IMG/VR virus record: IMGVR_UViG_3300032516_000004
Location: 1-64,000 of that record
Origin: a virus
Length of the DNA stretch: 64,000 bases
Direction: 5' to 3' (one strand)
Part shown: positions 1 to 64,000 of the stretch, in pieces
Position numbering within the stretch: the first letter of the stretch is position 1
Layout: each line of letters starts with the position of its first letter
The notes under the pieces: generated by a model
What the model saw: only the letters and a program-made list of their open reading frames with translations
Told to the model about the DNA's origin: nothing
Database searches by the model: none
Translations under genes and position numbers: made by a program

Positions 1-572
1 CTGTCTTGAATGTATTTAACGTTATATCTGAGAATAAATCGATCATACAAAGCTGCTAGCTCTTCATCTTGGGGGAGTTCGTTACTTGCTCCCACAACAC
101 TGATTAATGGTATGCTAGTTCTACTTTTGCCATTATCATAAACCCGCTCATTGATGGCCGTTAGAAGACTGTTAAGAATCGCTGATCCGCCTTTCCATAT
201 TTCATCAATAAAGCTCAAATGTGCTTCAGGTAACTTATTAGTGGTTACCCGTCGATACTCATCGTTCTCGAGACCTTTGAGACTTACTGGACCAAAGATT
301 TCTTCCGGAGTAGAAAATCTAGTCAACAACCATTGAAAGTATTCCATACCCCCAATACGTTTACAAATACTATCCGCGACGAGTGATTTACCTGTACCAG
401 GCTGGCCAATCAACAATATGTGTTGGCGTGCCAAAATAGCAGCCCATGTTGCTTTGATGATTGTGTCTCGTTCATAAAAACCAACATTCAATTGTTTGAT
501 GATTTCTTGAATCTTAGGATACACACTGACGCCTTCAGCGGACCTGCACTCGGCAAGCGCTACGGTAGCCAT
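1..572 (-). CDS. RavA/MoxR-family AAA+ ATPase (runs off the left edge; not in ORF track)
   Basis: Manual translation from ATG at 572: MATVALAEC...FYERDTIIKATWAAILARQHILLIGQPGTGKS (Walker A)...FQWLLTRFSTPEEIFGP...HLSFIDEIWKGGSAILNSLLTAINER (Walker B), the RavA-type signature. Confidence 0.9.
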   Translation of the reverse strand, partial: MATVALAECRSAEGVSVYPKIQEIIKQLNVGFYERDTIIKATWAAILARQHILLIGQPGTGKSLVADSICKRIGGMEYFQWLLTRFSTPEEIFGPVSLKGLENDEYRRVTTNKLPEAHLSFIDEIWKGGSAILNSLLTAINERVYDNGKSRTSIPLISVVGASNELPQDEELAALYDRFILRYNVKYIQD

Positions 573-589
573 TATACGCTCCTCGGTTA

Positions 590-820
590 TTACTGATTAT
601 CTTCAATACCTGATTTACTATGTTCGTTTGCCATACTACGATTTTCTTTATGAGTGTTAATTACTACCACACCAAATCTCTCACCATCTTTTGGTGGATA
701 AAACTTAAGTACCGTGTCAAGAAGATTAATTTCCATATCACAATTACCAATGTAATACTCGTTATCACCGTTTGTAACCTTCTTCATGTTAATCTTGACT
801 TCAACTGGATTGTAAACCAT
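590..820 (-). CDS. hypothetical protein
   Basis: ORF co-oriented and tightly packed upstream of the ATPase. Confidence 0.6.
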   Translation of the reverse strand: MVYNPVEVKINMKKVTNGDNEYYIGNCDMEINLLDTVLKFYPPKDGERFGVVVINTHKENRSMANEHSKSGIEDNQ

Positions 821-832
821 AACAACATCTCC

Positions 833-1027
833 TTATTGTACTGACCAAATGAAATAAAATCCAAATTGGTTAGCAGTAAATGCTCTCAAAGACCATGTTC
901 CTGGTTTGAGATTTAAATAATCAGTGATGGCCTCATCAATTTTAATATCATCTACTTCCTTAAGGTTATTATTTTTCCCATATTCGACTCGTAGTTGTCT
1001 GATTGTCAGTCCTTCACATTTCAACAT
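833..1027 (-). CDS. hypothetical protein
   Basis: ORF with GGAGGG RBS, in operon. Confidence 0.55.
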   Translation of the reverse strand: MLKCEGLTIRQLRVEYGKNNNLKEVDDIKIDEAITDYLNLKPGTWSLRAFTANQFGFYFIWSVQ

Positions 1028-1049
1028 GGCCCCTCCGAATCGCGCAAAT

Positions 1050-1964
1050 TTAATTTACCACCAGCTCTTCTCTGATCAACTTACCAACCACATCCAGTTC
1101 ACCTTCAAGCATTTCTGATTTGACTTTTAAAGCGTCAGCCAAAATTACACACTTCTCTTTAAGTTCACGGAATCGACGTAGCCGTACATCAATGCTGTTT
1201 TGAGCCGATTGTCCCTTAATAACTCCATCCTCGATAGATTTCTTCAATTCAGCAATATCTGCTCTCATATCAGCGACTTTATCTTGTACGTGGCTCTTAG
1301 CTGCCTGTGTCAAATTGTTTCGATTACCAAATTTTGATCCACCAGTATCTCCCAATGCAAACAATTGCATATTGCATGATCCCACGTTATTTACCACACC
1401 TTGAAGTGCTTGTAAATCCTTCTCGAACTTAGCTGGAACAAAGTATACCACACCAGCACGTCTCAGACGCAATGCTGCCATTTTTTCCATGGCGTCAACA
1501 ATCATTCGTGAGATATCACGTGTGGTATATTCACCACACAATTTATCATATGTTTGTTTAATTAGCTTAGAGACATTATGCCCCTTATCCCAAGACACGT
1601 TCCAGGTTCCCTTGTCCAGCCATACCCGGTCACTAAAGTCTGGTTCAATTGATTCAACCTTTTCATTTACATCCAAATCCACCACCCCATAAACAATCTT
1701 ACTCATACCATCAATGATTAGCTTTGTGATAGATCGTCTGGTGTCACTGGTCGCACCTGTTTTAATCATTACAGATCTACATGCCTTTTGAAAGGCATTT
1801 TTAGGTTTGATGTCTTGTGGTAGATGTCGTTCATCTAGACCATGCTGATTAAACAGCTGCTTTAGGTTAGATGGTGTCACACTAACATTTTCACAATCAA
1901 ACCATACCAAAAATCCAATTAGACTATCACCAGACGCCAAAGCTTCTTTGATTTCCTTGGTCAT
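1050..1964 (-). CDS. conserved phage protein (DUF6744-like), MoxR-associated
   Basis: 304 aa; G.lvWf N-terminus, LR..GvVYFVP motif and coiled-coil C-terminus resemble DUF6744 proteins (from memory). Confidence 0.6.
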   Translation of the reverse strand: MTKEIKEALASGDSLIGFLVWFDCENVSVTPSNLKQLFNQHGLDERHLPQDIKPKNAFQKACRSVMIKTGATSDTRRSITKLIIDGMSKIVYGVVDLDVNEKVESIEPDFSDRVWLDKGTWNVSWDKGHNVSKLIKQTYDKLCGEYTTRDISRMIVDAMEKMAALRLRRAGVVYFVPAKFEKDLQALQGVVNNVGSCNMQLFALGDTGGSKFGNRNNLTQAAKSHVQDKVADMRADIAELKKSIEDGVIKGQSAQNSIDVRLRRFRELKEKCVILADALKVKSEMLEGELDVVGKLIREELVVN

Positions 1965-2146
1965 TTTGTCTCCTTATCTTCGAATATCAAGGTATACAGG
2001 TTACGTAGATCTTTCAATTTCATGTTAGATAATTCGCTGACCATTGATTTAATCGCGTAATCAAGCAATTCTTCTCTATCCATGTTATAAATATATTGTG
2101 TGGCTATCCCATTAAGCATCTTGTTCTTCAATATTTTCCTTTTCAT
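1961..2146 (-). CDS. hypothetical protein (start moved to MKRKIL)
   Basis: GAGG RBS before ATG 2146; 4-bp overlap with next gene. Confidence 0.55.
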   Translation of the reverse strand: MKRKILKNKMLNGIATQYIYNMDREELLDYAIKSMVSELSNMKLKDLRNLYTLIFEDKETK

Positions 2147-2192
2147 ATTAACCTCTTTTAATCTGTGCTGCATATTCCACACACCTAGATAG

Positions 2193-2209
2193 TGCATGTG
2201 CTATACCAG
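2193..2209 (-). promoter_or_regulatory. sigma54-like promoter (weaker match)
   Basis: Minus strand CTGGTATAGCACATGCA: GG-N10-GC, at head of the minus-strand operon. Confidence 0.45.
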
Positions 2210-2269
2210 TCTAACAATTACCAATATATATTAGTCTCGGATTATTGGGGGTGATACAAGGAGTATATC

Positions 2270-3493
2270 ATGGAACGTAATCTCACATCAGAAGGAACCA
2301 GTACGCTGGCCGATGGGGCTATTCAACGAATTGCCTCCAAAATGCAAGACGTTCAAACTAAGCGTGCCAATAAACATGTTCAACAACCTACCCAGACACC
2401 TATTAAAAATATGGTAAAAACAGCCAGTAAATTGGAAAAGACTGCTGAGATTAAAGTTGCTAGTATCAATGATATTCCTAATGATTTTGAAAAAATGGGT
2501 ACTGGCTTCTATCGTCAAGGTCACCATCTGTGGGAGCTTACTCCACAGGCAGATGGTGGATTTATGTTGACTAGGAAACATGGTGAAGATCATGTTTTGG
2601 GATATGATCCGGAGCCAGTCGTAAGGGAAGCTGCGGTAAGAGATAGACACGGAAAGTCGATAAAAGTTGGTAGTAAGGTTACACTACCACATCGTGGTAC
2701 GGTTACTGCTGGTACTGTGATCATTGTTCAACCAGGTGCTATGGGAGTTGAACTAGATTCTGGTGAGAAGGTAGACACGCCACCAGATATCTGTGAGCTT
2801 CTACAAGAAATGGTTCAAACACCAAACATGCTTGAGCCCAAACAAGAAGTAGACAACCATGAAGAAAACCGTGAAGAAGACCAAGGAAGCGAAGAAATTG
2901 AAGGATCGGATACTGAAGCATGTGTATCATCTGGTCAAGAATTTGAACCTATGGTGGAGCCAACTAGTAAGACAGATATGCCGAAAGAGGTTTCTAAAGA
3001 AGCCAGTATGAAGGAATGGCAAGAATATTGGCATGGAATGGGTCAACACGTTGCTCAGGCTTCATCTCCTAAGCAAACTAAAGAAGAAGCCGCTATGAAG
3101 CGCAAGCAACGTAGGCAGCAACGTTCCGTGGAACGATCCGGACTCCCCAAGGGCATGAAGGTTCCACCTAAGCATCCTAAATCTGGTGCCATAGATACCG
3201 ATGAACTTGCCAAACTCAAGGAACGAAACCGTTTATATCAGCAATGCTTTGATGAAATTGAATATGTTCTCCAAGACGAGTCGTTGAAGACCGATGAGGT
3301 TCGGTTGGCCGATGAGATGGATCGTGTCATGCAAGAATACCACGATCAAATTGAGTCCATGGATGAGCAGACTGAAGAGTCCAGAGAAGACGAATTGTCC
3401 ATTGAAGAGCCAGTGTCTGAACCAGTATCAACTGAGCCCACAGCACCACTACCCAAGATTTCCAAGATTGTGATGTCAATGTCAGAGTTGTAA
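2270..3493 (+). CDS. acidic low-complexity protein, probable virion/head protein
   Basis: 407 aa, AGGAG RBS, multiple KTA/KVA/KEA motifs as in the head-module proteins. Confidence 0.7.
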   Translation: MERNLTSEGTSTLADGAIQRIASKMQDVQTKRANKHVQQPTQTPIKNMVKTASKLEKTAEIKVASINDIPNDFEKMGTGFYRQGHHLWELTPQADGGFMLTRKHGEDHVLGYDPEPVVREAAVRDRHGKSIKVGSKVTLPHRGTVTAGTVIIVQPGAMGVELDSGEKVDTPPDICELLQEMVQTPNMLEPKQEVDNHEENREEDQGSEEIEGSDTEACVSSGQEFEPMVEPTSKTDMPKEVSKEASMKEWQEYWHGMGQHVAQASSPKQTKEEAAMKRKQRRQQRSVERSGLPKGMKVPPKHPKSGAIDTDELAKLKERNRLYQQCFDEIEYVLQDESLKTDEVRLADEMDRVMQEYHDQIESMDEQTEESREDELSIEEPVSEPVSTEPTAPLPKISKIVMSMSEL

Positions 3494-3560
3494 AATAATT
3501 TAGAGGTATTTGATGATTTGCATCTACTATTTGGTTTAAAGTGAGGATCCAGGTGGTCAG

Positions 3561-3860
3561 ATGTGGAGCACAGTAATATCACGAGTAGTAACAATGACAA
3601 ATGAGTCTAAAGACGGTTTTTATAAATGGGTAAAGATGATTGGTATTCTTACCCCGGTAGCGGTTATTGTTTCAGTGATGATGGTGCGTCTTTTAGCAAC
3701 AGATTTCGTTACGAAAGACGAACTATCACAGAGAGAAGTGGTTGCTGAAAAGCTGTCAAAAGAAAGACAAGACGCCATTAATCAACGGCTTGATGGTCTT
3801 ACCATAACAATTCGTGATATATATAATTTACTTTTAACTGAACGACAGAATAAAAAGTGA
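3561..3860 (+). CDS. membrane protein with coiled-coil tail (holin-like?)
   Basis: One TM segment IGILTPVAVIVSVMMVRLL followed by heptads. Confidence 0.5.
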   Translation: MWSTVISRVVTMTNESKDGFYKWVKMIGILTPVAVIVSVMMVRLLATDFVTKDELSQREVVAEKLSKERQDAINQRLDGLTITIRDIYNLLLTERQNKK

Positions 3861-4204
3861 TTGTCACGATAGCTTTTATATTACTTGCAAATTCAACACT
3901 TGATGATTCATCATTGCGTAAAACTGAACTTGAAGCAGCCAAACTTCGTGGATTAGTTGAAATCGAACAATGCGATAAATTAACAATTTCGCATCAACCA
4001 CGGCGTCTTTCATGCCCAACATGTCCAAAATGTAGGTTATATACAACACCCTCTAATGAGGTGTTACACCCAAATGCTCCAAATATGCAGGTGACACCAC
4101 CCGATTCGACACATCAGCGTAATTTGTTAATAAGTATTCCAATCATATCTTTCGTTGTAGGGGTAGCCGTTGGAATTGCAATCGGAATGGCTATCCATTC
4201 TTGA
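3857..4204 (+). CDS. membrane protein, N- and C-terminal hydrophobic segments (spanin-like?)
   Basis: Hydrophobic ends, CPTCPKC in the middle; 4-bp overlap with previous ORF. Confidence 0.5.
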   Translation: MIVTIAFILLANSTLDDSSLRKTELEAAKLRGLVEIEQCDKLTISHQPRRLSCPTCPKCRLYTTPSNEVLHPNAPNMQVTPPDSTHQRNLLISIPIISFVVGVAVGIAIGMAIHS

Positions 4205-4597
4205 ATGGATGGGAACATGCGTAAAATTAATATGACAGCACTAGCCGGTTTAATAACATCTCTTGTTGCGGTTGGTGGATTTGTATTTGGTGTTATTCAA
4301 TATAGCATAGATTCTAAAAATCAAGAGAAAATACAAAGAGCCTCATATGAGGCTACGGCTAAGGGGTTAGATAACTTGTCGTCCGATGTTACCAATGAAC
4401 TTAAAAGAATACATGATGACATACAGTCATTGAAAATAGAGGTCGCTGTATTAAGGGAACGCACTAGACACATGCACAGTATTTCATTACCAATGCGTGA
4501 TGTGGATGGCTCACCAGCAGAAGCTAGAATTCCAAAGATTAGACAACCATCATTGAAAGAATTTAGCGTTGTGCAGAAGAACGCGATAGCTGAATAA
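4205..4597 (+). CDS. membrane protein with coiled coil (holin-like?)
   Basis: TM ALAGLITSLVAVGGFVFGVI + coiled coil. Confidence 0.55.
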   Translation: MDGNMRKINMTALAGLITSLVAVGGFVFGVIQYSIDSKNQEKIQRASYEATAKGLDNLSSDVTNELKRIHDDIQSLKIEVAVLRERTRHMHSISLPMRDVDGSPAEARIPKIRQPSLKEFSVVQKNAIAE

Positions 4598-4766
4598 GAC
4601 ACTTAATATGTGCTGGTCCCTTATATTCAAAGGATAATACGTCGCATCCAGTCTGACGGCAAATTTTACATTTGCATTTAAACAACCTTTCATGTTCTTT
4701 CAGGATTGACATCTGCTCGTCAAGTTCTTTCAATCTATCTATTAACTCTTCTTTGCTTTTTCTCAT
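4563..4766 (-). CDS. small Cys-rich protein
   Basis: CxCxxC...HxxC; start at MRKSKEE. Confidence 0.4.
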   Translation of the reverse strand: MRKSKEELIDRLKELDEQMSILKEHERLFKCKCKICRQTGCDVLSFEYKGPAHIKCLIQLSRSSAQR

Positions 4767-4929
4767 TTGCTGTCTCCGACACCTTAATCTTGATAACTTT
4801 GTCACGCAAATGTACGTGAAGTTCTAAATTGTCCACGCTGGCTCGTTGTATTTCTTGGTCGTCAAAAGTCCAATGATTATTAAGAATTTCATTATAAATA
4901 GTGTGCAACATTTCTTCGGCAGCTGACAT
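4735..4929 (-). CDS. hypothetical protein
   Basis: ORF in operon. Confidence 0.5.
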   Translation of the reverse strand: MSAAEEMLHTIYNEILNNHWTFDDQEIQRASVDNLELHVHLRDKVIKIKVSETANEKKQRRVNR

Positions 4930-4932
4930 GGT

Positions 4933-5514
4933 TTATCCTTTTAGGCGAAGGTCTGGCTTAGCCTGATTATCCGCCATCCATTTGTCCAATTGTGCATTTA
5001 CGTTTGGCTTTAGATTCTTGCGTATAGCAGCACGCTTTTCCATAAAATCCTTTTCGAATGAAATGAATTCTTTGGTCTCAAAGAAGACTTCGGCCTTATC
5101 ACCCAGCGCTTCACGCAGCGCATCAAGTGAGGCTGTTTTCCTCAAGACCATATTCTCGTCTTTCTTGAAAAGAGTGTCAAACACATCTCCAAGCACTTTA
5201 CGCATCACAGGTTCGTTTTCCACATCCAATTTGGAAAACACATTCTTAAACATAACTGTGGCTGGGACACCATCAGTACTGTCTACAATGAATGTTTTAT
5301 ATAGGATGCCCCGCTCTTCTTCGTCTTGCCTAATTGCACGAACACGATCCATAATCATGTCATGAAGTGCTTCACGCTTCTTGCTGAGTTCTTTCATTTC
5401 CTCATCGATTTTACGGATTTCCGGCACCACAGCCTTAAGATCAGATACCTCATACTTTTCAACCGTATCATTCTTACCGTTGAGTATTTTAAGTTGAATA
5501 TCCTTCTTAGCCAT
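4933..5514 (-). CDS. coiled-coil protein, paralog of 11662-12267
   Basis: Shared VDSxDGxPA.xxFKNxF and FIS...FMEKR...L......KP motifs. Confidence 0.75.
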   Translation of the reverse strand: MAKKDIQLKILNGKNDTVEKYEVSDLKAVVPEIRKIDEEMKELSKKREALHDMIMDRVRAIRQDEEERGILYKTFIVDSTDGVPATVMFKNVFSKLDVENEPVMRKVLGDVFDTLFKKDENMVLRKTASLDALREALGDKAEVFFETKEFISFEKDFMEKRAAIRKNLKPNVNAQLDKWMADNQAKPDLRLKG

Positions 5515-5515
5515 T

Positions 5516-5716
5516 TTACACCCTGCCTTTCTTATTTAGAGCATCAACTACGAGTTTGGCTAGGACCAGTCTACGGGTATATTCTACCCTATTTCCAGAT
5601 TTATCGGTATAGTCAGTATCATAGTTCAATGGTACGCAGACCATTACCTGAGCCCTACGTTTCTTGGCGATTACGAATTCATCGCTATTTTCATAAATAT
5701 GCCACTTAGCTGCCAT
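5516..5716 (-). CDS. hypothetical protein (start MAAKW)
   Basis: GGAG RBS before ATG 5716. Confidence 0.55.
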   Translation of the reverse strand: MAAKWHIYENSDEFVIAKKRRAQVMVCVPLNYDTDYTDKSGNRVEYTRRLVLAKLVVDALNKKGRV

Positions 5717-5717
5717 T

Positions 5718-5909
5718 TTATTCTCCATTCCCAAGATCAATATCTGAATGAGGTAGAGGAATACTTTCTGCACAATCTTCGCAAATACGAGGCGTATCAT
5801 ATATAGAAGGGAAGTCTAGATTACACTCCCTTTGGTAACTTTTAATTTCTTGGTTTGTGATTTCTCTACCACATTTTTTGCAGGTGGGTGGGTGTTTACG
5901 CATTACCAT
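5718..5909 (-). CDS. zinc-finger protein
   Basis: CKKC...CEDC. Confidence 0.55.
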   Translation of the reverse strand: MVMRKHPPTCKKCGREITNQEIKSYQRECNLDFPSIYDTPRICEDCAESIPLPHSDIDLGNGE

Positions 5910-6463
5910 TTCTCCGGTTTCTTGAATTTAACCCATGTCGGTGACTCATCTTCAGGATCGAATTGTGGTTTGTATAGAGAATTAATATTCTTGAATACAG
6001 TTCCTTCGTCACCGTTGGCCAAGGAAGCTTCGTACGCGGTTTCCTTGGGGATCCATGGTATTAGTTTAACGAATTTATGATCTCCGGTGCAGGTACGATA
6101 TTCATAAAAATCTTCTAGGTGTTTGCGTCTATCCTTAAGTCGATAGGGGAGGCCAGGAATATCAAATACCCACATATGAGACTTCTTAACCAATTCACAG
6201 TCTAAATACATGGTCCCGTTCATTATCTCGCTAAGTATGTCTTGTAATATTTGTGGCACCCCTACCATTATATGACACTTGCGAGTCCAGATTTTTATAG
6301 TGTGACTACCATTTTCGTTTTTCCATCTACCAGATTGGACAATACATCGTTCTCCGTTAATTTTCGGCTCTGCTATCCATTCAGGATCGTCAATAAGTCG
6401 TTTGTGTAGATCTGTTCCTGGCCACCCCCTCATGGGCTTAGGTGGATATTTGATACCGCCCAT
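5903..6463 (-). CDS. ATP-dependent DNA ligase-like nucleotidyltransferase, catalytic domain only
   Basis: Motif I EPKINGER (KxNG), III YLDCEL, IIIa WVFD, IV EGTVFK..S.Y, V WVKFK; no OB-fold. Confidence 0.8.
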   Translation of the reverse strand: MGGIKYPPKPMRGWPGTDLHKRLIDDPEWIAEPKINGERCIVQSGRWKNENGSHTIKIWTRKCHIMVGVPQILQDILSEIMNGTMYLDCELVKKSHMWVFDIPGLPYRLKDRRKHLEDFYEYRTCTGDHKFVKLIPWIPKETAYEASLANGDEGTVFKNINSLYKPQFDPEDESPTWVKFKKPEKW

Positions 6464-6802
6464 CTATGCTGCCCTTTGTAGTATGGTTGCTTGGTTTTGC
6501 AGCCCAAATCCACCACAACCATGACGACCATTATATCCAAGCCATTTAATTTGTGATGGTATCGTAAATTCTGGTTGAGATTTATCAGACGCAAACACAA
6601 CAACGTTCAATATATCGCCTTCTTTGAATGAGTCCACTACATCATCGGTATGCACAAATCGACCATCAATATACCCAACTTCTGGATAAAAGAAACAACC
6701 ACCAGCAGAGTAATCACATATTTTACCATCGACTAAACAATCTCCTAGTTTGAGCTGAGCGGGTAGTTCAATATTTTCTCTTCTATATGCTCTACGTTCC
6801 AT
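6464..6802 (-). CDS. PilZ-domain protein (putative c-di-GMP receptor)
   Basis: ERRAYRR (RxxxR) and DYSAGG (D/NxSxxG), C-terminal G.GL. Confidence 0.8.
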   Translation of the reverse strand: MERRAYRRENIELPAQLKLGDCLVDGKICDYSAGGCFFYPEVGYIDGRFVHTDDVVDSFKEGDILNVVVFASDKSQPEFTIPSQIKWLGYNGRHGCGGFGLQNQATILQRAA

Positions 6803-6824
6803 GATAAACCTCCTACACTAGAGG

Positions 6825-6842
6825 TTGCAAGATTTATGCCTC
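6825..6842 (-). promoter_or_regulatory. sigma54 promoter
   Basis: Minus strand GAGGCATAAATCTTGCAA, then AGGAGG RBS and ATG of the PilZ gene. Confidence 0.7.
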
Positions 6843-7256
6843 TTTATATTGCCCAATCATGATATCGCACGGATCCCCTTCTCCACTAGTCACATACAAA
6901 CCAAACTCACTGGCTTCATCTTCTAACTGTTTTTGCCATGCCGCGTCACGACACACTTCGCAATGCCCCTCACCAGTCAATGGGTCTCCGGTCGAACCTG
7001 TACACGGGCTAGTTTCATCACACGGTGCGTCAGAAGCTTCTGCACATGCTCGACACACTTCAACATTACTACACGCATACGGCATGTAATATTTGCCACT
7101 GGGCGACATATTAAGCCAGGAACCAAGATAGATTTGACGTTCTCGACGGCCAGGTTCAACCTCTTCCCACGGAGTGCCGCACAATTCCTTGAGGATGTTA
7201 TTCCAGTTGATATGAATTTTACTCTTATAATGTAAAGCCTTAGCGGTATTTTTCAT
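6834..7256 (-). CDS. Cys-rich hypothetical protein
   Basis: 140 aa ORF with CxxC pairs. Confidence 0.65.
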   Translation of the reverse strand: MKNTAKALHYKSKIHINWNNILKELCGTPWEEVEPGRRERQIYLGSWLNMSPSGKYYMPYACSNVEVCRACAEASDAPCDETSPCTGSTGDPLTGEGHCEVCRDAAWQKQLEDEASEFGLYVTSGEGDPCDIMIGQYKEA

Positions 7257-7257
7257 T

Positions 7258-7578
7258 TTACTCTCCTAGATGTTTTGATACCCAGTCGAGCATATCATCA
7301 ATTTTCTGAGGCGTGTCGTACTTAGTGTAAAAATCCATGATACAATTTGGATGTGTGAATCCACAGGTGGCAACAACTTCTTTATTGCCGGGGTAAAATT
7401 GTAGAGTACAGTTTGATGGTTGAAAATCATAGTGAAACGCCAAACAATTAGTAAATTTACCAATCGGTTGAATGTAAACATTTCCTACATTGGCATAAGA
7501 TGAATTTTTCACAAAATCGCACTTATGTTTCTTGGCCACCTTATGAATAGCATCAAGAATTTTATCTTGCATATTCAT
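7258..7578 (-). CDS. hypothetical protein
   Basis: ORF in operon. Confidence 0.6.
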   Translation of the reverse strand: MNMQDKILDAIHKVAKKHKCDFVKNSSYANVGNVYIQPIGKFTNCLAFHYDFQPSNCTLQFYPGNKEVVATCGFTHPNCIMDFYTKYDTPQKIDDMLDWVSKHLGE

Positions 7579-7581
7579 TCT

Positions 7582-7773
7582 TCATCCCTCTAAGTCAATA
7601 TCTTCTGTTTTACTAATCAAACTTATTTTACCATCTTTGTCAGCACCAAATTTATCTCTCGCAAATTTAAGTGCCTCTTTACGAGATTTGAAGATACCAA
7701 CGTTTTCCCATTCTTCTTTGTCTAAGTTTGGAATATCAACGTAGTAGCTATGTTTCTTTTTCATGATCCACAC
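7582..7773 (-). CDS. small protein (G.F.SRKEA motif)
   Basis: Common phage small-protein motif; RBS. Confidence 0.6.
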   Translation of the reverse strand: MWIMKKKHSYYVDIPNLDKEEWENVGIFKSRKEALKFARDKFGADKDGKISLISKTEDIDLEG

Positions 7774-7961
7774 TCCCTCTTAGCCCAAAGATACAGACCC
7801 TCATTATTCAAAATCCACTGACGACGTTCCTCGTCATTGTGTCGGGGTGGTGGATTAGGAACCGTACCACGACCACCACGTCCATCATAACGAAATATCA
7901 CCTGATTAATTGCTTGGTCAATTTCCTGACGATGCCGCCTAATAAACGTTCGAATATTCAT
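7761..7961 (-). CDS. conserved small phage protein (ERRQWILNNEGLY.W)
   Basis: Recurrent phage motif; GGAG RBS before MNIRT. Confidence 0.6.
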   Translation of the reverse strand: MNIRTFIRRHRQEIDQAINQVIFRYDGRGGRGTVPNPPPRHNDEERRQWILNNEGLYLWAKRECGS

Positions 7962-8296
7962 GATAACATCTCCGACCCACAATTATGTTTAATGTCTTGA
8001 ACAATACTGATTACTTGATCTTCAGATTTGGCGAACACAAAGAACACTACGTTAGCCTGATCGTACTGCAATTGCCAGACATGTCTATCACTTGCATGCG
8101 CGGTTGCCATTATCTCAGCGCCAATTTGGATGAATTCAAAGTGGGTGGTCTCTTCATCGTCGAGATCTATTACCATACAATCTTTACGTTCATAGGCGGT
8201 AATCATTAGATCACCGGGTTCAATTCCCTTTACCAATTGATTGAATTGTTGGATTAGATCGTCATCTATAAGCAATAATTGGTCAGATTCTGGCAT
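7958..8296 (-). CDS. hypothetical protein
   Basis: ORF with RBS, overlapping neighbours. Confidence 0.6.
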   Translation of the reverse strand: MPESDQLLLIDDDLIQQFNQLVKGIEPGDLMITAYERKDCMVIDLDDEETTHFEFIQIGAEIMATAHASDRHVWQLQYDQANVVFFVFAKSEDQVISIVQDIKHNCGSEMLS

Positions 8297-8513
8297 GTCC
8301 CCTCCCAGTTATCTCAATGATAGGTCCCTCATGGCCTTGACGAACTGCCTGTAGAAACTTGGTAAGTGTTTTCCACTCACTACGACATCGAATACCATCT
8401 TGATAAACGACCATTAATGCTCTTGGTGTCCACTCCCAGCGAACTACGTGTCGTTCAAGGTTGGTTCCTGGTATGTATCGCGTAGTAGGAACAAAAACAC
8501 GACATTTCTTCAT
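8283..8513 (-). CDS. hypothetical protein
   Basis: ORF in operon. Confidence 0.55.
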   Translation of the reverse strand: MKKCRVFVPTTRYIPGTNLERHVVRWEWTPRALMVVYQDGIRCRSEWKTLTKFLQAVRQGHEGPIIEITGRGHARI

Positions 8514-8516
8514 GTT

Positions 8517-8771
8517 CTACCTCACGTCAAAATTGCTGCCCAGATAATATCCTTCTTCAACCCCATCCAAATGTGCCGCCATCTTAGCGGTTGTTAACAG
8601 CTGTGAAATATCTCGAGTAGCCAATTTGTCGTCTGTTGGTTGAAAGACTAAGCGAGCACGCCTACCAAGCCAACGAAGTTCAAGATGTAATCCCATATAG
8701 TTAGACATGTTAGTTACCCGGCTGGTAATTGATCGTTTGGTTGGTCGATTTACATTAACGTTCTTGATCAT
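8517..8771 (-). CDS. hypothetical protein
   Basis: ORF in operon. Confidence 0.5.
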   Translation of the reverse strand: MIKNVNVNRPTKRSITSRVTNMSNYMGLHLELRWLGRRARLVFQPTDDKLATRDISQLLTTAKMAAHLDGVEEGYYLGSNFDVR

Positions 8772-8974
8772 CGTCGCCTCACAATTGTTACCTGGAATTC
8801 GTCATGCGGTTTACTAAACCTAACCACCAATCCTCGGTCTCGGGTCATTAATCCGGCTTCTTCAAACGATCTGAATATAACATCTGGAACATCTTCATCA
8901 CCATTGTCCAGATCATCTTCTAGGGCTTGTTGTACCTTCTCGCTCAACCAATCGCAGAATTCTTGTTCGGTCAT
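8768..8974 (-). CDS. hypothetical protein
   Basis: ATGA-type overlaps on both sides. Confidence 0.6.
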   Translation of the reverse strand: MTEQEFCDWLSEKVQQALEDDLDNGDEDVPDVIFRSFEEAGLMTRDRGLVVRFSKPHDEFQVTIVRRR

Positions 8975-9315
8975 TGGCTCACCTTGATCCTTATCGCGAT
9001 CTGTTGTACTCTGTCTTGATTCTCGATTTCTACAATCTTGTCCTGATAATCAATTCGTGACCCAACAATTTCACCATGGGCAGAACAAAGACCTTCACAA
9101 TCATCGATCACTTGTCCAGTATTGACGATAATGTGAGCCCAATATTCATTGTTACTAGTGCGTGATACCTCAATCGCACCACCAGGAAATTCAATGATGT
9201 GCTGGGCAGATTCGGCACCATTTCGTTTGTTACCGGTTAGTCGAGTCTTCTTAGGCGCGTGGCTAAATTGTTTAACCTTGCACGTGAATTTATCGTGAAT
9301 GTTGGTTTCTTTCAT
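8971..9315 (-). CDS. hypothetical protein
   Basis: ATGA-type overlaps. Confidence 0.65.
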   Translation of the reverse strand: MKETNIHDKFTCKVKQFSHAPKKTRLTGNKRNGAESAQHIIEFPGGAIEVSRTSNNEYWAHIIVNTGQVIDDCEGLCSAHGEIVGSRIDYQDKIVEIENQDRVQQIAIRIKVSQ

Positions 9316-9686
9316 GGTCCAAATCCCTGTAGATCAGTTTCGTTATCACAGTTTTCCTTACTTAGATAACTATGAATATACTGTGCGGCTTTAGTGTATT
9401 CATTGTATTTGAAATATTTAGCATGCTCATAAATTTCTTTATTAGGCACATTGCCCTGCATATTAAACAATACGAGACTACCACGATACACCACTATTTG
9501 GTCTGAACAACGATTTTCACTGAATGAAACGGCCTGATGATTATCAAAGTTCTTGATGTGATATCCCTGTTCTCTACCATTTGAATACATCTCCAGATAT
9601 AGCACGTGCTTGTCTTCTTCTGAAATAAGCTCGTTTAGTACCGCCAACACAGCATCGGCCTTGGACACCTTGGCTCGACTAATCAT
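9312..9686 (-). CDS. hypothetical protein
   Basis: AGGAGG RBS. Confidence 0.65.
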   Translation of the reverse strand: MISRAKVSKADAVLAVLNELISEEDKHVLYLEMYSNGREQGYHIKNFDNHQAVSFSENRCSDQIVVYRGSLVLFNMQGNVPNKEIYEHAKYFKYNEYTKAAQYIHSYLSKENCDNETDLQGFGP

Positions 9687-9694
9687 TGATCCTC

Positions 9695-9925
9695 CTAAAG
9701 GGTGAGAGGCTTATTGTCGATATACTCGATCAATCGACAGGCTTCACAGAAATAACATAAACACCTAGTCTTAGCAGGCCAAAAGACACAGCCATTACCG
9801 CTCTTGAAGTCATATCTTACCAGTGCTTTTAGTGTATCAACTAACTTATCAGCTGATTCATTAATCCGATCAGCCCGTGTTTTGGCACTCATTTGATCGC
9901 TCCTTGGTGATTCGGTTCCACTCAT
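9695..9925 (-). CDS. small Cys-containing protein
   Basis: ORF in operon. Confidence 0.5.
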   Translation of the reverse strand: MSGTESPRSDQMSAKTRADRINESADKLVDTLKALVRYDFKSGNGCVFWPAKTRCLCYFCEACRLIEYIDNKPLTL

Positions 9926-10064
9926 TCCTGACCACTGGGTGCCACAATGGACTAGGTTCCTTGGGTTCCCAATGGTCCCTTGCCCATTGACGAAAGACTG
10001 TCTCTTCCTGAGGATCTAGTGATCTAAACATCCATTTATTGTTCATCGGTGTTTCCTTATGCAT
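9870..10064 (-). CDS. small conserved phage protein (FRQWAR...WHPV)
   Basis: Recurrent phage motif. Confidence 0.55.
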   Translation of the reverse strand: MHKETPMNNKWMFRSLDPQEETVFRQWARDHWEPKEPSPLWHPVVRNEWNRITKERSNECQNTG

Positions 10065-10288
10065 TTAAGGATGAACTGCTTATTTTCTTGTGATAAATAT
10101 TTTGATTTTTTAATGTTTTTTATGAAATCGCGGACAAATTTTTGTTCGTTATGGGGATAAAATGAGTGACAATAACCACACGTATCATCCTCAATATATA
10201 AAACTTGTTTGTGTTTGTTACATAATCTGATAAGATCTGGAACATCTTCTGGACCAAGATCTCCACACTCCAATGTGACGATAAACAT
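10043..10288 (-). CDS. hypothetical protein
   Basis: ORF in operon. Confidence 0.5.
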   Translation of the reverse strand: MFIVTLECGDLGPEDVPDLIRLCNKHKQVLYIEDDTCGYCHSFYPHNEQKFVRDFIKNIKKSKYLSQENKQFILKCIRKHR

Positions 10289-10356
10289 TTCCCAAAATAA
10301 TTCCCATATCTCATCTATATCAGTTTTTGCTTTATCAATTTCTTCTATTTTATCTC

Positions 10357-11025
10357 TTAATCTTTCAATAAGATATGATCTAATAAATACTTCTTGCCGC
10401 GCTCACTACGTCGTTCTTTAGCTCGTTTGCTCTTACATTCGTCACACCGCAAACATTGAAACGCGTCCTGAGTATTAATGGTAAATACCCGCTTACAGTC
10501 TACACACTTAACATCACAAACCCGACCATGGCAGTTGGAGACTGCCTTTAAGTCTGCCTTACTGGGCTCTCGTACTGAACCCGGCACCACATGATGATAT
10601 CGGGCGTAAAAATCGGGCTTCATGGTCTTAGTCTTACGAACTCGCTTGGTCATTTTGGTCTCCTTCTTGGCTACGCTAACCATTTGATTGGTTTCCATCG
10701 CCTTATTCAAAGATTTTTGAAATTGCTTGGCTGGTAGAACGGCTTCTTCTAAACGTTTCTCTTTCTGAGTTGTAACGTCTACAAGACCCAATTCCCTGGA
10801 CAATTGTTCTGATGAAACTGATGATGGACACGTTAGGACCAGTGGATTGAATTTCGGATCGTCCATTCTCACACTAATATCACCTGCTCGTTCAGGTACC
10901 CGTTGTTCCGCACAATCTGGAGCACATTCCTGATTAATAGGTCGGATCCCATCACTTAATAGAACCTGGTCTATTACTGTTGGTTGAACTGTTACCACTC
11001 GATTGACTCGCTTCATTCTTGACAT
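10357..11025 (-). CDS. protein with C-terminal Zn-ribbon shared with 16955-17401 and 20521-20970
   Basis: GSVR...HGRVCDVKCVDC...NTQDA.QC..CDEC. Confidence 0.7.
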   Translation of the reverse strand: MSRMKRVNRVVTVQPTVIDQVLLSDGIRPINQECAPDCAEQRVPERAGDISVRMDDPKFNPLVLTCPSSVSSEQLSRELGLVDVTTQKEKRLEEAVLPAKQFQKSLNKAMETNQMVSVAKKETKMTKRVRKTKTMKPDFYARYHHVVPGSVREPSKADLKAVSNCHGRVCDVKCVDCKRVFTINTQDAFQCLRCDECKSKRAKERRSERGKKYLLDHILLKD

Positions 11026-11027
11026 CG

Positions 11028-11258
11028 TTATTTCTCCTTTGTTGTGACTATCAAATCCGGTCTTGGTAGAACCTTATCGTCTGAATTAAAATAAGCTAAC
11101 ACACCTCCCGTTAAATTTACGGGATTAGCCGCATTATGATCGTTTCCATTTATTAAATTTGTTTTGATATAGATCTCACCACAAACCTGGAAACATTGTC
11201 CTTGTTCAATTACGGCCAATACTACTTCTTCCATCGGATTTTTATTAACAATCTTCAT
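11028..11258 (-). CDS. hypothetical protein
   Basis: ORF in operon. Confidence 0.55.
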   Translation of the reverse strand: MKIVNKNPMEEVVLAVIEQGQCFQVCGEIYIKTNLINGNDHNAANPVNLTGGVLAYFNSDDKVLPRPDLIVTTKEK

Positions 11259-11632
11259 CGTGGTATTAACTCCCCGGCTCGGTACTCAAGAATAGTACCA
11301 ACTTTAAATGGTTTAATAGCCTCCAAGATACCATCGACCATTCGTTGTGCGATCTTATGCGCTTCCGTATTATTAACCTTTGTCCTCAAATGGACTGAAT
11401 TTGCAACCATCACACCAAATTCGGTCTTTGACATCGAGCTGTTTACAACTTTAACAGTTGTAGTACCTTTATGGCAGTATGCTCCCACCATACCACGATT
11501 ACACCCACAGCTACCGTCTAGGTCATCATCGCACACGAACATTGATGGAAGCACAAATTCTCCATCTGGTACAAAACAGAAGTCTGAAGCACGCAGGCCT
11601 TGAGTATTATGAGTGCTAACCAGTAGTTTCAT
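11255..11632 (-). CDS. conserved Cys-containing protein (DF.F..DGE...C...GSCGC.R...G...HK.TTT)
   Basis: Recurrent motif in mobile elements; start moved to MKLL. Confidence 0.65.
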   Translation of the reverse strand: MKLLVSTHNTQGLRASDFCFVPDGEFVLPSMFVCDDDLDGSCGCNRGMVGAYCHKGTTTVKVVNSSMSKTEFGVMVANSVHLRTKVNNTEAHKIAQRMVDGILEAIKPFKVGTILEYRAGELIPR

Positions 11633-11661
11633 ATTTCTCTGTCCTTTAATTTCAATCATGC

Positions 11662-12267
11662 CTATTTAAAATTCACAGAAGGCTTGTACTGTGCCTGTTC
11701 GGTTACTGAATCCAGGACCGCGTTTGTCTTCTTATCCAACAATCCCCGCATCTGTGATCGTTTCTCCATAAACTCATCTCTCGGTGAAATAAACGGTGTT
11801 ACCTCAAACAATAGTTCAAGATTGCTTCCGAGTAATTGCTTAAGCTTTTCATAAGTTACCGCATTGTTCTCTCGGAGCTTCACGCTGTATCTTACTTCAA
11901 ACAGTTGGTCATAACACTTCTTCAGATGTTCTCGCAGTTCTGGTTCGTGGCAGCAATCAATCTGCTTGAACATGTTCTTGAACACAATTTTGGCTGGAAT
12001 CCCATCAGCACTATCGACCAAAACATTCTTATAGAATTGACCTTCAACTTCTGAAGAGAGGCGTTGCTCTTTCACAGTGGTCAACAATTTTTCTTCATCT
12101 AGCGCCTGTTCGGTTTCCAGACTTTCAATCTGCATGTGCCGTTGTCGCATCTTGGCGACATCGGCCTCGAGTCCTTTAATTTCCAATTTTGGAGCACCAC
12201 CTTTGGTACTACCTCGGTTTGGTTTCGTTAAGCTTATTACCGGAGCTAACTTCGTGGCTGCGCTCAT
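11662..12267 (-). CDS. coiled-coil protein, paralog of 4933-5514
   Basis: Shared motifs; AGGAGG RBS. Confidence 0.75.
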   Translation of the reverse strand: MSAATKLAPVISLTKPNRGSTKGGAPKLEIKGLEADVAKMRQRHMQIESLETEQALDEEKLLTTVKEQRLSSEVEGQFYKNVLVDSADGIPAKIVFKNMFKQIDCCHEPELREHLKKCYDQLFEVRYSVKLRENNAVTYEKLKQLLGSNLELLFEVTPFISPRDEFMEKRSQMRGLLDKKTNAVLDSVTEQAQYKPSVNFK

Positions 12268-12280
12268 CTAATCCTCCTAT

Positions 12281-12634
12281 CTAAAGTGCCTGCTCAATCT
12301 CTTGATCGGTCCATATGGATTCTTTGACCACATCTCCATTTTTATCTTTCAATGCTAGAAACATGCATGGACCACTAGACCATGGACTTGCTTGCTCGAA
12401 CTCTTCGTAAACATCACCATTGGGTAGTATGTATCGAGTCAAGTCGTGGGAATCAAATCCGTGGTATTCCCCACACTTCTCATACTTGACTAGACTTTCT
12501 TGTCCACTTTGAGTAAGTTCTGCAGTCTTACCGTCTTCATATGTTCGTGTTATCTTGTCCTGATATTTGCGGTATTGCGAGACAACGATGGCTCGAGCCC
12601 GCTCATTCAAACCCATTGGTTGGTCACAGCGCAT
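12281..12634 (-). CDS. conserved phage protein (PWSSGP motif)
   Basis: Motif; AGGAGG RBS. Confidence 0.65.
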   Translation of the reverse strand: MRCDQPMGLNERARAIVVSQYRKYQDKITRTYEDGKTAELTQSGQESLVKYEKCGEYHGFDSHDLTRYILPNGDVYEEFEQASPWSSGPCMFLALKDKNGDVVKESIWTDQEIEQAL

Positions 12635-12698
12635 CCCCTACCTCCTGTAAGCTGTTAAACTCATATGTATGGTGTGTTATTTGCATACCTACAAACAG

Positions 12699-12723
12699 TG
12701 CACGGCACGTGCCAAGCCAAACA
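12699..12723 (-). promoter_or_regulatory. sigma54 promoter with upstream TGTTTGGC element
   Basis: Minus strand TGTTTGGCTTGGCACGTGCCGTGCA (GG-N10-GC) in an intergenic gap. Confidence 0.7.
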
Positions 12724-12733
12724 ATATGTACTG

Positions 12734-12973
12734 TTATTCGATTTTGAGGAGCTTGTAAACGCGACAGAATTTAAGACTCTGTACCGATATTTGGACTTGT
12801 TGGTCGTCTTTCATGAAATCAAGCTTTACTAGTGGTCGCTTGTACATATTTCCAGATGTCTCGAATAGAATGTAGTAGATGGCAATTCGAACCTGTGCCT
12901 CATTCATTTGGTTGGTATCGTCTAAGAATATGTGGTTCCCCACACCATCAATCTTAGCGCTCCAGATTTTCAT
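12734..12973 (-). CDS. hypothetical protein (start MKIWS)
   Basis: AGGAG RBS. Confidence 0.55.
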   Translation of the reverse strand: MKIWSAKIDGVGNHIFLDDTNQMNEAQVRIAIYYILFETSGNMYKRPLVKLDFMKDDQQVQISVQSLKFCRVYKLLKIE

Positions 12974-13176
12974 GTTTCTCCTATAGCCTCCAAACAAATC
13001 AAACCAATTTGAAGCACCTGCTTGAAGGTAAGATCTTCATGTCCCCCCATACCACGACCAGGATACTTGTACCAAGTTACACAGATTTCTGGTAGTGATT
13101 TTTTAGTATGCGCCGCGAAATAAAAATTTGATGGTTCAACTCCCTGTGTTTCTTCATCCCAGTCTTCGTGGAATGA
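12970..13176 (-). pseudogene. start-less reading frame (WYKYPGRGM motif) overlapping the 3' end of the upstream gene
   Basis: 68 open codons SFHEDWDEETQG...WYKYPGRGMGGHEDLTFKQVLQIGLICLEAIGET, bounded upstream by TGA, no ATG/GTG start with RBS. Confidence 0.4.
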
Positions 13177-13516
13177 TCAATCGAATCATCCGATCATGAA
13201 GTGGAATTTCACGGTGCTTAGCAAAACATCCTCCCACACCGTCCCCGTACCCATTGCTGAAAAGCTGATCATGCCCCCCATTAGTAACTTGTTGATTATA
13301 CTTACCGGCCAGAACAATGAGTTCCGGGAAGCTACCATAGGTGAAACGGGTAAAGCTAATCATGTCCCGATAATCCCATGTTTTGTTGTCTTCTTTATTC
13401 CACGCCTCATAACAGACATCTAGAATAGCCTGGTGGTAGTCGCCTGAATTCCAGGATTCCATAGCGTCTTCGGACTTCATAATGTCGGCCATCAACCGCT
13501 CTCTATCGATGATCAT
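13154..13516 (-). CDS. DMP19/DUF4375-like protein
   Basis: YNQQVTNGGHDQLFSNGYG resembles the DMP19 family core motif. Confidence 0.55.
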   Translation of the reverse strand: MIIDRERLMADIMKSEDAMESWNSGDYHQAILDVCYEAWNKEDNKTWDYRDMISFTRFTYGSFPELIVLAGKYNQQVTNGGHDQLFSNGYGDGVGGCFAKHREIPLHDRMIRLIIPRRLG

Positions 13517-14075
13517 TCGTCCTCCAGTTCTTCGTCATATTCCTGTTCCTTGATTTCGCTGTCAACAGATTGTAAACTGCTATTAGGTCTTTATGGCTTA
13601 GCTTATTCAAGTTGTATACCATGCCCTGAATACCGGCAATCAAGTGATCCTTAGTTTTTGGTGTTCCCCGACTAATCTGGCGAACCCAGACATTTTCGTG
13701 TTTATCGGTAGAATTTTCTTCCGGACCACCGGCACCAAATCCACGATTCCAACCACCAGGTTTACCATCACTGTACACATGGTCGTCATATTCGTTCCAT
13801 ACATGGACATACCAGGTCTCACCCATCTCTTGGTCATCCAACTTGAAAATGTGGGTCGTTTCCTTAGATTTGAGAAATTTCACGATTTCCTGATACTTGA
13901 CTGGAAATGATTGAGCAAAACTCTTCCTTGTCGAATAATTGTCACCCCACAGATGCTCCATCGCTAGATAGAAGGCTTTGGCCACTGCCTCGGCATTATT
14001 TTTAGCCACAACTGTGAAGTTACTGGATGGCATTGGATTGTTATGATGGTATGAAAGCTCAAACGTGTAGCGCAT
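13503..14075 (-). CDS. hypothetical protein
   Basis: 190 aa ORF with GGAG RBS. Confidence 0.6.
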   Translation of the reverse strand: MRYTFELSYHHNNPMPSSNFTVVAKNNAEAVAKAFYLAMEHLWGDNYSTRKSFAQSFPVKYQEIVKFLKSKETTHIFKLDDQEMGETWYVHVWNEYDDHVYSDGKPGGWNRGFGAGGPEENSTDKHENVWVRQISRGTPKTKDHLIAGIQGMVYNLNKLSHKDLIAVYNLLTAKSRNRNMTKNWRTNDHR

Positions 14076-14083
14076 GTTTGCTC

Positions 14084-14344
14084 CTACTTAACCAGTTGGA
14101 ATGCGACCTTGACGGCCTTTGGTGCTACGAGAGTCATAAACTTTTCTCGATTGATTGGGTTCAGCGCATCATAGACTTGAACCACATAGTTGGCGCTGAA
14201 TAGATCGATCATACAGCCATCAATTTTAGCGTATGACTTATTTTCCACCACATTACGAAATGCTGCAATCCTTTCACCCACAGATTTAGGCCAGAACTCC
14301 ATAGTTCCACCTTCTCGTTTTCTTGTTTGCATGGTTTTATCCAT
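14084..14344 (-). CDS. conserved small phage protein (IDG..IDLFSA..VVQVYDALN..NREKF)
   Basis: Recurrent phage motif. Confidence 0.65.
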   Translation of the reverse strand: MDKTMQTRKREGGTMEFWPKSVGERIAAFRNVVENKSYAKIDGCMIDLFSANYVVQVYDALNPINREKFMTLVAPKAVKVAFQLVK

Positions 14345-14648
14345 TGGGTCTTAGCTCCATTTGACCATTATCGCACTGGCTACACTTGGATCCGCCATGT
14401 GAGTATGAACCCGTGTGTCGATGAACGCAGTCGCAGCATACTCTAAAGCCACAAACGTTACAAACCCACCACGTCTGCTCTTTTGCAGCTTCACGTTTGC
14501 AATACTGACACTTGATCCAAGGCATTGAACGTTCCCTTTCATGGCAGATACCACAATGACCGTCTACATATTGGTGGTCGAGGCAATCATAGCCTCCACG
14601 CATATCATTCTCGTAATCCATTTCATCCTCTCTTGATTTCATCAACAA
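14337..14648 (-). CDS. multi-CxxC zinc-finger protein
   Basis: Several CxxC pairs. Confidence 0.6.
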   Translation of the reverse strand: MLMKSREDEMDYENDMRGGYDCLDHQYVDGHCGICHERERSMPWIKCQYCKREAAKEQTWWVCNVCGFRVCCDCVHRHTGSYSHGGSKCSQCDNGQMELRPNG

Positions 14649-15261
14649 ATTTACGATGAAAGGTCATGATCCACCAGGTTTCAAGCTTACGCCACCATTC
14701 AGCTCGAGGCCAATCAGCACGTTTGATCTGGTCAAGTATCTGCTGACTCCAATAACTTTGACCATCTACTGACTTCCAAGGCTTTCCTTCAAGATGGGTT
14801 TTTCTGTTATGATAGAAACATCGCATACCATACAAAAACATATGAATCCCTGATATGTAGTGTACGTAACCGCCGTCTTTTCTGATTGATAGGGTGTAGC
14901 GTACTTTCTTACCTACTTTATCGCCATGATCGTTAGACTCGTAGTTGACCTTACGATGGACTATAAATGAACGATCCTCGTCGTGGTAGCTATACTGAAA
15001 ATGGATAGCGCGGTGAGGAGAATCAAACGGTTGATCGTTATTATCAATCCATGGATACTTCTTACGAAGGTCACCATAACATCCTTCGCCATCATCGGCC
15101 CAAAAGATCCCGTCTTTACAAGCTTCACAAGATTCGTTGGGGCAGTTGAAAGTATCGCGTAATGATGGTGAACCATTTGGATTACAAACATGGTCGGCCA
15201 AAGTTTCATACTTCTTCTGTGATCCAGGAACAAGAGTCGTTTTGCAAATTGGGCAGAGCAT
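14623..15261 (-). CDS. hypothetical protein with N-terminal Zn finger (start MLCPIC)
   Basis: CPIC...CPNESC; RBS. Confidence 0.65.
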   Translation of the reverse strand: MLCPICKTTLVPGSQKKYETLADHVCNPNGSPSLRDTFNCPNESCEACKDGIFWADDGEGCYGDLRKKYPWIDNNDQPFDSPHRAIHFQYSYHDEDRSFIVHRKVNYESNDHGDKVGKKVRYTLSIRKDGGYVHYISGIHMFLYGMRCFYHNRKTHLEGKPWKSVDGQSYWSQQILDQIKRADWPRAEWWRKLETWWIMTFHRKFVDEIKRG

Positions 15262-15485
15262 TATCCCACCCTTCTTCGCCACCACGGTAGATATGCGAAT
15301 GGAATGTCCAACCAATCGCTACCGTCAAGTGATGACTTGAATCTATTAACAGTTCTCTTTTCACCCATGCATTGATGAAGCCTAATAATGTCTCGAGCCA
15401 TCTGTACATCTCGGACATACAGATCTGATTCGTGGTTATCCATCTCACACCCTGCCGCCAACAAATCGTCATATAGTTCACCCAT
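15261..15485 (-). CDS. conserved small phage protein (D.HESDLYV...W.DIPFAY.P.W)
   Basis: Recurrent phage motif; GGAGG RBS. Confidence 0.7.
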   Translation of the reverse strand: MGELYDDLLAAGCEMDNHESDLYVRDVQMARDIIRLHQCMGEKRTVNRFKSSLDGSDWLDIPFAYLPWWRRRVG

Positions 15486-15696
15486 ACATAATCCTCCATC
15501 CTTCAAGTACCTTCATGGCTCGGTTTCTTGCCTCTTCATAGTCCATTGTTACTGATATGATGTTTTTATGGTCAAGACCGCCAAGAATTTGTAGTGCGAA
15601 TCCCCGGAGATCTGTCGAAAATAGAACGTCATCAATTGTTGATTCTAATGATTTTGGGGTTGTTACACACCAAAACTTAAATTCTTCAGGTTTCAT
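15478..15696 (-). CDS. hypothetical protein
   Basis: ORF in operon. Confidence 0.6.
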   Translation of the reverse strand: MKPEEFKFWCVTTPKSLESTIDDVLFSTDLRGFALQILGGLDHKNIISVTMDYEEARNRAMKVLEGWRIMYG

Positions 15697-15697
15697 T

Positions 15698-15907
15698 TTA
15701 ATCTCTTACCTTTTTAAGCCACTCATCAAGTGCTGTTTTCCACTTTTTACCATTCATCTCTGTACCGGCTTTCTTCAAGAGAACGTAATCCATGTCATTA
15801 GTATCAACATCATGGGTACCACACTGACAATGATCGAGTGGGCAACCTACCTCACGCTCTTGCCAGGTGCGGGCTTGTTCCATGTAACGACATTTCTTGA
15901 CTTTCAT
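15698..15907 (-). CDS. hypothetical protein
   Basis: AGGAGG RBS. Confidence 0.6.
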   Translation of the reverse strand: MKVKKCRYMEQARTWQEREVGCPLDHCQCGTHDVDTNDMDYVLLKKAGTEMNGKKWKTALDEWLKKVRD

Positions 15908-15938
15908 GGATCCTCCTAGCTACATGTGTAGATATCTA

Positions 15939-16163
15939 CTAGCTTACCAGTAATAAGATCACTCGACGCAAGGCTGCTGCCATTTCAGCAATGCACATGC
16001 CAGGCAGAATTTTGCCAGTGAATACCACTTCAATTTCACCATCACCTAGATCCATAGTGTCTTCACCAGATTCAACGGTCTCAAACACTGTAATCGAGAA
16101 TGTAACGCTTCGTTGTTTCATGACTCCTCGTGACTGATTCGTTTCATGATCCGCCATTAACAT
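15939..16163 (-). CDS. hypothetical protein (true start probably MKQRS)
   Basis: GAGGAG RBS precedes internal ATG. Confidence 0.45.
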   Translation of the reverse strand: MLMADHETNQSRGVMKQRSVTFSITVFETVESGEDTMDLGDGEIEVVFTGKILPGMCIAEMAAALRRVILLLVS

Positions 16164-16303
16164 TAAAGACTAATATTCGAGTCCATTGACAGCTGTTTAT
16201 ATCCCAAACCCACACATATTCATACATTGAAATTCCCCTTAAGTTCTCGGTGTTCGTATAGCCATCGTTTTCTAAGCATCCTGTCAACCTTCTAATAAAG
16301 TGT

Positions 16304-16391
16304 TGGTGCCTGGGGAGGGGCACGATCCCTCAATCCCTTACGGGCAACAGTTTTTAAGACTGTTCAGTATACCAAATTCCTGCACCCAGGC
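16304..16391 (-). tRNA. trnL: tRNA-Leu(UAA), CCA encoded
   Basis: Acceptor GCCTGGG/CCCAGGC-A-CCA; anticodon stem ACAGT/ACTGT with loop CTTAAAA; long variable arm CCCGTAAGGG; T stem GAGGG/CCCTC. Confidence 0.9.
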
Positions 16392-16439
16392 ACATCAACA
16401 CTTTGGTGGACCCACTCGGCCCATATCATTCTTTTATAG

Positions 16440-16670
16440 TCACCGGGCGGTCTTGGTCAATTGCTGGACCTGTTCTGAGATGTCGGCCAGCATAGCATTG
16501 ACCCGATTTGCCTCATTTCTCAGAAATGGCACTCGCTCCACATCTCCGACCCTAGCTGCCCTTACAAGCTCACTCACCAGTGTGTCACGGCGATTCACCA
16601 AATGACGACGGTTCTTCCGACAAGTGTACAGTTGATCCACGGGACGACGGAAACTAGTGGTTTGTGACAT
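16440..16670 (-). CDS. hypothetical protein
   Basis: GGAG RBS. Confidence 0.55.
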   Translation of the reverse strand: MSQTTSFRRPVDQLYTCRKNRRHLVNRRDTLVSELVRAARVGDVERVPFLRNEANRVNAMLADISEQVQQLTKTAR

Positions 16671-16739
16671 AACAGGCTCCTTCCAACCCTGGGTCTTAAT
16701 GACTGGCCGGGACCACCCCAGACATCCATCAAGACGTTG

Positions 16740-16958
16740 CTATTCTACTGGTAATGCCTCAAAGTCATGCATGTCCGCTCCGATTGGTCGAACGGTCGTC
16801 CAATCAAACCCCATTTCATGTCCCAAATCACGCCAAGCATCATTGGCGTTCTGTTGTGGTGAACGTGGCTGCATGCCGCCGAACACCATATACGGAACCG
16901 GTTTACAGGCATCAAGGATCCGGTTTAACTGTTGGTCAGTCATTCGATATCTTTTCAT
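16740..16958 (-). CDS. conserved small phage protein (AN.AW..LG..MGFD..TV)
   Basis: Recurrent phage motif. Confidence 0.65.
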   Translation of the reverse strand: MKRYRMTDQQLNRILDACKPVPYMVFGGMQPRSPQQNANDAWRDLGHEMGFDWTTVRPIGADMHDFEALPVE

Positions 16959-17401
16959 CCAACTGCTGCCTTCAAGGTCTCGAGCTGAGCCTGGGTTGCC
17001 GCGATTTCCTGTTCGAGCTGCTCTTTGGTCTTGCCAGCCAGCCGCTTATTGGCCCGTCGAATCTGATCCTTTACTCGGTTAGCTTTCTCCTTGCACGCTT
17101 TGCAAAGCTGTGTCTGCTTGGCGTCTTGCACGTTCACGATGCGCTCAGCCCCACATTCCCGGCACGTGATCACGCACACCACCCCATGGGTGTTTTCCAA
17201 CACCGCAAGATCATCGTCAGTTGCCTGACGACGGCTACCTACCATATATTGTGGGTTAACGGCCTTGGTGGTGGCTTCCCACGCGTACAGCTTCTCAGCT
17301 TCCCGGAGTGCCTGTTTAACAGCCTTCAGTTTCTGCTCTTCTACTTTGATCGCCTGAAGATCCGACACCACACCACTAGTAACCGCTGATTCGATAAACA
17401 T
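16955..17401 (-). CDS. coiled-coil/Zn-ribbon protein, paralog of 20521-20970
   Basis: Full-length similarity by eye; AGGAG RBS; sigma54 promoter upstream. Confidence 0.8.
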   Translation of the reverse strand: MFIESAVTSGVVSDLQAIKVEEQKLKAVKQALREAEKLYAWEATTKAVNPQYMVGSRRQATDDDLAVLENTHGVVCVITCRECGAERIVNVQDAKQTQLCKACKEKANRVKDQIRRANKRLAGKTKEQLEQEIAATQAQLETLKAAVG

Positions 17402-17465
17402 TGCTGGCTCCTTTTAGCGGAAGTAAATTTAGTGTTGTATGCTCCGCTTGCATACCACCAGATAG

Positions 17466-17490
17466 TGCAGAACGCGTGCCAAGCTAAACA
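17466..17490 (-). promoter_or_regulatory. sigma54 promoter with upstream TGTTTAGC element
   Basis: Minus strand TGTTTAGCTTGGCACGCGTTCTGCA. Confidence 0.7.
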
Positions 17491-17551
17491 TGTGTGCTTG
17501 GTCCATATCTAGAAACCGTTAATATTTTATTATTTGGTACAGGAGGAAGTT

Positions 17552-18310
17552 ATGGCTAAAGTATTGATTGTTAATATGGCACCCCAAGCATTGTCGCTCG
17601 ATGTTACGTTGGGGGTAAACGTTATCCGTCGAAACATTGCAACCGGTGGTTCCATTGATATCGGAGATGTAGCGACCATTGAGGCCGTGAATCAGAGCCC
17701 TGTTATTAAAGAACTAGTGGCTGCTGGGACGATTCAAGTTTTAAGCCTTGCCGATCCCACAGATGTCGCGGAAGGTACTAAATTGGTGGTGTCCGGATAC
17801 TTGATGGCTCCAGAACTCGCGGATACCGATGGTATCGTGACATCTACCAACTGGGCTAATGGCCCATTAACGATTGCTGGTCAGCCGGATGTCGCCCGCA
17901 ACATCACGGCAGTTCTGACAGATACCAATAACTCGTGTACAGGTCTCTTAACTATTACGGGTGTGGATCCTGCGGGTCGTCCGGTCGTTGAAGTGATGAG
18001 ACCCAATGGTGCGGGTGCGGGTAAGACACTAACCGGCACCAAAATCTTTGCCCAAGTGACCAGTTGCGTGTTGAGTGGCTGTGCCGGTGGTACGCCATCC
18101 ACGGATGTCGTGGTAATTGGGTATGGTAATGTGGTGGGTCTTCCGTCTGATATCCAAGCCACCACGGCAGTCAAGAGTGTATATCTCGGTGATACCCGAC
18201 AAGCCTCCCCGACCATTAAACTGGGGACTAGTACCAGTGGCGTTGACGCGTCGGCGGGCACCTATGATGGCACCAAGCCCCTGGTCGTGGTTTATAATAC
18301 CGGCGAATAA
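17552..18310 (+). CDS. putative virion structural/decoration protein (beta-rich)
   Basis: AGGAGG RBS; DVARNIT...LTITGVD..G....E.......G.K.F..VTS motif typical of phage structural proteins; G/T/V-rich. Confidence 0.6.
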   Translation: MAKVLIVNMAPQALSLDVTLGVNVIRRNIATGGSIDIGDVATIEAVNQSPVIKELVAAGTIQVLSLADPTDVAEGTKLVVSGYLMAPELADTDGIVTSTNWANGPLTIAGQPDVARNITAVLTDTNNSCTGLLTITGVDPAGRPVVEVMRPNGAGAGKTLTGTKIFAQVTSCVLSGCAGGTPSTDVVVIGYGNVVGLPSDIQATTAVKSVYLGDTRQASPTIKLGTSTSGVDASAGTYDGTKPLVVVYNTGE

Positions 18311-18386
18311 TCTGACGCTAGATCCTCGAGGAGACGAGCCTGGAATTGGTTCACCGGGTATACAGTCCACACAATCCGATAACCAT

Positions 18387-18791
18387 TCAAGGTAGCTCCT
18401 TACCCAATAGCGCGGTTTCCTGGGCGTCTAAACCGTATTGTGGATCCTGCAATTTTTCGATCTCCTGTTTGATGCGCCGGACAATCAGTGGTTCTTGGCT
18501 ATTGACGAAGATGTAGTGAACCATATCATGGGTATAAACCCAGGCTTTGAAACCATGTTTGAAACTTGGTACCCATTCTTGGCAGAATTCAAAGCCAAAG
18601 TACCAGCACTCATCTTCGGGCATCCCCTGGTAGCTCGCAATATTGGCGACTTGAGTATCTGACGCTTCACTAAGGATCTCAGCAATCTCTAGCCCATGAT
18701 TGGCCGCCTTAGTCAATAGACGGGTAATTTGTTTGAAAATTGCAGGCTTTATAATGGTGAACGGCGGGTGGTCGGTCAACGTAAATAACAT
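18387..18791 (-). CDS. hypothetical protein
   Basis: AGGAG RBS. Confidence 0.65.
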   Translation of the reverse strand: MLFTLTDHPPFTIIKPAIFKQITRLLTKAANHGLEIAEILSEASDTQVANIASYQGMPEDECWYFGFEFCQEWVPSFKHGFKAWVYTHDMVHYIFVNSQEPLIVRRIKQEIEKLQDPQYGLDAQETALLGKELP

Positions 18792-19101
18792 GACTTAGCT
18801 CCTTCCTTGGGTGGTTTAAACACCATTAACTGGGGATTATGGTTTCCCGGTTAGTGGTTGGTAATTATTGTGGGTTGGGTTTACCGTAATATTAAGACAT
18901 TGTATGGTAGCGTATGTTACCAGATATGTGGGTCATGTGACGGTTTTCAGGGTAATGACCGTGGGGTCACACGATATTTTCACAAAGTGTTGACGGCAAT
19001 CTTAGGTCGAGACCCCCGGCGACCCCCGGTCTAGGTATCATGTTAGCGACCTCCCAGCCATAACCCCCAGACGAGACATATTCGAAACGTCTTTCATGTC
19101 T

Positions 19102-19237
19102 AGCGTGTTACCGGTTGGTAACGCTGACATGCCCGTTGTCAACGGTCGTTGACACTTTGTAAACGATCGTTTACAATATGCAACCATTTGCATATTTGAC
19201 TCGTTATCCGGTATGTTACCGGCTGGTAACGCTGACA
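19102..19237. repeat. cluster of palindromes and a 24-nt palindromic direct repeat
   Basis: TGTTACCGG(T/C)TGGTAACGCTGACA at 19106-19129 and 19214-19237; GTCAACG-gt-CGTTGAC 19138-19153; perfect 20-bp palindrome TTGTAAACGATCGTTTACAA 19157-19176; ATATGCAA-ccat-TTGCATAT 19176-19195. Confidence 0.85.
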
Positions 19238-19324
19238 ATATATTGGTGAACTACACTACACTTAGACTATTGTGTCTTAATAGTGTTGATCAAGATAAGA
19301 GTAATGCTTAGAACGCAGAACGTG

Positions 19325-19684
19325 TTATCCTCCCATGCGATGGAGCTGGCGACATAGCGAGACCAGCTCCCGTTGTTTGGCTAACACTTCATAGTCCCGC
19401 TTCACGGTTCCGATCCGATTCAGAATTGCCGCTGCATAGTCCCGATCACCTCGAGCCATCGCCTCTTGGGCTAGCTTGAGGCCAAGCTCTACCACGTCGG
19501 TCAGGTCCCCGGTACTTGGTCCTGACATTGCAAAACACACGCCTGCTGGTCTCCGGGGTCGCTTGACCCGCCATCGACCTGCCTTCACGGGCTTGTGCTG
19601 GCAGGCTCCCACGGGCACAGCGGCCCTTGCGATGGTAGCCGAGTATCGGATGATGTCACGGGTCCAGGGTTTTGGTAGATTCAT
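19325..19684 (-). CDS. hypothetical protein
   Basis: AGGAG RBS. Confidence 0.6.
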   Translation of the reverse strand: MNLPKPWTRDIIRYSATIARAAVPVGACQHKPVKAGRWRVKRPRRPAGVCFAMSGPSTGDLTDVVELGLKLAQEAMARGDRDYAAAILNRIGTVKRDYEVLAKQRELVSLCRQLHRMGG

Positions 19685-19906
19685 GATTCTCCTCTCTTGA
19701 CACGTTCAATTTCCTGTTTCATGGCTAGTTCGATGAACTTGATAATCCGCTCGTCGAACTGGAAATTCCCGGATGGGTCAGACATCTCGTTCTCGGGTCA
19801 TGGTTCCTTTCAGCAATACTTGACAGCTGTTATTCGCTGTGTTACCCTGAACCCTTTCTAGGATTCAGGGCGACCACACCACCGACTCCCCCACCCCCCC
19901 TACCGC

Positions 19907-19931
19907 TGCACCGTGGATGCCAAGCCAAACA
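19907..19931 (-). promoter_or_regulatory. sigma54 promoter with upstream TGTTTGGC element
   Basis: Minus strand TGTTTGGCTTGGCATCCACGGTGCA. Confidence 0.7.
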
Positions 19932-20046
19932 TCTTGTGGTATCTTGGGACATCGACGGCTCGTGGTCGTAAGGTTAACTGCAACCTAGAAATCTCCAGAT
20001 CCCGGAGATTATCCGGGTCCACGGTCGGAAAATGTCTAGGTCCCGG

Positions 20047-20214
20047 TTATGACCAGTGGATCATGGACCGGAGAAAGTCCCGGTCTATTATCACCTCCTT
20101 GGGCTTTGCCTCCACTAGGGTCAGACCACCCAGGAAATCGGGGTCAATAAGCGGCCGGGTCACATCTTCACGGGTAGTGTCAACGGGTCTACGGACTTTC
20201 TTGGACTTCTTCAT
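20047..20214 (-). CDS. small hypothetical protein (start MKKSKK)
   Basis: AAGGAGGATACCATG RBS. Confidence 0.5.
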   Translation of the reverse strand: MKKSKKVRRPVDTTREDVTRPLIDPDFLGGLTLVEAKPKEVIIDRDFLRSMIHWS

Positions 20215-20520
20215 GGTATCCTCCTTAAAGGGTTGCTTTCTTGTCTTCACAGTAGCCAATGACGTCAACACAGATGTCGTACAGGAAATCATCTCGAGCA
20301 AAGAGCCTTGCCTCTGCTGGTGCGTCACCTCTTGCTTGAGCGGCCTTGAAATCCTCATGTCCCACTTTCATGAGAATATCGTCTCCATGGTATCCTCCTT
20401 GTTGGTTGTTTGCAGACTTGTCTCGCGCCCCTCTTCCCTATTTCACCCCAGGCTTGGGACTGGGCGTTGGCGGGTTAGCGGGGAGGGCTTTGCGCCCTCC
20501 CGATTGAAGACTTGTCTCAG

Positions 20521-20970
20521 CTACGCAACCTTGGCGGCGGTCATGGCTTCAAGCTGGACTCGGGCGGCTTCGATGTCCCGTTCCAGGTCCGCGACTGTCC
20601 GACCGGACAACCGTTTGGTGGTCCGATGGGCCTTCGCCTTGACCTGGTTGACCGTGGCTTTGCAGTGCTTGCAGAATCGGCACTGCCGAGCATCCTGAAG
20701 GTTCACAATTCGACGCTCTCCGCATTCCTGGCACATGATCTCACAGACCTGGCCATGACAATGACCGAGACTCGACACTTCTTCGGTGGCTCGGCGAACG
20801 CTCCCGATCTGGTACTGGGGATTGACGGCTGCTACTTCGGCTTCCCAATCGGCCAGTCGCTGAGCGGCCTTGAGAGATCGCTCGACCGCTTTCAGCTCGC
20901 GCTCCTTGGCTTTCAAGGCCTCGATGTCTTGGTTGCTTGAACGGCTCTCGATTTTGAGGGTTGCTTGCAT
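20521..20970 (-). CDS. coiled-coil/Zn-ribbon protein, paralog of 16955-17401
   Basis: VNPQY..GS.R.AT...HG.VC.I.C.ECG..RIVN.QDA.Q...CK.CK conserved. Confidence 0.8.
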   Translation of the reverse strand: MQATLKIESRSSNQDIEALKAKERELKAVERSLKAAQRLADWEAEVAAVNPQYQIGSVRRATEEVSSLGHCHGQVCEIMCQECGERRIVNLQDARQCRFCKHCKATVNQVKAKAHRTTKRLSGRTVADLERDIEAARVQLEAMTAAKVA

Positions 20971-21708
20971 GGTACTCCTTGGCCTTTCTGACCCCGAAGG
21001 GTCGGGTTTAGGGACTCTGAACCCACGACATAAGGTCAGCTGAGGTTCAAGGGGTGAACCTCAGTCTTCCTTATACTACCACTATATCTACCGTGTACCG
21101 CTACCGTGACCACTGATCTTGGGTCACACGGTCTGCCCACCACAATAAGAGAAACTGCAATTTTCGTGCCTGCTCGTCCCTTGCTATACGTTGTCATGTT
21201 TTACCTCACATGTGTTGCAGTGTATGGTATTGTCGAAGTTCGCGATAAACCGCTAACCGTAAGCCAGTCAATCAGTTTTTCACACACATTATATGATCTG
21301 ATATACCCCACCATTGAACGTTTGTACAGTATCGTGCAGGACTTGTCCCGTGGGTCCCCCGCCAGCCATCCCGTGGGTCCCGTGAAGGTGGCTAAGTAGT
21401 TAATTCGAACTGACTTTGGTGGGGTCCCCCGACCCCCCCGAGGTATTAAGCAAGAAATTACAGGCCCATGGCATTGAAGCTGGCCCCACATCCCCTCATA
21501 TTGACGAAGCAATCCGTCGTCTAGATAACCAAGAACTCACACGTAATACCGTCGAAACATTACCATAGGAGTCTATCATGTCCAAAGAAGATCCCACAAC
21601 CTCCTAAGATTCAAGACCTAGATCTCTGGATTACCGACTTCGAAGACGCTGAATTTAGTATTGTGGACCCATATGATATTGGGGTCCCGTTTCCCGGTAA
21701 TCCCTTGT

Positions 21709-21734
21709 CCCACCACGCGTAAACGCGTGGTGGG
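21709..21734. terminator. perfect 12-bp GC-rich hairpin closing the pentamer array (terminator or processing/protective stem)
   Basis: CCCACCACGCGT-AA-ACGCGTGGTGGG; no U-tract on either strand. Confidence 0.65.
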
Positions 21735-21735
21735 G

Positions 21736-21957
21736 GATATGGGCATCGCACGATCTGTTGAATGACCTGAATGGATGTGCGTCGATGAGGTATGTCGTCT
21801 GGGGAGTTTCGACCGGGCCGGATAAGATGGGATTGTCGCGGGGATAGACCCATGTGGTCGGGTCGAGGTCGAGGCGACTCGACTTGTCAAACCGGGTCGT
21901 TTCGACTGGGAAGGATACGTCATATAGGCGCGGCTCATAATGGTTCGGCTTGTCATA
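21736..21957 (-). ncRNA. putative guide-RNA array of 5-nt periodic units (RHC triplet + variable NN)
   Basis: Starts 9 nt after the RAMP stop; 36/40 triplets read in register end in C; TATGAC/TATGAC/TTTGAC recur exactly 33 nt apart; strand inferred from the upstream promoter. Confidence 0.7.
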
Positions 21958-21965
21958 TGATTTGT

Positions 21966-22634
21966 CTACCGGACCTTTACGCATTCAACGGCCCGACTCT
22001 TCCCATATCCTTGGCTTCGGTCTGACCCTATCCCAAGATCCCGGAGATACAGGATTGCAAATCCAAGAGCTTCTTCGGTGACGGTTCCTCGACACAGCAT
22101 TTTAACCGTAAATGTAACCTCCACGTCATGTAGGATGTCAAATTTTTTCAACGAGTTTCGGGGTCCACTGGCCGTCATGACATGAATGGCCCGTTCTTCC
22201 TGACCCACCTCTTTGATCGGCTCTCCGTTACGGGTAAAGTAACATCGATCCTCGACCACGAATACCTGGTCCGCGACTTTGCTCTTCAATGCCTTGATTC
22301 CCACCATATCCTTGATAATGTTAGCCGCTTCCTTGAGCCCACTCTTGATACACCGGCCTTCAATATAAAGCCCCCGATCATCGCGTTTGAAAATTGTCCA
22401 ACTTCGGGTTTCTTTGTCGTCGGCCACTTCCGGGAGTTCCTGGACCGTGGCTTCCACAATCTTGGCCTTGTCTTCAGCACTTTTAGCCTTGCACGTTGCA
22501 TTGATCCATCCTTCGATCATCTGTGGATTGGCTGGGGTCCCGCCCACCGCATTTACCAAATGTAGGGTTACTCGATACTCGCTAAATACTTGGTCGTCAA
22601 ATTTCTGTTTCATAGCTTCAAAATCAAATGTCAT
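21966..22634 (-). CDS. solitary Cas7/RAMP-superfamily protein (Csm3/Csf2-like RRM)
   Basis: 222 aa; beta1 YRVTLHL + GGTP; GLYIEGRCIKSGLKEAA (cf. IPGSSLKGxLR); thumb with GPRNSL; C-terminal Gly-rich loop LGIGSDRSQGYGK; AGGAGG RBS. Confidence 0.85.
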   Translation of the reverse strand: MTFDFEAMKQKFDDQVFSEYRVTLHLVNAVGGTPANPQMIEGWINATCKAKSAEDKAKIVEATVQELPEVADDKETRSWTIFKRDDRGLYIEGRCIKSGLKEAANIIKDMVGIKALKSKVADQVFVVEDRCYFTRNGEPIKEVGQEERAIHVMTASGPRNSLKKFDILHDVEVTFTVKMLCRGTVTEEALGFAILYLRDLGIGSDRSQGYGKSRAVECVKVR

Positions 22635-22657
22635 ATTACCTCCTAATAATCAGTAGA

Positions 22658-22675
22658 TTGCAGGCGTCGTGCCAA
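22658..22675 (-). promoter_or_regulatory. sigma54 promoter of the RAMP gene
   Basis: Minus strand TTGGCACGACGCCTGCAA, GC (-12) about 26 nt upstream of the ATG. Confidence 0.75.
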
Positions 22676-22744
22676 CATATATCAATATACCGACAAGTTC
22701 CGACGCTTATATTTAGACGATATATTGATATCGTGGAGATCAAA

Positions 22745-23056
22745 ATGTTTGTTCTGTTATTAAATAATATGCAATCACCCAATATTGAAATCGTGGAACC
22801 CGTAGCAAAGGCTGAAACTCAAGAAGCACTAATGTCATTTATTGAAAGAGAGCGCGTAGCTGCCTATCGAGAACCTGGGGAGAATTATTATGGGACCACG
22901 ATGTGGGGTAAAAACTTTAGAAAAGGTGGTGTCCTGGAATGGTACAATCCCCCGTTTTCTGACCAATATATTGTGGACTTGGGTACTGAGGATGATTGGG
23001 CTACCAGTGCCAGGGCACAATATAGGCAGCAAATAAATTCAATTCCTAGTGTCTAA
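22745..23056 (+). CDS. hypothetical protein
   Basis: GGAG RBS before ATG 22745; F..GG.LEWYNPP motif. Confidence 0.55.
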   Translation: MFVLLLNNMQSPNIEIVEPVAKAETQEALMSFIERERVAAYREPGENYYGTTMWGKNFRKGGVLEWYNPPFSDQYIVDLGTEDDWATSARAQYRQQINSIPSV

Positions 23057-23432
23057 ATTGGAAAGTAGGAAGCATCGTATCATGCCAATTATCAAACCCG
23101 AGGACTGGCAGAAATGGATAGATAACAATTCAGATCCATATGGAAGATGCTGCGTGCTGGTGGCTGAGGAAGTCATGCGAATGCTCGATGAGCCTGAGCA
23201 CGCGAAGCCACCAATCACGGATGACACACCCTACAAGCTCATCGATGCCGCAGATGACAACATTCGAGCTGGTGGTATTACGGGTTTCATGGCTGGGTGT
23301 GTGGCGGAGATGGTGAGCCATTGCCATTCTCGGGGTGAAGAGTTTCGCAGGGCATGGAACGCATATTACGGGATCAAGAGTGATCGGTGGGGTATCGTTA
23401 ACCCCGCGATTTTGACGACCGGCCACCAATAA
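23049..23432 (+). CDS. conserved phage protein (GITGFMAG.....V...HSRGEEFRR.WN)
   Basis: Recurrent phage motif. Confidence 0.7.
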   Translation: MSKLESRKHRIMPIIKPEDWQKWIDNNSDPYGRCCVLVAEEVMRMLDEPEHAKPPITDDTPYKLIDAADDNIRAGGITGFMAGCVAEMVSHCHSRGEEFRRAWNAYYGIKSDRWGIVNPAILTTGHQ

Positions 23433-23443
23433 GGAGAAATCAA

Positions 23444-23644
23444 ATGTCATCAATCGGTGAAGAATTTCCGAAAGAGCAAGAGAGATGCAGGGATTTGTTG
23501 ATCCAATACAAGCGTATAGGGCCAGCAGGAACATTTGGCGCACGTGTTATCGAGATTGCATTAAAACAGGCCGACGAAGCCATGGCGAGTGGTGATGTAG
23601 TTGCAATCCTGAAGGCACATAAAGCCATGCAAGAATTAGAATAG
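23444..23644 (+). CDS. conserved small phage protein (SIGEEFPKEQERCR.LL..Y..IG..G.FG)
   Basis: AGGAG RBS; recurrent motif. Confidence 0.7.
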   Translation: MSSIGEEFPKEQERCRDLLIQYKRIGPAGTFGARVIEIALKQADEAMASGDVVAILKAHKAMQELE

Positions 23645-23654
23645 GAAATGGGTA

Positions 23655-23888
23655 ATGCAAGAAATCAGACATGACGGCTCAGAATTTCTATCCGAGATAC
23701 CAACGATTGATTACGAAAAACGGTTACGAGCCGCGATAGAAGACAAGCGCAATGCCTCTGTAGCCATCCATAAACCTGGCTCGGTCTTCAAATCGAAGGG
23801 GGCGTGGTTCTACGTCGATCCAGTCGAAGGATTGCGTCGAGTGTCGTGGTGGACTGGGATGAAGTTGCGAAAGACTGCATCTAAATAA
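23655..23888 (+). CDS. hypothetical protein
   Basis: ORF in operon. Confidence 0.55.
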   Translation: MQEIRHDGSEFLSEIPTIDYEKRLRAAIEDKRNASVAIHKPGSVFKSKGAWFYVDPVEGLRRVSWWTGMKLRKTASK

Positions 23889-24009
23889 GAAATGAGGAAG
23901 AGATGATCTGGGCATATCGAGTCGAGTTCAAACTAGAGGACTTCTGGATTGGGTTATTCTGGAAACGGACTCATATCGAGCCCGATATTTCAGTGCTTGA
24001 TGTCTGGCT

Positions 24010-24453
24010 GTGTATTGTCCCGTGCGTTCCATTGCATTTGACATTCTCCCGATACGAGGTAGCCCCATGACCCCCACCGAACGCGCCAATCTGCGGGAGT
24101 TGTGCGACGAAAACAAAACCCACACAGAAGAATGGTGGTGTCTTCGGTGCAGGTCTTGGGTACCTGGCGATTGTGTTGAGGAGAACGGGGTGCATGATAG
24201 TTGTGGGTATCCGGTTGCATACAGCCAAACGCTAGACAGCAACAAGGTAATACAGTTGCTCGACGAAAATGAGGAGTTGCGGAAGGCGATATCCGATATT
24301 TGCACGGCCATCGAAAACCTTGACGGGCTACAAGGGCATGACGCGGTTGTGCTCAGAAAGCATTTGCTGCCGTGCTCTGATTTGGATTTTTGCGTGGTAT
24401 CAAATGCGCTGAAACACGCAAAAGAGGCCCGCAAGCTCTTGGAGGAAAAATGA
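24010..24453 (+). CDS. hypothetical protein (true start probably MTPTER)
   Basis: GAGG RBS before internal ATG; Cys motif + coiled coil. Confidence 0.55.
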   Translation: MYCPVRSIAFDILPIRGSPMTPTERANLRELCDENKTHTEEWWCLRCRSWVPGDCVEENGVHDSCGYPVAYSQTLDSNKVIQLLDENEELRKAISDICTAIENLDGLQGHDAVVLRKHLLPCSDLDFCVVSNALKHAKEARKLLEEK

Positions 24454-24713
24454 GCGCCAAAAAAGAACATGCCGACAGAATGCTTGCGGCGGAACTCGCT
24501 CAAAGGGTTACACCACTCAGCCCACAGCGCTGCACCACAGGGGTCCGTAGACAATTCCTACTAGATCCGCCCGTAACCGATCCGTTTTATTACGAAGGCA
24601 CCCCATATGCCGCCGCCTATGCCACCGATGCCGCCAGTGCCGCCAGGTTTGCAACATTGCCGGAATGCGCCGACATTGTGCGGAAACACTATCCGAAAGC
24701 TCCGAGGTTGTGA
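24450..24713 (+). CDS. hypothetical protein (start MSAKK)
   Basis: GGAGG RBS; ATGA overlap. Confidence 0.5.
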   Translation: MSAKKEHADRMLAAELAQRVTPLSPQRCTTGVRRQFLLDPPVTDPFYYEGTPYAAAYATDAASAARFATLPECADIVRKHYPKAPRL

Positions 24714-24715
24714 AA

Positions 24716-25291
24716 ATGACCACGTTAAAATGCGATGTGTGTGGTAAGGTAGTGCGCGAAAATAATCCAAACGCTATTGGCGAACGTTGCGTTGGGTGGT
24801 CATGTCCTGGGCACTACCGACTTGTTGATGACGTCCCACCCCTGTTCAACGGCTACAACTACGAGCCGCGCCAGGCGACGAAGTGCGAGCGGTGCGGGGT
24901 GGTAAAATACACTTTGGAGGGCATTGTGCCTTGGTGTTGCGCGTGCGGTCACGGCTCACCGGCTGAGATTGAGCAACGGGAGAGGGTGGAAAGACTACGG
25001 GACGTGCTGTTTGATAACGGATTTGTGATGTGTGATGTCCCGGCTTGTAACTGTGGGGCGTGGCACGCAATTCATGGATTGCCCGAGCGATGGCAAGAGA
25101 TATGCGATGAGCTGCGCGATGCTGACGTGCTCAACAACGATACAGGAAACATCCCGCTAATAGCCATCAAGGCACTCCGCACACGCCTCGAAGTCACCAG
25201 GAAAGAGCGTGACCAGTTGCGGGGTGAGTTGGCAGAGGCAAAGGCAGAGATAGAACGGTTGATTTACCAAATCGCGAAGGGAGACGCATGA
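24716..25291 (+). CDS. multi-Zn-finger/coiled-coil phage protein (start MTTLK)
   Basis: GAGG RBS; several CxxC; CDVPACNCGAWH. Confidence 0.6.
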   Translation: MTTLKCDVCGKVVRENNPNAIGERCVGWSCPGHYRLVDDVPPLFNGYNYEPRQATKCERCGVVKYTLEGIVPWCCACGHGSPAEIEQRERVERLRDVLFDNGFVMCDVPACNCGAWHAIHGLPERWQEICDELRDADVLNNDTGNIPLIAIKALRTRLEVTRKERDQLRGELAEAKAEIERLIYQIAKGDA

Positions 25292-25510
25292 GTACCGCTA
25301 GCTGTGCATGTCTACGTGTGGTGTATAAATTTGACGAGCCGAGGCCTGGGACCTGCGAAAACCCGCGGTGGGAATGCGACTGTTGTGGGAGGCGTTTCTA
25401 CTACGGAGAAAATGTGTCTGATTTTGAGGAATCCTTTGGGTCAGTGCGGCGCGTAATCGACCTCCGCGCCAGCCTCGAAGCCACCAGGAAAGAGCGTGAC
25501 CAGTTGCGGG
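25185..25510 (+). repeat. 39-bp direct repeat (38/39) at 25185-25223 and 25472-25510
   Basis: GCCTCGAAG(T/C)CACCAGGAAAGAGCGTGACCAGTTGCGGG, encoding LE(V/A)TRKERDQLR in adjacent genes. Confidence 0.9.
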
Positions 25511-25878
25511 CTATGCTTGATAGCGGAGCGGACGCAATGAGGCAGATGGGTGACGCCCACCAAGACCTCGAGGCCGAGCTTGCCGCCAAAACAAAAGACT
25601 ATGACCAGATGCGAGCGATTGTGGCGGCAGATGCGCCGTATCTTCCGGGGTGCGACAGCTACGCGCACGATGATGGATGCCCATATGCGGACATTCTAGC
25701 AAATTTCTTGCGTATCCAGTCTGCGCTGAAGGCCGCCAATAAAATCGTGGATGCGCTTAGGGCTTGGCGGGCATTGCCGAGCAAGACTTACCAGAAACCT
25801 GTTGAAATGTACGATACGCTGGATGCGTGTCTGGAAGGGAGACTACCCGATGAATCCGGAAACCAAAAAGGAAAATAA
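25288..25878 (+). CDS. Zn-finger/coiled-coil phage protein
   Basis: GGAG RBS; WECDCCG; coiled coil. Confidence 0.6.
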   Translation: MSTASCACLRVVYKFDEPRPGTCENPRWECDCCGRRFYYGENVSDFEESFGSVRRVIDLRASLEATRKERDQLRAMLDSGADAMRQMGDAHQDLEAELAAKTKDYDQMRAIVAADAPYLPGCDSYAHDDGCPYADILANFLRIQSALKAANKIVDALRAWRALPSKTYQKPVEMYDTLDACLEGRLPDESGNQKGK

Positions 25879-26067
25879 ATGAATATCCAAAAAATTGTTA
25901 GAAAAGAGGCCGCCAAGTTTGGTAAGTACAATCTATCGACAAAAATCATCGATTATATTATTTTGGAACATACTGGATATCCATGCTTTTGGCATATTCC
26001 ACGTGATGGTAATGCGCCAGGAATGTCTACGAACTCAAGTCAAACATTTCTTCAAGACATATCGTAA
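25879..26067 (+). CDS. hypothetical protein
   Basis: ORF in operon. Confidence 0.45.
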   Translation: MNIQKIVRKEAAKFGKYNLSTKIIDYIILEHTGYPCFWHIPRDGNAPGMSTNSSQTFLQDIS

Positions 26068-26125
26068 GAAAAGTTAAATAATCTAGTAATTCATGGTGGG
26101 TTGTGGTATTATACTAAAAGTTTAT

Positions 26126-26492
26126 GGGCCTGAACGGTTTCGACGATGATACGGAGGTGAATGGGAGCGTGCCGGGGATGTCTTGCAGCCTCGTTAAAAA
26201 GCAAGGCAGCGTTTAATTGCCAACTCTGATGTTGAGCAACCTGTTACGCGGCAGCTCGCTGCCGCGTAAGAGGACCCGAGAAGAGACACCTACTATTGAC
26301 TCGGGAAAAGAAGTAGGCTAGGTTATTGTTGGTCCTGGCGCGGCAATAATCGAAACAAACAGACAGGTAATCGTCTGGATCAGCTTGCTCAGTGGGCTGA
26401 GGATTGATGAAAAACGAGTACACGAGATACGCACGTAGTGCCCACCACCAAAAGATTATCGGACCTGGGTTCAATTCCCAGCAGGTCCACCA
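26126..26492 (+). ncRNA. ssrA: tmRNA, tag ANSDVEQPVTRQLAAA
   Basis: 5' GGGCCTGAACGGTTTCGAC; 3' GGGTTCAATTCCC...CAGGTCC-A-CCA; resume codon GCC 26219 after TAATT; tag ORF 26219-26269 ends LAAA-stop; extended -10 TGGTATTAT upstream. Confidence 0.95.
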
Positions 26493-26509
26493 TTAGTATT
26501 TGTAAGATT

Positions 26510-26749
26510 CGGCAGCGGGGTTGAGCCCCGTTGTCGTTGGCACCCAGGGCGGGGGTTAAGCCGCCCACCTTAAAATGAGATTTCAAAATAAACGTGTTAT
26601 CGTGGAAGCCACGCAATTTCATAAATCTTCAGTTCTTCAAGATAGATTTTTACAAATTTATGAACCAATAAAGTGGTGGTGTTTGTGGAAACGTGTATAA
26701 CTAGCCCCGGTAGATAGAGGGGGGAGGGATACCTACCTACCGGAGCTAG
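26510..26749. terminator. three GC-rich hairpins after ssrA
   Basis: Stems at 26510-26536, 26547-26566, 26701-26749. Confidence 0.4.
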
Positions 26750-26791
26750 GCACTACCATAAAATTATAAACTATGCTGCCTTCTTATTAAC

Positions 26792-26950
26792 TACATCAAG
26801 TCGTTCATGAATTTCGTGTTTGCATTTTAGGCATCGATACCTAATGAACTTTTCACCTTTTTCATTCGATTGTACATCGCTCTTAGTAAATTCAAATCCA
26901 CCGCATTGATAGTGGTGCTTCATAATTTCCGCTAAAGTAGTTTGTTCCAT
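26792..26950 (-). CDS. small Zn-ribbon protein (below ORF-track cutoff)
   Basis: MEQTTLAEIMKHHYQCGG...YRCLKCNTKFMNDLM. Confidence 0.5.
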
Positions 26951-27393
26951 TATCGGGCCTGCCTCATTTGTGTTTCAACTTCTTTCATCTTACGCTGCGT
27001 CTCTAGATATACCCAATCAGCTAATTCTGCCGGATTATCGTCAGGAAACACTATTTTGGTGGCAACGAATGGTTTAAATATAGTCCCCGTATCATCTTTA
27101 ATTTGCCCATCTAATCTAACATCAAATGTTAAATTGATTTCTGGTTTAATGGCCAAGATGTTTGAGAAATATCTACCCTTGAAATTTATCATTCCAGATT
27201 CATATACTTTAAATGTGGCGTTTGGGAATTTTACCTGTAAAGCAGCCGCTAATTTTTGTACATATTCTGGTGTTAGTAGCTGCTGATAGTATGGTTTATC
27301 CTCAGCAATTTTAGGATAACCCAATTCTGTAAACGGAGCTAAAATTTGTGTCATACAACCTCCTATCCATATATAATACTCACACAATACCAC
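26950..27393 (-). CDS. hypothetical protein (start probably MTQIL)
   Basis: AGGAGG RBS; sigma54 promoter upstream. Confidence 0.65.
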   Translation of the reverse strand: MVLCEYYIWIGGCMTQILAPFTELGYPKIAEDKPYYQQLLTPEYVQKLAAALQVKFPNATFKVYESGMINFKGRYFSNILAIKPEINLTFDVRLDGQIKDDTGTIFKPFVATKIVFPDDNPAELADWVYLETQRKMKEVETQMRQAR

Positions 27394-27415
27394 AATTTAG
27401 CACTATATAAAATCA

Positions 27416-27433
27416 TTGCAAATCTCGTGCCTA
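27416..27433 (-). promoter_or_regulatory. sigma54 promoter
   Basis: Minus strand TAGGCACGAGATTTGCAA. Confidence 0.7.
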
Positions 27434-27437
27434 TAAT

Positions 27438-27680
27438 ATGTTCATGAAAGATATAGAGGTGATAGCCAGCGATCTATCTAAAGTTACCAGTGCTGAAACC
27501 AATAAACCATATAAACTCGAGGCCATTTCAGCGTTAGATCAAATAATCCGCGCAATAGAAACTGACATGGTGTCTGTGGTTATTGATAGGAAGATAGATC
27601 AGATCATTAACTGGAAACAAATAATTCTAAGTGGTCGTGTTGGTGCTATGATGCTGACGGCAAATTTGAATGTACGCTGA
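27438..27680 (+). CDS. hypothetical protein
   Basis: ORF. Confidence 0.45.
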   Translation: MFMKDIEVIASDLSKVTSAETNKPYKLEAISALDQIIRAIETDMVSVVIDRKIDQIINWKQIILSGRVGAMMLTANLNVR

Positions 27681-27832
27681 CAGATCTTGTAGATGAAACC
27701 GTGTATTTAGCGTGCAGTACCACATTTGGTAGCCCATCATTGATTTGTCTGTCTAAAGATTCCGTAACATTTAGTGCTTAATTAAACTTAACGGGCACGC
27801 CACTGCACGGTTGATAAAGAAAGGATTAGACA

Positions 27833-28513
27833 ATGTTGTATTTACAATTAGACACAGCAAAGAAGCTTGTTCAAACAAAACAAGATGTTCGCGGTACACG
27901 TGTCATGTTGGATGAAACGGACACTGCATTACAACAGAAGTTGTTTGCTACTAGAGCTGAGACTGAAAAATTGTCACCAAAATTTGCGGAATTGAAGTCC
28001 CAACTTGAGTACGAGATGCGTGCTCTTGATGATGAAATTTTGGAGGAATGCACGGCTAACCATAGGACCAATTTGTCCAAAATTCAGTTGATGGAGCGCG
28101 CACTATGCGGCGACATGGAATTGGTTATGGTACCTTCCGCTACTAGCGAGGATATCTCAGCCGCTTTGTTGAATGGAGAAAATACTCCATATGTAATGCC
28201 AATGGAGTTTGCTCTCAAGACCAAAGATGGTTTGAATGTTCACGCCTGGTTCAACGGCGACTCAATAATTACCATTGATGCCACGTTTAATGACGAGGAC
28301 ATCGAGGACCCAACATTCTTACACGGGATTGAAACACCGCGATTCATTAATGGTGTTTGTGCGGGTAGTTGGGTCTGGGATTGGGATGGTGGTGACACAA
28401 AGGTGTATGCCGCTAATGATTTGGCGTCACTCAAAATTCAAGTTGCGGTGGACGACAAATGGTTGACGTTCTCCGTAGCATTCAAACAGCACACGTTTAA
28501 CGTGATTGCCTAG
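27833..28513 (+). CDS. hypothetical protein
   Basis: 226 aa, AAGGA RBS. Confidence 0.7.
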   Translation: MLYLQLDTAKKLVQTKQDVRGTRVMLDETDTALQQKLFATRAETEKLSPKFAELKSQLEYEMRALDDEILEECTANHRTNLSKIQLMERALCGDMELVMVPSATSEDISAALLNGENTPYVMPMEFALKTKDGLNVHAWFNGDSIITIDATFNDEDIEDPTFLHGIETPRFINGVCAGSWVWDWDGGDTKVYAANDLASLKIQVAVDDKWLTFSVAFKQHTFNVIA

Positions 28514-29759
28514 GAGAAAAGAAATGTCACTTTTGATTTACGGAGTTTATGACAAGTACGCGCAACCCCTCGGTCAAACACTTGGACAAGTTCGAAATTT
28601 GTATTCGAATCTTTTCAGAAGTGTTGCCGGATACAATCTGAATGACGTTAGCGCCAATTCGATTGATCCTTTGTCCAAAAACAATTTGGACATGTTGGTC
28701 AAATGTCCGTATGGCGCGACAGAAGTACAAGCACATGCATTTTTTGATGCCATCAAAGTACTTCCAGGTTTTGTCGCAGAGTCGATTTATGCAATGCCTG
28801 AACCTCTGCCGGTTTCTGGTACCCCGCAACAACTGATTTTGGCACCACTCGATTCAGCGGGTCCTGTAGCAGCTGATCAATTTGCGGGGCAAAGTACGCC
28901 TGATGGATTTTGCACAAATTATCGTAGAGTAACACCCGGTATTTACAGCTATGATTATGTTCAAAAGTTCTACTACTTTGCTGGAGAATTTGAGAATATG
29001 GATTTCGCCGCTTACACGGCTAATGGTGGAAAATTCGAATCCGATGTAGGGGTTCCTGTACCGTGGCACGTTCCCTACAAGGGATATCTGACAGAAGACC
29101 CTGCCTATCCAGGGAAAGTACGTTTCTACAAGAGCCGTAAGGATTTGGACAGCCTCCAACGGATGTTGCATTATCGAGGGTTTTCATGGTTCGAGATTCA
29201 AGCCCCATTTGCAACGTTGGCAGAATATAGTGCTTACAACGGGGAGGTGGTTCCTGTCAGCTGTGACAACTACTACGACCTGGCCCCTGATGGCAGCTTT
29301 GTACCGATCACAACATTGAAGCAGCCCCCTGCTGGTTGGGGTGTTCAACTTCGCACCAAATACCTTCGGTTTATGGATCGAGGCAAGTGGTACGTGGTTG
29401 AAGTAACTGGCGAGGCATCCAAGGGGCATCAGGCGGGAATTGAGAACATCTATTCCAGCCTTACTCCAGGGCAGGAATCCTTGGCTTGGAAGTGGGCCTC
29501 TCGACACCCAGCAGCGGTCGGATATGGTGGTAATTTCTTCCAAGATATCCGGTTAGGGTATCCTGGCGCGTATTGGCTAGAGTGCGTGTTCCACATTCGT
29601 CAAGGACGTGATGCTGGTGGGCCAGCACAAGGTCCAAAACTTGACGCAGACGGAATATTGGATGAGGTGAATGGAACGCCATCAACGTTGGTGTCTCTGT
29701 ATCCTTGGGGATTGAACACCTATACGGACAAAGCCAAAGCGTTGGATTGGATTCTTTAA
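28506..29759 (+). CDS. aromatic-rich hypothetical protein (possible virion/tail component)
   Basis: 417 aa; AGGAG RBS before MSLL. Confidence 0.7.
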   Translation: MPRRKEMSLLIYGVYDKYAQPLGQTLGQVRNLYSNLFRSVAGYNLNDVSANSIDPLSKNNLDMLVKCPYGATEVQAHAFFDAIKVLPGFVAESIYAMPEPLPVSGTPQQLILAPLDSAGPVAADQFAGQSTPDGFCTNYRRVTPGIYSYDYVQKFYYFAGEFENMDFAAYTANGGKFESDVGVPVPWHVPYKGYLTEDPAYPGKVRFYKSRKDLDSLQRMLHYRGFSWFEIQAPFATLAEYSAYNGEVVPVSCDNYYDLAPDGSFVPITTLKQPPAGWGVQLRTKYLRFMDRGKWYVVEVTGEASKGHQAGIENIYSSLTPGQESLAWKWASRHPAAVGYGGNFFQDIRLGYPGAYWLECVFHIRQGRDAGGPAQGPKLDADGILDEVNGTPSTLVSLYPWGLNTYTDKAKALDWIL

Positions 29760-29783
29760 TCTGATTGACCGACCGTTGAATCC

Positions 29784-29822
29784 GAGAGGGCGGCGGGTCT
29801 AAACAACCGGCCCGCCCTTCTC
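29784..29822 (+). terminator. GC-rich hairpin after 28506-29759
   Basis: GAGAGGGCGG...CCGCCCTTCTC. Confidence 0.45.
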
Positions 29823-29828
29823 AGCCTA

Positions 29829-29857
29829 TTGACGACAACCCCACCATTTGATATAAT
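29829..29857 (+). promoter_or_regulatory. sigma70-type promoter
   Basis: TTGACG-17 nt-TATAAT. Confidence 0.75.
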
Positions 29858-29926
29858 AGTAACAACCGGCACACCGCGATCCGGGTCAACAGTGCGGTCC
29901 CAAACATTTACCTATAGGAGAGGAAC

Positions 29927-30298
29927 ATGAAGGGACCGGTACGTGCGAAATTTCGTTGTTTGGCCATCACGCAAAAATGGGACAAGTCGTGGCAGATTGA
30001 ACTTGGACCCATAATGCAGCGGGGAAAGCAATCGGAAGAGAACAAGCGTTTCTGGGAGTGTTCACCATCAGGAGAGTGTCATCTATTCTTCCACGAGCAA
30101 CATCCATTTGAAGTCGGTACCTACTATTATATTGACATGACGCCCAATGATGAAGGTCTCTGGACGTTGAGTACTGTAACACATCAAGACGGTGGAAGCG
30201 GCGAGGTGTTCTTCAGCCACTATCGAAGTTATGACCATCGGAAACCATTACCTGTAGGACTGCTTAATGGGCACTTCAAAATCGGGGTGGATGGCTAA
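29927..30298 (+). CDS. conserved phage protein (VRAKF.C...EEN..FW..SPSG), tandem two-domain, second domain cut by TAA
   Basis: Motif; frame stays open to TAG at 30385 after the TAA. Confidence 0.7.
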   Translation: MKGPVRAKFRCLAITQKWDKSWQIELGPIMQRGKQSEENKRFWECSPSGECHLFFHEQHPFEVGTYYYIDMTPNDEGLWTLSTVTHQDGGSGEVFFSHYRSYDHRKPLPVGLLNGHFKIGVDG

Positions 30299-30423
30299 AA
30301 GACCAGCGCATTACAGACCTGGGGTGACGCTGGTGGGCGTTGGGATGTGGCATTTAACTTTGCCGAAGCTTCAGATGTAGAATAGTGGTATTACTGCAGG
30401 GAGTGAATTATGGATGTATAGTA

Positions 30424-30642
30424 TTATAGATCACAAATCTTAGCAGTTGACCGATTATTACTCTTGCAACGTACAATAACAGTTCTACACATTTCTATTA
30501 CTTTATCGTTTACAGCTTCAATGAAATCTTCGGAAGAACGAATATTTCCTTCATGAAGAATGTCTTTAATTCGTGTCGTAATAATAACCTGTCTTTTCTG
30601 ATTTGCTGGTTCAACGTTTTCTTGTTTGGTTTCTTCTGTCAT
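30424..30642 (-). CDS. bacterial histone-fold protein (DUF1931/Bd0055-like)
   Basis: VIITTRIKDIL...IRSSEDFIEAVNDKVIEM......RCKSNNRSTAKICDL aligns by eye with Bd0055-type LVV.SKVK...S.E....L...AK.DGRKTV..RD; RxTxxxxD motif; GAGG RBS. Confidence 0.75.
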   Translation of the reverse strand: MTEETKQENVEPANQKRQVIITTRIKDILHEGNIRSSEDFIEAVNDKVIEMCRTVIVRCKSNNRSTAKICDL

Positions 30643-30713
30643 AATTTACCTCTTTGGTTTTTATATAGTTTATGAATGAATTCGATTGACCGTCTAGTAT
30701 CTTGATAACCGTT

Positions 30714-31343
30714 CTATGTTTTAGCGACATAAGTAATGGTACCAAATTTTATTTTTCTTAGCCGTTTATACATTCTCGATATGTCCCATACATATTTATT
30801 TCTTGGATCTATACGATTATGTAAATCCTCTTTAACTTTTTCTGGGCCTCTATTATAAGCTGCTAGCGCTAAATCTGTCTTTTTAAACCGTTTTTCGTAT
30901 TTTGAAAGTATTTTAATACCAGATATAATATTATCATCCATGTCATATAAGTCTTTTACATTAAGTATCTTTTCCCAAAATGGCATTACCTGCATCAGTC
31001 CTTTGGCCCCGGTAGGAGATGTAGCGTTTGGGTCAAACCATGATTCGACAGCCATAATTGATAACACCAGATCAGATTCCTTATTTGCTTGTTTACTATA
31101 TCGATACACTTTTTCAGCAATTATATATGACAGCTGTGGGTTAATTTTTCGTTCAATTAATGAAATTTTATATTCTATCTTACTTATTTCACTTAATTCT
31201 TCCAACATATCACACGCCGATTCTGCACTCAGTTCATTGTTTGATTCTTCTGCCGCGATCTTAGAAAACCAGTATGTATTAAAAAATAACGTGACACCTA
31301 GTATATATGGTATACTAACCTTTAATTTTTGGAGTATCATCAT
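30714..31343 (-). CDS. soluble lytic transglycosylase (SLT) with N-terminal anchor
   Basis: IMAVES (catalytic Glu), GAKGLMQV, ALAAYNRG; TM segment near N-terminus. Confidence 0.9.
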   Translation of the reverse strand: MMILQKLKVSIPYILGVTLFFNTYWFSKIAAEESNNELSAESACDMLEELSEISKIEYKISLIERKINPQLSYIIAEKVYRYSKQANKESDLVLSIMAVESWFDPNATSPTGAKGLMQVMPFWEKILNVKDLYDMDDNIISGIKILSKYEKRFKKTDLALAAYNRGPEKVKEDLHNRIDPRNKYVWDISRMYKRLRKIKFGTITYVAKT

Positions 31344-31573
31344 GTAACTGTCTCCATCCACCATGTGTCTGCCCTTTTTGCACAGACACCGAACCACATT
31401 GACAAATAGTAGCCACTATCTTAAATCTATGCACCATAACTCCTAACTTTGTGTCATAACTACATGCTAACTCTTCACGTTTTACTGTATCATACCTCAT
31501 TTTTATTTTACAACCTTTTCGACTACTATTTTAATAGTCGTATTATGGTTAGTGTAAGCAATGGTTATATAAT

Positions 31574-31603
31574 TTGACGTGCTAGCATAGTTTATGGTAC
31601 ATT
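31574..31603 (+). promoter_or_regulatory. sigma70-type promoter, probably giving a leaderless mRNA
   Basis: TTGACG-18 nt-TACATT with TG extension; ATG 7 nt after -10; no RBS. Confidence 0.5.
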
Positions 31604-31609
31604 GCGTAC

Positions 31610-31975
31610 ATGAACATTAATAAACGAGAAGAACTGACAGAACGTCAGAAATTAGTATATGGTTTTATCAGCGAATATTTACGAGATAACAAATATCCAC
31701 CAACCATTCGTGAAGTACAAGCCAATTTTGGTTTCAAATCAATGTCGTCTGTGGTTGGATATGTCGATGTACTAAGGAAGAAAGGATATTTAACCATTGG
31801 TAAGAATAAGCATGGTGCTCGTACCATGCAAATTGTTGATAATATTATGGGATACCATATAGTAACTACCGAGGAATTATCTAAAGCGCTGGCCACATTA
31901 AAATCAAGAGGGTATCAGATTGGTGCTCAAGAAGCCGTAGAATTTTTATCTATTTTAAATATTAAGATATCATAA
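31610..31975 (+). CDS. LexA-type winged-helix DNA-binding protein lacking the peptidase domain
   Basis: LTERQK.VY.FI..Y......PPTIREV...FGFKS.SSV..Y...L.KKGYL. Confidence 0.85.
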   Translation: MNINKREELTERQKLVYGFISEYLRDNKYPPTIREVQANFGFKSMSSVVGYVDVLRKKGYLTIGKNKHGARTMQIVDNIMGYHIVTTEELSKALATLKSRGYQIGAQEAVEFLSILNIKIS

Positions 31976-32057
31976 TAAATCCATTGCTAGCGTGTTTTCT
32001 TGGGGTGACTATTAAGCACGTACAGGCGTTTATGCCTGTTTGATTGGGGATATTTAG

Positions 32058-32678
32058 ATGGAACCCAAAACCCCAAAACTACGCCCCGTCAATAGGAAAG
32101 AAATACATAAAGTTGTAGTAGATGATCCTTGGAAGACCGAGGCTGTGCGGACCATTATGGCGGCAAAGTCACCTCAATTTTCAGAACAAATGTGGGCTTT
32201 ATTGTTAGCTGAAGCTATTAAATCATTTAATCAAGGTCTAGAAGATAGAATTGATTCAGAATCACGACGCGCTTCTAATTTACGATCACGAATTATTAAT
32301 CTGGTAGGTGAGACAGCTCATAACATTATTGCATTTGTTGTAAATGCTCAACGTAGACCCATTGATGTCTACGCCCAGGCGTCTTCAATATACACTAGAG
32401 CAATGGCTAATTTACGTGACCAAAAGGCATTGTTTGCTGCGTCCAAACAACTTTACGACATGTCCAAGGCTCAAGGATTAGACCCAAACACCGCAGCATC
32501 CATTGCGGGTTTAGCAGCTGATTTACAAGAAAAATCAAGTAACGCTACTGCATATGCGGGCGGCACGGGTTCTGGTGGTATGTCGCAAGCTGGGATGCCA
32601 ACAGGTGTAACAATTCAGGGTAAATATAATCGTAAAATTGCTGATAAGTGGGACGAAGAATTCTTCGCTAATAAATGA
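32058..32678 (+). CDS. hypothetical protein, first gene of head module
   Basis: 206 aa ORF. Confidence 0.7.
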   Translation: MEPKTPKLRPVNRKEIHKVVVDDPWKTEAVRTIMAAKSPQFSEQMWALLLAEAIKSFNQGLEDRIDSESRRASNLRSRIINLVGETAHNIIAFVVNAQRRPIDVYAQASSIYTRAMANLRDQKALFAASKQLYDMSKAQGLDPNTAASIAGLAADLQEKSSNATAYAGGTGSGGMSQAGMPTGVTIQGKYNRKIADKWDEEFFANK

Positions 32679-33949
32679 GCACATTGGTATCTATATTGTG
32701 TGATATCGTACAAGCTGAATATGCCCAATGGATGCGATATACATTTCTTTCTGCGCTTCGGTATGGTTTGCATACCGATACATTACAAGAGCATTTTGAA
32801 GAACACGCCAACGATGAATTGGAACACGCCCAACTAATTTCTCGGTGGATTGTGGATCTTGGTGGCTTACCACCAACAACAATTCCATGCATAGAACAAA
32901 TTCATACCAATACTCAAGAAGCCCTTGAATGGCTTCTAAACGCTGAAGTAGAAGGTATTAATAAATATCAAGCGGCCCATTGTGCTGCAGAAGGTATCTT
33001 TGGGTTACAGAACGATATTGGTGAATTACTTTCTATTGAGCATGAACATCTTTCTGACATTATGAAATTCCTCGAACCTATCTCAGAAGCTATTTCAGAG
33101 GATGATGAAGACACTATTATAATTCTAGCAAATTCTTATAGACAGCATAGGGATGTTCTTTATAAATTCGCATCTATTAAGAAATATGCTCAGAGCATGA
33201 CCGAATATCTTCGCGATCTTCTCCAGATGGCGTGGTATAAACATGAGTATGATTATACACCAGAGAAGGGTCTCGAGTACGTTCGTGACGATACCAAGAA
33301 AACATTAATGACCATTCATGAACGCCTTAGAGAAGGTGATCAGAGCGCCAGGCAGTCTGCTAAATTTTTCATTGATCTTTATCAGTGGCTTCAGCCCATG
33401 AATAAAGATGCGTGGTTACAACTTCATTATAAAATTTGGCCAGAATATCACACTGATCCGGCATGGGGTGGGTATGAGGGTGTAGAAGAGGCCATTGAAG
33501 AAAAAGTTGAAAAACCAACATTTGAGCAGGCGTTAGAAGAAACTAAAGAAGAAGTTAAGAAACCCACATCACTACCTCAACCAGCACCACAAGTTTCTAA
33601 ACCTCCCGCTAGGTCTCCTGAATTAATGGAAGCGATGGAGAAGCGAATAGAGGTTTATGATGCTGGTAAGAGTAATGATCCAAGTCCGGATGTGATGTTT
33701 ACGATCGGACCTGGTGATCGAATTAAGAATATGGATTTAGCGGGTGAAGGCATACCAGTGCCGGGTAGACCTGGTAGAAGTGCGTGGACTGAAGGAACTG
33801 TTAAGCATGTTACGCGTGGTGGTATACTAGTAGTTGACACTCCTAAAGGTGAACAGAGCTGGGACCCAGCAGAACATAGAATTGAGATTGATGCTCGTGA
33901 TCGTGCTAAATATTTAAGTCAAGGTAAACTAGTCAAACAAAGTGACTAA
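32675..33949 (+). CDS. ferritin/Dps-like di-iron domain fused to unknown domains
   Basis: EEHANDELEHA..I..WIVDLGG.P; AEVEGINKY; E.EH. Confidence 0.75.
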   Translation: MSTLVSILCDIVQAEYAQWMRYTFLSALRYGLHTDTLQEHFEEHANDELEHAQLISRWIVDLGGLPPTTIPCIEQIHTNTQEALEWLLNAEVEGINKYQAAHCAAEGIFGLQNDIGELLSIEHEHLSDIMKFLEPISEAISEDDEDTIIILANSYRQHRDVLYKFASIKKYAQSMTEYLRDLLQMAWYKHEYDYTPEKGLEYVRDDTKKTLMTIHERLREGDQSARQSAKFFIDLYQWLQPMNKDAWLQLHYKIWPEYHTDPAWGGYEGVEEAIEEKVEKPTFEQALEETKEEVKKPTSLPQPAPQVSKPPARSPELMEAMEKRIEVYDAGKSNDPSPDVMFTIGPGDRIKNMDLAGEGIPVPGRPGRSAWTEGTVKHVTRGGILVVDTPKGEQSWDPAEHRIEIDARDRAKYLSQGKLVKQSD

Positions 33950-33957
33950 TTAGAAGG

Positions 33958-34272
33958 ATGAGTGTTATGGAAAAGACAGCTGTTGATCAAGTTGCAAAAA
34001 ACTTCTGGATTTCTTATTTCAAGGATTACGGTCAAATTTGGGTAAAGGACGTGCCACGTCGTATCAAGCAGGCAATTCGTCGTGAATTGAAAGCTAATAC
34101 GATTGAAGGAAAGATTGCCCCACTTGCTAAAGATATTGGTAAAGATAATACCTTATCTATTGAGGCGGCATTTATTGGCAAGCTTGATGATCAAGATGCC
34201 AAGGTATTAGTTACCGCCACTTTTAGTGGTGAAGGTAAAATGCAAGATTTGGACATTACTAAGATTAACTAA
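33958..34272 (+). CDS. small head-module protein (FW..YFKDYG..WV.D.PR)
   Basis: Motif repeated in 37914-43127. Confidence 0.7.
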   Translation: MSVMEKTAVDQVAKNFWISYFKDYGQIWVKDVPRRIKQAIRRELKANTIEGKIAPLAKDIGKDNTLSIEAAFIGKLDDQDAKVLVTATFSGEGKMQDLDITKIN

Positions 34273-34760
34273 TGAACCTATATGACGCATGTGCTATCTT
34301 GGATTTATGGTATGCTATTAAAGCACGTGCACAAATGTGGTCTATATCTAATTGTAGGCCAACATCATTAGACGAAGTTAGAATCTTAGTTAAAAATAGA
34401 TTCAAAGAACTTGCTCTTCAACACCATCCTGATAAAGGCGGAGATAATAGTAAATATTTAGAGATTCAAGAGGCATATGAATTAATCAAGTCTGCTTCTG
34501 TCCCTGACTTTATCCATGCGTTATCTATAGAGGCCGCTAATAATATTAAATATTATACTCCTGGTTCTCAGGATTGTGCTAATTGTAGTAAATGGAGTGA
34601 TGTGGTTTGTGTTTGTGTTACCACCACATGTACAGGTTTTAAACAGCATGAAAAATCGATATGTAATAAGTTTGGTCTTAAACAAGAAGTGTCTAAAGGA
34701 ATACAAGGTAGTAGCTTCCTCTCCGGAGGAAGCCAAGAACTGGGGAACGAAGCAAGCTGA
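34272..34760 (+). CDS. J-domain (DnaJ-like) protein with Cys cluster
   Basis: FKELALQHHPDKGG...EIQEAYELI (HPD). Confidence 0.85.
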   Translation: MNLYDACAILDLWYAIKARAQMWSISNCRPTSLDEVRILVKNRFKELALQHHPDKGGDNSKYLEIQEAYELIKSASVPDFIHALSIEAANNIKYYTPGSQDCANCSKWSDVVCVCVTTTCTGFKQHEKSICNKFGLKQEVSKGIQGSSFLSGGSQELGNEAS

Positions 34761-34824
34761 TGTCTTGCAAATCAAGACTACTGATATAACAGTAGAGCAG
34801 ATGGAGAATGACGATGCAAACTAG
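34648..34824 (+). CDS. small protein overlapping the J-domain gene
   Basis: MKNRYVISLV...YKVVASSPEEAKNWG, a common V.A.S.EEA fold motif. Confidence 0.4.
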   Translation: MKNRYVISLVLNKKCLKEYKVVASSPEEAKNWGTKQADVLQIKTTDITVEQMENDDAN

Positions 34825-37800
34825 AACAGCACTTAAAAAGCTCACGGGCGGTAAAATTGATGTTGATGCCGTATCTCCTAGTGGGCCACTAGCTCAAAAT
34901 GCCGACTGGCTGTTAAAACAGCATGAACAAAGAACATCTGGTATAAAAGTAGCACAACGTCGCCATGCGTCTATGGCCGCAATGCCAGTTTTAGCAGCCG
35001 CTCGTAAAGTGGCAGATGAATTGGTTAAAGAACGTGTATTGCCTGATGATACCCTTATTGTATCACGTTTTGATGCATTCTCAGTTGTTAAAGATGCGTC
35101 TCATAAATGTGCTAATGATATGGAATTGCGTAAATTTGCTCTTCATCTTGAAAGACTATGGCATACAGAGCCACTAGGTGCCCTGACAGCTGGTGCCCTG
35201 ACTCGTCTTCGTGATCATTATCAGGGCATGAATCCACGATCAGCGGTTGGTGAAGTAGTTGATACTTGTATTCCCAAGGTATCATTTAAAACATTGCCGG
35301 TTGCAAAATTAGTTCGTATTGCATCTCAAATCTCCAATCAAGAAGAGTATGACGCCGCGATTGAACGGAACGGTCTTTACACTGATGATCCTATTAGTGT
35401 ACGAGCACGTACTTTTATTAGAGAACTGGTTAATAGAGCGTCCAAAACGAACGTTAGTTCGGTTCAAGCGGCTGAGACTAAAGACACCACTGAAACTAAA
35501 GGAGTTAGCAAATCTACGAGTATTAAGAAATTACATGGTCGTGATATTGCAACCCGCATTGCAAGCAGATTATATCGTGACGCTGAACAATTTGTTGAAC
35601 CTAAAACCGATGAAGCGGTAGAAGTTAAGGAAGAAGATAAAGTTGCTGAAGATGTTGGTATTGATGGAACTGGTGTACTTACGCACGCTGCTGAACTACG
35701 CCACGCGGCTCTTAAGAACTTAGCAATGACCGGCGAGGCAATGCCTAAGGAAGCAGTGGCTCCAGAGGGTTGGGAAGGTACTGTTAAGAAAATGAAGAAA
35801 TCTAAGAATGTTGAAAATCCTTGGGCTCTTGCCCACCATATGAAAAGTAAGGGTGCAGAGCCCCACTATACTGAGAAGGGTAAGAAGAAAGAACAATTCA
35901 AGAAAGATTCAGCTGAGAAGTTGCCAGACGCAAATTTTGAACCTAAGATAAATGACCAGCAACCTGATCAAGTAGCGGTTCCCGAATGTGGTTGTGAGGC
36001 GTTGGAAAGCAATAAAGAGTTTAAACAGGTTCGTCATAAGGCGGCATTAACCGCTAGCCATCCACTGGTCGATGATGGGTGCGACCATTTCCCAATCGAT
36101 ACAGACGAGCTTATGGCGGTCTCTATTAAGTCTGCTGAGTCGATGACTAAAACACCTGCTTGGTGGTTGGGCTCACTTGATGAGCTTAAGAGTATGGTAA
36201 AAGCAGCAGCTCTTCCACCATCACTTGAAAAATTTAAGTTTAAGAAGAAGACCGATAAGAAGGATGAGAAGAAGGGAAATCCATTTAGCAAAGATAAGAA
36301 AGCGTCAATTACTAAGGACGTAATTGAACAAACCATCGTTGCTGGTAGAGAATTTACAGCTTCTGGATATTCAATTTCTGTTGGGCAAAACGATATCGTT
36401 CAAATTACTACTAAATCTGGTAGTAAGAAATATCCATTGGTTGATCTGGATGGGGCGGTTGCTGACTTTATGTATTTAGTTAGTACGGCTAAGCACCCGG
36501 CAGGTTCACCACCCCCACCAGTTTTCTTTATCCGTGAAGGAATTAGAATGACGTGTCCAGGCTGTTTAGAAGTAAATAGCTATGACATGCCTAAAATTGC
36601 CGCTGATTTAACTTGTAATAACTGTAATGTGGTTATTCCATCAAAAGTGATCACATCAGCATTTAAAAACGACATGATTAATGAAGAGGCAATCCTAACG
36701 GCAGTTACACCAAATGATCTACAAGATGAATTTGGTGATAAATTCGCCAAGGCAGCTGAGATGATGGGTGCTGATGGTGTTGGTGCGGACGGCTGCAAAG
36801 CGGAAGCATACTCATTGGACGTGCCGGTTGAGAAATTGGCTGAGGTTTGGGATTTCATGGTTGAGGCTGGTTTTAAACCAATTGCTCAATTTGAAAATAT
36901 GGACAAAGAGCCAATAGACGAATTTGATACAGTTGATGATTTGAGCCCAACCCATGAACAAGAAGAGGGTGAAGAGCTGGAAGCAGCTGAAGAGCTAGAA
37001 GAAATTGCTCAAGATATCGTAGAGATTGCTGATGGTCTCAAAGGCATGGAACACCATGGACAGGCTGGTCCAGTACCAGGAGCTGTTATGCCACCATCTG
37101 GTGGGACGGTAGCTGAAGGTCTTGAACTTGATGGAACCCCTGGTTCGGGTCTTGGTGAACAGTGGGCAGATTGGCAAGTCATTCAAGCCGCCATGATGCA
37201 CTATCAACATCAGAACATGGGTGTTGCTGATGCTATTGGACAGTTTCAAAAAGATTATATGAAGGAACGAAAGGATAAGGAAGGTAATCTTATTGGTGGG
37301 CAACAATTTGATCAAAATGTGGTGGTACAGGTCGCAGCCGCTGTTTTTGGAACAGATGCGATGCAGCTTGGTGAACAGATGGCACTTGGTATGACTCCTC
37401 CTGGAATGGCGGGTCCAGAAGTTGAAGCGCCAGTAAGTGAGCCACCGGGACTAGGTGAGGCTGAAGTACCAGAAATGCCACCCAGCCGTCAACCTGGTAA
37501 ACCAAATAAGAATGTAGCGAAGAAGAAACGGGCTGACATTCCATCTACGGAAGTAAATGCACAACAACCAGATGCCGTTCAACCAGAAAAATTAGGACCA
37601 GATTCAGAACAGGCTGTTGAAATTCCTGGACCGGGTAAGGTTAAGACGCAGACTGGCAAACCACAAGGCAACGTAGCGCCAACAGATCTTGGTATCAGTT
37701 CAGACGCTAAGGATCCCGGAACATTCAAAGCTGAGAGCCCAAAAGACCAACACCCCGTAACGGATCAATCTGGTACGTCTTTGCCAGCCACCGATCTTGG

Positions 37801-37888
37801 AGAGGACAGCGATACAGGCGAAAACGCTACCACTAAGAGTATGGAGTCAAAGAGCAAAGCCGCACCCAGCGTTGTGCAGTCAAAGTAA
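34808..37888 (+). CDS. large head/core protein (1026 aa)
   Basis: WEGTVKKMKK...NPWALAH.M module, HFPIDT motif, Zn ribbon (CPGC...CNNC), many KxA motifs, P/G/E-rich tail. Confidence 0.7.
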   Translation: MTMQTRTALKKLTGGKIDVDAVSPSGPLAQNADWLLKQHEQRTSGIKVAQRRHASMAAMPVLAAARKVADELVKERVLPDDTLIVSRFDAFSVVKDASHKCANDMELRKFALHLERLWHTEPLGALTAGALTRLRDHYQGMNPRSAVGEVVDTCIPKVSFKTLPVAKLVRIASQISNQEEYDAAIERNGLYTDDPISVRARTFIRELVNRASKTNVSSVQAAETKDTTETKGVSKSTSIKKLHGRDIATRIASRLYRDAEQFVEPKTDEAVEVKEEDKVAEDVGIDGTGVLTHAAELRHAALKNLAMTGEAMPKEAVAPEGWEGTVKKMKKSKNVENPWALAHHMKSKGAEPHYTEKGKKKEQFKKDSAEKLPDANFEPKINDQQPDQVAVPECGCEALESNKEFKQVRHKAALTASHPLVDDGCDHFPIDTDELMAVSIKSAESMTKTPAWWLGSLDELKSMVKAAALPPSLEKFKFKKKTDKKDEKKGNPFSKDKKASITKDVIEQTIVAGREFTASGYSISVGQNDIVQITTKSGSKKYPLVDLDGAVADFMYLVSTAKHPAGSPPPPVFFIREGIRMTCPGCLEVNSYDMPKIAADLTCNNCNVVIPSKVITSAFKNDMINEEAILTAVTPNDLQDEFGDKFAKAAEMMGADGVGADGCKAEAYSLDVPVEKLAEVWDFMVEAGFKPIAQFENMDKEPIDEFDTVDDLSPTHEQEEGEELEAAEELEEIAQDIVEIADGLKGMEHHGQAGPVPGAVMPPSGGTVAEGLELDGTPGSGLGEQWADWQVIQAAMMHYQHQNMGVADAIGQFQKDYMKERKDKEGNLIGGQQFDQNVVVQVAAAVFGTDAMQLGEQMALGMTPPGMAGPEVEAPVSEPPGLGEAEVPEMPPSRQPGKPNKNVAKKKRADIPSTEVNAQQPDAVQPEKLGPDSEQAVEIPGPGKVKTQTGKPQGNVAPTDLGISSDAKDPGTFKAESPKDQHPVTDQSGTSLPATDLGEDSDTGENATTKSMESKSKAAPSVVQSK

Positions 37889-37913
37889 TCTTATGCTATG
37901 ATAGGGGTGCATA

Positions 37914-40900
37914 ATGATTTCGGATCGTAAATTTATTTCACGACCATCAAACGGTAAGAAGTATAGTAAGAAGGATTTTCTTGGCGTTACGGATGGTGAA
38001 CAATGGAATCTTGAGCATGTAGCTGAACTTATTGGTGCTCGTCAGCCACCAGCGGAAGATGATCCTCTTCCAGCTGGAACAATGGTTGAATTTAATGCTC
38101 CAGATGGAACACCTTATAAAGGTAGAGTCGCATCTAAAAGTGGTGAAGATTATATTGTTGATGTAACACCCGGTGAATCGTATCTAGTACCACCAGGTAA
38201 GCTTGCTAAGATTACACCAGAATCAGAACAGATTCGTGATGCGGTTCGTCGTGAAATTGCCCCGACAATGGAAAAGGTGTCTGAACACGAAGAATCTAAC
38301 AAACTTATTGTTAAAATATCGTACAGAGATCATCGGCCCAATGATGGTCATATGATGAACTGGGCGGCGCTGCATTATCCGGAATTACGTCTTGTAGACG
38401 CATTACCACAGATTGGTAGAAATATTAATCTGGTGTTCGAGCTTCCAAAACAAGCGGCTGAGGATGTACGACCACAAGGATCTGCTCCTCATATGCCAGG
38501 TGAACGTGGTCGTGGTTTGTCTAGTGAAGAAATTGAAGGTACAGGTGTAATTGGGGATAAAATTCCAGGTGGTTTGTCTGAGCAACCACTCGAGCAAGGC
38601 ATTAAAATTGAAATGGAACACACAAATGATCCAGAAGTCGCAAAAGAGATTGCGATGGACCATTTGATTGAGGATTCTAAATACTACGATAAGTTGAAGA
38701 AAATTGAAGCTAAGACAATTGGTTTTGATGAGGTTATTAAAGAAGCTCAGTTAGGTCAACCGGGTTCAGCTGATCAATTTAATGACCTAAATGACGCAGC
38801 GCGTAAAACGCTACAAGCGTTTAATATCAGTAATCCAGAACATTATGCGTCTCCTCAGGAAACCGAAGCGTTTGGTGAAGCTGAAAATAGTGGGGTAAGA
38901 CTCTGGTTCGTTCTTCACAGTAAAGAAGGGGAGAAAACATCCCCAATGTATATTACTCGTCAGGGGTCCATCGTTCCCAGCGACGAGGGCGGATCAAAGC
39001 TTGCTAGAGGTTTTGTACAGGTATCAGTTAAGAATGGTACCCCTGATTTACCGATGATCATGATTCAAGGACCATCTGGTCCAGAGTCATTGCAAGAATA
39101 CGGCTTTAGTGTTTCAGCGGCTATTATAAAAGCGGCCAATTCCGAATTAGCCAATAAACTAGTGATAAAGAGTAAAACAGATCCTAAAGTAGCTGTGGAA
39201 CTTGAAAAATACGTTGATAAAAATTTGGAAGATAACGATAAGATTATTGAGTTAACTCGTGCTATGTTAGCGAATCCAGAGTTAACTAAACAGCTTTCTA
39301 AATTATTAGGCGAACGGAAAACACATCAGTCCATCCCAACCGATCCAACTACTACATTAATTAGTAACTGGCCTGGTCAACAGTCCACACAATATCAACA
39401 CATTAAACCCTACGGTGATCCTGCTGGCGGTGTGGTGGAAGGACCATATCAAAAATCTGGTAACTATGCTGCTGGTGTTTTAGCTGCTCAAGAAATACTC
39501 GATACACGTGGATATTCTGCTGAAGCCCAGGCTGAATATGAGTCACGTCTTACTAAACTTGGTGTAGATAAAACAACCAAAGACCTTCTTACCAAATATT
39601 TCAAAGATTATGGTAAGCAGATGGTGCGTGACATTCCGCGTAAAAAGCATGCACAAAAAGAAGTTGATCCTGCTACCGTTCAATATTGGGTTAATTATTT
39701 TGGTAGTAGCATATTTGATGATGGGTGGTATGGTCAACAGATGACCCGCACTATCCCCAAGAAAACATATAAAGGAGATGGAACTACTGAGAGTGTTGAC
39801 TCTGACGATGAAGAAGGTGTAATTGGCAACCCGGATAAAACATTTAGTAAGGAAGCACAGTGGCTCGGTAAAACCACCAAGGGTGGTCCTAAATATGTAC
39901 GACCTCCACGTCCGACCACAACCCCAGGATTTTTCTCACCAGGTGGCTTTTTACAAAAGAAAAAAGTTGATCCTATTAAGGGTACCATAGGACAGGCCGG
40001 TTCTGCTGCTGAGCAGCTTTTATCTCACGCCAGAATTAATCCGCAAGTCGCGCAACACATTGATAAATTGTTACACACATATCAGGCCAGTGACGCGTCT
40101 GCTAGACAAAAAGCAATTACAGATATTAGACTTAAGAATCCACAATATCAACCACCAGCAGGTTGGCAAGCATATGATGATACTCTTAGGGCTGCTTTGT
40201 TACCAAGAGCACTTGCAACTATATCAGGTGCCATAGAAGAAGCACTAAAAGTGGTGCAACAATCAGCTGCTAGTAGTACCCCAGCCAAGCAAACCACCTC
40301 AACTGGTACAGAAACCATCTATGGTTCTGAAGGTGAGATGATTAGCGCGTCTAAGATTGCAAGTAGTGATTACACAGCTTATATTAAGAAAACGAATAAA
40401 GGATATGAAGTAAAGAGTGAAAAGAACCCGAGTTGGAGTGGTGGTACATATAAGAGTAAAGGAGAAGCCGAGAAACGACTTCAACAAGTAGAAATGTTTA
40501 AACATATGTCGTTCGTGGCATATGGAGATATTGAATCAAATCATATGTTTGGTAAGATATCTGAATGTTTGTCAATTTGTGATAATACAGTTGGCATTCT
40601 TACTATGGTTAGTACTCTAATTGATGATGAATCGTTAAATAAGAGCGCTGAGATTCAAAAGCTAGCCAAAACGTTACGCGACATGGTGGTTGAGGCAATT
40701 CAAAAGGCTGAGACAGATCCATCATCTGAATTTTCACGTGATCTATCCGGTTTATATCATGGATATCTAGCTAAACATCCCGATCTTGAATGGAAAATGC
40801 TAGAGGGAAAAGGTAGACGACATCTTACACCAGAAGAAATATCAGAAATTTTGTATACAGCCGCCCATGAACGGACATTTTTCAAAGCCTTTCAAAAGTT

Positions 40901-43127
40901 GCTTGATAGGTATGAGCGTAAAGATAAAGAGAAAACATGGCAAGAATTAGGTGAAGAACGTAAGAAGTTATATAAAGAAAAGAGACAGAAAGAGCGTAAA
41001 CCCTGGTTACAATGGATCAAAGAAAAGGTGTCGCCAGAAACACCAGTTGCCAAGCCGTTGGAACCATCAAAACCCATAGAACAACGACCATGGGAAAAAG
41101 AAGAGCCAAAATGGGAAGATGTGCCCAGCGCTCAGGAATCAGTTCCACCAACACCAGAAAAGGCAGAAGAACCTGAGCCAACACCAGCTAAACCAGCTCC
41201 TGAAACACCCAAGATGTTTGGGCCTCCAACCGAACATGTACCTAAGGTACCACCAGGAAAATCACAACCACCTGTTAAGCAATCCCCAACATCTCAAGAA
41301 AGAAAGGTTATTGAAGATGTAGCAAAACAATTCGCTGGTCAAAAGGGACCAGTCATGGAATTTATGCAAAAATTAATGAAAACTATACCCTGGCCAAAAC
41401 CTGAAACACAGGAACAACTTAAGCAATATAGGGAAAAGGGATATCCATCTAAAATTGGAATGACAGTGTATGAAATTTGTGAATATCATCCAGATTTTGC
41501 ATATAAATTCTTAATTCCACACTATTCATCCCAAGGGGATGAAAAATCAGCAAACGCGATTAGGGTTTATTTACAGCAAAAAGGTGTGCTTGAGGGATTT
41601 GAAGCTCCTCCTGGTGTTAGACCACCAAAGAAAGAGAAGGAACGATTAGTAAAATGGAAAGGTGAAACACCAGAACCAGAATTATCAGAAGAACCCAAGC
41701 AGAAACCCAAGTTTATGGAATCTAAGTGGGACACATTTCAGGTTCCAGCATTTAGTAATGCAACTATTCCAGAGATCATGAATAATCTTTGGGACAAGAA
41801 AAAACAATTAAATACATTCTTAGATTACATGGCCGTTCATCATTATAATGAAATTACGGAATGGGGTAAAGAGGCACTTCCTGAAAAGATGTCTGATCGA
41901 TGGGTAGAAAATGTTGATCAACGTCGTAAACAGTACATACATACCGAGGAACAACGACGACCCATTGAAGAAGCAACAGAAACCGGCACACTTAGCAGTG
42001 TGTTAAAGTGGACTATTCCAGAAAATACAGACATTCCAGCATTTGCGGGTGATACCCTAGAACAGGCTCTTAAAAAGAATAAGAAGGCTGTTATTGATTT
42101 TATGTTAAAGGATGGCGATAGACGCACAATATTGCTATCATATATTAAACATAAGTTTCCAGATCAATATCAGTATTGGCTAGATAAAGTTTCTGATATG
42201 GAGAGTGGTGAAAAGCCACCAGAGAAGCCAAAGAGTCAAGTATTTGAACCATTACCTAGTGGAAGATACAAAGGTAAATCAATACCAGAAGTTTTATCGG
42301 TAATAAAGGGTACTGGTGGGTTATTAGAAGACCCCGCTAAAATTAATCCTCAAGCAATAGATTTTTTGGCGGAAGTGTATGAGGAAGCACCAGAACATTA
42401 TGAAATGTATATGAAAACTATGGACCCAAGTGTCCGAGAGGTGTATGATAAAAAAATTCTTAGCCGATTAAAGGAACAAGAGGAACCTATTGAAATTGAA
42501 GAATCGTTAGAAGAAGAGGAAGAGCTTCCATCTGAAATAGTTGAATATGCTGGTGAAGAAGAAGACGAAGAACCTGAGGAAGAAACGAGTGCGTGGGAGA
42601 AAGATAAAGCCCTTCGTAGTGCTATTTATGGGAAAGAAATGTCGATGAGAGGCCCACATCGGGGATCTATTGGAGAAAATGATATGAGAAAATGGAGTAA
42701 AGCCGGTCCTGGTCCATCTGCTTATAATGCACCTGGTAAGAATGATAAAGAAGATTATGACTATAAGGAGCGTAATAAACAACCATCTAAACTTCGTACT
42801 AGGTTTAACATTACACGAACGCATTCTACCAGCTCTACCAGAGATGGTGGATATGTAATAATGGAACTTGGTTGGGATCCAGAGACATTTAAGGGAATGA
42901 GCCCACAGAACATTCAGCATCAAGTAATTTCATATATTAAGGGTCTTGAGAGCGATAAATATTTTCATGATTTTGGTGTTATGGGTAAAGCTAAAATTAC
43001 CATGTTTGATGAAGAGGCTGGTGTAGCTGAAATAAAAGTACGATGTAGCGAAACTCGTGGTATTATGCCAGTTACCTATTGTACTGATGATCCTAGTGTT
43101 AGAGTTCCAACAACCGGCATTCGATAG
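37914..43127 (+). CDS. very large head/core protein (1737 aa) with DUF5661-like module
   Basis: GIKIEMEHTNDPEVAKEIAMDHL.ED.KYY.KL; YEVKSEK...GGTY.SK.EAEKRLQQVEMFKH module; KxA motifs. Confidence 0.75.
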   Translation: MISDRKFISRPSNGKKYSKKDFLGVTDGEQWNLEHVAELIGARQPPAEDDPLPAGTMVEFNAPDGTPYKGRVASKSGEDYIVDVTPGESYLVPPGKLAKITPESEQIRDAVRREIAPTMEKVSEHEESNKLIVKISYRDHRPNDGHMMNWAALHYPELRLVDALPQIGRNINLVFELPKQAAEDVRPQGSAPHMPGERGRGLSSEEIEGTGVIGDKIPGGLSEQPLEQGIKIEMEHTNDPEVAKEIAMDHLIEDSKYYDKLKKIEAKTIGFDEVIKEAQLGQPGSADQFNDLNDAARKTLQAFNISNPEHYASPQETEAFGEAENSGVRLWFVLHSKEGEKTSPMYITRQGSIVPSDEGGSKLARGFVQVSVKNGTPDLPMIMIQGPSGPESLQEYGFSVSAAIIKAANSELANKLVIKSKTDPKVAVELEKYVDKNLEDNDKIIELTRAMLANPELTKQLSKLLGERKTHQSIPTDPTTTLISNWPGQQSTQYQHIKPYGDPAGGVVEGPYQKSGNYAAGVLAAQEILDTRGYSAEAQAEYESRLTKLGVDKTTKDLLTKYFKDYGKQMVRDIPRKKHAQKEVDPATVQYWVNYFGSSIFDDGWYGQQMTRTIPKKTYKGDGTTESVDSDDEEGVIGNPDKTFSKEAQWLGKTTKGGPKYVRPPRPTTTPGFFSPGGFLQKKKVDPIKGTIGQAGSAAEQLLSHARINPQVAQHIDKLLHTYQASDASARQKAITDIRLKNPQYQPPAGWQAYDDTLRAALLPRALATISGAIEEALKVVQQSAASSTPAKQTTSTGTETIYGSEGEMISASKIASSDYTAYIKKTNKGYEVKSEKNPSWSGGTYKSKGEAEKRLQQVEMFKHMSFVAYGDIESNHMFGKISECLSICDNTVGILTMVSTLIDDESLNKSAEIQKLAKTLRDMVVEAIQKAETDPSSEFSRDLSGLYHGYLAKHPDLEWKMLEGKGRRHLTPEEISEILYTAAHERTFFKAFQKLLDRYERKDKEKTWQELGEERKKLYKEKRQKERKPWLQWIKEKVSPETPVAKPLEPSKPIEQRPWEKEEPKWEDVPSAQESVPPTPEKAEEPEPTPAKPAPETPKMFGPPTEHVPKVPPGKSQPPVKQSPTSQERKVIEDVAKQFAGQKGPVMEFMQKLMKTIPWPKPETQEQLKQYREKGYPSKIGMTVYEICEYHPDFAYKFLIPHYSSQGDEKSANAIRVYLQQKGVLEGFEAPPGVRPPKKEKERLVKWKGETPEPELSEEPKQKPKFMESKWDTFQVPAFSNATIPEIMNNLWDKKKQLNTFLDYMAVHHYNEITEWGKEALPEKMSDRWVENVDQRRKQYIHTEEQRRPIEEATETGTLSSVLKWTIPENTDIPAFAGDTLEQALKKNKKAVIDFMLKDGDRRTILLSYIKHKFPDQYQYWLDKVSDMESGEKPPEKPKSQVFEPLPSGRYKGKSIPEVLSVIKGTGGLLEDPAKINPQAIDFLAEVYEEAPEHYEMYMKTMDPSVREVYDKKILSRLKEQEEPIEIEESLEEEEELPSEIVEYAGEEEDEEPEEETSAWEKDKALRSAIYGKEMSMRGPHRGSIGENDMRKWSKAGPGPSAYNAPGKNDKEDYDYKERNKQPSKLRTRFNITRTHSTSSTRDGGYVIMELGWDPETFKGMSPQNIQHQVISYIKGLESDKYFHDFGVMGKAKITMFDEEAGVAEIKVRCSETRGIMPVTYCTDDPSVRVPTTGIR

Positions 43128-43136
43128 GAGACTATT

Positions 43137-43706
43137 ATGCGATACATGTTGGTGAATGTTAGTGAGGGGAATTTACCTATAGACCTACATCACCCAGACG
43201 TGTCATATCAAAGAGCTAAGATGCGTCGGTTAGGCCCGGATGTTGCGGTAAGTATTCCACGTGGTGAGTCGATTGACATTCTTCCACATTTTAAAGGTTC
43301 TATTGAACGAGCACACGCAGCAATCAAGCATAGTCGTGATATTTTGAAGCTTCTAAATCCAAATCAGCTACACATTTATGTTTGTGATGATGCTGGAAAT
43401 CGTATTGATGTTGATAAGCTGTTAAGTTGTGAAGGAAGTGAAAAACCAGTTGATGTAACACATAAAGATGATACTACAAGACCGGACATCGAATTAGCAC
43501 AGACATTAGCTAGTCAGGATCAATTTGAAGCCAACAAACGTGGTGAGGCTAATACGCCTAAAACATATATACGATATAAAGTTGAAGATCTTGAAAAACT
43601 TACCAAAAATCAAATTGTAAAATTAGCTAAGAAGGAAATGAATCTTACAATTGACACCAGATTGTCTAAGGGTGATATGATTAAAATAGTTATTGGGTCA
43701 TATTAA
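43137..43706 (+). CDS. protein with C-terminal Rho-N/HeH-like domain
   Basis: LEKLTKNQIVKLAK.....I...LSKGDMIK.V. Confidence 0.6.
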   Translation: MRYMLVNVSEGNLPIDLHHPDVSYQRAKMRRLGPDVAVSIPRGESIDILPHFKGSIERAHAAIKHSRDILKLLNPNQLHIYVCDDAGNRIDVDKLLSCEGSEKPVDVTHKDDTTRPDIELAQTLASQDQFEANKRGEANTPKTYIRYKVEDLEKLTKNQIVKLAKKEMNLTIDTRLSKGDMIKIVIGSY

Positions 43707-44749
43707 TGACAGCTAAAGTACCAGTTCTTACCCATGAAGAGGAAGAAATTGCTGAAGAGGTACTAGAATCTAGTGCCGAGGATGCAATCAAAACTAGTGC
43801 TGCCACGATATCTCCAGATGACGCACTAACCTCTACCAGGATAATTGAAGATAAGGAACAGCTATCCAAAGAATTAGAGAGCGTGTCGTCAGAACTAGAA
43901 AAAGTAATCAAACATAAGGAATCAACCAAGAAATTAGCTATATCAGCAAAATTAACTGAAATATTAAATGCCGCTGAATCAGACGGACCAAGCCCAATTA
44001 TCATTCCGAAAATGAGTACATTGTGCTCTGTCTGTAAATGGTCAATAACTAATACCGAATTATATAACTGGATGTCCCAACTAGCCCTTGGTGGGCTTTC
44101 GTATGGTAGAATCTGGCGGCTGTTAACTGACTACATTCCAAAAATGCACCCCAATGTTAAAGTTCCAACTAGGAAGACTGTTTGGGTGCATTTTGAAAAG
44201 CATGTTTTTCCTAAAGAGACAATGGAGATAATGGCGGCTAGAAAAGCTCGCTGCCCAACAGCCCAGGACGAACTTGTTGAGAGCCAAACACTTAAAGAAG
44301 TGTTGGCCGGTCATTTTGATGAGTACAAAGAATTATGTTCTCTTTACACTAAATTTAGAGAAGTAAATGATAAAATATATGCGACCGCTGGATCTTTAAT
44401 GATAAGTAGGGGTGGATTTAACGAGTGGTCACAAAATAAAATTCAAACTTATGTGTCGATGATTAATACACAAAAGTCTATTCTTGCAGAAATTGGCAAG
44501 ATGCGACAGGGCGATAAGTTAGTAAGCGTTGTAGCCAAATTTATTATCGAATTATTTACAAAGAGTATTGTTAATAAGTTATCCGAAGAATTTGACACGC
44601 TTGCTGGTATTATGCGTCGCCAAGGAGTTCCTAATGATGTACTAGACGCATTCGCGGCTGTAACTCATGAACGCCTTGGACATTTAATTATTGAAGAAGC
44701 TAGATCTGCCATGGATCAAACCAAAAAAGAATTTAAACTCCCTAATTAG
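43706..44749 (+). CDS. Zn-HTH protein, candidate terminase small subunit
   Basis: CSVC...GLSYGRI...TVWVHFEKH; position upstream of terL. Confidence 0.4.
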   Translation: MTAKVPVLTHEEEEIAEEVLESSAEDAIKTSAATISPDDALTSTRIIEDKEQLSKELESVSSELEKVIKHKESTKKLAISAKLTEILNAAESDGPSPIIIPKMSTLCSVCKWSITNTELYNWMSQLALGGLSYGRIWRLLTDYIPKMHPNVKVPTRKTVWVHFEKHVFPKETMEIMAARKARCPTAQDELVESQTLKEVLAGHFDEYKELCSLYTKFREVNDKIYATAGSLMISRGGFNEWSQNKIQTYVSMINTQKSILAEIGKMRQGDKLVSVVAKFIIELFTKSIVNKLSEEFDTLAGIMRRQGVPNDVLDAFAAVTHERLGHLIIEEARSAMDQTKKEFKLPN

Positions 44750-44751
44750 CC

Positions 44752-46437
44752 ATGCCACAAACAAAAACACCAACAAAATCACAAATAGGTACGACTGTTG
44801 GAGCTACTGTACCTGGTATGCGTGAAGCACAAACACAAAAGGCAGTTTCCGTTATTACGCCTTCTGTACCAGAAGTTGTTGGTGAAAGCCCTAAAGAAGT
44901 CATAGATAAATTGAAGAAAGTTCAAGAGCAACAAGTTCGTGATAAGCAACAAGAAATGCAAAATATGCAAAAGCAAATTACTATGATGCAAGCTGTTACA
45001 TCTATGCGTAAACAAGCACTTATAAGAAAAGCACAAACTACGCTGTCGACACCACCACAACAGCAAAAATTGGAAGAGAATCTAGAACAGCAAGAACAGG
45101 CTGAAGAGCAAGAAATTGATGAACAGCAGCAACTAAACCTACAGAATCAGGTAGCGCAGCAACAACAGCAACAGATGCAACAGATGAATGTTGGTCAGCA
45201 GCAAATGTTGCAAAAACAATCATTTACTCATCCTGAACGAGCTGATGTGGAAATTAAACTTGGTAATTCATTGGTTTTATGTGATGTTGCAGCAACCGCA
45301 AGACAACAAGTAACAGGTTTACAAGCCTATGAGTCATTGCCTCGAGATCGTGGATTATGGTTTCCAATGTATACTAGAAGAGCCGCGTCTTTTCACATGG
45401 GCGATGTTGGATTTCCTATTGATATTGTATTTGTGGATAACAATAAAATCGCTAAGATAGTGTCTAATATTCAGCCCAATCAGATGGGGTCATGGTCAGC
45501 ACAGTGTACGGATGTCGTAGAAGTAAATGGTGGCTGGTGTGGTGAAAATCATGTGCGTGTTGGATATAAAGTGCAAACCCCCACGTCTAATAAAACAGCC
45601 TCCCGTTCCACAATAGAGCGGGCCATTAACACCTCGTGGTCAGCTCCTCAAAAGGCACGAATCAAGAGTGATAAAGATTCTGGAACATCATATGACCAGC
45701 TTCGTACTATTACGGAGGCGGAAACCACGAAAGACCCATTACTCGAGCAGATTGAAGCTCTGATACCTGAACTTAAGAAAACTGCTCAAGAAGATTATAA
45801 GGTGAAACCAGTCACCTACCGAGAACAACCTGGCGAAATTGATCGACGAAATCCCGCCGAACGTTTTCGAGATCATGATCTTCCACCGGTAAGCAGTCCA
45901 ATGGGTGAAGACGCTCCTAGCTCAGCGATTGCTGATCCTCTGAATTCTGGGGTTAGTTCTTATGATCGATCGCATTGGAAGATGCAGTTGGGGTTTGACC
46001 CACTAACTCAACCAGATACTGGAAAGTCACAACTAGAAAAGATTCAGACCGGTCGTGGTCCAACTGAAGGTGAACAGGTCGTTAGACCAGCCTCTCGACA
46101 GGCTCAAATACCTGTTAATACATCTAATGAGCTGGCCGGTGTTAATACTGAGAAACTTGCCAAAAGCTCTCTTCAGCTATATACTAACAGCCCACCTGAT
46201 TGGGGAACGACTCAAGATCCAAGAGGATACGACAAGATGGCGATCATTAACGATCAGGTGATCTCAAATTGGATCTCAAAACTAGGATTTGATGAGAAGA
46301 ACGAGTCTAAACTAAGACAGACTATGTTTACTGAGACCTACAAGCGAATGCTGGGTGACAGTCTAGTGACTGCACGCCTAGTTTCTGACTTCGACATAAT
46401 GGGTAGTGATTTACTGCTCTATCGGAGAGACCAATGA
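44752..46437 (+). CDS. Gln-rich protein with DUF192 domain
   Basis: DVA.T..Q...GL.....LP.DRGLWF...FHM..V.FPIDIVF...VVEVNGGW. Confidence 0.8.
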   Translation: MPQTKTPTKSQIGTTVGATVPGMREAQTQKAVSVITPSVPEVVGESPKEVIDKLKKVQEQQVRDKQQEMQNMQKQITMMQAVTSMRKQALIRKAQTTLSTPPQQQKLEENLEQQEQAEEQEIDEQQQLNLQNQVAQQQQQQMQQMNVGQQQMLQKQSFTHPERADVEIKLGNSLVLCDVAATARQQVTGLQAYESLPRDRGLWFPMYTRRAASFHMGDVGFPIDIVFVDNNKIAKIVSNIQPNQMGSWSAQCTDVVEVNGGWCGENHVRVGYKVQTPTSNKTASRSTIERAINTSWSAPQKARIKSDKDSGTSYDQLRTITEAETTKDPLLEQIEALIPELKKTAQEDYKVKPVTYREQPGEIDRRNPAERFRDHDLPPVSSPMGEDAPSSAIADPLNSGVSSYDRSHWKMQLGFDPLTQPDTGKSQLEKIQTGRGPTEGEQVVRPASRQAQIPVNTSNELAGVNTEKLAKSSLQLYTNSPPDWGTTQDPRGYDKMAIINDQVISNWISKLGFDEKNESKLRQTMFTETYKRMLGDSLVTARLVSDFDIMGSDLLLYRRDQ

Positions 46438-48464
46438 ATACTTATAAGAAGGCCGTTGCTGTTCGTAGACAAAAACAGTCTAAAATTAATAGTAGGATAA
46501 AGGCCGCGATGAGTGGTCTACCTTCTCATACCGCTAAACTTAATTTTGATCTTACTGATCGAGACACTAATAAAAAAATTGATGTACCTCGAAACGCTAG
46601 AATCAAAGCAATCGCTATTGTATCTGATCTATTAGATAGCTTCGGTCTACCATCTAAGGCAAAACTTAACTATTTGGGCACAGTTAAGAAGGCTACCACT
46701 AAAGATGGTGATATAAAAGATGGTATTTTAAAGGTCGGGGCTGTTATTTCCACACTACTCGGCCATAAGATTGCTATTGATGTTCCAGTTATTGTTAGAG
46801 ATAAGAGTTTACTCGAACCAGCAGTATTCTTTTATGATGGGAGTCCGTTTGTTTTATGCAAACAGGCCATTGATCAATTGATTAAACGTGGTACTTTAGA
46901 CAAGGCTATTGCAGAGCGTAGGAATTTGTACTCTCCACCACTTATGGAAAAATGGTTGGGGATTGATCATGAACCAGCTCGTACGCCCATTATCAATAAA
47001 GATCATATGTTTAACCCCGGCTCACGTAATCCATGGAAGTTCCGTCGATACTCACAGAAAAATGTAATGGTAGACTGCCCAGAATGTACGGGGGCGGGCA
47101 GTAGTTCTGCGACTCATGGCGAAGGAACCTTTGAAATTCCATGTGAGAATTGTAAGGGATCTGGAAATATCGAAGTAAATCCAAGCGACATAATTGAGGG
47201 AAAAGATACGTGGACACGTTGTCCAGATTGTGGTGAGTACACTCAACACGATCAGTGCGTGTCGTGTCAGCAGTCAGGATCTAGTGATGTTGAGGGGGCA
47301 CGTTTAAGCCCACATGCTGAAGAACAATGTAAACAGTGTGGTTATTCGATGCCAGCCAATGAAGCGGGGTGTCGCCAGTGTGGAGCACCGCGTCAAGCAT
47401 GTATTCAGAAAAAACAGGCCAAAGATAAGAAACCGCGTGAACGTACCAACATTGACACGCCGACTGAATTTCCCGAGGTGTGGAAGGGTGATCTACCACA
47501 GCAAGTTCTTGATCCGGCAGAACGTAGCCGTGAAGATCTGTTTGGGGTTGGTCAAGCGGTGAAACTTAGTGAAGATTTTGAGGCCCGTGAACGAGGTGGT
47601 GGTCAGGTCGTGGTCCCAAGCGGTGAGCGTGGTAAAGTGGTTCGTGACATGAAGGGTGATGGCCTATGTCTAATGGTTAATTTTCCGGACATGGATATAT
47701 CAGCTATTGTTCCAAAACGGTTTTTGAAATTAGCTACCCAGGAGGGTAGTAATCACCCTTTTGATAAACAGGCTAGATTAACTCCTGGAGTATATTCGAT
47801 AGTTCTACCAGATTTTCCGGAAACAGGTTGGACACTGTTCGTTGATCCGTCTGGCAATGCGGTGCTTCAATATACTAGAAAAACCGGTGCTGAGATAATT
47901 GGAAGTATTTATCCAAATCCAGTACAATCGCATCCGGGAATTGAAGATGTTATTGCCGCCGCCATTGAAACTAATAAAGACGAAATGGTTGAGTCCGTAG
48001 CGGATATGCAGCAATATATTAATAGTGCTGGCATTAAATATGATTTAGAATCTGAGTTTAATGAACAAACTCAGCTGCGTGAGCAAGAGTATGGTGGTGA
48101 TAAAGAGGGCATCAGTGAACGAGAACTCGAAAATCCTTGGGTAACTTCCGGCGAGCCGTCGCACGAACCAGAAATTAAATCAAAGTGCCAGTGGTGTTTA
48201 TCAGAAATGGAAGAAACTGCTGGTACGGCCCAAGGTGAGGTTATCTGCCAGAAATGCGTTGAGTGGGCAAAAGCAAATCCAGGAGAGTGTACTCCTGAGC
48301 AATTAAAAGATCTTGGAGCTACCAGAACAGCCGCTACCACTGAACAGGTAAAGCACGAAATTCGTGAAATGCTCCGTGAGGGATATACCCCTGTAGACAT
48401 TATAGCTGCTGTAAAGGAAAAATATCCAGAGCACGCAGTAGAGGTTCTTAAGAATCTCAGTTAA
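46434..48464 (+). CDS. head-module protein with DnaJ-type CxxCxGxG zinc fingers and Zn ribbons
   Basis: CPECTGAG, CENCKGSG, CPDCG, CKQCG, CRQCG, CQWC/CQKC. Confidence 0.7.
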   Translation: MNTYKKAVAVRRQKQSKINSRIKAAMSGLPSHTAKLNFDLTDRDTNKKIDVPRNARIKAIAIVSDLLDSFGLPSKAKLNYLGTVKKATTKDGDIKDGILKVGAVISTLLGHKIAIDVPVIVRDKSLLEPAVFFYDGSPFVLCKQAIDQLIKRGTLDKAIAERRNLYSPPLMEKWLGIDHEPARTPIINKDHMFNPGSRNPWKFRRYSQKNVMVDCPECTGAGSSSATHGEGTFEIPCENCKGSGNIEVNPSDIIEGKDTWTRCPDCGEYTQHDQCVSCQQSGSSDVEGARLSPHAEEQCKQCGYSMPANEAGCRQCGAPRQACIQKKQAKDKKPRERTNIDTPTEFPEVWKGDLPQQVLDPAERSREDLFGVGQAVKLSEDFEARERGGGQVVVPSGERGKVVRDMKGDGLCLMVNFPDMDISAIVPKRFLKLATQEGSNHPFDKQARLTPGVYSIVLPDFPETGWTLFVDPSGNAVLQYTRKTGAEIIGSIYPNPVQSHPGIEDVIAAAIETNKDEMVESVADMQQYINSAGIKYDLESEFNEQTQLREQEYGGDKEGISERELENPWVTSGEPSHEPEIKSKCQWCLSEMEETAGTAQGEVICQKCVEWAKANPGECTPEQLKDLGATRTAATTEQVKHEIREMLREGYTPVDIIAAVKEKYPEHAVEVLKNLS

Positions 48465-48471
48465 CCCCTCA

Positions 48472-48819
48472 TTGAGGGAGGCTTATAAGGAGCTTACTAT
48501 GAAACTTTGGGTTATTGTAGATCACATTGGACGACAGTTCTTAGGTAAAGTAACTAACGAAAATGATGATATTCTAACTATAGAAGAACCAATATTAATA
48601 ATGGAGATCATTCAACCGCCGAAGGTTGATTTACAAGTGCAGCCAATCTGTCATACATTTGATGTTCCATCTATTGAGGTTCGTTGGGTTTCAAGATTTC
48701 CTGCAAATGAAAAATTAGCCACACTATATGAAAAATTCACAGAGCAGATGCGGGCTAAGCGTGCTGGTATAGAAATCGCCTCAACAATCCCCAAGGGATT
48801 GCAGCTGGTGAGACATTGA
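48472..48819 (+). CDS. small beta-barrel (Sm-like) protein
   Basis: G.QFLGKV..E.DD.LTIEEP pattern; AGGAG RBS before MKLW. Confidence 0.5.
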   Translation: MREAYKELTMKLWVIVDHIGRQFLGKVTNENDDILTIEEPILIMEIIQPPKVDLQVQPICHTFDVPSIEVRWVSRFPANEKLATLYEKFTEQMRAKRAGIEIASTIPKGLQLVRH

Positions 48820-50849
48820 GCCAAGTGATTGAGACCGATGACTTTATGTCATCCATTCAATCGATTGTTTCGCCATTAACAAGTAAGGTGAGGGCTCAGG
48901 TTTATGATTCTGAATTAGAATATCTTAAGATACCTGCTCCAAATATTATCGAGTTCGTCGCTGAGCCGCAATATCTTAATATACCATCTATTTGGAAGTA
49001 TACACGCCAATATCAGGTGCTTAGAGATTTTTTCCAAGTTAGATGTCCAATTTGTAATTCACAAAAACCAGAAACAATAGACTGTTGGGGTAAAGGCAAG
49101 GAATACCTACAATCAGAAACATTATTAGTATGGTCTATTAAAGACAATGATGATGTTTGTCCAAAGTGTGGCTTGACGCGACATGAATTATTAGAAGATA
49201 AAATAGTAGATAAATATAACCAGCTTCATGGTATTACTGGGATGCGAGCTGGTAAAACTGCTACTATTGCTATGATGGGAGCATATACTGAACACCGACT
49301 AATTACTCTTGGAATGAGTCAACCAGATGGTCGTTTAGCCACATATTTTGGTTTGTTGTCCAAACAACCATATGAGGTTACATATATTGCCTCCACGGAG
49401 GTACAGTCAAATGACACTATATGGGCATATTATCGTAGCATGCGTTTTGATTCTCCTTGGCTTAGACGTTATGTTGAATGGGTTAAAGGCAAGGAAAAAA
49501 CGCAAGATACTCCAATTGGCATGGAAGGATGGAAATATCAGGAAACAAACAAAGAAATTGAAAATGGACATTTGGGAGTAAAATTTAATTCCAAGAACTC
49601 TAACTCCTCTGGTCTCGCGGGTCGTACTCGTATTGGGTCTTTTATTGATGAGCTGTCTCGATTTAAACAGACCGAATCATCAATGAGTGCTGAAGAAGCA
49701 TACCGAGTTATGGAGAATTCACTTAGAACAGTACGATCTGCTGTTATGAATCGTGGTTTATTAAATTGGCTTGGAACAATGGTATCAATTTCATCGCCAA
49801 TGTCGGTTGATGATAAAGGAATGGAGTTATTATATCAATCTACACATATTAAAGGTATGTATGCATTCCACTACGCGACCTGGGATTTTAATCCGGACGA
49901 AAAACGTGAATATTATGACGAAGCATATGAGAAGGATCCAGTAGGCACGGAACGTGACTTTGGAGCTAAGCCACCACTATCTGCTAATCCACTAGTTATT
50001 GATCCCACCAAATTTAAGTCTCGGGCCATTGATGAAACTTTGGTTCCGACCGCTAAGATAGAAATTATTCCGTTTACTGATAAAACCGGGCAACGATATC
50101 ACCGGGCACAGATGACTGAATGTAAGTTGCTTCGTGACGTACCTCGCTATTTGGTATTTGATGCTGGACAAAACTTTGACTCGTTTGCGGGTGCCTGTGG
50201 CCATATTGAAATCAAAGAGCTGCCCGATGGTAATCAAGAATTTATCACGGTAGTAGACTGGGTATTGAAAATTCTTCCATCTAATGATATGGAAGTGTGG
50301 TTTGATTCAGCGGTTGATTTGGTTGACTTTCAAATAAAACATCAGAAGATTGCTGGGGTTGAATTTGATCGCTGGAATAGTGTTACCCTAATACAACAAA
50401 TTCGTAACCTTGGGGTTAGTGCAGAACAGAAATCTATTAAAGTTCCTGACTATGTGAAGTTTGTGGCTGATAGTATAATGGGCCGGGTTCGTATGTTACC
50501 TCCCTTAGAAGAAGATGAGGCTCTAGAACCACCCTTTAAATCACCCTCGGCAACTGCTATTTATGAGTTGACTAAGCTCGAGCGATCGATTGATGACCGA
50601 AAAGTGTATAATGCCGCTAAGGGAAAGCGTAGAGGTTATAATTCGGATGACGTAGCGGTTTGCATGGTACATCTTCATGCAATGGTTCAAGGATCGCAGA
50701 TTTTACCAAGTGGTATAAAAATACGCTCACGTGCAAATCGTCTTAAAAGTGAGACCGTTGGATCTCAAAGTTACCAAATGAATAATATGGGGACAATTTT
50801 TAGCCCGACTCGTTTAGGATTAAAAACTGTTTCCGGGAGAAGATGGTAA
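48816..50849 (+). CDS. terL: terminase large subunit
   Basis: Walker A GMRAGKT, Walker B FIDE, coupling ISS, nuclease LVFDAG / EFDRWNS / SDD; Zn-ribbon insert CPIC...CPKC. Confidence 0.9.
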   Translation: MSQVIETDDFMSSIQSIVSPLTSKVRAQVYDSELEYLKIPAPNIIEFVAEPQYLNIPSIWKYTRQYQVLRDFFQVRCPICNSQKPETIDCWGKGKEYLQSETLLVWSIKDNDDVCPKCGLTRHELLEDKIVDKYNQLHGITGMRAGKTATIAMMGAYTEHRLITLGMSQPDGRLATYFGLLSKQPYEVTYIASTEVQSNDTIWAYYRSMRFDSPWLRRYVEWVKGKEKTQDTPIGMEGWKYQETNKEIENGHLGVKFNSKNSNSSGLAGRTRIGSFIDELSRFKQTESSMSAEEAYRVMENSLRTVRSAVMNRGLLNWLGTMVSISSPMSVDDKGMELLYQSTHIKGMYAFHYATWDFNPDEKREYYDEAYEKDPVGTERDFGAKPPLSANPLVIDPTKFKSRAIDETLVPTAKIEIIPFTDKTGQRYHRAQMTECKLLRDVPRYLVFDAGQNFDSFAGACGHIEIKELPDGNQEFITVVDWVLKILPSNDMEVWFDSAVDLVDFQIKHQKIAGVEFDRWNSVTLIQQIRNLGVSAEQKSIKVPDYVKFVADSIMGRVRMLPPLEEDEALEPPFKSPSATAIYELTKLERSIDDRKVYNAAKGKRRGYNSDDVAVCMVHLHAMVQGSQILPSGIKIRSRANRLKSETVGSQSYQMNNMGTIFSPTRLGLKTVSGRRW

Positions 50850-51874
50850 TGCTTGCTGAGCACCCAACTAAAAAATGTACAAAATGTGGTATTAGAAACC
50901 GTCAAATTGCCAGAAGTGGTAAAGTTAAGCTATTATGTGCTATGTGTCTTAGTATAAGAAATAAAGAGTATAAAATAAGTCATCCTGAATCAGTAGCTTT
51001 CTCACAAAAAAAGAGAACTGAAAAAAAACGAGTCGCTAGAGAAATTACAATTTGTATTAGATGTAAAATAAAGCCAAGGCGATACCAAGCTGGTAATTGT
51101 AAATATTGTGAAGAATGTCATAGGGAAGTTAATATAGAAAATAAAAGACGATCAAGTCAAAAACCGGCAACGAAGGCGCATAAAAAACATTATAGAGACG
51201 TACATCGCAAACCAAAAATAGAGCATAAACCTAATTCTATGTGTAGTAAATGTAGGGTACGACCACGAGCGTCCATTAAAAAGGTATGGTGTAAAGAATG
51301 TACACATGAATATAATCAAAATTATAATAAAACACATACTGTAGAAATTAAGCTTAAACGTGCTATATCAAGAAATAGTGATAAAGTTCGAGCACAAAAA
51401 CGCGCTTGGAGCTGTACACCTAAGGGACGAGCATACATTGAGAAACGTAAAACTTTGGGAAGAGCAGCTGAATCTGATCGTAATTATCGTCAACGCCATC
51501 CGGATAAGATTCGTGCTAAAAACCGACGTTTAGCACCAAGATATAGACAAAAACCTAAACAAAAACTACGAAGAAATTTACGAAATAGATTGTGGTATGT
51601 TCTTAAAGGTGGGTTAAAGGTTGGATCTGCAGTAAGAGATCTTGGATGTTCTATTGAATTTCTTAAGCATCATCTCGAGACTCAATTCCAACCAGGCATG
51701 ACATGGGATAATTATGGTGGAACCATTAATAACTGGTGTGTTGATCACATTATACCACTTTCCAGTTTTGATTTAACTGATCGAGAACAATTTCTCAAAG
51801 CCTGTCACTATAGTAACCTTCAACCGATGTGGTTTTCCGATAATTCTAGAAAGTGTAATCGTTTGGATTATTAA
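50843..51874 (+). mobile_element. free-standing HNH homing endonuclease with Cys-rich repeats
   Basis: LGCS..FL..HLE.QF..GMTWDNYG...W.VDHIIPLSSFDL...HYSNLQP.W..DN.RK. Confidence 0.85.
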
Positions 51875-51876
51875 GT

Positions 51877-54282
51877 ATGAAACGAAAGCGCATAAGCTGG
51901 ATTGGTAGTGATATTAGAAAGCGTAAAGCCTTAAGCAAAGCTCTTAAGGTAGTTCTCAATACCAGCGATAAGAATTCAGACGTAAACATCGTTGATATGC
52001 CTACAGACGGCCAGGCATCGGGCTGTCATCAGTTGTCGGTTCCCGCCAAATTCCCAGCTGGTGAGGAAGATAGTAATCCCGATACCGCAATTGAGACATC
52101 ATATCATATGCCTAGACAAGCATCCGAACCTCGTAATCGATGTGGATGCTGTGGTCGTGCTGCTATTGAACAAGTAGGTTCACACCATGTATGTAATGGG
52201 GGTAAATGTTGGATTTGGGCCAAAGCCCAGCTTAATAAGACTGCCGAATTTGGTCAGGGTCTTACCCAATTAACTACCGAGCAGGAGACTGGTAAGGTCA
52301 AACAAAAACTTACCGAACCAGCTCGATGGAATGAATCTTATCACGACGATAACCAATTTGAAGACAAAGACTTAAAGCTTGGGGAATCTGAACCCGACGA
52401 CACTGATCCCTTGTCTTCCTCTGTCTATCCCCCATATACGGATGGTATTGGGCAACCAAATCCTAGATATGAGGATGCTAGCCCTAAGCAACGGAATATT
52501 ATTTTACATGCAGCCGAAGACCAAGAAGCGATTGATCCTAACCAGGGACCCCGACAATTCTGGGTCGCAGTTGACCTCGACGGCACCATCCTCGAGCCCC
52601 CGACCAATGGGATATATCAAGATCCGAGTGGCCAGCATTGCTTTGGAAACCCACTTCCTGGAGCAAGAGAAGCGCTCCAAAAATTAGTGGATCAGGGGAT
52701 TAGGATATCAATATATACTGCCCGACAATATTTTACCCACAATGATGCGGAAGAGAATGTCTTGAGGGATGCCGTTAAAGAAGTTCTGGACCAACACCAA
52801 ATTCACTATTCTGATATATATATGGGCAAGAAATTACCAGCTCATTGCTATGTAGATGATCGCAATATATCGTTTGATGGTGACTGGGAAGATGCACTAG
52901 AAAATATCTTGAGTAGAATGGATAAGGTGGCGTCAGGTGAGATCACGATTGATGATATTGAACTAATCTATGAATATTATTACAAGATTTCTAGGTTAGA
53001 AGACAAGAAAGTAGAAGAAGGTCTTAGTGAAGAAGGTGCCGCTAACATCAGGGAAATATCCGTCGTATTGTCTAAACTTCTTAAATTAGCGATAGACTTC
53101 ATGAAGAACAAGGTATATATTCCTTGGATGAAGTCAACCTCAGCCCCTGATCAAACCGCGATTCCTGCGGTTAATGCGGCGCGTCATCAGGTCGCGGCAA
53201 CCCTTAGAGAGTTAACGCCAACTGGAAATGTACATCGAGACATGGCAATTTTTAGTCAGGCGTTAAACACCGCACATTCGAGTGGATCGATGATGGATTT
53301 TTTGAGTCACTGGTACAATATCAATCCCGAAATGTTATCAGCGCTCACCAGTGGTGAAGGATATACGGATCGATGGGATCGTGATATCAAAAGAATCGCT
53401 GGTGAAGATTTCGGAATTCACGATATTGAAATGATCTATGAGATGTTTTATAAAATATCTAAATTAGAGGATCAACAAACTGAAAAGGGTATATCAGAAC
53501 GTGGTGCCGCGACATTAACTGAAATGAAGTCAATACTGAGCCAACTATTACGTAAAGCCATTGTGTTTTTGCGAGACGGGGTTTATGGTCGATGGCTCGA
53601 GACCCGTGGTCGAGAAGCCACAGATCGTTTAGTGGTCGATAGAATCCAGACAGTAGCCAAAACGCTGGTTCCATCAGGCGATATTAATCGGGACATTATA
53701 TTATTTGGTAATGCCCTGAATGTAGTACACCAAACTGGCCCTATGGTAGAATTCGTGGAACGATGGTATAGAATTAGTGCCCTGGCACTTGAGGGCCTAT
53801 CACTTGGCCGTGGATACACTGATAGGTGGGATCGAGAAATTAAGCGTATAGCTGAAGACGACAAGGTTAAGGATCAGGTAAATTATCGGGGAATTAAGAT
53901 CGATATTGAGTGGCCCAAGGGTTCTATCCGGTCATATGAAGGCGACGACACTTATGTAACGCACATGCTAGCTTCATATGGTTACATCCGGAATGTACAA
54001 GGTGTTGATTCTGATAGCCTTGACGTATATCTTGGTGATAAAGATTCTGATAAGGTTTTTATTGTTGAACAGTTGGATGCTGATGGAAATTTTGATGAAC
54101 AAAAACTAATGATTGGATTTGATTCAGAAGAGGAAGCAGCAGGCATGTATTTAGAGCATCTTCCAGCTTACATGCTCGGGGACATAAGTGAAATTCCATT
54201 AGATAAATTAGTAAATGCTCTATATGGTGAACCAGAGGATCGTAGAGGAGATTTAGATCTGGTCCCATCGGAGGAGCAATGA
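51877..54282 (+). CDS. polyvalent protein: HAD phosphatase + two ~150-aa repeats + InPase (pyrophosphatase-like) domain
   Basis: WVAVDLDGTI...SIYTAR...K..A..YVDD (HAD); repeats 52933-53400 and 53401-53853; YRGIKIDIEWPKGSIR..YGYI..D.D.LDVYLG..EQK.MIGFDS.EEA. Confidence 0.8.
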   Translation: MKRKRISWIGSDIRKRKALSKALKVVLNTSDKNSDVNIVDMPTDGQASGCHQLSVPAKFPAGEEDSNPDTAIETSYHMPRQASEPRNRCGCCGRAAIEQVGSHHVCNGGKCWIWAKAQLNKTAEFGQGLTQLTTEQETGKVKQKLTEPARWNESYHDDNQFEDKDLKLGESEPDDTDPLSSSVYPPYTDGIGQPNPRYEDASPKQRNIILHAAEDQEAIDPNQGPRQFWVAVDLDGTILEPPTNGIYQDPSGQHCFGNPLPGAREALQKLVDQGIRISIYTARQYFTHNDAEENVLRDAVKEVLDQHQIHYSDIYMGKKLPAHCYVDDRNISFDGDWEDALENILSRMDKVASGEITIDDIELIYEYYYKISRLEDKKVEEGLSEEGAANIREISVVLSKLLKLAIDFMKNKVYIPWMKSTSAPDQTAIPAVNAARHQVAATLRELTPTGNVHRDMAIFSQALNTAHSSGSMMDFLSHWYNINPEMLSALTSGEGYTDRWDRDIKRIAGEDFGIHDIEMIYEMFYKISKLEDQQTEKGISERGAATLTEMKSILSQLLRKAIVFLRDGVYGRWLETRGREATDRLVVDRIQTVAKTLVPSGDINRDIILFGNALNVVHQTGPMVEFVERWYRISALALEGLSLGRGYTDRWDREIKRIAEDDKVKDQVNYRGIKIDIEWPKGSIRSYEGDDTYVTHMLASYGYIRNVQGVDSDSLDVYLGDKDSDKVFIVEQLDADGNFDEQKLMIGFDSEEEAAGMYLEHLPAYMLGDISEIPLDKLVNALYGEPEDRRGDLDLVPSEEQ

Positions 54283-55079
54283 AACGCTATAAATGTACTA
54301 AATGCAATAAGTATAAAATAAGAAGCGCCTATGGTACCAGACGTGGTACTAGTAAATCCATGCGTAGGAAAGTATGTAAGGTTTGTATACAAAAACGTAA
54401 GAAAGAATTACTAAAGGACCCGATTCGACATCAGAAGCATTGTCAATCGCAACATAAGTACTATATAAGCCATAAGGAAAAGATAAACGCAAAACACAAT
54501 CAATACCACGAAGATCATGCTGAAGAGGTGTGCACTAGAACTAAAAGAAATTATAATAAAAATAAAGCTAGACGTAAAATTACGTCTGCTGCTAAATATT
54601 TACGCAACAAAAAACATATTTTATTAAAACAAAGAGAATGGGCTTTAAAAAATCCTGATAAGCGAAATGCGTCGTCCCGCAGATGGAGAGCTAAACATCC
54701 TGAAAAGGCTAAAGCCACACATGAAGCGTGGTTTAAAAAACACCTCGGTAAACGTCGTGAATATGATCGTAAGAAGCGTATTCAACGTTCAAGTATGAAA
54801 ATACATGTTAATGAAAATTTCACAGCTGAAGATGAGGCGGTTGTATTTAAAGTATTCAAATATCGTTGTTTCCATTGTGGGACTACTAAACATTTAACGT
54901 TAGATCATTTTTACCCGTTATCTAAAGGACACCCACTAGAATTGGGAAATGCCATAATTTTATGTCGATCTTGTAATGCGTCTAAACACAATAAAGATCC
55001 GGGAGAATTTTTTGCTAAATTTGAAATGAAATCGGTCCGTAAATTAATGACTAAAACATTGAGGTTAGCACATGCATAA
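54279..55079 (+). mobile_element. HNH homing endonuclease
   Basis: CFHCG..K.LTLDHFYPLSKG.......AI.LCRSCNASKH. Confidence 0.9.
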
Positions 55080-56865
55080 AATTATCATACCATGTGGGGG
55101 CATATATTATGTAGGAGGAGCACACATCAATAACCCTAAATTTAAAGTGCTACATGGAGAGCCCGAGGATCGACGGGGCGAAGAAGACTTAGTGCCGTCA
55201 GAAGAAATATCAAAACAAGCATTTAATCTTGATCGAGCAATCCATTGTCTACGAATCCGTAAATCAGAACCAGGTGAAGATATTGAACTTACTGATAAAG
55301 AATGGTTATACAAATCTGCTGGTCTGAGGTATATGGCCGGTAAAACCCCTGGTGAAAAGGTTGGATTATTTATCTTACTTCCTAAAGAATTGGCTAAGCA
55401 ATATCCACCAGAGGGTAAAGCTGGTGAAGACGATTCAGACCCACACGTTACATTATTATATGTAGGAGATGTTCCCAACAATAAATTTGACGATCTTGAA
55501 CAGATCGTTAGAGAAGAACTTACTAGAATGGGGCCTTTTGAAGTTGAATTGTTGCCACCCGACACATTTGTTAATGATGAAGATCAAACCATCTTACACA
55601 GTCCAGTAAAAGGTGACATTCTTGAACCACTTAGCGGCATTATTAAAGAACGATTAATAGATGAAGGATTTGAGTTTAAACATCCTGATAGACCATTTAA
55701 AGGCCATGTAACGATTGAATATGTTGATCCTGGCGAAGAGCCACAATTTTCAGATGTAATGCCCATGGGTTCATGGCTAGTAAATGAAATAGAAATTTGG
55801 GGGCTCGGTGATCCACGAATTATTAAACTAGATGATTCGGGCGACGAACAGCTAGAAAAGAAAGTTGCTGAACAATTTAATAAATGGTCGCAGATCCATA
55901 GACTACCAGATGGTTCGGGGTTTTTCACTGGTTTGGTGGGTGGTGACAAGAAGTCAGACGTTTTTGATCCTCGAATAAACCGGAAAACAAAATCAGATTA
56001 CGTGGGACCTCAGTCTCGACAGGTTGGTGATATTGGGGGTGTAGCGGCTGATACGTCAGATAATTATTATGAAGACGAAACTGGTAAGTATGAAGTATCT
56101 AAATTGATTGAATCATCAGATAATCTACCAATTGTATCAGTAAATGTCCAAAGTGTTGCTGAGCACCCAGACAATAAACAAGGTATCGATGAATTATTGT
56201 CAACACTCGTAAATGACCAACAAGAATTACAACGAACTCAAAATGTGGACTTGTCAGCTCCAATATTGATTAAATCAGATCATATCATCGTGGATGGGTT
56301 CCATCGTGTTGTGCGGGCTATTTTAGATAAGCAATTTACAATACCCGCCAAGATTGTTACACCAGAAATTTTAAGTCAATCCAAGATTGCTCAAAAGAAT
56401 CCTAATTATTTGTTTGTCTATGGTGCCTTGCGCCGAGGTGAGCCATACTATGAGAAATTTCTAGCCGACAGTAAATTTGTCAAGACAGTAAAAACCCAGC
56501 CTAAGTATCATTTGGTGATTACCCAAGCGGCTGGTATGGTACCGGGTGAGAGTGCCGTGGAAGGTGAATTATACGAGGTCCCGGATCACGTGATGGCAGA
56601 GATCGACCAATACGAACATCCCTACTATCGTCAAGAAATTGAATTGGACGACGGCACCAAAGCCAACGCTTACTTTGTCCCTGAAGAAGTCGCTGATATC
56701 GTGGAGGAGGCTCCTAGAATGTCTGAGGGTAGTGATGTCGAATCATCGGTGTTTCCTGGTGCTCAAGATAATGAGAATCTACGGACCGATCCCGTGGAAA
56801 CAGATCAAAACCGAGACATCTTGAGAGAGCATGACACAGAACGTGCCAAATACCGAAATGTGTAG
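55072..56865 (+). CDS. polyvalent protein: 2H phosphoesterase + ParB-like + gamma-glutamylcyclotransferase (GGACT/AIG2) domains
   Basis: PHVTLLY...GHVTIEY (two HxT); PILI...IVDGFHRV; LFVYGALRRGE...VEGELYEV...ID.YE. Confidence 0.85.
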   Translation: MHKIIIPCGGIYYVGGAHINNPKFKVLHGEPEDRRGEEDLVPSEEISKQAFNLDRAIHCLRIRKSEPGEDIELTDKEWLYKSAGLRYMAGKTPGEKVGLFILLPKELAKQYPPEGKAGEDDSDPHVTLLYVGDVPNNKFDDLEQIVREELTRMGPFEVELLPPDTFVNDEDQTILHSPVKGDILEPLSGIIKERLIDEGFEFKHPDRPFKGHVTIEYVDPGEEPQFSDVMPMGSWLVNEIEIWGLGDPRIIKLDDSGDEQLEKKVAEQFNKWSQIHRLPDGSGFFTGLVGGDKKSDVFDPRINRKTKSDYVGPQSRQVGDIGGVAADTSDNYYEDETGKYEVSKLIESSDNLPIVSVNVQSVAEHPDNKQGIDELLSTLVNDQQELQRTQNVDLSAPILIKSDHIIVDGFHRVVRAILDKQFTIPAKIVTPEILSQSKIAQKNPNYLFVYGALRRGEPYYEKFLADSKFVKTVKTQPKYHLVITQAAGMVPGESAVEGELYEVPDHVMAEIDQYEHPYYRQEIELDDGTKANAYFVPEEVADIVEEAPRMSEGSDVESSVFPGAQDNENLRTDPVETDQNRDILREHDTERAKYRNV

Positions 56866-56919
56866 CGTTGTCCCGGTATCTGTGGTATAATGCCTAATGA
56901 TTATTAACGAGGTAATATA

Positions 56920-59900
56920 ATGACAAGTTTAATCCGGGGTAGTATGTATGGGGATCCTAGAGTCCAGGCATCTCGCGAACTACCCCATGGTATGACTCCT
57001 GATTCTATCGAACAACTAGCCTCGAGATTCGAAAATTTCGTGCCCGGTATTTCCAGCTCACAAGGCACAGCATCAAAACAATTCTTTGAAGGTTTGCTGC
57101 CTGAGGGCGCAGAACTGTCACCCAGAACACATCGGCAGGCACAATTCAATATACCGGGTGGCGGCGCATTGAGTAACTTTATTGGTGGAGGGGTTGGGGG
57201 TGGTGGTGGTACCATGGTGACCCCACAACAACCCTACCAGCCAGAGTTCAGCGATCCCTCGAGACAAGCCTATCCCATCCATCGAATTTTGGCTAATCGT
57301 TACTGGCGTTTATTCTATAAGTTAGATCCAACTATTGGCAATTGTGTCGATCTCATGGCCACAATGCCATGGTCAGATTGCCAATTAACAGGTGAAGGGG
57401 TTACCGGTGAAATTAAAGAAGCCTACGAGGAAATGTGGAAAGAGTGTGAGATACTAAAAATTCTTGAATATATGGTTAAGGAATTCTTAGTGGTCGGTGA
57501 AGTGTGTAACCATTGCTTCTTCGATGATTCAAAGGGCATCTGGACCTATGTGGCGCTTCATAATCCTGATCAGCTAGAAGTAATCGATGCCCCATTCATA
57601 AAAATGCAACCGGTAATCGAGTTTATTCCTGACGATCGATTACGAGCAGTTCTTACCTCCAATAATCATCTGTTGCGTCGTATTAGAGAGCAAATGCCTG
57701 CCGAGCTGATCGCTCGTCTAATTGCACGACAAAATATACCGCTTAGCCCTATTAATGCTACTTTTATTCCTCGTCGTTTACATCCCTATGATACTCGTGG
57801 CACCAGCATTATCAGTAGAATGTGGCGGATACTGATGTATGAGGATAGCCAACCACCTGGAACCCCAATTACCAGACCAGATGGCACAAATACACCAATT
57901 GAACAAATATCTATTAATGATCTAATTGTTGGTAAAAACGGTGACATACAAAAAATAACTCATATCTCTGAAAAATACTCAGAAGAACTTATGGAAATTA
58001 AAATTCATGGTGGTTGGACAATTAACTGTACCAAGAGCCATAAATGGCCAATATTCAAAAAGGATAGCTATCGTAGTGGTTCTATAAAAACGCTTGCTTC
58101 AAATATACAGATTGGTGACTATTTATCAATACCTCGACAATTTGTTAAATCTAAGTTAGATAAAAATTCTACTAGTTCCATGGCCAGATTATTGGGTTAT
58201 TATGTGGCCGAGGGATCTAGAACTAATATATCTAGTCAATATAAAGGAAAGACCTATAAATATCACCATGGATTATCCTGGGCTCTATCATTAGATGAAA
58301 AGAACACCTTAGCTAAAGATATTCTTGAAATATGCACTAAAATAAATTGTAGTCCAAAATTTTATGTTGGGAAGTCAAATTTAAGTAGAAATGGCTGTGC
58401 AATACACACTCACAAAAAAGCAGACATCTGGTTAGCTGATTGGATGTTTAGTAATGGAGGTGAACACGCGGCTACAAAACAGCTCTCTCAAATGGTAATG
58501 GGGTGGCCTCTAAAACTTAAACAAGAATTTATTCGTGGTTATTTTAGAGGCGATGGATCATATAATCTATTGTGTAAGCCTAAAACAAAAATAACACAAA
58601 GACGTACAGTTCAAAGCACTGTAAAAGCAGCAACCGTATCATCTGCTCTGGCGTATCAAATACAACTAATCCTTGCCCAATTGGGAATTTTTGCTAAGAT
58701 TAGGGTCTATCAACCACCCAACAATGATGGAAGAAATAGACGAAAAATTAATTATATAGAATGTACTGGTCGTCATGGTGATAAGCTAGCGTCGGTTGTT
58801 TGGGGTAAAGTTAGAGAACGATCTGTTATGGATCACAGATCGCAATCACGTGTTGTTGTAACTAAGACACACATATTGTTACCAATCACCAAGGTGGCCA
58901 TCGAAAAATATGATGGATTAGTCTATAGTCTTGAAACATCTGGTGATCACTCATATTTAAATGCAAATGTCGCAACATATAATTCGATTTATAATGCATC
59001 TATTCAAACGGCTAGAAGACAGAGTAGTCCCTTGAAGATCGCTAAACTAGGAAATCCGCAAACAGGCTGGATTCCCAGCCCTGAACATGAACAACGTCTA
59101 CTACGTTTGTTAGCTCAGGCTGAAATGGATCCTGCGGCATGGATCACGTACCATTACGGGATCCAATTTGAGTTGGTTGGTGTTCAAGAACGAGTAATGA
59201 ACATCAGCCAACACAATGAAGTGATTGAACGGATTAAGTTAGTTGCACTCGGAATTAGTAAAGCGTTCCTATCGGGCGAGGTCACGTATAGCTCGGCCTA
59301 CACGGGTCTTTCAGTTTTCTTGCAACGCATGAAGGCGATGCGTAATTTCTTTGTTAATAGTTGGGTGATCCCCAAGTTCTTTACTCCAATTGCGAAGATG
59401 AACGGTTGGGTGAAGAGTGACAAGGGTGAACTGAACCATCGGTACCGAATTAAGAGATCCCAGCGAGAGATTGAACAACAAAATCGGTACATAATCCCAC
59501 ATATTGAATGGGAAAAACAACTTGACCAGACCATTAATAGTGATTTGGTAAATGCCATGACCTCACTCGAGGGTCTAGGGATCAAGTTCTCCAAGACCAC
59601 CAAGTATGCGGCGGTGAATAAGAAGTTTGAGGAAGAGGTTCGGAAGATCAAGGAAGAGCAAAAATTCGAAATGGAGCTAGCCCCATATATTGCGCCTAGT
59701 CAAGTGGCGGGTGGACCTGGTGCACCCGGTGGTGCTCCACCAATGCCTACTGGAGGAGGGCCACCGGCCCCAATGGGTGGTGAGCCTGAACCAGGCGCTG
59801 GGGCATTACCTCCAGGAGCCATGGGTCCAGGTGCTGAAGCGTCGTCTGATAAAGCGGGGGCAGGTGGTGGTACGGGTCCTTCAGGTAAGAAGGATCCAGC

Positions 59901-60402
59901 AGTTCGTGATATGGAATCCAGTATCTGGGATCGTAAAGGTAGGTCCGGGAATTGGTCGGCGTCAGAAATTCATGAGCTTGATCAGTTGATCCGCGAGGGA
60001 CATACTGACTCACCATTGTGGGGTGATATGGATGGTCCAGCATTTAGAAAGGCTGTGAATTCCCAGGACGCTTGGCAAGTCCTTGAGGTTATTGAAGATC
60101 ACTTGACTGACCATGGATATCCGGCAGATGACATCCGACAACTACGTAGAATTCTCGATGAAGAGGGGGTTCTAAAGGACATATCGACTGGTGATGTAGA
60201 AGTATTAAAGTCTGTTGAACGGAAAATGGATGATAGTGGTACATTAAACGATCAAGATGCCATGGAACGACTATCAGCACAAATAGATGGTGAAAAGACT
60301 GGCACAGTAGAAATGGGAAATCCAGAGTTACTCTACGTTGGTCATGGAAATCAAGATATTGGGTCCTGGAGCGGGGATATTAGTGATAAGATTCCTAGAT
60401 AA
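56920..60402 (+). CDS. portal protein containing an intein
   Basis: WRLFYKLDPTIG..VD...PWSD, EFLVVGEV, P/G-rich tail; position downstream of terL; intein splits YED|S IYN. Confidence 0.75.
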   Translation: MTSLIRGSMYGDPRVQASRELPHGMTPDSIEQLASRFENFVPGISSSQGTASKQFFEGLLPEGAELSPRTHRQAQFNIPGGGALSNFIGGGVGGGGGTMVTPQQPYQPEFSDPSRQAYPIHRILANRYWRLFYKLDPTIGNCVDLMATMPWSDCQLTGEGVTGEIKEAYEEMWKECEILKILEYMVKEFLVVGEVCNHCFFDDSKGIWTYVALHNPDQLEVIDAPFIKMQPVIEFIPDDRLRAVLTSNNHLLRRIREQMPAELIARLIARQNIPLSPINATFIPRRLHPYDTRGTSIISRMWRILMYEDSQPPGTPITRPDGTNTPIEQISINDLIVGKNGDIQKITHISEKYSEELMEIKIHGGWTINCTKSHKWPIFKKDSYRSGSIKTLASNIQIGDYLSIPRQFVKSKLDKNSTSSMARLLGYYVAEGSRTNISSQYKGKTYKYHHGLSWALSLDEKNTLAKDILEICTKINCSPKFYVGKSNLSRNGCAIHTHKKADIWLADWMFSNGGEHAATKQLSQMVMGWPLKLKQEFIRGYFRGDGSYNLLCKPKTKITQRRTVQSTVKAATVSSALAYQIQLILAQLGIFAKIRVYQPPNNDGRNRRKINYIECTGRHGDKLASVVWGKVRERSVMDHRSQSRVVVTKTHILLPITKVAIEKYDGLVYSLETSGDHSYLNANVATYNSIYNASIQTARRQSSPLKIAKLGNPQTGWIPSPEHEQRLLRLLAQAEMDPAAWITYHYGIQFELVGVQERVMNISQHNEVIERIKLVALGISKAFLSGEVTYSSAYTGLSVFLQRMKAMRNFFVNSWVIPKFFTPIAKMNGWVKSDKGELNHRYRIKRSQREIEQQNRYIIPHIEWEKQLDQTINSDLVNAMTSLEGLGIKFSKTTKYAAVNKKFEEEVRKIKEEQKFEMELAPYIAPSQVAGGPGAPGGAPPMPTGGGPPAPMGGEPEPGAGALPPGAMGPGAEASSDKAGAGGGTGPSGKKDPAVRDMESSIWDRKGRSGNWSASEIHELDQLIREGHTDSPLWGDMDGPAFRKAVNSQDAWQVLEVIEDHLTDHGYPADDIRQLRRILDEEGVLKDISTGDVEVLKSVERKMDDSGTLNDQDAMERLSAQIDGEKTGTVEMGNPELLYVGHGNQDIGSWSGDISDKIPR
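57847..58983 (+). mobile_element. intein with LAGLIDADG homing endonuclease (379 aa)
   Basis: Block A SQPPGTPI, block B TKSH, LLGYYVAEGS and FIRGYFRGDGS, block F VYSLET, end TYN followed by +1 Ser. Confidence 0.9.
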
Positions 60403-60603
60403 TTACTTCTTACGAACATATTCCACAACTCTATACGGGGCATCGTGGCCCATCTTAAATTCTTTAATTTCTTTCATGGCACTTCGTTTTGTGTGATGAA
60501 TCTCATACCCACATTGGTACCACAGTCCCCTACGTTCTCCAGTAATATGGTTAGATTCTTCTCGTGTTTCTACTAAATAAATTTTCATTTTAACATTTAC
60601 CAT
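60403..60603 (-). CDS. hypothetical protein
   Basis: ORF convergent on portal. Confidence 0.55.
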   Translation of the reverse strand: MVNVKMKIYLVETREESNHITGERRGLWYQCGYEIHHTKRSAMKEIKEFKMGHDAPYRVVEYVRKK

Positions 60604-60845
60604 GTTGGATCCTTTACCACAGTCATTGATCTTTTATTACATTCTGGGCATTTATATTCGTATGTTCCCGGTATTTTGGGTGCTGGGGGTGGGTGGTGAT
60701 ATTGATGCCTACATTGTTGCTTGTCGGCGGTGTACGATCCCGCAAACTTAGCTCTTGCTCTGTCTAATAAGATTTTAACCCTATATGGTGGAAGGCTATG
60801 TACCATATTGTGGTTCATATATTCTATTATAGTCGGTAGCATCAT
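60597..60845 (-). CDS. small Zn-ribbon protein
   Basis: CRH..H.PP....YEYKCPEC. Confidence 0.55.
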   Translation of the reverse strand: MMLPTIIEYMNHNMVHSLPPYRVKILLDRARAKFAGSYTADKQQCRHQYHHPPPAPKIPGTYEYKCPECNKRSMTVVKDPTW

Positions 60846-61323
60846 TTATGTTTTGGTCTAACATAAATGCCCGATCCCAAGTAAAACTAAATTTGTTGAT
60901 AATGTCGGTAATTAATTTTTTGTCAGTTATTACAATAGAACAGTCAAACATTGTGCTGGGGGACCAATTTCTTCCACCAAGAATTGCTACCGGTTTTGTC
61001 CCATAAATTATTACACATTTAAAATGACTTTTAGGTAATACTCGACAAGTCATTTGATGCCCGATGTGTTTCGAAATGCTCCTTGCTTTCTCAACGCATT
61101 TATCAAATGAAGTATTGGTTTTTAATTTTAGGAAACCATTTTTAGGTGGAGCGCCAATTAACAGTCTACATGGAATATTGCGACCCTTAATCATATTTAA
61201 CATGTTAGACGCTTGTTTATATAGAATAACACCATACGATGCTATGTCCACACGCTTAGCATCTAAAAGCTTATTTTGAATGAATCGCCAATATTCCTGT
61301 TCATCCCAAATAAGTTCAGTCAT
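60796..61323 (-). CDS. phospholipase D-like (HKD) nuclease domain protein
   Basis: SHFKCVI...AILGGRNWS. Confidence 0.75.
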   Translation of the reverse strand: MTELIWDEQEYWRFIQNKLLDAKRVDIASYGVILYKQASNMLNMIKGRNIPCRLLIGAPPKNGFLKLKTNTSFDKCVEKARSISKHIGHQMTCRVLPKSHFKCVIIYGTKPVAILGGRNWSPSTMFDCSIVITDKKLITDIINKFSFTWDRAFMLDQNINDATDYNRIYEPQYGT

Positions 61324-61514
61324 TTTGGTTTTTGTAGTTTTTTAATTCCTGTTAAAATCATGTCGTCAGCATCATTTGTTAATAACATATCACCATCTTC
61401 TAACCATGGATTTCTTATCAAAATAGTAATTTTAGTTTCATATGGTCGATCAAACATTTGAGCAATTTTATTTAAATAACCGCTAATCTCTCGATGCGCG
61501 TCTTGTATATTCAT
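61320..61514 (-). CDS. hypothetical protein
   Basis: ORF in operon. Confidence 0.6.
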   Translation of the reverse strand: MNIQDAHREISGYLNKIAQMFDRPYETKITILIRNPWLEDGDMLLTNDADDMILTGIKKLQKPK

Positions 61515-61515
61515 T

Positions 61516-61899
61516 CTATTTGTCTTCCGGTATGGTGTGAGTTATAGTGTATTTAGCTTCTGTTAGCGGGTCAGGTTTTAAACCATTATAATTACAGATG
61601 AGACATGGTGTGCTATTCATGATTACACCAATTGGTTTCATAGGGTGTTGATGACGAATCCACCCACCGTCACATTTACATGTTACGTTTCCAGCTCCGA
61701 TTTTATCAATATACTGGGTAACTAATTCTCGATTATTTTCAATCGCCCAACGAAGATCAATGCGTTCTCCCTCAAGGACACCATCAACTATTCCAACCAC
61801 GGCATTAAATAGTTGACTGTCGATTTTAATGGGATCAATACCACGATTAACTAAACCGTTAGTTACGATGTCGATTGCAGCTTGAATGTTTATTGACAT
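61516..61899 (-). CDS. hypothetical protein with Cys motif
   Basis: CKCDGG...CLICN..G. Confidence 0.6.
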   Translation of the reverse strand: MSINIQAAIDIVTNGLVNRGIDPIKIDSQLFNAVVGIVDGVLEGERIDLRWAIENNRELVTQYIDKIGAGNVTCKCDGGWIRHQHPMKPIGVIMNSTPCLICNYNGLKPDPLTEAKYTITHTIPEDK

Positions 61900-62394
61900 T
61901 TACCACCACGGCCATCTATCGTTAGGTCCGTCAATCCATTGTTCTCTTGGAACGTTCACCAATTGCCCCGCTCGTTTTCTAGCCATTCGTTCAGCCCAAC
62001 AATCCAAATATGGGTGCCGATTCTTTTGGAATAAGTATATAACGATCATATGACCCATATAGGTAACATAAAACAGTAGACCTAACCACAACCATTGCCA
62101 ACAATGTGTGCCCTCGTGAACCACTATTCTAGCAACCGATGCATCATCTTCTGGTCCAACTTCATCACGATAAACCATAAATAAGAATAATCCAACTCCC
62201 GCCCAATCCTTCCAGAGTTTATCATGCCACTTCTTCATCCGATAAGATAAACGAAATTTTACAAACGCACCACATCTACCAGTGTGAATGAAATCACCAG
62301 ACCAATACCCACATAGGGCATAGATCCAACATATCACGAGCGGAGCCACCCAATTAAATGATATGATAAAAAGAGTTGTTTGCCACCAATTCAT
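61900..62394 (-). CDS. membrane-anchored HExxH metallopeptidase-like protein
   Basis: VVHEGTHCWQ...Y...ERMAR. Confidence 0.65.
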   Translation of the reverse strand: MNWWQTTLFIISFNWVAPLVICWIYALCGYWSGDFIHTGRCGAFVKFRLSYRMKKWHDKLWKDWAGVGLFLFMVYRDEVGPEDDASVARIVVHEGTHCWQWLWLGLLFYVTYMGHMIVIYLFQKNRHPYLDCWAERMARKRAGQLVNVPREQWIDGPNDRWPWW

Positions 62395-62396
62395 TG

Positions 62397-62927
62397 TTAT
62401 ACCTCATTACCCCAGTGATCCCAGTTTGAGCGTATTTCCCTTGCGAACATCTCAAGTCTAGGACTTGGACTTATACTTTCAAAATAAGCAAATGCCTCAT
62501 CGGGTTTCTTGCTATGTCGAGTTCTTGTGGCAAATACCACTGATGGCTTTCTATTTATTGGTTTTGGCACCATCGCGGCACCACGTGTACCCAATAGACA
62601 CAGTTCGTGAGATCCCATGATGTATCGACCAAGACCTTTTTGCAATTTCCCATTAGCGCCCATCTTGACCCACGCGATATGAGTTACATACCTAAACCCA
62701 ATGTCTTTCATCACTACCAAGGCATCAGGAAGATGATTTAAGGTCACCCACATCCACAGATGGGCGTCCACATCAACGAAGTCCCAACACGGCGAATTTA
62801 GAATGACACGTACAACGTCTGGGGTACGTAGAAGGTTGTAGTGCTTGTCAGAACCACGTTTTATTTTACCACCACCTGGTTCCCACCACGGTGGATCAAC
62901 TACAACACATTTATACATAATTATCAT
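62397..62927 (-). CDS. MT-A70-family N6-adenine methyltransferase
   Basis: VVDPPW, LWMWVT, ELCLLGTRG, HSKKPDE, LEMFAR...WGNE. Confidence 0.9.
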   Translation of the reverse strand: MIIMYKCVVVDPPWWEPGGGKIKRGSDKHYNLLRTPDVVRVILNSPCWDFVDVDAHLWMWVTLNHLPDALVVMKDIGFRYVTHIAWVKMGANGKLQKGLGRYIMGSHELCLLGTRGAAMVPKPINRKPSVVFATRTRHSKKPDEAFAYFESISPSPRLEMFAREIRSNWDHWGNEV

Positions 62928-63253
62928 CCACGTTTAAGCTCATCTATTGCTGGATAAGCTTTACCACGTCCTGGTTTTCTAAACCATCCTTTCAAACCAT
63001 CTCTTGGTATATAAGTACCAAAACATCCTTGACCACATATGTCTTCAACATTACGTAATTTACGTGCGGCGTCTATTGTGATTTTACCACAAGCATTACA
63101 AAGCGAAGCCATTACCACCTTATTTTTAATGTGGACATGACCAGATTCATATTCGACGATAGATGACCCACATACCACACAATTTACTGTACTAGCCATT
63201 TTGCATCCCCGCTCTCTCACCAAGTTCCTTCCTCCACCAATATTGCCCTTCAC
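62924..63253 (-). CDS. Zn-finger protein
   Basis: CVVC...CNAC. Confidence 0.55.
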   Translation of the reverse strand: MKGNIGGGRNLVRERGCKMASTVNCVVCGSSIVEYESGHVHIKNKVVMASLCNACGKITIDAARKLRNVEDICGQGCFGTYIPRDGLKGWFRKPGRGKAYPAIDELKRG

Positions 63254-63686
63254 CTTCTTGGCGAGCCCTAAAATTGGTATATCCTAGAGCCCAACGAATT
63301 GCATTCTTGAGCTGTTTGATTTGTTTCTTATATTCTTTAAGCCTTTTGGTTAAATACAAGTTATCAAATGGTTTTCCTTTGCCATAGAATACTTTGAAGA
63401 ATTCCTGGGCCGACAATTTACCATTATTATCAAATGTGAGGAATGGGACATCAATAAAATAGTCTGATTTTATGGTTGGCAAAATGTCATAGACACACCG
63501 CCATGAACATAGATGTAAATGCTTACATGCGTGATCCTGGGTAAACACTTTGATCTCTAAGTATTCTCGATCATCCTTATTGAAGTCAATTAGTTGCTTA
63601 CACCAATCGCAACCATATGTGGCCTCAGACATGATTTTACGACTTCCACACTTACATGTTTTATATTTTGCCTCTTTTATAAGCAT
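63192..63686 (-). CDS. hypothetical protein with Cys motifs (start MLIKE)
   Basis: GGAGG RBS; CKC...CDWC. Confidence 0.6.
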   Translation of the reverse strand: MLIKEAKYKTCKCGSRKIMSEATYGCDWCKQLIDFNKDDREYLEIKVFTQDHACKHLHLCSWRCVYDILPTIKSDYFIDVPFLTFDNNGKLSAQEFFKVFYGKGKPFDNLYLTKRLKEYKKQIKQLKNAIRWALGYTNFRARQEGEGQYWWRKELGERAGMQNG

Positions 63687-63707
63687 ATGACCTCCAAATA
63701 TAGGGAA

Positions 63708-63725
63708 TTGCAAATTTTGTGCCTA
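63708..63725 (-). promoter_or_regulatory. sigma54 promoter
   Basis: Minus strand TAGGCACAAAATTTGCAA, upstream of GGAGG RBS. Confidence 0.7.
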
Positions 63726-63935
63726 TGTCTCCCTATCATATTTCTTACAAGTATGGATTCGACCGTTTTGGTTAGCTAATCTCCAACCTCGTTCAGTTAC
63801 CACCCACTTTAAATATTTATGACCACAATATCTACATGTAAATGACCGTGGATATTGATCTTCTTGTTCACATTCCCATTCATTGTCCCAATTGTCCAGG
63901 GCATCATTGATAGCGTCGTCTGCCATATCGCCCAT
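63723..63935 (-). CDS. conserved small phage Zn protein (MGDMADD...CRYCG...W...WRL...HTC)
   Basis: Recurrent phage motif. Confidence 0.7.
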   Translation of the reverse strand: MGDMADDAINDALDNWDNEWECEQEDQYPRSFTCRYCGHKYLKWVVTERGWRLANQNGRIHTCKKYDRET

Positions 63936-64000
63936 ATCCAGATATAGTTCTCCAGTAATTCTAATATATTGCTAGCATGCCTGTAAGCTCTACTATTTTA

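Follow-up and report, generated by a model that had tools for sequence, protein, structure and literature searches.

The first 64,000 nt (referred to as the window) of the 177,941-bp genome of an uncultured sediment phage, G000, contain boxes that resemble the -24/-12 promoters of sigma-54, and the question arises whether these boxes are promoters and, if so, which factor reads them. Eight GG-N10-GC motifs had been listed in the original prediction and, indeed, all eight are present on the minus strand where they were placed, each with a Shine-Dalgarno sequence and the start codon of a minus-strand gene downstream. Seven of them (6826, 12699, 17466, 19907, 22659, 27417 and 63709) fit the motif GGCAY-N6-TGCW, here defined as the strict motif, whereas the box at 2193 is degenerate. 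Two further strict sites in the window (15987 and 21156) and a back-to-back pair outside of it at ~97.7 kb (97731(-)/97788(+)) had been missed.

The complete genome holds 13 strict matches, 11 of which are located directly upstream of a gene and in the orientation of that gene; nine of the promoter-placed sites belong to the window, where every one of them is a minus-strand site. Within the window 11 strict matches were counted compared to 3.3 +/- 2.0 in shuffled sequences (n = 100, maximum 7), and 8/13 genome matches are found in the 8.2% of the genome that is called non-coding (binomial p = 1.8e-6). Agreement with the sigma-54 consensus at 11 of 12 positions was found for six matches, every one promoter-placed; in the window, six sites reach 11 of 12 positions and three more reach 9-10, and the conserved positions include the T preceding GG and the G following CAC. 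With a spacer of N6, G000 gave the 13 matches, 8 of them intergenic, whereas N3-N5 and N7-N9 gave 1-6 matches with 0-1 intergenic, and in three genomes a GG-to-GC spacing of 10 nt was the only one that was both enriched and intergenic. The loose GG-N10-GC motif was barely enriched (302 matches, 276 +/- 14 expected) and consensus matches with three mismatches were at background level. A position weight matrix derived from relatives found the top sites of G000 again, but the scan was confounded by GC-rich spacers in these relatives, and we relied on the tests of consensus and spacing instead.

Downstream of the window sites, a Shine-Dalgarno sequence and then a minus-strand start codon follow at 23-80 nt, except at 19907 and 21156, where the leaders are longer (about 100-185 nt), and many sites come straight after the stop codon of the preceding gene. 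All window features listed in this paragraph are on the minus strand. The sigma-54-type site AGGCATAAATCTTGCA (6826..6841) lies in the 31-nt gap between the genes 6834-7256 and 6464-6802, 24 nt ahead of the ATG of the latter, which encodes a PilZ-domain protein; the first two genes of this unit span 5903..6802, the second of them encoding an ATP-dependent DNA-ligase-like fragment (5903-6463). TGGCACGTGCCGTGCA (12699..12714), with 11 of 12 consensus positions, is 65 nt ahead of gene 12281-12634 and TGGCATGTGCATTGCT (15987..16002) is 80 nt ahead of gene 15698-15907; the site at 15987 is the least certain one because it overlaps the end of a doubtful 60-aa ORF. TGGCACGCGTTCTGCA (17466..17481) heads a long leftward array of small genes that extends from 17401 to about 4735, with a tRNA-Leu gene downstream of the site, and in the relative G002 a site at 10843 precedes a weakly homologous gene. 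TGGCATCCACGGTGCA (19907..19922) is followed by small GC-rich ORFs (to 19325), AGGCACGAAAATTGCA (21156..21171) by a leader of ~185 nt with hairpins and then gene 20521-20970, and TGGCACGACGCCTGCA (22659..22674) stands 25 nt ahead of a gene for a 222-aa Cas7-like protein (21966..22634) and its pentamer array. AGGCACGAGATTTGCA (27417..27432) lies ahead of gene 26950-27354; an extended -10-like element, TGGTATTGT, is found 24 nt downstream of it, and the two may form a tandem promoter. AGGCACAAAATTTGCA (63709..63724) is 23 nt ahead of gene 63192-63686, and the operon behind it runs to 60403 and encodes an MT-A70 methylase and a PLD-like protein. The degenerate site CTGGTATAGCACATGCA (2193..2209) reads TGGTAT...ATGCA, the C of GGC being missing, and is located ahead of a small ORF and a DUF6744 gene (1050..1964) that is conserved in >40 relatives. 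Relatives have strict sites in the same position, directly ahead of DUF6744 or one gene upstream, and the counterpart in the closest relative (neighbouring protein 89% identical) is a strict GGCAT...TGCA. The element TGTTTGGCT (12715..12723) abuts the -24 box and is found again at 17482-17490 and 19923-19931; the extra TGTTTRGCT element is present at exactly three sites, with 0.03 matches expected by chance. Since TGTTTRGCT plus box had no exact match in IMG/VR, this extension is private to the G000 phage.

The notion that the sites drive accessory genes was upheld for the PilZ gene and the ligase-like fragment behind 6826, for the Cas7-like gene behind 22659 and for the operon with the MT-A70 methylase and the PLD-like protein. 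The assignment of the 222-aa protein to the RAMP proteins was not confirmed: it had no match in Pfam or PHROG, no similarity to the second Cas7-like protein of the phage and no relatives in IMG/VR. Most genes of the arm are blank in PHROG and Pfam annotation.

Promoters of this type also stand at the head of the corresponding arm in three further complete relatives (166 kb, 161 kb and Rctr197k from GenBank), and the phage and at least fifteen relatives carry the signature ahead of fast-changing small accessory genes, across divergent genomes with 41%, 48%, 63% and about 45% GC. In G002, a single strand of the first 26 kb carries 11 sites, and a divergent pair is present as well; G004 has 21 matches compared to 4 in the control, and Rctr197k contains 12 strict sites between 128.6 and 142 kb, 11 of which stand 13-14 nt ahead of the annotated start, placing the ATG at +2/+3 of the predicted transcript. 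Furthermore, 11 metagenomic loci (64 kb) contain 18 sense sites and 1 antisense site. Intergenic enrichment was also seen in G002 (p = 1.6e-8) and Rctr197k (p = 4.5e-5), and promoter-placed sites all share the orientation of the gene that follows; the distant relative PaBG, included as negative control, showed no enrichment (8 matches, 9 in the control). Orthologous genes retain the motif though the flanking DNA has diverged, as seen for the divergent pair at 97.7 kb, which corresponds to 85037/84999 in G002, and for the site before the DUF6744 operon. The genes behind the promoters are mostly unrelated between relatives, and gene content of the arm turns over almost completely: G004 shares one arm protein with G000, and Rctr197k has only virion genes in common with it and no conserved non-structural protein. 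Therefore, a shared phage-encoded reader is unlikely. The genes common to all family members are virion genes only, some of them very large and unannotated; a megablast of the structural block against GenBank phages gave no match. A link to the Z-base pathway was rejected as an explanation, since neither PurZ nor DnaE has a homologue in Rctr197k, which nevertheless carries the promoters.

The sequence around the boxes fits the geometry of a promoter. Positions -11 to -2 are AT-rich (0.76-0.78, compared to 0.37-0.55 for the genome) in G002, Rctr197k and G004, no Shine-Dalgarno sequence begins <13 nt after the C of GC, so that none begins ahead of the predicted transcript start, and several relatives have a hairpin that starts no more than about 15 nt downstream of GC, near the predicted transcript start. 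The cassettes are compact (about 45 nt between the preceding stop codon and the ATG) and, in Rctr197k, leaderless. No -10-like hexamer was found after the box in G000, G002 and G004, and the region is not enriched in sigma-70 promoters; a hexamer of the kind that marks sigma-70 promoters (TATAAT-like, 5-9 nt before the start, with or without TG) was seen only in the cassettes of Rctr197k. An RNA hairpin formed by the box itself was rejected, with TGCA only 3 bp being able to pair. In sum, motif, spacing, placement and conservation support the conclusion that the sites are a real, conserved promoter class with a sigma-54 -24/-12 signature.

A phage-encoded reader or activator was not found. In the phage and seven relatives no Sigma70_r2/r4, RNAP, Sigma54_DBD, RpoN box, GAFTGA motif or domain of a bacterial enhancer-binding protein (bEBP) was detected. 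The proteins of the phage had no match to Sigma70_r2, RNA_pol_Rpb1_2 or Sigma54_DBD, the best match to Sigma70_r4 (10.7 bits, E 0.08) was below the cut-off of 24.1 bits, six-frame searches gave no sigma, RNAP or Sigma54_DBD signal, and no RNAP domain was detected in the large virion proteins. In a search with PF00158 the only AAA+ match was a bpMoxR ATPase (E 1e-55) encoded at the record junction next to a VWA protein, and this gene was rejected as bEBP. Neither rpoN nor a phage bEBP, the latter being one of the two sources of an activator that had been suggested, was found in the genome. Enrichment of k-mers upstream of the sites revealed no significant candidate for an activator sequence and no shared enhancer site; at the many sites that directly follow the previous stop codon, there is no room for a classical enhancer.

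As for the host, nothing points specifically to Myxococcota or Desulfobacterota, which had been put forward as sigma-54-reliant candidates. A major-capsid scan of genomes revealed one binned contig of a relative (14.9 kb) in an Actinomycetes MAG without Sigma54_DBD; Actinomycetota essentially lack rpoN. This is a weak hint, the MAG being fragmented (contigs of 2.5-4 kb) and the contig of the relative, similar in GC, having been matched by composition. A LigA scan of genomes gave no match, the phage tmRNA had only end matches of 24-31 nt in 201 Actinomycetota genomes, one of them in the unpublished G189, on which no claim rests, and the nearest named PurB homologues are taxonomically mixed.

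With moderate confidence, and judged from sequence, we consider the sites to be host sigma-54 (RpoN) promoters that are read by the host RNA polymerase. The arm of leftward accessory genes, like its counterpart in relatives, would be cut into short transcription units, each beginning at a TGGCACG-N4-(T)TGCA box. Transcription is predicted to start about 12 nt downstream of GC, and the small gene would follow after a very short leader or, in Rctr197k, without any leader. As the sigma-54 holoenzyme is unable to open DNA unless an ATPase activator assists, firing of these promoters should require one. Since the phage encodes none, the activator would most likely be a host enhancer-binding protein, possibly acting without nearby binding sites. 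Expression of the accessory genes would then be conditional on a host signal, and a host signalling protein is probably needed for this part of the phage programme. Counted against the host sigma-54 reading were the lack of an activator gene and of a shared upstream activator sequence, the Actinomycetes bin and the presumed timing, small genes of such kind being usually early, that is, expressed before any phage factor. A more far-reaching idea, which we regard as rather unlikely, is that in this family of large uncultured myophages an undescribed small phage protein either enables DNA opening by the sigma-54 holoenzyme with no classical AAA+ activator involved or recruits such an activator from solution, or that a factor mimicking the specificity of sigma-54 works in hosts without rpoN.

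Host rpoN would likewise be dispensable if the promoters were read by an unrecognised phage-encoded or virion-delivered factor, a novel sigma-like or RNAP-redirecting protein whose specificity has converged on, or was copied from, sigma-54. The lack of a bEBP and of enhancer sites, the lack of a family match for most phage proteins, the large unannotated virion proteins shared by the whole family and the relative binned with the rpoN-less MAG are all compatible with such a factor, but its specificity would have to agree with the sigma-54 consensus at 11-12 positions and in the exact spacing; the six-frame searches, the lack of a conserved non-structural protein between G000 and Rctr197k and the weakness of the bin evidence speak against it as well, and we consider it distinctly unlikely.

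Very unlikely, in our view, is that the boxes are mostly silent docking sites for sigma-54, where closed complexes would form roadblocks or insulators or would titrate the host holoenzyme, with the genes being transcribed from other promoters such as a TGGTAT extended -10 class. According to PMC4591121, the E. coli sigma-54 holoenzyme does bind many sites that are transcriptionally inactive; the failure to find an activator or an upstream activator sequence would fit, as would the TGGTAT-like element that follows the sites 12699, 17466 and 27417 of G000 and four tandem boxes within 180 bp at the contig end of one relative. Against docking, the sites are strictly sense-oriented and have a Shine-Dalgarno sequence or ATG right after the predicted +1, AT-rich melting regions and hairpins near the predicted transcript start are conserved, and most sites have no recognisable sigma-70 promoter nearby.

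There is only a slim chance that the motif serves as operator for some DNA-binding regulator of phage or host and overlaps weak, unrecognised sigma-70-type promoters, being part of an extended -10 leaderless promoter in Rctr197k. In that genome the cassettes carry TGCTATAAA 7-8 nt before the ATG, and TGCTATAAAGTGAGCC-ATG would also pass for a sigma-70 promoter of the extended -10 type with a leaderless mRNA, which counts against the sigma-54 reading; some spacers make the box partly palindromic (GGCACGTGCC), and the phage encodes a LexA-type DNA-binding protein. A true palindromic operator was rejected, however, the conserved 3' half being TGCA/TGCT and not the mirror GTGCC, the -10-like hexamer is lacking in the other three genomes, and phages with nothing but virion genes in common are unlikely to have kept the same regulator. 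Chance or base composition, for which only the near-background counts of the loose motif and of three-mismatch matches could be cited, is refuted by the strict matches, their spacing, intergenic placement and strand bias and their conservation in relatives.

Sigma-54 is the one bacterial sigma factor that is unable to fire without an ATP-driven activator. A phage with a block of genes behind sigma-54 has handed control of these genes to a signalling protein, and among the environmental phages of this family (160-200 kb) a whole gene arm is defined by the trait, which outlasts complete turnover of the genes behind it. This raises the questions of which activator fires the promoters and which host condition the phage senses; furthermore, the compact cassettes could serve synthetic biology as small, tightly off, inducible promoters.

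The published sigma-54 consensus is TGGCAC-N5-TTGCT (PMC12316311). Bacterial sigma-54 promoters such as glnAp2, nifH and pspA (TGGCAC-N5-TTGCW) have the same 11-12 positions, the rigid spacing, the AT-rich stretch after -12 and the co-oriented upstream placement in common with the phage sites; the latter, however, are found in a virus, lack an enhancer or a nearby bEBP gene, and occur once per one to few small genes, packed behind the previous stop codon, with leaders very short or absent. Sigma-54 regulons had been said to be rarely described in phages; published examples are indeed rare, and the only case we found is a single promoter of Pseudomonas phage YuA, which depends on host sigma-54 (PMC5053324; bioRxiv 10.1101/2023.10.13.562163). 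YuA (Yuavirus), which is unrelated to the G000 phage, is similar in that a phage without its own RNAP uses the host sigma-54 promoter type, but its GenBank record annotates only one -24/-12 promoter, experimentally active and located ahead of the structural (scaffold) gene gp55, and a strict match to GGCAY-N6-TGCW is lacking in YuA, whereas 11 sites in G000 and 10-20 in each of the three complete relatives precede accessory genes and the trait is conserved across a phage family. The inactive sigma-54 sites of E. coli resemble the phage sites in having consensus boxes and no obvious activator but are mostly intragenic and in either orientation (PMC4591121), whereas the phage sites are intergenic, sense and at a fixed distance to translation signals. 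Early promoter arrays of large lytic phages of the T4 type, in which many strong promoters each serve a few small genes, also combine a variable arm of small genes without known function, a compact promoter per unit and gene turnover, but those are sigma-70 promoters that fire without an activator, whereas the sites described here bear the signature of an enhancer-dependent sigma factor.

All eight minus-strand GG-N10-GC motifs that the original prediction had read as sigma-54 promoters were found in the window. The strict pattern GGCAY-N6-TGCW, the -24/-12 signature of sigma-54 promoters, gave 11 matches in the window compared to 3.3 ± 2.0 in shuffled sequences (maximum 7), and 13 in the whole genome. 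Nine window matches are minus-strand boxes that head minus-strand genes (6826, 12699, 15987, 17466, 19907, 21156, 22659, 27417 and 63709), including two that had been overlooked, 15987 and 21156. The predicted box at 2193 was present but degenerate (TGGTAT...ATGCA) and resembles the other promoter type of this phage as much as sigma-54; a strict box, GGCAT...TGCA, occupies the matching position in the closest relative, whose DUF6744 protein is 89% identical. Beyond the window, a back-to-back pair was found at 97731 (-) and 97788 (+), with the GG elements 42 bp apart and a start codon 25–26 nt from each box. The remaining strict matches in the genome lie within coding DNA or distant from any start, and the palindromic pair 24597/24598 is not promoter-placed. 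Non-coding DNA, which amounts to 8.2% of the genome in a codon-trained ORF map with ~249 genes, contained 8 of the 13 strict matches (p = 1.8e-6). All six sites with 11 of the 12 consensus positions are promoter-placed, and spacings of N3–5 and N7–9 gave 1–6 matches with 0–1 intergenic. The additional upstream element TGTTTRGCT is real and present at exactly three sites; an exact search of IMG/VR did not find it in other viral contigs. The observation of sigma-54-type boxes is confirmed and extended; its interpretation is partly supported, as described below.

The record of the phage (177,941 bp, 41% GC), of which the window is the opening 64 kb, has a completeness rating of 100% in IMG/VR. 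Its first ~100 bases reappear as an imperfect copy 136 bases before the record end, which indicates a circular or terminally redundant assembly. Very few proteins gave family matches; a tail-sheath domain shows that the phage is contractile-tailed. In the ORF map, arms of small genes are located on the minus strand at ~4.7–17.4, 18.4–22.6, 26.8–27.4 and 60.4–63.9 kb and, across the record junction, at 168.6–177.9 kb. An island of ~50% GC at ~16000–27000 contains five of the boxes, and its codon usage scores poorly under the phage-trained model; it possibly arose by exchange with GC-richer relatives. A tRNA-Leu(TAA) (16304–16391, -) lies in the transcription unit behind the 17466 box, and a tmRNA (26126–26492, +; Rfam, 144.7 bits) encodes the tag ANSDVEQPVTRQLAAA. 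The rightward structural arm is headed by a 121-aa protein (31610–31975, +) that has a DNA-binding domain of the LexA type (E 2e-15) and lacks a protease domain; it is a candidate phage regulator. Large proteins of the virion-region arm contain a ferritin-like and a DUF192 domain (32675–33949, +, and 44752–46437, +), and a conserved 1160-aa virion-region protein (56920–60402, +) contains an intein that includes a LAGLIDADG endonuclease domain (residues ~343–685).

Boxes in this phage follow the consensus (T/A)GGCA(C/T)G-N4-(T)TGCA, with an AT-rich stretch at positions -11 to -2. In five units (6826, 22659, 63709, 97731 and 97788) the Shine-Dalgarno sequence begins 13–16 nt past the C of GC, which corresponds to predicted +1 to +4 and a leader of ~11–15 nt. 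Two units have 65-nt leaders sharing a short sequence that contains GGTATGCAA, and the leaders of the 19907 and 21156 units, within the 50%-GC island of different codon usage, are 100–185 nt long. The ~185-nt leader behind the 21156 box (20971–21155, -) has several perfect hairpins; weak, sub-threshold Rfam matches nearby were PhotoRC-I (20990–21025, E 0.024) and twister-P5 (20448–20502, E 0.079). Genes behind the boxes encode a PilZ protein with an ATP-ligase-like fragment, a 222-aa protein labelled Cas7-like in the original prediction, and the DUF6744 protein, which adjoins a bpMoxR-VWA pair; the other genes gave no family match, apart from an operon headed by the 63709 box, which encodes an MT-A70 family methyltransferase and a PLD-like protein (62397–62927, -, and 60796–61323, -).

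The family, defined by tail-sheath and major-capsid proteins, comprises 32 IMG/VR contigs and Virus Rctr197k (GenBank KX853510). Relative G002 (166 kb, 48% GC, sheath identity 62%) has 11 strict boxes on a single strand in its first 26 kb, an arm syntenic with the leftward arm of the phage, and a divergent pair at 85.0 kb. Relative G004 (161 kb, direct terminal repeats) has 21 matches versus 4 with a reversed-pattern control, mostly in one arm at 79.5–110.8 kb, whose first boxes form a back-to-back pair. Rctr197k (197 kb, 63% GC) has 12 strict boxes at 128.6–142 kb and one CGCT variant; 11 strict boxes sit 13–14 nt ahead of an annotated start, in a cassette of previous stop codon, TGGCAC, N5–6, TGCT, ATAAAGTGAGCC and ATG. 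This stop-to-start cassette is ~45 nt long, with the ATG exactly 13 nt past TGCT (KX853510.1). Since a C at -12 puts the ATG at +3, the mRNAs would be leaderless. Several units annotated only as misc_feature begin at the cassette spacing and are probably real genes. In 11 metagenomic loci fetched via the DUF6744 protein (64 kb), 18 strict boxes were gene-sense and one antisense; the T-rich tail was found as elsewhere, and several have a hairpin starting within ~15 nt past GC, near the predicted transcript start. A related 47-kb contig (IMGVR_UViG_3300027877_000008, 489–668, -) has four tandem boxes at one end, inside a 180-bp stretch of GC-rich repeats.

Orthologous genes retain the box though the neighbouring intergenic DNA has diverged. 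The pair 97731/97788 matches 85037/84999 in G002, with proteins 45% identical, and the DUF6744 operon retains its box across relatives; 17466 and G002 10843 (42% identity over 52 aa) are a weaker case. Almost no genes are shared between arms: the G004 arm and the phage have a single protein in common, and Rctr197k shares only virion genes and is devoid of PurZ, DnaE and bpMoxR homologues. Three proteins form a conserved module: a bpMoxR AAA+ ATPase whose gene is interrupted by the ends of the record (3–572, running across the junction to genome position 177220, -), a VWA protein (genome 175715–177022, -) and the DUF6744 protein (1050–1964, -); identity to G002, where each of the three genes has its own sigma-54-type box, is 44–62%.

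The question arose of which factor reads the box. Six-frame searches of the phage genome detected no Sigma70_r2, multisubunit RNAP or Sigma54_DBD, no RpoN box and no GAFTGA motif; Sigma70_r4 gave only a sub-threshold match (10.7 bits, E 0.08), and the large virion proteins contain no RNAP domain. Neither Sigma54_DBD nor an AAA+ enhancer-binding activator (bEBP) was found in seven relatives. The sole PF00158 match in the phage, a candidate bEBP, turned out to be the bpMoxR ATPase (PF20030, E 1e-55) next to the VWA protein. The phage also has a sigma-70-type promoter class of the extended -10 type, TG(T)GGTAT(T/A)AT, with six intergenic copies, all on the plus strand (window 26104–26112, 30386 and 56883; genome 66643, 130953 and 159586), one of them ~13 nt ahead of the tmRNA gene; downstream of the 27417 box is a weaker copy (27379–27393, -). 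The occurrence of this class, including directly before the tmRNA gene, indicates that the phage uses the host polymerase. Only the Rctr197k cassette is also compatible with a leaderless promoter of the extended -10 type. In the phage under study, a TGGTAT-like or -10-like element is absent near 6826, 19907, 22659, 63709 and the weak box 2193, and near 97731 and 97788 outside the window, and sigma-70 consensus promoters are not in excess in the box region. The same 12-position, fixed-spacing box persists in phages whose GC contents and entire sets of non-structural genes differ, and the most economical reader is therefore a host factor; it would have invariant specificity, as does sigma-54. 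A search for an upstream activator sequence common to the boxes found none, and many boxes directly follow the stop codon of the preceding gene; an activator would therefore have to act from solution, at a distance or from within coding DNA.

A LigA scan for the host revealed nothing, the closest named homologues of PurB come from mixed taxa, and the tmRNA gave only short end matches in 201 Actinomycetota genomes, one in genome G189, from which no claim is drawn. Scanning species genomes with the capsid protein revealed a single 14.9-kb contig (capsid identity 71%). The MAG that holds it carries the label Actinomycetes bacterium and contains no Sigma54_DBD; Actinomycetota are essentially without rpoN (PMC12316311). 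Because five sampled contigs of this MAG are short (2.5–4 kb) with a GC content like that of the phage contig, the link of the phage family to an Actinomycetes host is weak. Host sigma-54 promoters are the best explanation of the boxes, one we consider fairly probable and do not rate higher because of the Actinomycetes MAG. A family-wide set of 10–20 sigma-54-type promoters per genome would control the variable arm of accessory genes, with no activator encoded by the phage.

The box is not enriched in Pseudomonas phage PaBG (8 matches versus 9 in the control), which is distantly related to Rctr197k through its capsid and terminase (PMC7412058). The Rctr197k paper mentions neither promoters nor sigma factors (PMC5099504). 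Use of sigma-54 by phages is described as rare in PMC5053324, which reports strict dependence on host sigma-54 for P. aeruginosa phage YuA (Ceyssens et al. 2008, as cited there). For YuA, one sigma-54-like promoter was detected by ONT-cappable-seq according to bioRxiv 10.1101/2023.10.13.562163; a genome pattern search found no strict GGCAY-N6-TGCW, and in the GenBank record one -24/-12 promoter, ahead of the scaffold gene, is annotated as active. Unlike YuA with this single annotated promoter, the family described here is predicted to have 10–20 sigma-54-type promoters per genome.

What the first reader, a model, noticed from the sequence alone, without database searches (positions are those of the whole stretch)
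21709..22675. Candidate non-CRISPR RNA-guided system: lone Cas7/RAMP gene + 5-nt-periodic RNA array + closing hairpin, under its own sigma54 promoter
SEEN: on the minus strand a compact unit runs promoter (TTGGCACG-N4-CTGCAA, 22658-22675), AGGAGG RBS, a 222-aa ORF with RAMP hallmarks (GLYIEGRCIKSGLKEAA; C-terminal G-rich loop LGIGSDRSQGYGK), then 9 nt later a ~220-nt tract of [RHC][NN] pentamers, then a perfect 12-bp hairpin. No cas1/2/5/6/8/10 or CRISPR array is recognisable anywhere in the window. KNOWN: Cas7-family RAMPs polymerise along guide RNA with fixed nucleotide periodicity (6 nt in Cascade/Csm). INFERENCE: this protein coats the array RNA at one subunit per pentamer; the conserved triplet is held by protein and the variable dinucleotides read a target non-contiguously, so the phage could silence rival phages or host genes. 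This matches my unverified recollection of recently reported phage VIPR systems (RAMP + GGY/NN RNAs). Here the triplet is RHC on the gene strand (GDY on the other), so it would be a divergent variant.
Basis: partly seen in the sequence, partly recalled or inferred. Interest (0 to 1): 0.96.

Follow-up and report, generated by a model that had tools for sequence, protein, structure and literature searches.

The report
Phage VIPR locus, reversed-strand guide array
A large uncultured sediment phage carries a lone Cas7-like protein gene followed by a short five-base-rhythm guide array: a genuine but degenerate example of the VIPR RNA-guided silencing systems published in 2026, so the kind is already known.

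Summary

The conserved triplet is N-Y-C on the gene strand, which is G-R-N on the opposite strand: a relaxed form of the published GGY/NN vrRNA repeat. Relatives show the same layout, some with strict YNNGG repeats. In 66 of 118 non-redundant family loci the G-rich periodic strand lies opposite vipr; it lies on the gene strand in only 2, one of them a false call.

This is a VIPR system (bioRxiv 2026.04.26.720920 and .720927; non-canonical repeats in 2026.10.21.760802), so it is a new member of a known kind. This scan has already met VIPR loci, including this reversed-strand branch, in many other genomes.

- **Unresolved:** which strand gives the guide (about 65% G-rich antisense, 30% sense) and what it targets.
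- **Extras:** no vap gene, a sigma54-type promoter, a Tad4 homolog next door, and a second, SUSP1-like VIPR with a canonical 30-pentamer array 31 kb away across the record ends.

The parts
22658..22675 (-). sigma54-type -24/-12 promoter-like element upstream of vipr
   Evidence: Read directly. The same element sits 52 nt before the ATG in the 84%-identical relative L075. The genome has 5 strict matches where about 0.7 are expected, and 4 of them lie 25-95 nt upstream of an RBS and ATG. Function was not tested.
22639..22644 (-). ribosome-binding site AGGAGG, 4 nt before the ATG
   Evidence: Sequence.
21966..22634 (-). vipr gene: 222-aa stand-alone Cas7-like RAMP (single RRM, long beta-hairpin 144-180 as thumb, glycine-rich loop 201-211)
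   Evidence: - AF2 model: pLDDT 93.1, pTM 0.85.
- Foldseek hits type VII Cas7, Csm3 and Cmr at E 1e-8.
- 887 family clusters.
- Invariant residues include G201, G203, R206 and G211.
- One copy in the genome.
21735..21966 (.). vrRNA-type array. It has six abutting units, each ending in GTC on the + strand: 21735-21796, 21797-21837, 21838-21888, 21889-21921, 21922-21954 and 21955-21966. Each unit is made of pentamers, a G-R-N triplet plus NN on the + strand. The G-rich strand is +, opposite to vipr. The transcribed guide strand is unresolved.
   Evidence: Only the first 34 nt next to the gene are conserved with L075; the rest is unalignable. Relatives carry the same unit grammar, with unit lengths mostly 5k+2.
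21709..21734 (.). Strong palindromic hairpin closing the array on the side away from the gene (11 bp, 4-nt loop, no U-run on either strand)
   Evidence: Folds at -26 to -28 kcal/mol, z about -4.9, on both strands. Relatives have comparable hairpins either at this far end (L075, Mae-JY09) or between gene and array (L003, L077, L080 and others).

Best explanation
This is a VIPR (Viral Interference Programmable Repeat) locus. The 222-aa protein is a Vipr-type minimal RAMP, and the adjacent tract is its guide-RNA (vrRNA) array.

By analogy with the characterised SUSP1 system, Vipr protomers polymerise along the RNA at one per pentamer. They clamp the conserved triplet and present the two variable bases. 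These pair with double-stranded DNA while skipping every third target base, and so silence genes of rival mobile elements or of the host.

Shown here:
- The Cas7-like fold.
- The pentamer and unit grammar of the array.
- The recurrence of that grammar next to homologous genes, some with strict YNNGG repeats.
- The viral setting without cas genes or a CRISPR array.

Inferred: RNA binding, filament formation, the 1-nt-skip reading and the silencing role.

This member belongs to a large branch whose arrays consist of short abutting units (here 12-62 nt). The units end in GUC on the G-rich strand, and that strand lies opposite vipr. In this phage and in L075 the triplet is relaxed to G-R-N.

I favour the G-rich (+) strand as the guide (about 65%), transcribed convergently with vipr. 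vipr itself is probably driven by a sigma54-type promoter. No accessory vap gene is present. The confidence given (0.85) is for the claim that this is a VIPR locus, not for the strand call.

For: **Array.** It holds the densest cluster of the boundary motif in the genome. The phase-corrected pentamer periodicity has p 3.5e-4. It ranks second genome-wide on the GGY register score.

**Relatives.**
- L075 (84% identity) has 13 units of 27, 32 or 37 nt in the same place. Only the gene-proximal 34 nt are conserved.
- L028, L038, L114 and L139 carry strict YNNGG runs.
- 66 of 118 non-redundant loci have a strong GG-periodic array within 1.2 kb of the gene.
- The cultured Microcystis phage Mae-JY09 has the same layout.

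**Published mechanism and motif variants.**

**For the G strand as guide.**
- The motif is the exact reverse complement of the experimentally defined GGY, including the Y, in several relatives.
- L038 has arrays in both orientations, and on the G strand both kinds end YNNGUC.
- L073, with the same G-loop type as L038, has opposite-strand arrays.
- Most near relatives have a strong hairpin between vipr and the array.
Against: - Sequence similarity to the founding Vipr of SUSP1 is marginal: G-loop only, hhalign E 0.014. The family profile against the SUSP1-like family gives E 0.0019, prob. 14%.
- The window's repeats are degenerate. There is no run of four strict YNNGG, and only the first G is well kept.
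- Units give only 5-12 variable dinucleotides, fewer than most published guides (9-16 repeats).
- No target was found above chance.
- No vap gene is present.

Against the G strand as guide:
- No promoter is recognisable for the + strand.
- The array starts at the vipr stop codon. In relatives it abuts the vipr RBS or the next gene's RBS, so the sense (C-rich) strand is certainly transcribed.
- The 66:2 orientation bias is what co-transcription would give.
- The L075 hairpin has its two G.U pairs on the gene strand.
Confidence: 0.85

Rival explanations
1. This is the same VIPR-type system, but the functional RNA is the sense, C-rich strand. It would be co-transcribed with vipr from the sigma54-type promoter, ended by the hairpin, and processed at the GAC boundaries. 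This Vipr branch would then clamp N-Y-C (RCC in relatives) instead of GGY.
For: - The orientation bias is 66:2 across 118 loci.
- Arrays sit 0-25 nt from the vipr stop codon, the vipr RBS or the next gene's RBS, which leaves no room for a separate promoter.
- L114 has TTGACG-17-TATAAT on the gene strand upstream of its array.
- Between the window and L075, only the promoter upstream of vipr is conserved.
- The L075 hairpin carries G.U pairs on the gene strand.
- The phage's second, SUSP1-like system has its array embedded equally tightly, in sense orientation.
Against: - A protein that had switched to a C-rich motif has no reason to use the exact reverse complement of GGY, including the Y and the GUC-containing end.
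- L038, in the same family, has G-rich arrays in sense orientation with their own promoter-like elements and tails.
- The published contacts are to guanines.
Confidence: 0.3
2. The tract is a decaying remnant of an array. The protein, if still active, would use guides encoded elsewhere, for example the canonical array at genome position 168.4-168.6 kb.
For: - The repeats are more degenerate than in most relatives.
- Unit lengths (33, 33, 51, 41) depart from the family's 5k+2 rule.
- A far better GGY/NN array exists in the same genome.
Against: - The closest relative, L075, shows the same relaxed triplet with 13 regular units, so the relaxation is a subclade trait rather than decay.
- The vipr gene is intact with all family invariants.
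- The distal array sits in the canonical position behind its own SUSP1-like vipr and accessory gene.
Confidence: 0.08
3. The tract is not a guide array at all. It would be a protein-coding ORF, or merely a 3' untranslated region with a terminator, and its periodicity would be a chance product of composition.
For: - Open frames of 109-112 aa cover it.
- The naive period-5 score is not the best in the window.
Against: - The ORFs are not conserved in the 84%-identical relative.
- The period-3 signal is low.
- The boundary motif clusters here as nowhere else in the genome.
- The same grammar recurs beside homologous genes in dozens of unrelated contigs.
Confidence: 0.02

Closest known systems
VIPR systems (Vipr protein + vrRNA), experimental exemplar type II of Escherichia phage SUSP1 (bioRxiv 10.64898/2026.04.26.720920; structures 10.64898/2026.04.26.720927)
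   Same: - A stand-alone minimal Cas7-like RAMP in a phage.
- No cas genes and no CRISPR array.
- An adjacent array of pentamers, each a conserved triplet plus two variable bases.
- The body of the array is hypervariable between close relatives.
   Different: - The protein is only marginally similar in sequence, and its G-loop reads SDRSQG rather than GDWRP.
- The G-rich strand lies opposite the gene, whereas SUSP1 arrays are on the gene strand.
- Units are short and abut one another, ending in GUC, instead of about 100-nt RNAs with a structured tail.
- The triplet is relaxed to G-R-N.
- There is no vap gene.
VIPR variants in print: 'staggered' vrRNA arrays and NNNGG / YNNNG / NNNNG repeats (same preprint, methods and legend of fig. 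S18), and non-canonical 5-mer cores (bioRxiv 10.64898/2026.10.21.760802)
   Same: Abutting units in which the end of one marks the start of the next, and a degenerate triplet beside a Vipr-like fold.
   Different: The figures were not available, so identity with a named type could not be checked. Neither text mentions the array's strand relative to vipr.
Cas7-family backbone subunits of class 1 CRISPR effectors (Csm3, Cmr4, type VII Cas7)
   Different: There are no partner Cas proteins, no CRISPR repeats, and a 5-nt rather than 6-nt register. The repeat bases themselves are read.

Membership tests
[not shown]
   [not shown]
VIPR | Sequence homology to a published Vipr (SUSP1 ALH47069) | tested here: inconclusive
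   hhalign of the family profile against SUSP1 Vipr aligns only the G-loop region, E 0.014. Against the SUSP1-like family profile: E 0.0019, prob. 14%, 117 columns in colinear order. The published family was assembled by 8 rounds of PSI-BLAST from X1U2U4, which could not be repeated here.
VIPR | Adjacent tandem pentamers: conserved GGY (or related) triplet alternating with variable NN | tested here: met
   Met in relaxed form, G-R-N/NN, with p 3.5e-4 after phase correction. The strict search rule of the paper (at least 4 consecutive YNNGG) is not met in the window. The paper allows NNNGG, YNNNG and NNNNG.
VIPR | Association of the protein family with such arrays across independent loci | tested here: met
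   66 of 118 non-redundant loci have a strong GG-periodic array within 1.2 kb. Strict YNNGG runs occur in L028, L038, L114 and L139.
VIPR | No CRISPR array and no adaptation or other cas genes; viral genome | tested here: met
   No CRISPR-like repeats in the window. No Cas1, Cas2 or Pfam RAMP match in the 178-kb genome. It is an IMG/VR virus record that CheckV rates as 100% complete.
VIPR | Accessory vap gene next to vipr (typical, not universal) | tested here: not met
   Neighbouring ORFs have no DNA-binding or nuclease family match, and the flanks differ in L075.
VIPR | vrRNA expressed, bound by Vipr, and reading DNA by the 1-nt-skip rule | not testable with these tools
   Pattern searches built on the rule gave nothing above chance.
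Class 1 CRISPR-Cas effector | Cas7 together with Cas5, the large subunit and Cas6, plus a CRISPR repeat-spacer array | tested here: not met
   Only the Cas7-like fold is present.

The most novel reading that the evidence does not exclude
In this large Vipr branch the guide may be read from the vipr-sense, C-rich strand. The protein would then clamp the complement (RCC or NYC) of the published GGY motif. Alternatively, the branch may depend on obligatory antisense transcription across its own operon, so that the vipr mRNA and the guides are perfectly complementary and regulate each other. Either case would be a mode not described for VIPR.
Probability: 0.3. Interest if true: 0.7.

Novelty: new member of a known kind. 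Interest (0 to 1): 0.35.

Why it matters
The locus adds a well-delimited, minimal example (promoter, one gene, about 230 nt of array, hairpin; under 1 kb) of the reversed-strand, short-unit branch of VIPR. It occurs in a phage that also carries a canonical SUSP1-like VIPR. That pairing makes a natural test bed for two questions: which strand makes the guide, and whether two Vipr proteins keep their guides apart.

The cultured Microcystis phage Mae-JY09 has the same layout and could settle the strand question by ordinary RNA-seq.

The kind of system itself is published, and this scan has met it many times.

Tried and rejected
1. **Strict YNNGG x4 scan of the window:** nothing. A naive period-5 statistic was unimpressive until the phase slips were modelled.
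2. **Pfam, PHROGs and PDB sequence searches of the protein:** only sub-threshold RAMP G-loop hits.
3. **Target search by the 1-nt-skip rule.**
   - Own genome plus 1.1 Mb of fetched loci: no better than shuffled guides.
   - Units from 77 relatives against this genome: a slight, non-significant excess for skip 1, 34 against 21.
   - IMG/VR exact patterns from the two longest units gave 0 and 1 hits, which is chance level.
   - An 8-dinucleotide pattern gave 33 hits, near expectation. Twelve came from one prophage family, and the two extra dinucleotides did not match.
   - Two patterns from the distal array gave 1 hit (a giant-virus MAG) and 0 hits.
4. **Strand call from G.U against A.C mismatches in 23 array-flanking hairpins:** 12 against 15, uninformative.
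5. **Rfam.** No family match in the locus, and no hammerhead ribozymes in 17 related loci that could have fixed the strand.
6. **Sigma70 and terminator scan:** no convincing + strand promoter and no U-run terminator.
7. **Coding potential of the tract:** rejected.
8. **Tools and data that were unavailable.** The supplements and figures of the VIPR preprint are not held, so the published type (I-VII) could not be assigned.

Full report
**What is there.** On the minus strand, a -24/-12 element (TTGGCACG-N4-CTGCAA, 22675-22658) and an AGGAGG site precede a 222-aa ORF at 22634-21966. The stop codon overlaps the first GAC of a tract that runs to a strong palindromic hairpin at 21734-21709. The hairpin has 11 Watson-Crick pairs and folds at -26 to -28 kcal/mol, z about -4.9, on either strand. 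The only slip is the stem length: 11 pairs, not 12.

**The protein.**
- Pfam gives only a sub-threshold RAMP hit (E 0.16), and PDB sequence profiles touch only RAMP G-loops.
- The family is large: 66 near-length relatives and 887 clusters at 50% identity with E <= 1e-3.
- With a 64-sequence alignment, AlphaFold2 gives pLDDT 93.1 and pTM 0.85.
- The secondary-structure string shows one RRM, a long beta-hairpin (144-180) in the thumb position, and a glycine-rich loop (201-211). The loop residues G201, G203, R206 and G211 are invariant, and D205 is invariant in the closer clade.
- It is therefore a stand-alone minimal Cas7-like RAMP.
- The 178-kb record is an IMG/VR virus that CheckV rates as complete. 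It has one copy of this gene and no Cas1, Cas2 or Pfam-RAMP match. The window has no CRISPR-like repeats.

**The tract.** Scored naively, the 5-nt rhythm is weak. No four consecutive YNNGG occur in the window, and the uncorrected period-5 statistic is only in the top 0.6%. Relatives explain why.

Downstream of homologous genes, hexamers such as CGAGCC and CAAGCC are strongly enriched. The region splits into units that start with GAC-R-N-N-C-C on the gene strand. Their lengths are mostly 5k+2, with 32, 27, 37, 22 and 12 nt the commonest. Each boundary therefore shifts the pentamer register.

In the window, this boundary motif occurs six times in 250 nt against 0.94 per kb genome-wide. It is the densest cluster in the genome on either strand. 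The phase can be set by the boundaries, which means it was not fitted to the window. With the defining 8 nt left out, the five pentamer positions differ strongly: G 38.7 against 12.6 +/- 5.1 in shuffles, p 3.5e-4.

Triplet position 2 is 87% pyrimidine and position 3 is 61% C on the gene strand, which is G-R-N on the other strand. The closest relative, L075 (84% protein identity), shows the same relaxed triplet with 13 regular units. More distant relatives have N-C-C, that is GGN or GGY.

Nucleotide homology between the window and L075 covers the promoter, the gene and only the first 34 nt of the array (window 22677-21932). The body of the array is unalignable, as expected for guide-like sequence. 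The ORFs that overlap it are not conserved, and the period-3 signal is low.

**What it is.** VIPR systems were described in 2026.
- They consist of a phage-encoded minimal RAMP (Vipr) and vrRNAs made of YNNGG repeats, that is GGY/NN.
- One protomer binds each repeat and clamps the GGY.
- The NN bases read double-stranded DNA while skipping every third base, which silences rival elements.
- The paper allows NNNGG, YNNNG and NNNNG repeats, staggered arrays and single-guide systems.
- A later preprint reports 21 clusters with non-canonical cores next to Vipr-like folds.

I located the SUSP1 locus (KT454805.2; vipr at 28474-29061 on the minus strand, with H17 and D177-W178-R179 as in the structure paper). 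Its YNNGG arrays lie on the gene strand.

Sequence similarity of the present family to SUSP1 Vipr is marginal (G-loop only, E 0.014). Membership therefore rests on three things: the fold, the array grammar, and family members that carry strict YNNGG arrays (L028, L038, L114, L139). The cultured Microcystis phage Mae-JY09 has a homolog followed by the same GAC-delimited array and a far-end hairpin.

**Which strand is the guide?** This is the main open point.

*The bias.* In 118 non-redundant loci, a strong GG-periodic array lies within 1.2 kb on the strand opposite vipr in 66. It lies on the same strand in 2, of which one (L073) is a false call and one (L038) is real.

*For the G-rich antisense strand.*
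- The motif is the exact reverse complement of the experimentally defined GGY, including the pyrimidine in several relatives.
- L038 has arrays in both orientations, and on the G strand both kinds end in YNNGUC.
- Most near relatives have a strong hairpin between vipr and the array.
- The published protein contacts are to guanines.

*For the C-rich sense strand.*
- Co-transcription would produce the orientation bias itself.
- Arrays start at the stop codon (window, L075), run up to the vipr RBS, or abut the next gene's RBS (L003, L083, L086). This leaves no room for a dedicated promoter.
- L114 has a near-consensus sigma70 promoter on the gene strand upstream of its array.
- The L075 hairpin has its G.U pairs on the gene strand.
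- No + strand promoter is evident in the window.

Hairpin wobble counts across 23 stems were uninformative (12 against 15), and no hammerhead ribozymes were found to fix the strand. I put about 65% on the G-rich strand and 30% on the sense strand.

**Function and targets.** No target could be assigned. Units supply only 5-12 variable dinucleotides, so single units have little specificity. Searches with the 1-nt-skip rule gave nothing above shuffled or chance expectation. These covered the phage's own genome, 1.1 Mb of related loci and IMG/VR. The silencing role is therefore inferred from the family, not shown here.

**Context.**
- The sigma54-type element is conserved in L075. It recurs five times in the genome where about 0.7 are expected, and four of those sites lie just upstream of an RBS and ATG. 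The promoter call is plausible.
- No vap-like neighbour exists, and the flanks differ between the window and L075.
- The next gene but one, 23049-23432(+), matches Tad4, a Thoeris inhibitor (42.6 bits, cut-off 25). The locus therefore sits among counter-defence genes.

**A second system.** A genome-wide GGY register score singled out 168,416-168,567(-), which is outside the window. About 30 pentamers there lie in one register (25/30 over ten units, z 6.6). Directly upstream on the same strand are a 163-aa gene and a 210-aa gene.
- The family profile of the 210-aa protein matches SUSP1 Vipr (prob. 97.9%, E 5.5e-13).

The phage therefore carries two divergent VIPR systems: one canonical, and the reversed-strand one of this finding.

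**Verdict.** The kind is already published, including degenerate repeat motifs. This scan has repeatedly recorded VIPR loci, and this reversed-strand, short-unit branch in particular, in other genomes. It is a new member of a known kind. Its residual interest lies in the unresolved guide strand and in the coexistence of two systems in one phage.

Noticed in passing
[not shown]
   Followed up: yes
window 23049-23432 (+): A 127-aa ORF matches Pfam Tad4, the type I Thoeris inhibitor (E 8.6e-11, 42.6 bits, cut-off 25), and phrog_9822. It is an anti-defence gene about 400 nt from vipr.
   Followed up: partly
window 17466-17481 (-), 15987-16002 (-); genome 97788-97803 (+): Further sigma54-type -24/-12 elements (TGGCAY-N5-YTGCW), each 40-95 nt upstream of an RBS and ATG. 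The genome has five strict matches where about 0.7 are expected, which suggests that this phage uses sigma54-dependent promoters.
   Followed up: partly
L001 (Microcystis phage Mae-JY09, PP395641.1 37713-38976): A cultured cyanophage carries a homolog (annotated hypothetical, WWT39994.1). It is followed by the same GAC-delimited, C-rich-in-sense array and a far-end hairpin. It is a tractable system for the strand question.
   Followed up: partly
L038 2367-4900 and 8320-8434: One viral contig carries five G-rich YNNGG arrays on the vipr strand, each with a CAAGTCAAGRCAAGG-type tail. It also carries a GAC-delimited array of the opposite orientation directly after the vipr stop codon.
   Followed up: partly
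window 20990-21025 (-): A weak match to Rfam PhotoRC-I (23 bits, gathering score 45, E 0.006). It is probably chance.
   Followed up: no
window 19106-19129 and 19214-19237: Two copies of a 24-nt direct repeat (96% identical) 108 nt apart, each containing an inverted repeat (GTTACCGG/CTGGTAAC). It could be an operator or a terminator pair.
   Followed up: no

What the first reader, a model, noticed from the sequence alone, without database searches (positions are those of the whole stretch)
21736..21957. Register structure of the pentamer array: ~33-nt units delimited by TATGAC/TTTGAC
SEEN (minus strand, triplets upper-case): tat GAC aa GCC ga ACC at TAT ga GCC gc GCC ta | tat GAC gt ATC ct TCC ca GTC ga AAC ga CCC gg | ttt GAC aa GTC ga GTC gc CTC ga cctc | GAC cc GAC ca CAT gg GTC ta TCC cc gcgaca | ATC cc ATC tt ATC cg GCC cg GTC ga AAC tc CCC agac | GAC at ACC tc ATC ga CGC ac ATC ca TTC ag GTC at tc | AAC ag ATC gt GCG at GCC ca TAT cc. 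Across 40 triplets, position 3 is C in 36, position 2 is G in only 1, and position 1 is a purine in 30. I chose the phases by eye, so these counts are somewhat inflated. The first three boundary motifs lie exactly 33 nt apart (21957, 21924, 21891). INFERENCE: about seven guide units of 4-7 pentamers, separated by phase-shift linkers that could be processing sites or ends of RNP filaments; the most regular units are nearest the gene.
Basis: partly seen in the sequence, partly recalled or inferred. Interest (0 to 1): 0.85.

Follow-up and report, generated by a model that had tools for sequence, protein, structure and literature searches.

The report
Phage VIPR guide array, GAC-punctuated
The five-base-periodic stretch after a small Cas7-like gene in this large phage is a guide-RNA array of the recently described VIPR system, written in an unusual dialect: short guides of about 33 bases, each opened by GAC and joined head to tail.

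Summary
Lag-5 identity at 21736-21957 (minus) is 0.36 against 0.26 in shuffles (2/5000). GAC starts lie 33, 33, 18, 33 and 38 nt apart, all 3 mod 5.

The adjacent 222-aa gene folds as a single-RRM Cas7-like RAMP. It belongs to a phage family with at least 115 IMG/VR relatives. By a strict threshold, 61 of 82 loci carry clearer arrays of the same grammar: GAC-NN-(xCC-NN)k-xCC, most often 33 nt.

This is the VIPR system (bioRxiv 2026), and other agents of this scan reached the same identification on other DNA. Between phages with 96% identical vipr genes, the fixed C is 91% conserved and the NN about 50%.

Relatives' guides obey the published one-base-skip code:
- One unit matches 14/14 the G-loop codons of vipr genes.
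- Another matches 18/18 the terminase Walker A codons in at least 120 viral contigs, against 1 for a permuted control.
- Both matches span exactly one GAC-delimited unit.

Three things stay open: the transcribed strand (sense favoured), how the units are processed, and the targets of this window's own 12-base guides. I class it as a new variant of a known kind, because the guides are tail-less and short and the scaffold on the gene strand is C-based.

The parts
21966..22634 (-). vipr gene: 222-aa single-RRM Cas7-like RAMP with the motifs GG.P, IEGR..K..LKEAAN and the G-loop GIGSDRSQGYG
   Evidence: ORF. Pfam RAMPs, weak, E 0.16. AF2 pLDDT 92.6. Foldseek best hits are type VII Cas7 and Csm3, E 3e-8. 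66 homologs, none with a known function. Invariant residues. Profile link to a canonical Vipr, E 5e-4.
22646..22675 (-). Promoter-like site just 5' of vipr. It reads as sigma-70-like TTGGCA-18-GATTAT. The same bases also read as sigma-54-like TGGCAC-N5-CTGCA at 22674-22659.
   Evidence: Consensus scan and sequence. A match to a consensus only; not evidence of function.
21922..21954 (-). Unit 1, 33 nt: GAC aa GCC ga ACC at TAT ga GCC gc GCC ta TAT. Guide NN = AA GA AT GA GC TA.
21889..21921 (-). Unit 2, 33 nt: GAC gt ATC ct TCC ca GTC ga AAC ga CCC gg TTT. Guide NN = GT CT CA GA GA GG.
21871..21888 (-). Unit 3, 18 nt: GAC aa GTC ga GTC gc CTC. Only 3 NN.
21736..21870 (-). Later, less regular units. 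GAC starts at 21870, 21837 and 21799. In-phase runs of 5-7 pentamers are broken by 1-6-nt slips. The best-formed run is GAC at ACC tc ATC ga CGC ac ATC ca TTC ag GTC (21796-21764).
21709..21735 (-). Closing hairpin: an 11-bp G+C-rich stem with loop TTTA and no U-run, directly after the last pentamer
   Evidence: Sequence and fold. The same gene-array-hairpin order occurs in Microcystis phage Mae-JY09.

Best explanation
The stretch is the guide-RNA (vrRNA) array of a VIPR system, and the 222-aa gene just upstream is its Vipr protein.

Proposed mechanism. Steps 1-3 are inferred from the published SUSP1 and P. fulva work. Steps 4 and 5 are supported here in silico for this protein family.
1. The array is transcribed with vipr as its 3' extension and ends at the hairpin.
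2. One Vipr protomer binds each pentamer. It sequesters the fixed triplet, which here is N-H-C with an almost invariant C and in GC-rich relatives is xCC. The two variable bases stay exposed.
3. The filament binds double-stranded DNA and silences it.
4. The exposed NN pair with the target under a one-base-skip rule (NN x NN x ...), with the skipped base usually at the codon wobble position.
5. Each GAC-opened unit of 5n+3 nt (7 triplets framing 6 NN, which is 33 nt) is one guide. Because a unit ends on a triplet and the next begins with the GAC triplet, no NN lies between them. This produces the +3 phase shift and probably marks the filament end or a cleavage point.

The guides are short (12 informative bases in units 1 and 2) and have no individual 3' tail, unlike the 9-16-repeat tailed vrRNAs first described.
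For: Protein:
- Confident Cas7-like fold with RRM, thumb hairpin, helical insert and G-loop.
- Profile match to a canonical Vipr over 129 columns, E 5e-4. That protein in turn hits SUSP1 Vipr at 5e-9.

Array grammar:
- Significant 5-nt phasing in the window.
- The same strand-linked arrays occur next to homologs in 61 of 82 loci.
- Family logo GAC-NN-(bCC-NN)k-bCC, with NN information content about 0.
- 64% of phase breaks are +3 with GAC, and the modal unit has 7 triplets.

Evolution:
- L045 against L051 has 95% identity in the flanks. Inside the array, triplet position 3 is 91% identical, position 2 is 74%, position 1 is 54%, and the NN are 47% and 55%.
- Whole units are replaced between these phages.

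Code:
- Gapped matches of 7-NN windows are enriched only at skip 1: 22 against 8.4 in controls. Skip 0 gives 3 against 5.2, skip 2 gives 1 against 5.0, and skip 3 gives 11 against 7.4. Most of the excess is one guide that hits a conserved motif.
- That guide, an L054 unit, matches 14/14 the SQGFGRYE codons of 9 of 82 vipr genes, including its own.
- An L055 unit matches 18/18 the terminase large-subunit Walker A codons in at least 120 IMG/VR contigs. The skipped base is at the wobble position and all four bases occur there. A block-permuted control gives 1 hit.
- Both matches begin after GAC and end at the last NN of the unit.

Literature: the VIPR mechanism and variant repeat motifs are described in bioRxiv 10.64898/2026.04.26.720920.720927 and 10.64898/2026.10.21.760802.
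Against: - No target was found for the window's own guides. With 12 specified bases they are too short for the collection scan. There is no self-target and nothing above control in the local loci.
- The fixed triplet on the gene strand is not GGY. There is no per-guide tail and no vap gene was recognised next to this vipr.
- No RNA data could be obtained, so transcription, strand and processing are inferred.
- Units after 21870 are irregular and may be decaying.
- Direct similarity to SUSP1 Vipr is weak: hhalign E 0.012, C-terminus only.
- Apart from the striking cases, family-wide target enrichment is modest. Full-length perfect hits at skip 1 number 14, against 5-12 in controls.
Confidence: 0.78

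Rival explanations
1. Same VIPR system, but the RNA is the opposite (G-rich, plus) strand. Guides would then read (G-K-N NN)n ending in GTC. This corresponds to the 'NNNGG/NNNNG' alternative repeats of the discovery paper, transcribed antisense to vipr.
For: - Read this way, the order of conservation (invariant G, then G/T, then a free base, then NN) mirrors canonical G1-G2-Y3-N4-N5 exactly.
- All published consensus forms are G-based.
- A few loci carry the arrays inverted relative to vipr: L057 and L058 upstream, and L067.
- The target search cannot tell the strands apart, because it is symmetric.
Against: - The arrays are C-rich on the vipr strand in about 73 of 80 blocks, whereas canonical arrays are co-oriented with vipr.
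- They start 2-55 nt after the stop codon of a co-directional gene, or run up to the vipr ribosome-binding site. That leaves no room for an antisense promoter or terminator.
- Strong terminators or hairpins follow the array in the C orientation in L054, L077, Mae-JY09 and the window.
- In L060 the C-type array sits between plus-strand elements.
- The Asp that reads G1 in SUSP1 aligns with Ala/Ser in this family.
Confidence: 0.2
2. The array makes Vipr-binding RNA that is not a targeting guide set. It could be a decoy or sponge, or a decaying remnant whose NN no longer specify anything.
For: - No target was found for the window's guides.
- The distal units are irregular.
- Decoy vrRNAs are reported for SUSP1 satellites.
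Against: - The vipr gene keeps all invariant residues.
- Units 1 and 2 are perfectly formed.
- Relatives' units have exact natural targets.
- The lack of a hit is expected, since 12-base guides could not be scanned against collections.
Confidence: 0.08
3. The stretch is protein-coding (the 112-aa ORF 21618-21956 or the 109-aa ORF 21655-21984, minus strand), or it is a chance or compositional pattern.
For: Open frames exist, and gene callers sometimes call ORFs over such arrays.
Against: - A period of 5 is not a multiple of 3, and +3 and irregular shifts break any frame.
- No Pfam match.
- The called ORFs differ in strand and frame between relatives.
- The phasing beats all shuffles and recurs in dozens of unrelated phages.
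Confidence: 0.01

Closest known systems
Type II VIPR of Escherichia phage SUSP1 and the Pseudomonas fulva prophage (Vipr + Vap1 + vrRNAs). bioRxiv 10.64898/2026.04.26.720920 and 10.64898/2026.04.26.720927.
   Same: - A small phage-borne Cas7-like protein.
- Flanking non-coding arrays of pentamers with a fixed triplet and a variable NN.
- NN read with a one-base skip that falls on codon wobble positions.
- Targets in rival phages, including vipr genes.
- No cas genes found among the neighbours I scanned.
   Different: - Here the fixed triplet on the gene strand is N-H-C / xCC, not GGY.
- Guides have 3-9 NN (mode 6), not 9-16.
- There is no roughly 40-nt pseudoknot tail and no promoter per guide. 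Units abut, with GAC punctuation and a +3 phase shift.
- No vap gene was recognised in this window.
- Protein similarity is only detectable at profile or fold level.
Non-canonical VIPR arrays (GAC/NN, CAC/NN, WGT/NN, TGH/NN) and the alternative NNNGG/YNNNG/NNNNG repeats. bioRxiv 10.64898/2026.10.21.760802 and the Methods of the discovery paper.
   Same: Period-5 arrays with a fixed core other than GGY, lying next to Vipr-like folds. GAC is a legitimate fixed triplet.
   Different: Those arrays are described as repeating about 10 times. Here GAC is used only as the first triplet of each short unit, and the other triplets are xCC or NHC.
'Staggered vrRNA arrays' of the VIPR discovery paper (fig. 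S18; only the legend could be read)
   Same: Tail-less vrRNAs packed end to end, where the end of one marks the start of the next.
   Different: The legend speaks of a 1-nt overlap. Here the dominant junction is triplet|GAC with a +3 shift, and +1 slips are a minority (155 of 1027). I could not see the figure, so it may or may not be the same thing.
Class 1 CRISPR backbone filaments (Cas7, Csm3, Cmr4, type VII Cas7)
   Same: Best structural matches. The protein polymerises on the RNA with a fixed register, and a thumb displaces bases periodically.
   Different: - 5-nt register rather than 6-nt.
- The scaffold bases are sequence-specific and lie inside the guide.
- No repeat-spacer array, and no Cas5, Cas6, Cas10 or Cas1.

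Membership tests
VIPR system | Vipr protein: a small single-RRM RAMP with G-loop, thumb and helical bundle | tested here: met
   - AF2 pLDDT 92.6, with strand-helix order matching an RRM, a long beta-hairpin and a helical insert.
- Foldseek hits to Cas7 and Csm3, E 3e-8.
- hhalign to the canonical Vipr of L060, E 5e-4 over 129 columns.
- hhalign to SUSP1 Vipr, E 0.012.
VIPR system | Non-coding tandem pentamers beside vipr, with a fixed triplet and a hypervariable dinucleotide | tested here: met
   - Window.
- Family logo.
- L045 against L051: fixed C 91% identical, NN about 50%, flanks 95%.
- Triplet position 1 is as variable as the NN.
VIPR system | GGY consensus of the fixed triplet on the vrRNA strand | tested here: not met
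   - On the vipr strand the triplet is N-H-C in the window and xCC or xAC in relatives.
- It would read GGN/GTN only if the RNA were antisense.
- The literature allows 'a related consensus' and lists non-GGY cores.
VIPR system | Each vrRNA has 9-16 repeats followed by a conserved structured 3' tail | tested here: not met
   - Units have 4-9 triplets, with a mode of 7.
- There is no sequence between units, and only one hairpin after the whole array.
- No Rfam ribozyme in 17 loci.
VIPR system | Targets matched by NN with a one-base skip, with the skip on the codon wobble position | tested here: met
   - Met for family members: L054 to the vipr G-loop codons (14/14), and L055 to the terminase Walker A codons (18/18, at least 120 contigs against 1 for the control).
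- L057 matches its neighbour gene 16/18. In all three cases NN occupy codon positions 1-2.
- For the window's own 6-NN guides it could not be tested at collection scale, and local searches found nothing.
VIPR system | Encoded by a virus, with no cas operon or CRISPR array | tested here: met
   - The window lies in a 177,941-bp IMG/VR virus record.
- The neighbours I scanned have no Cas families.
- A whole-genome cas or CRISPR scan was not run.
VIPR system | Adjacent vap accessory gene | tested here: inconclusive
   - No conserved neighbour is shared with the window.
- A gene of about 185 aa with no Pfam match lies upstream of vipr in 31 of 82 loci and may be this clade's vap.
VIPR system | Vipr-vrRNA filament that binds dsDNA and silences transcription | not testable with these tools
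   Needs RNA-seq, pull-down, EMSA or reporter assays.
CRISPR-Cas class 1 (type III/VII Cas7) | Repeat-spacer CRISPR array plus partner Cas proteins (Cas5, Cas6, Cas10 or Cas14) | tested here: not met
   Only the Cas7-like fold is shared. The array has a 5-nt period with no 25-40-nt repeats, and no Cas families were found among the neighbours.

The most novel reading that the evidence does not exclude
A widespread phage clade of Vipr proteins reads a cytosine-based scaffold (x-H-C, sense strand) instead of GGY. It stores many tail-less guides of about 33 nt head to tail, each opened by GAC, so that a 3-nt phase shift alone punctuates the array.

These short guides are aimed at the most conserved motif codons of rival phages, such as the terminase Walker A and the Vipr G-loop. 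The latter includes the phage's own vipr, which would amount to autoregulation.

This grammar and targeting strategy are not described in the text of the 2026 preprints that I could read.
Probability: 0.45. Interest if true: 0.7.

Novelty: new variant of a known kind. Interest (0 to 1): 0.55.

Why it matters
VIPR is a months-old class of RNA-guided DNA recognition. This clade would widen its design space:
- A different scaffold base.
- Guides of only 12-18 informative bases.
- Multiplexed arrays that need no tail, ribozyme or per-guide promoter.
- Natural guides that hit invariant motif codons while ignoring wobble bases, which works as a broad-spectrum anti-phage strategy.

It also shows that one phage can carry two VIPR dialects. 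Finally, it points to a cultured model, Microcystis phage Mae-JY09, for testing processing and strand.

Tried and rejected
- **Coding reading of the 112-aa and 109-aa ORFs.** Rejected: the period is 5, there is no Pfam match, and the frames are inconsistent between relatives.
- **A TRAP-like or Rho-utilisation C-rich RNA.** Considered from memory, and dropped once the Cas7-like partner and the VIPR literature were found.
- **DNA similarity.** No DNA match in isolated phages. The single-protein locus scan found nothing. The profile scan found 115 relatives.
- **A sigma-70-like promoter on the plus strand before the second array at 168.4 kb**. I first took it as support for C-strand transcription. 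I rejected this when the adjacent 210-aa gene proved to be a canonical Vipr on the minus strand, which makes that array an ordinary GGY/NN array.
- **Terminator counting to fix the strand.** Indecisive: 3 in the C orientation against 5 weak ones (3 of them redundant) in the G orientation.
- **GC3-based neighbour orientation.** Too noisy to use.
- **Rfam scan of 17 loci for ribozymes or known RNAs.** Nothing found.
- **First permissive chain parse.** It ran through whole GC-rich loci and was discarded. A regex target search timed out.
- **Strict full-length guide test.** No overall enrichment: 14 hits against 5-12 in controls, because 6-NN guides dominate the chance hits and the parse missed the L054 unit.
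- **Window guides against their own genome and against 82 loci.** No hit above control.
- **Supplementary data of the discovery paper.** Not held.

Full report
**1. Observation**

On the minus strand, 21957-21736 lies 11 nt after the stop codon of a 222-aa ORF (21966-22634). It ends at an 11-bp G+C-rich hairpin at 21735-21709.

By my recount of its 40 triplets, its counts are correct: C at triplet position 3 in 36, one G at position 2, and 30 purines at position 1.

The statistics support a real signal:
- Lag-5 identity is 0.364 against 0.264 +/- 0.030 in dinucleotide shuffles, reached by 2 of 5000.
- When the maximum over lags 2-40 is taken, 41 of 1000 shuffles reach it.
- It is the strongest lag-5 signal in the window.
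- A chain score that rewards phased C positions is 28.0 against 10.9 +/- 3.1, reached by 0 of 1000 shuffles.

GAC triplets at 21954, 21921, 21888, 21870, 21837 and 21799 are spaced 33, 33, 18, 33 and 38 nt apart, all 3 mod 5. Units 1-3 are clean. The later ones slip phase.

**2. The partner gene**

- The ORF has a weak Pfam RAMPs hit, E 0.16.
- With a 57-sequence alignment it folds at pLDDT 92.6.
- Its best structural matches are type VII Cas7 and Csm3/Cmr4, E 3e-8.
- The model has one RRM, a long beta-hairpin, a helical insert and a C-terminal glycine loop.
- It has 66 homologs of unknown function in the protein collection and at least 115 relatives in IMG/VR.

**3. The array is a family trait**

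By a strict lag-5 threshold, 61 of 82 homolog loci carry arrays next to the gene, usually far cleaner than in this window.

Aligned on GAC, the logo is GAC-NN-(bCC-NN)k-bCC:
- The last C is at about 96%.
- The middle C is at about 80%.
- The first triplet base is weakly constrained (not A).
- The NN carry essentially no information.

Across 94 non-redundant array regions and 1121 units, 64% of all phase breaks are the +3 step onto GAC. The modal unit has 7 triplets, which is 33 nt.

An AT-richer clade uses xAC. The window, in a 40% G+C genome, uses N-H-C. In the window's own clade the boundary is extended to WTGAC (L003 and L008).

A unit is therefore n triplets framing n-1 dinucleotides. Because one unit ends on a triplet and the next starts with the GAC triplet, the phase jumps by 3.

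**4. Identification**

A note from this scan pointed me to the VIPR preprints, which I then read.
- VIPR consists of a roughly 20-kDa Cas7-like Vipr protein that polymerises on vrRNAs made of GGY/NN pentamers.
- The protein hides the GGY and pairs the NN with dsDNA under a one-base skip, which silences rival mobile elements.
- Seven types are described, along with variant repeats (NNNGG, YNNNG, NNNNG), 'staggered' arrays and ribozyme-interspersed arrays.
- A later preprint lists non-GGY cores such as GAC/NN, each repeating about 10 times.

I fetched SUSP1 (KT454805.2) to check the canonical layout. Its vipr (195 aa) and vap1 are flanked by GGY/NN arrays on the same strand as the genes.

The window's family aligns to SUSP1 Vipr only over the C-terminal G-loop region, E 0.012. 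It aligns over 129 columns, E 5e-4, to a canonical Vipr found in locus L060. That protein in turn matches SUSP1 Vipr at 5e-9.

**5. Tests of the guide idea**

*Variability.* L045 and L051 have 96% identical vipr genes and 95% identical flanks. Inside the array, identity is:
- 91% at triplet position 3
- 74% at position 2
- 54% at position 1
- 47% and 55% at the two NN positions

Whole units are swapped or deleted between these phages.

*Code.* I decoded the NN of all units and searched the pooled loci with the arrays masked. Seven-NN windows gave these counts against block-permuted controls:

| Skip | Hits | Control |
|---|---|---|
| 0 | 3 | 5.2 |
| 1 | 22 | 8.4 |
| 2 | 1 | 5.0 |
| 3 | 11 | 7.4 |

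Nine-NN windows gave 1 against 0.05, at skip 1 only.

The excess comes from a few striking guides:
- **L054.** The first unit after the L054 vipr stop codon matches 14/14 the codons for SQGFGRYE, the invariant G-loop, in 9 of 82 vipr genes including its own. NN occupy codon positions 1-2.
- **L055.** A unit with 9 NN matches 18/18 a site in L065.
  - All 80 fetched hits encode (A/S)VRGPHGLGK(S/T), the Walker A motif of the terminase large subunit (phrog_2). All four bases occur at the skipped wobble positions.
  - The same blocks in permuted order hit one contig.
- **L057.** A unit matches 16/18 a gene beside its own array.

In L054 and L055 the match covers exactly the GAC-delimited unit and does not extend into the neighbouring unit. 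The matches lie on either strand relative to the target gene, as expected for DNA targeting rather than mRNA targeting.

A stricter full-length test over all GAC-started units showed no overall enrichment: 14 against 5-12. The family-wide statistics are therefore modest, and the case rests on these specific matches and their control.

**6. The window's own guides**

- Unit 1: AA.GA.AT.GA.GC.TA
- Unit 2: GT.CT.CA.GA.GA.GG
- The best distal unit: AT.TC.GA.AC.CA.AG

None has a self-target in the 178-kb genome, and none has a hit above control in the fetched loci. With 12 specified bases they fall below the 14-base minimum of the collection scan. Their targets remain unknown.

**7. Strand**

Evidence for the C-rich sense strand:
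- About 73 of 80 array blocks are C-rich on the vipr strand. Two of the 7 exceptions are the canonical GGC/NN arrays of L060, which belong to the canonical vipr next door.
- Arrays begin 2-55 nt after a co-directional stop codon, or run into the vipr ribosome-binding site.
- Strong hairpins or terminators follow the array in that orientation in L054, L077, Mae-JY09 and the window.
- The Asp that reads G1 in SUSP1 aligns with Ala/Ser in this family.

Evidence for the G-rich strand:
- Read in reverse, the order of conservation copies G1-G2-Y3-N-N.
- All published consensus forms are G-based.
- Some arrays are inverted relative to vipr: L057, L058 and L067.

I put the sense strand at about 3:1.

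**8. Verdict**

This is a VIPR locus made of vipr, a guide array and a closing hairpin. Its promoter-like site reads as sigma-70-like and also as sigma-54-like TGGCAC-N5-CTGCA.

The kind of system is known from 2026 preprints, and other agents of this scan have already identified VIPR on other DNA.

Three things are not described in the text I could read:
- The tail-less, GAC-punctuated, 5n+3 packing of short guides.
- The C-type scaffold on the gene strand.
- The aiming of such guides at invariant motif codons.

Fig. S18 of the discovery paper ('staggered arrays') may overlap with the first of these, but I could not see it.

Noticed in passing
Same genome, outside the window: G000:C1:168,419-169,697 (L085:4420-5698): A second, canonical VIPR system lies in the same phage. 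A 210-aa Vipr on the minus strand (169,065-169,697; BLASTP to SUSP1 Vipr 9e-9) is followed by a 163-aa gene. After that come about 32 unbroken GGY/NN pentamers, which read as ACC/NN on the plus strand. This is the strongest lag-5 signal in the genome. The phage therefore carries two VIPR dialects. L060 has the two vipr types in tandem.
   Followed up: partly
window 23049-23432 (+): A 127-aa ORF about 400 nt from the vipr promoter, transcribed divergently, matches Pfam Tad4 (type I Thoeris inhibitor), E 8.6e-11. It also matches phrog_9822. An anti-defence gene therefore sits next to the VIPR locus.
   Followed up: no
window 26126-26492 (+) and 16304-16391 (-): The phage encodes a tmRNA (Rfam 144.7 bits, tag peptide ANSDVEQPVTRQLAAA) and a tRNA-Leu(taa). 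The 16-26 kb stretch around the VIPR locus has 49-53% G+C, against about 40% elsewhere in the window.
   Followed up: no
L054:4601-4620 and L054:4654-4691: The first guide after the L054 vipr gene matches 14/14 its own vipr G-loop codons, only 53 nt upstream of the guide. This could be autoregulation, or a roadblock to read-through into the array. The discovery paper reports no self-targeting at 80% NN match or above for the clades it searched.
   Followed up: partly
L087 (Microcystis phage Mae-JY09, PP395641.1: 37,713-38,900): A cultured cyanophage carries a vipr homolog (248 aa, annotated as hypothetical). A GAC/xCC array starts 2 nt after its stop codon and a closing hairpin follows, all at the right end of the genome. 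It is a tractable model for this clade.
   Followed up: partly
31 of 82 homolog loci, for example L012:1685-2224, L015:3414-3962, L020:3361-3954: A conserved gene of about 185 aa with no Pfam match lies upstream of vipr on the same strand, with the array often between the two. It is a candidate accessory (vap) gene of this clade and is absent from the window.
   Followed up: partly
L008:5066-5430: A strong sigma-70-like promoter (TTGACA-17-TATCTT) is followed by about 340 nt of apparently structured, non-coding sequence that leads into a C-type array. There is no Rfam match.
   Followed up: no
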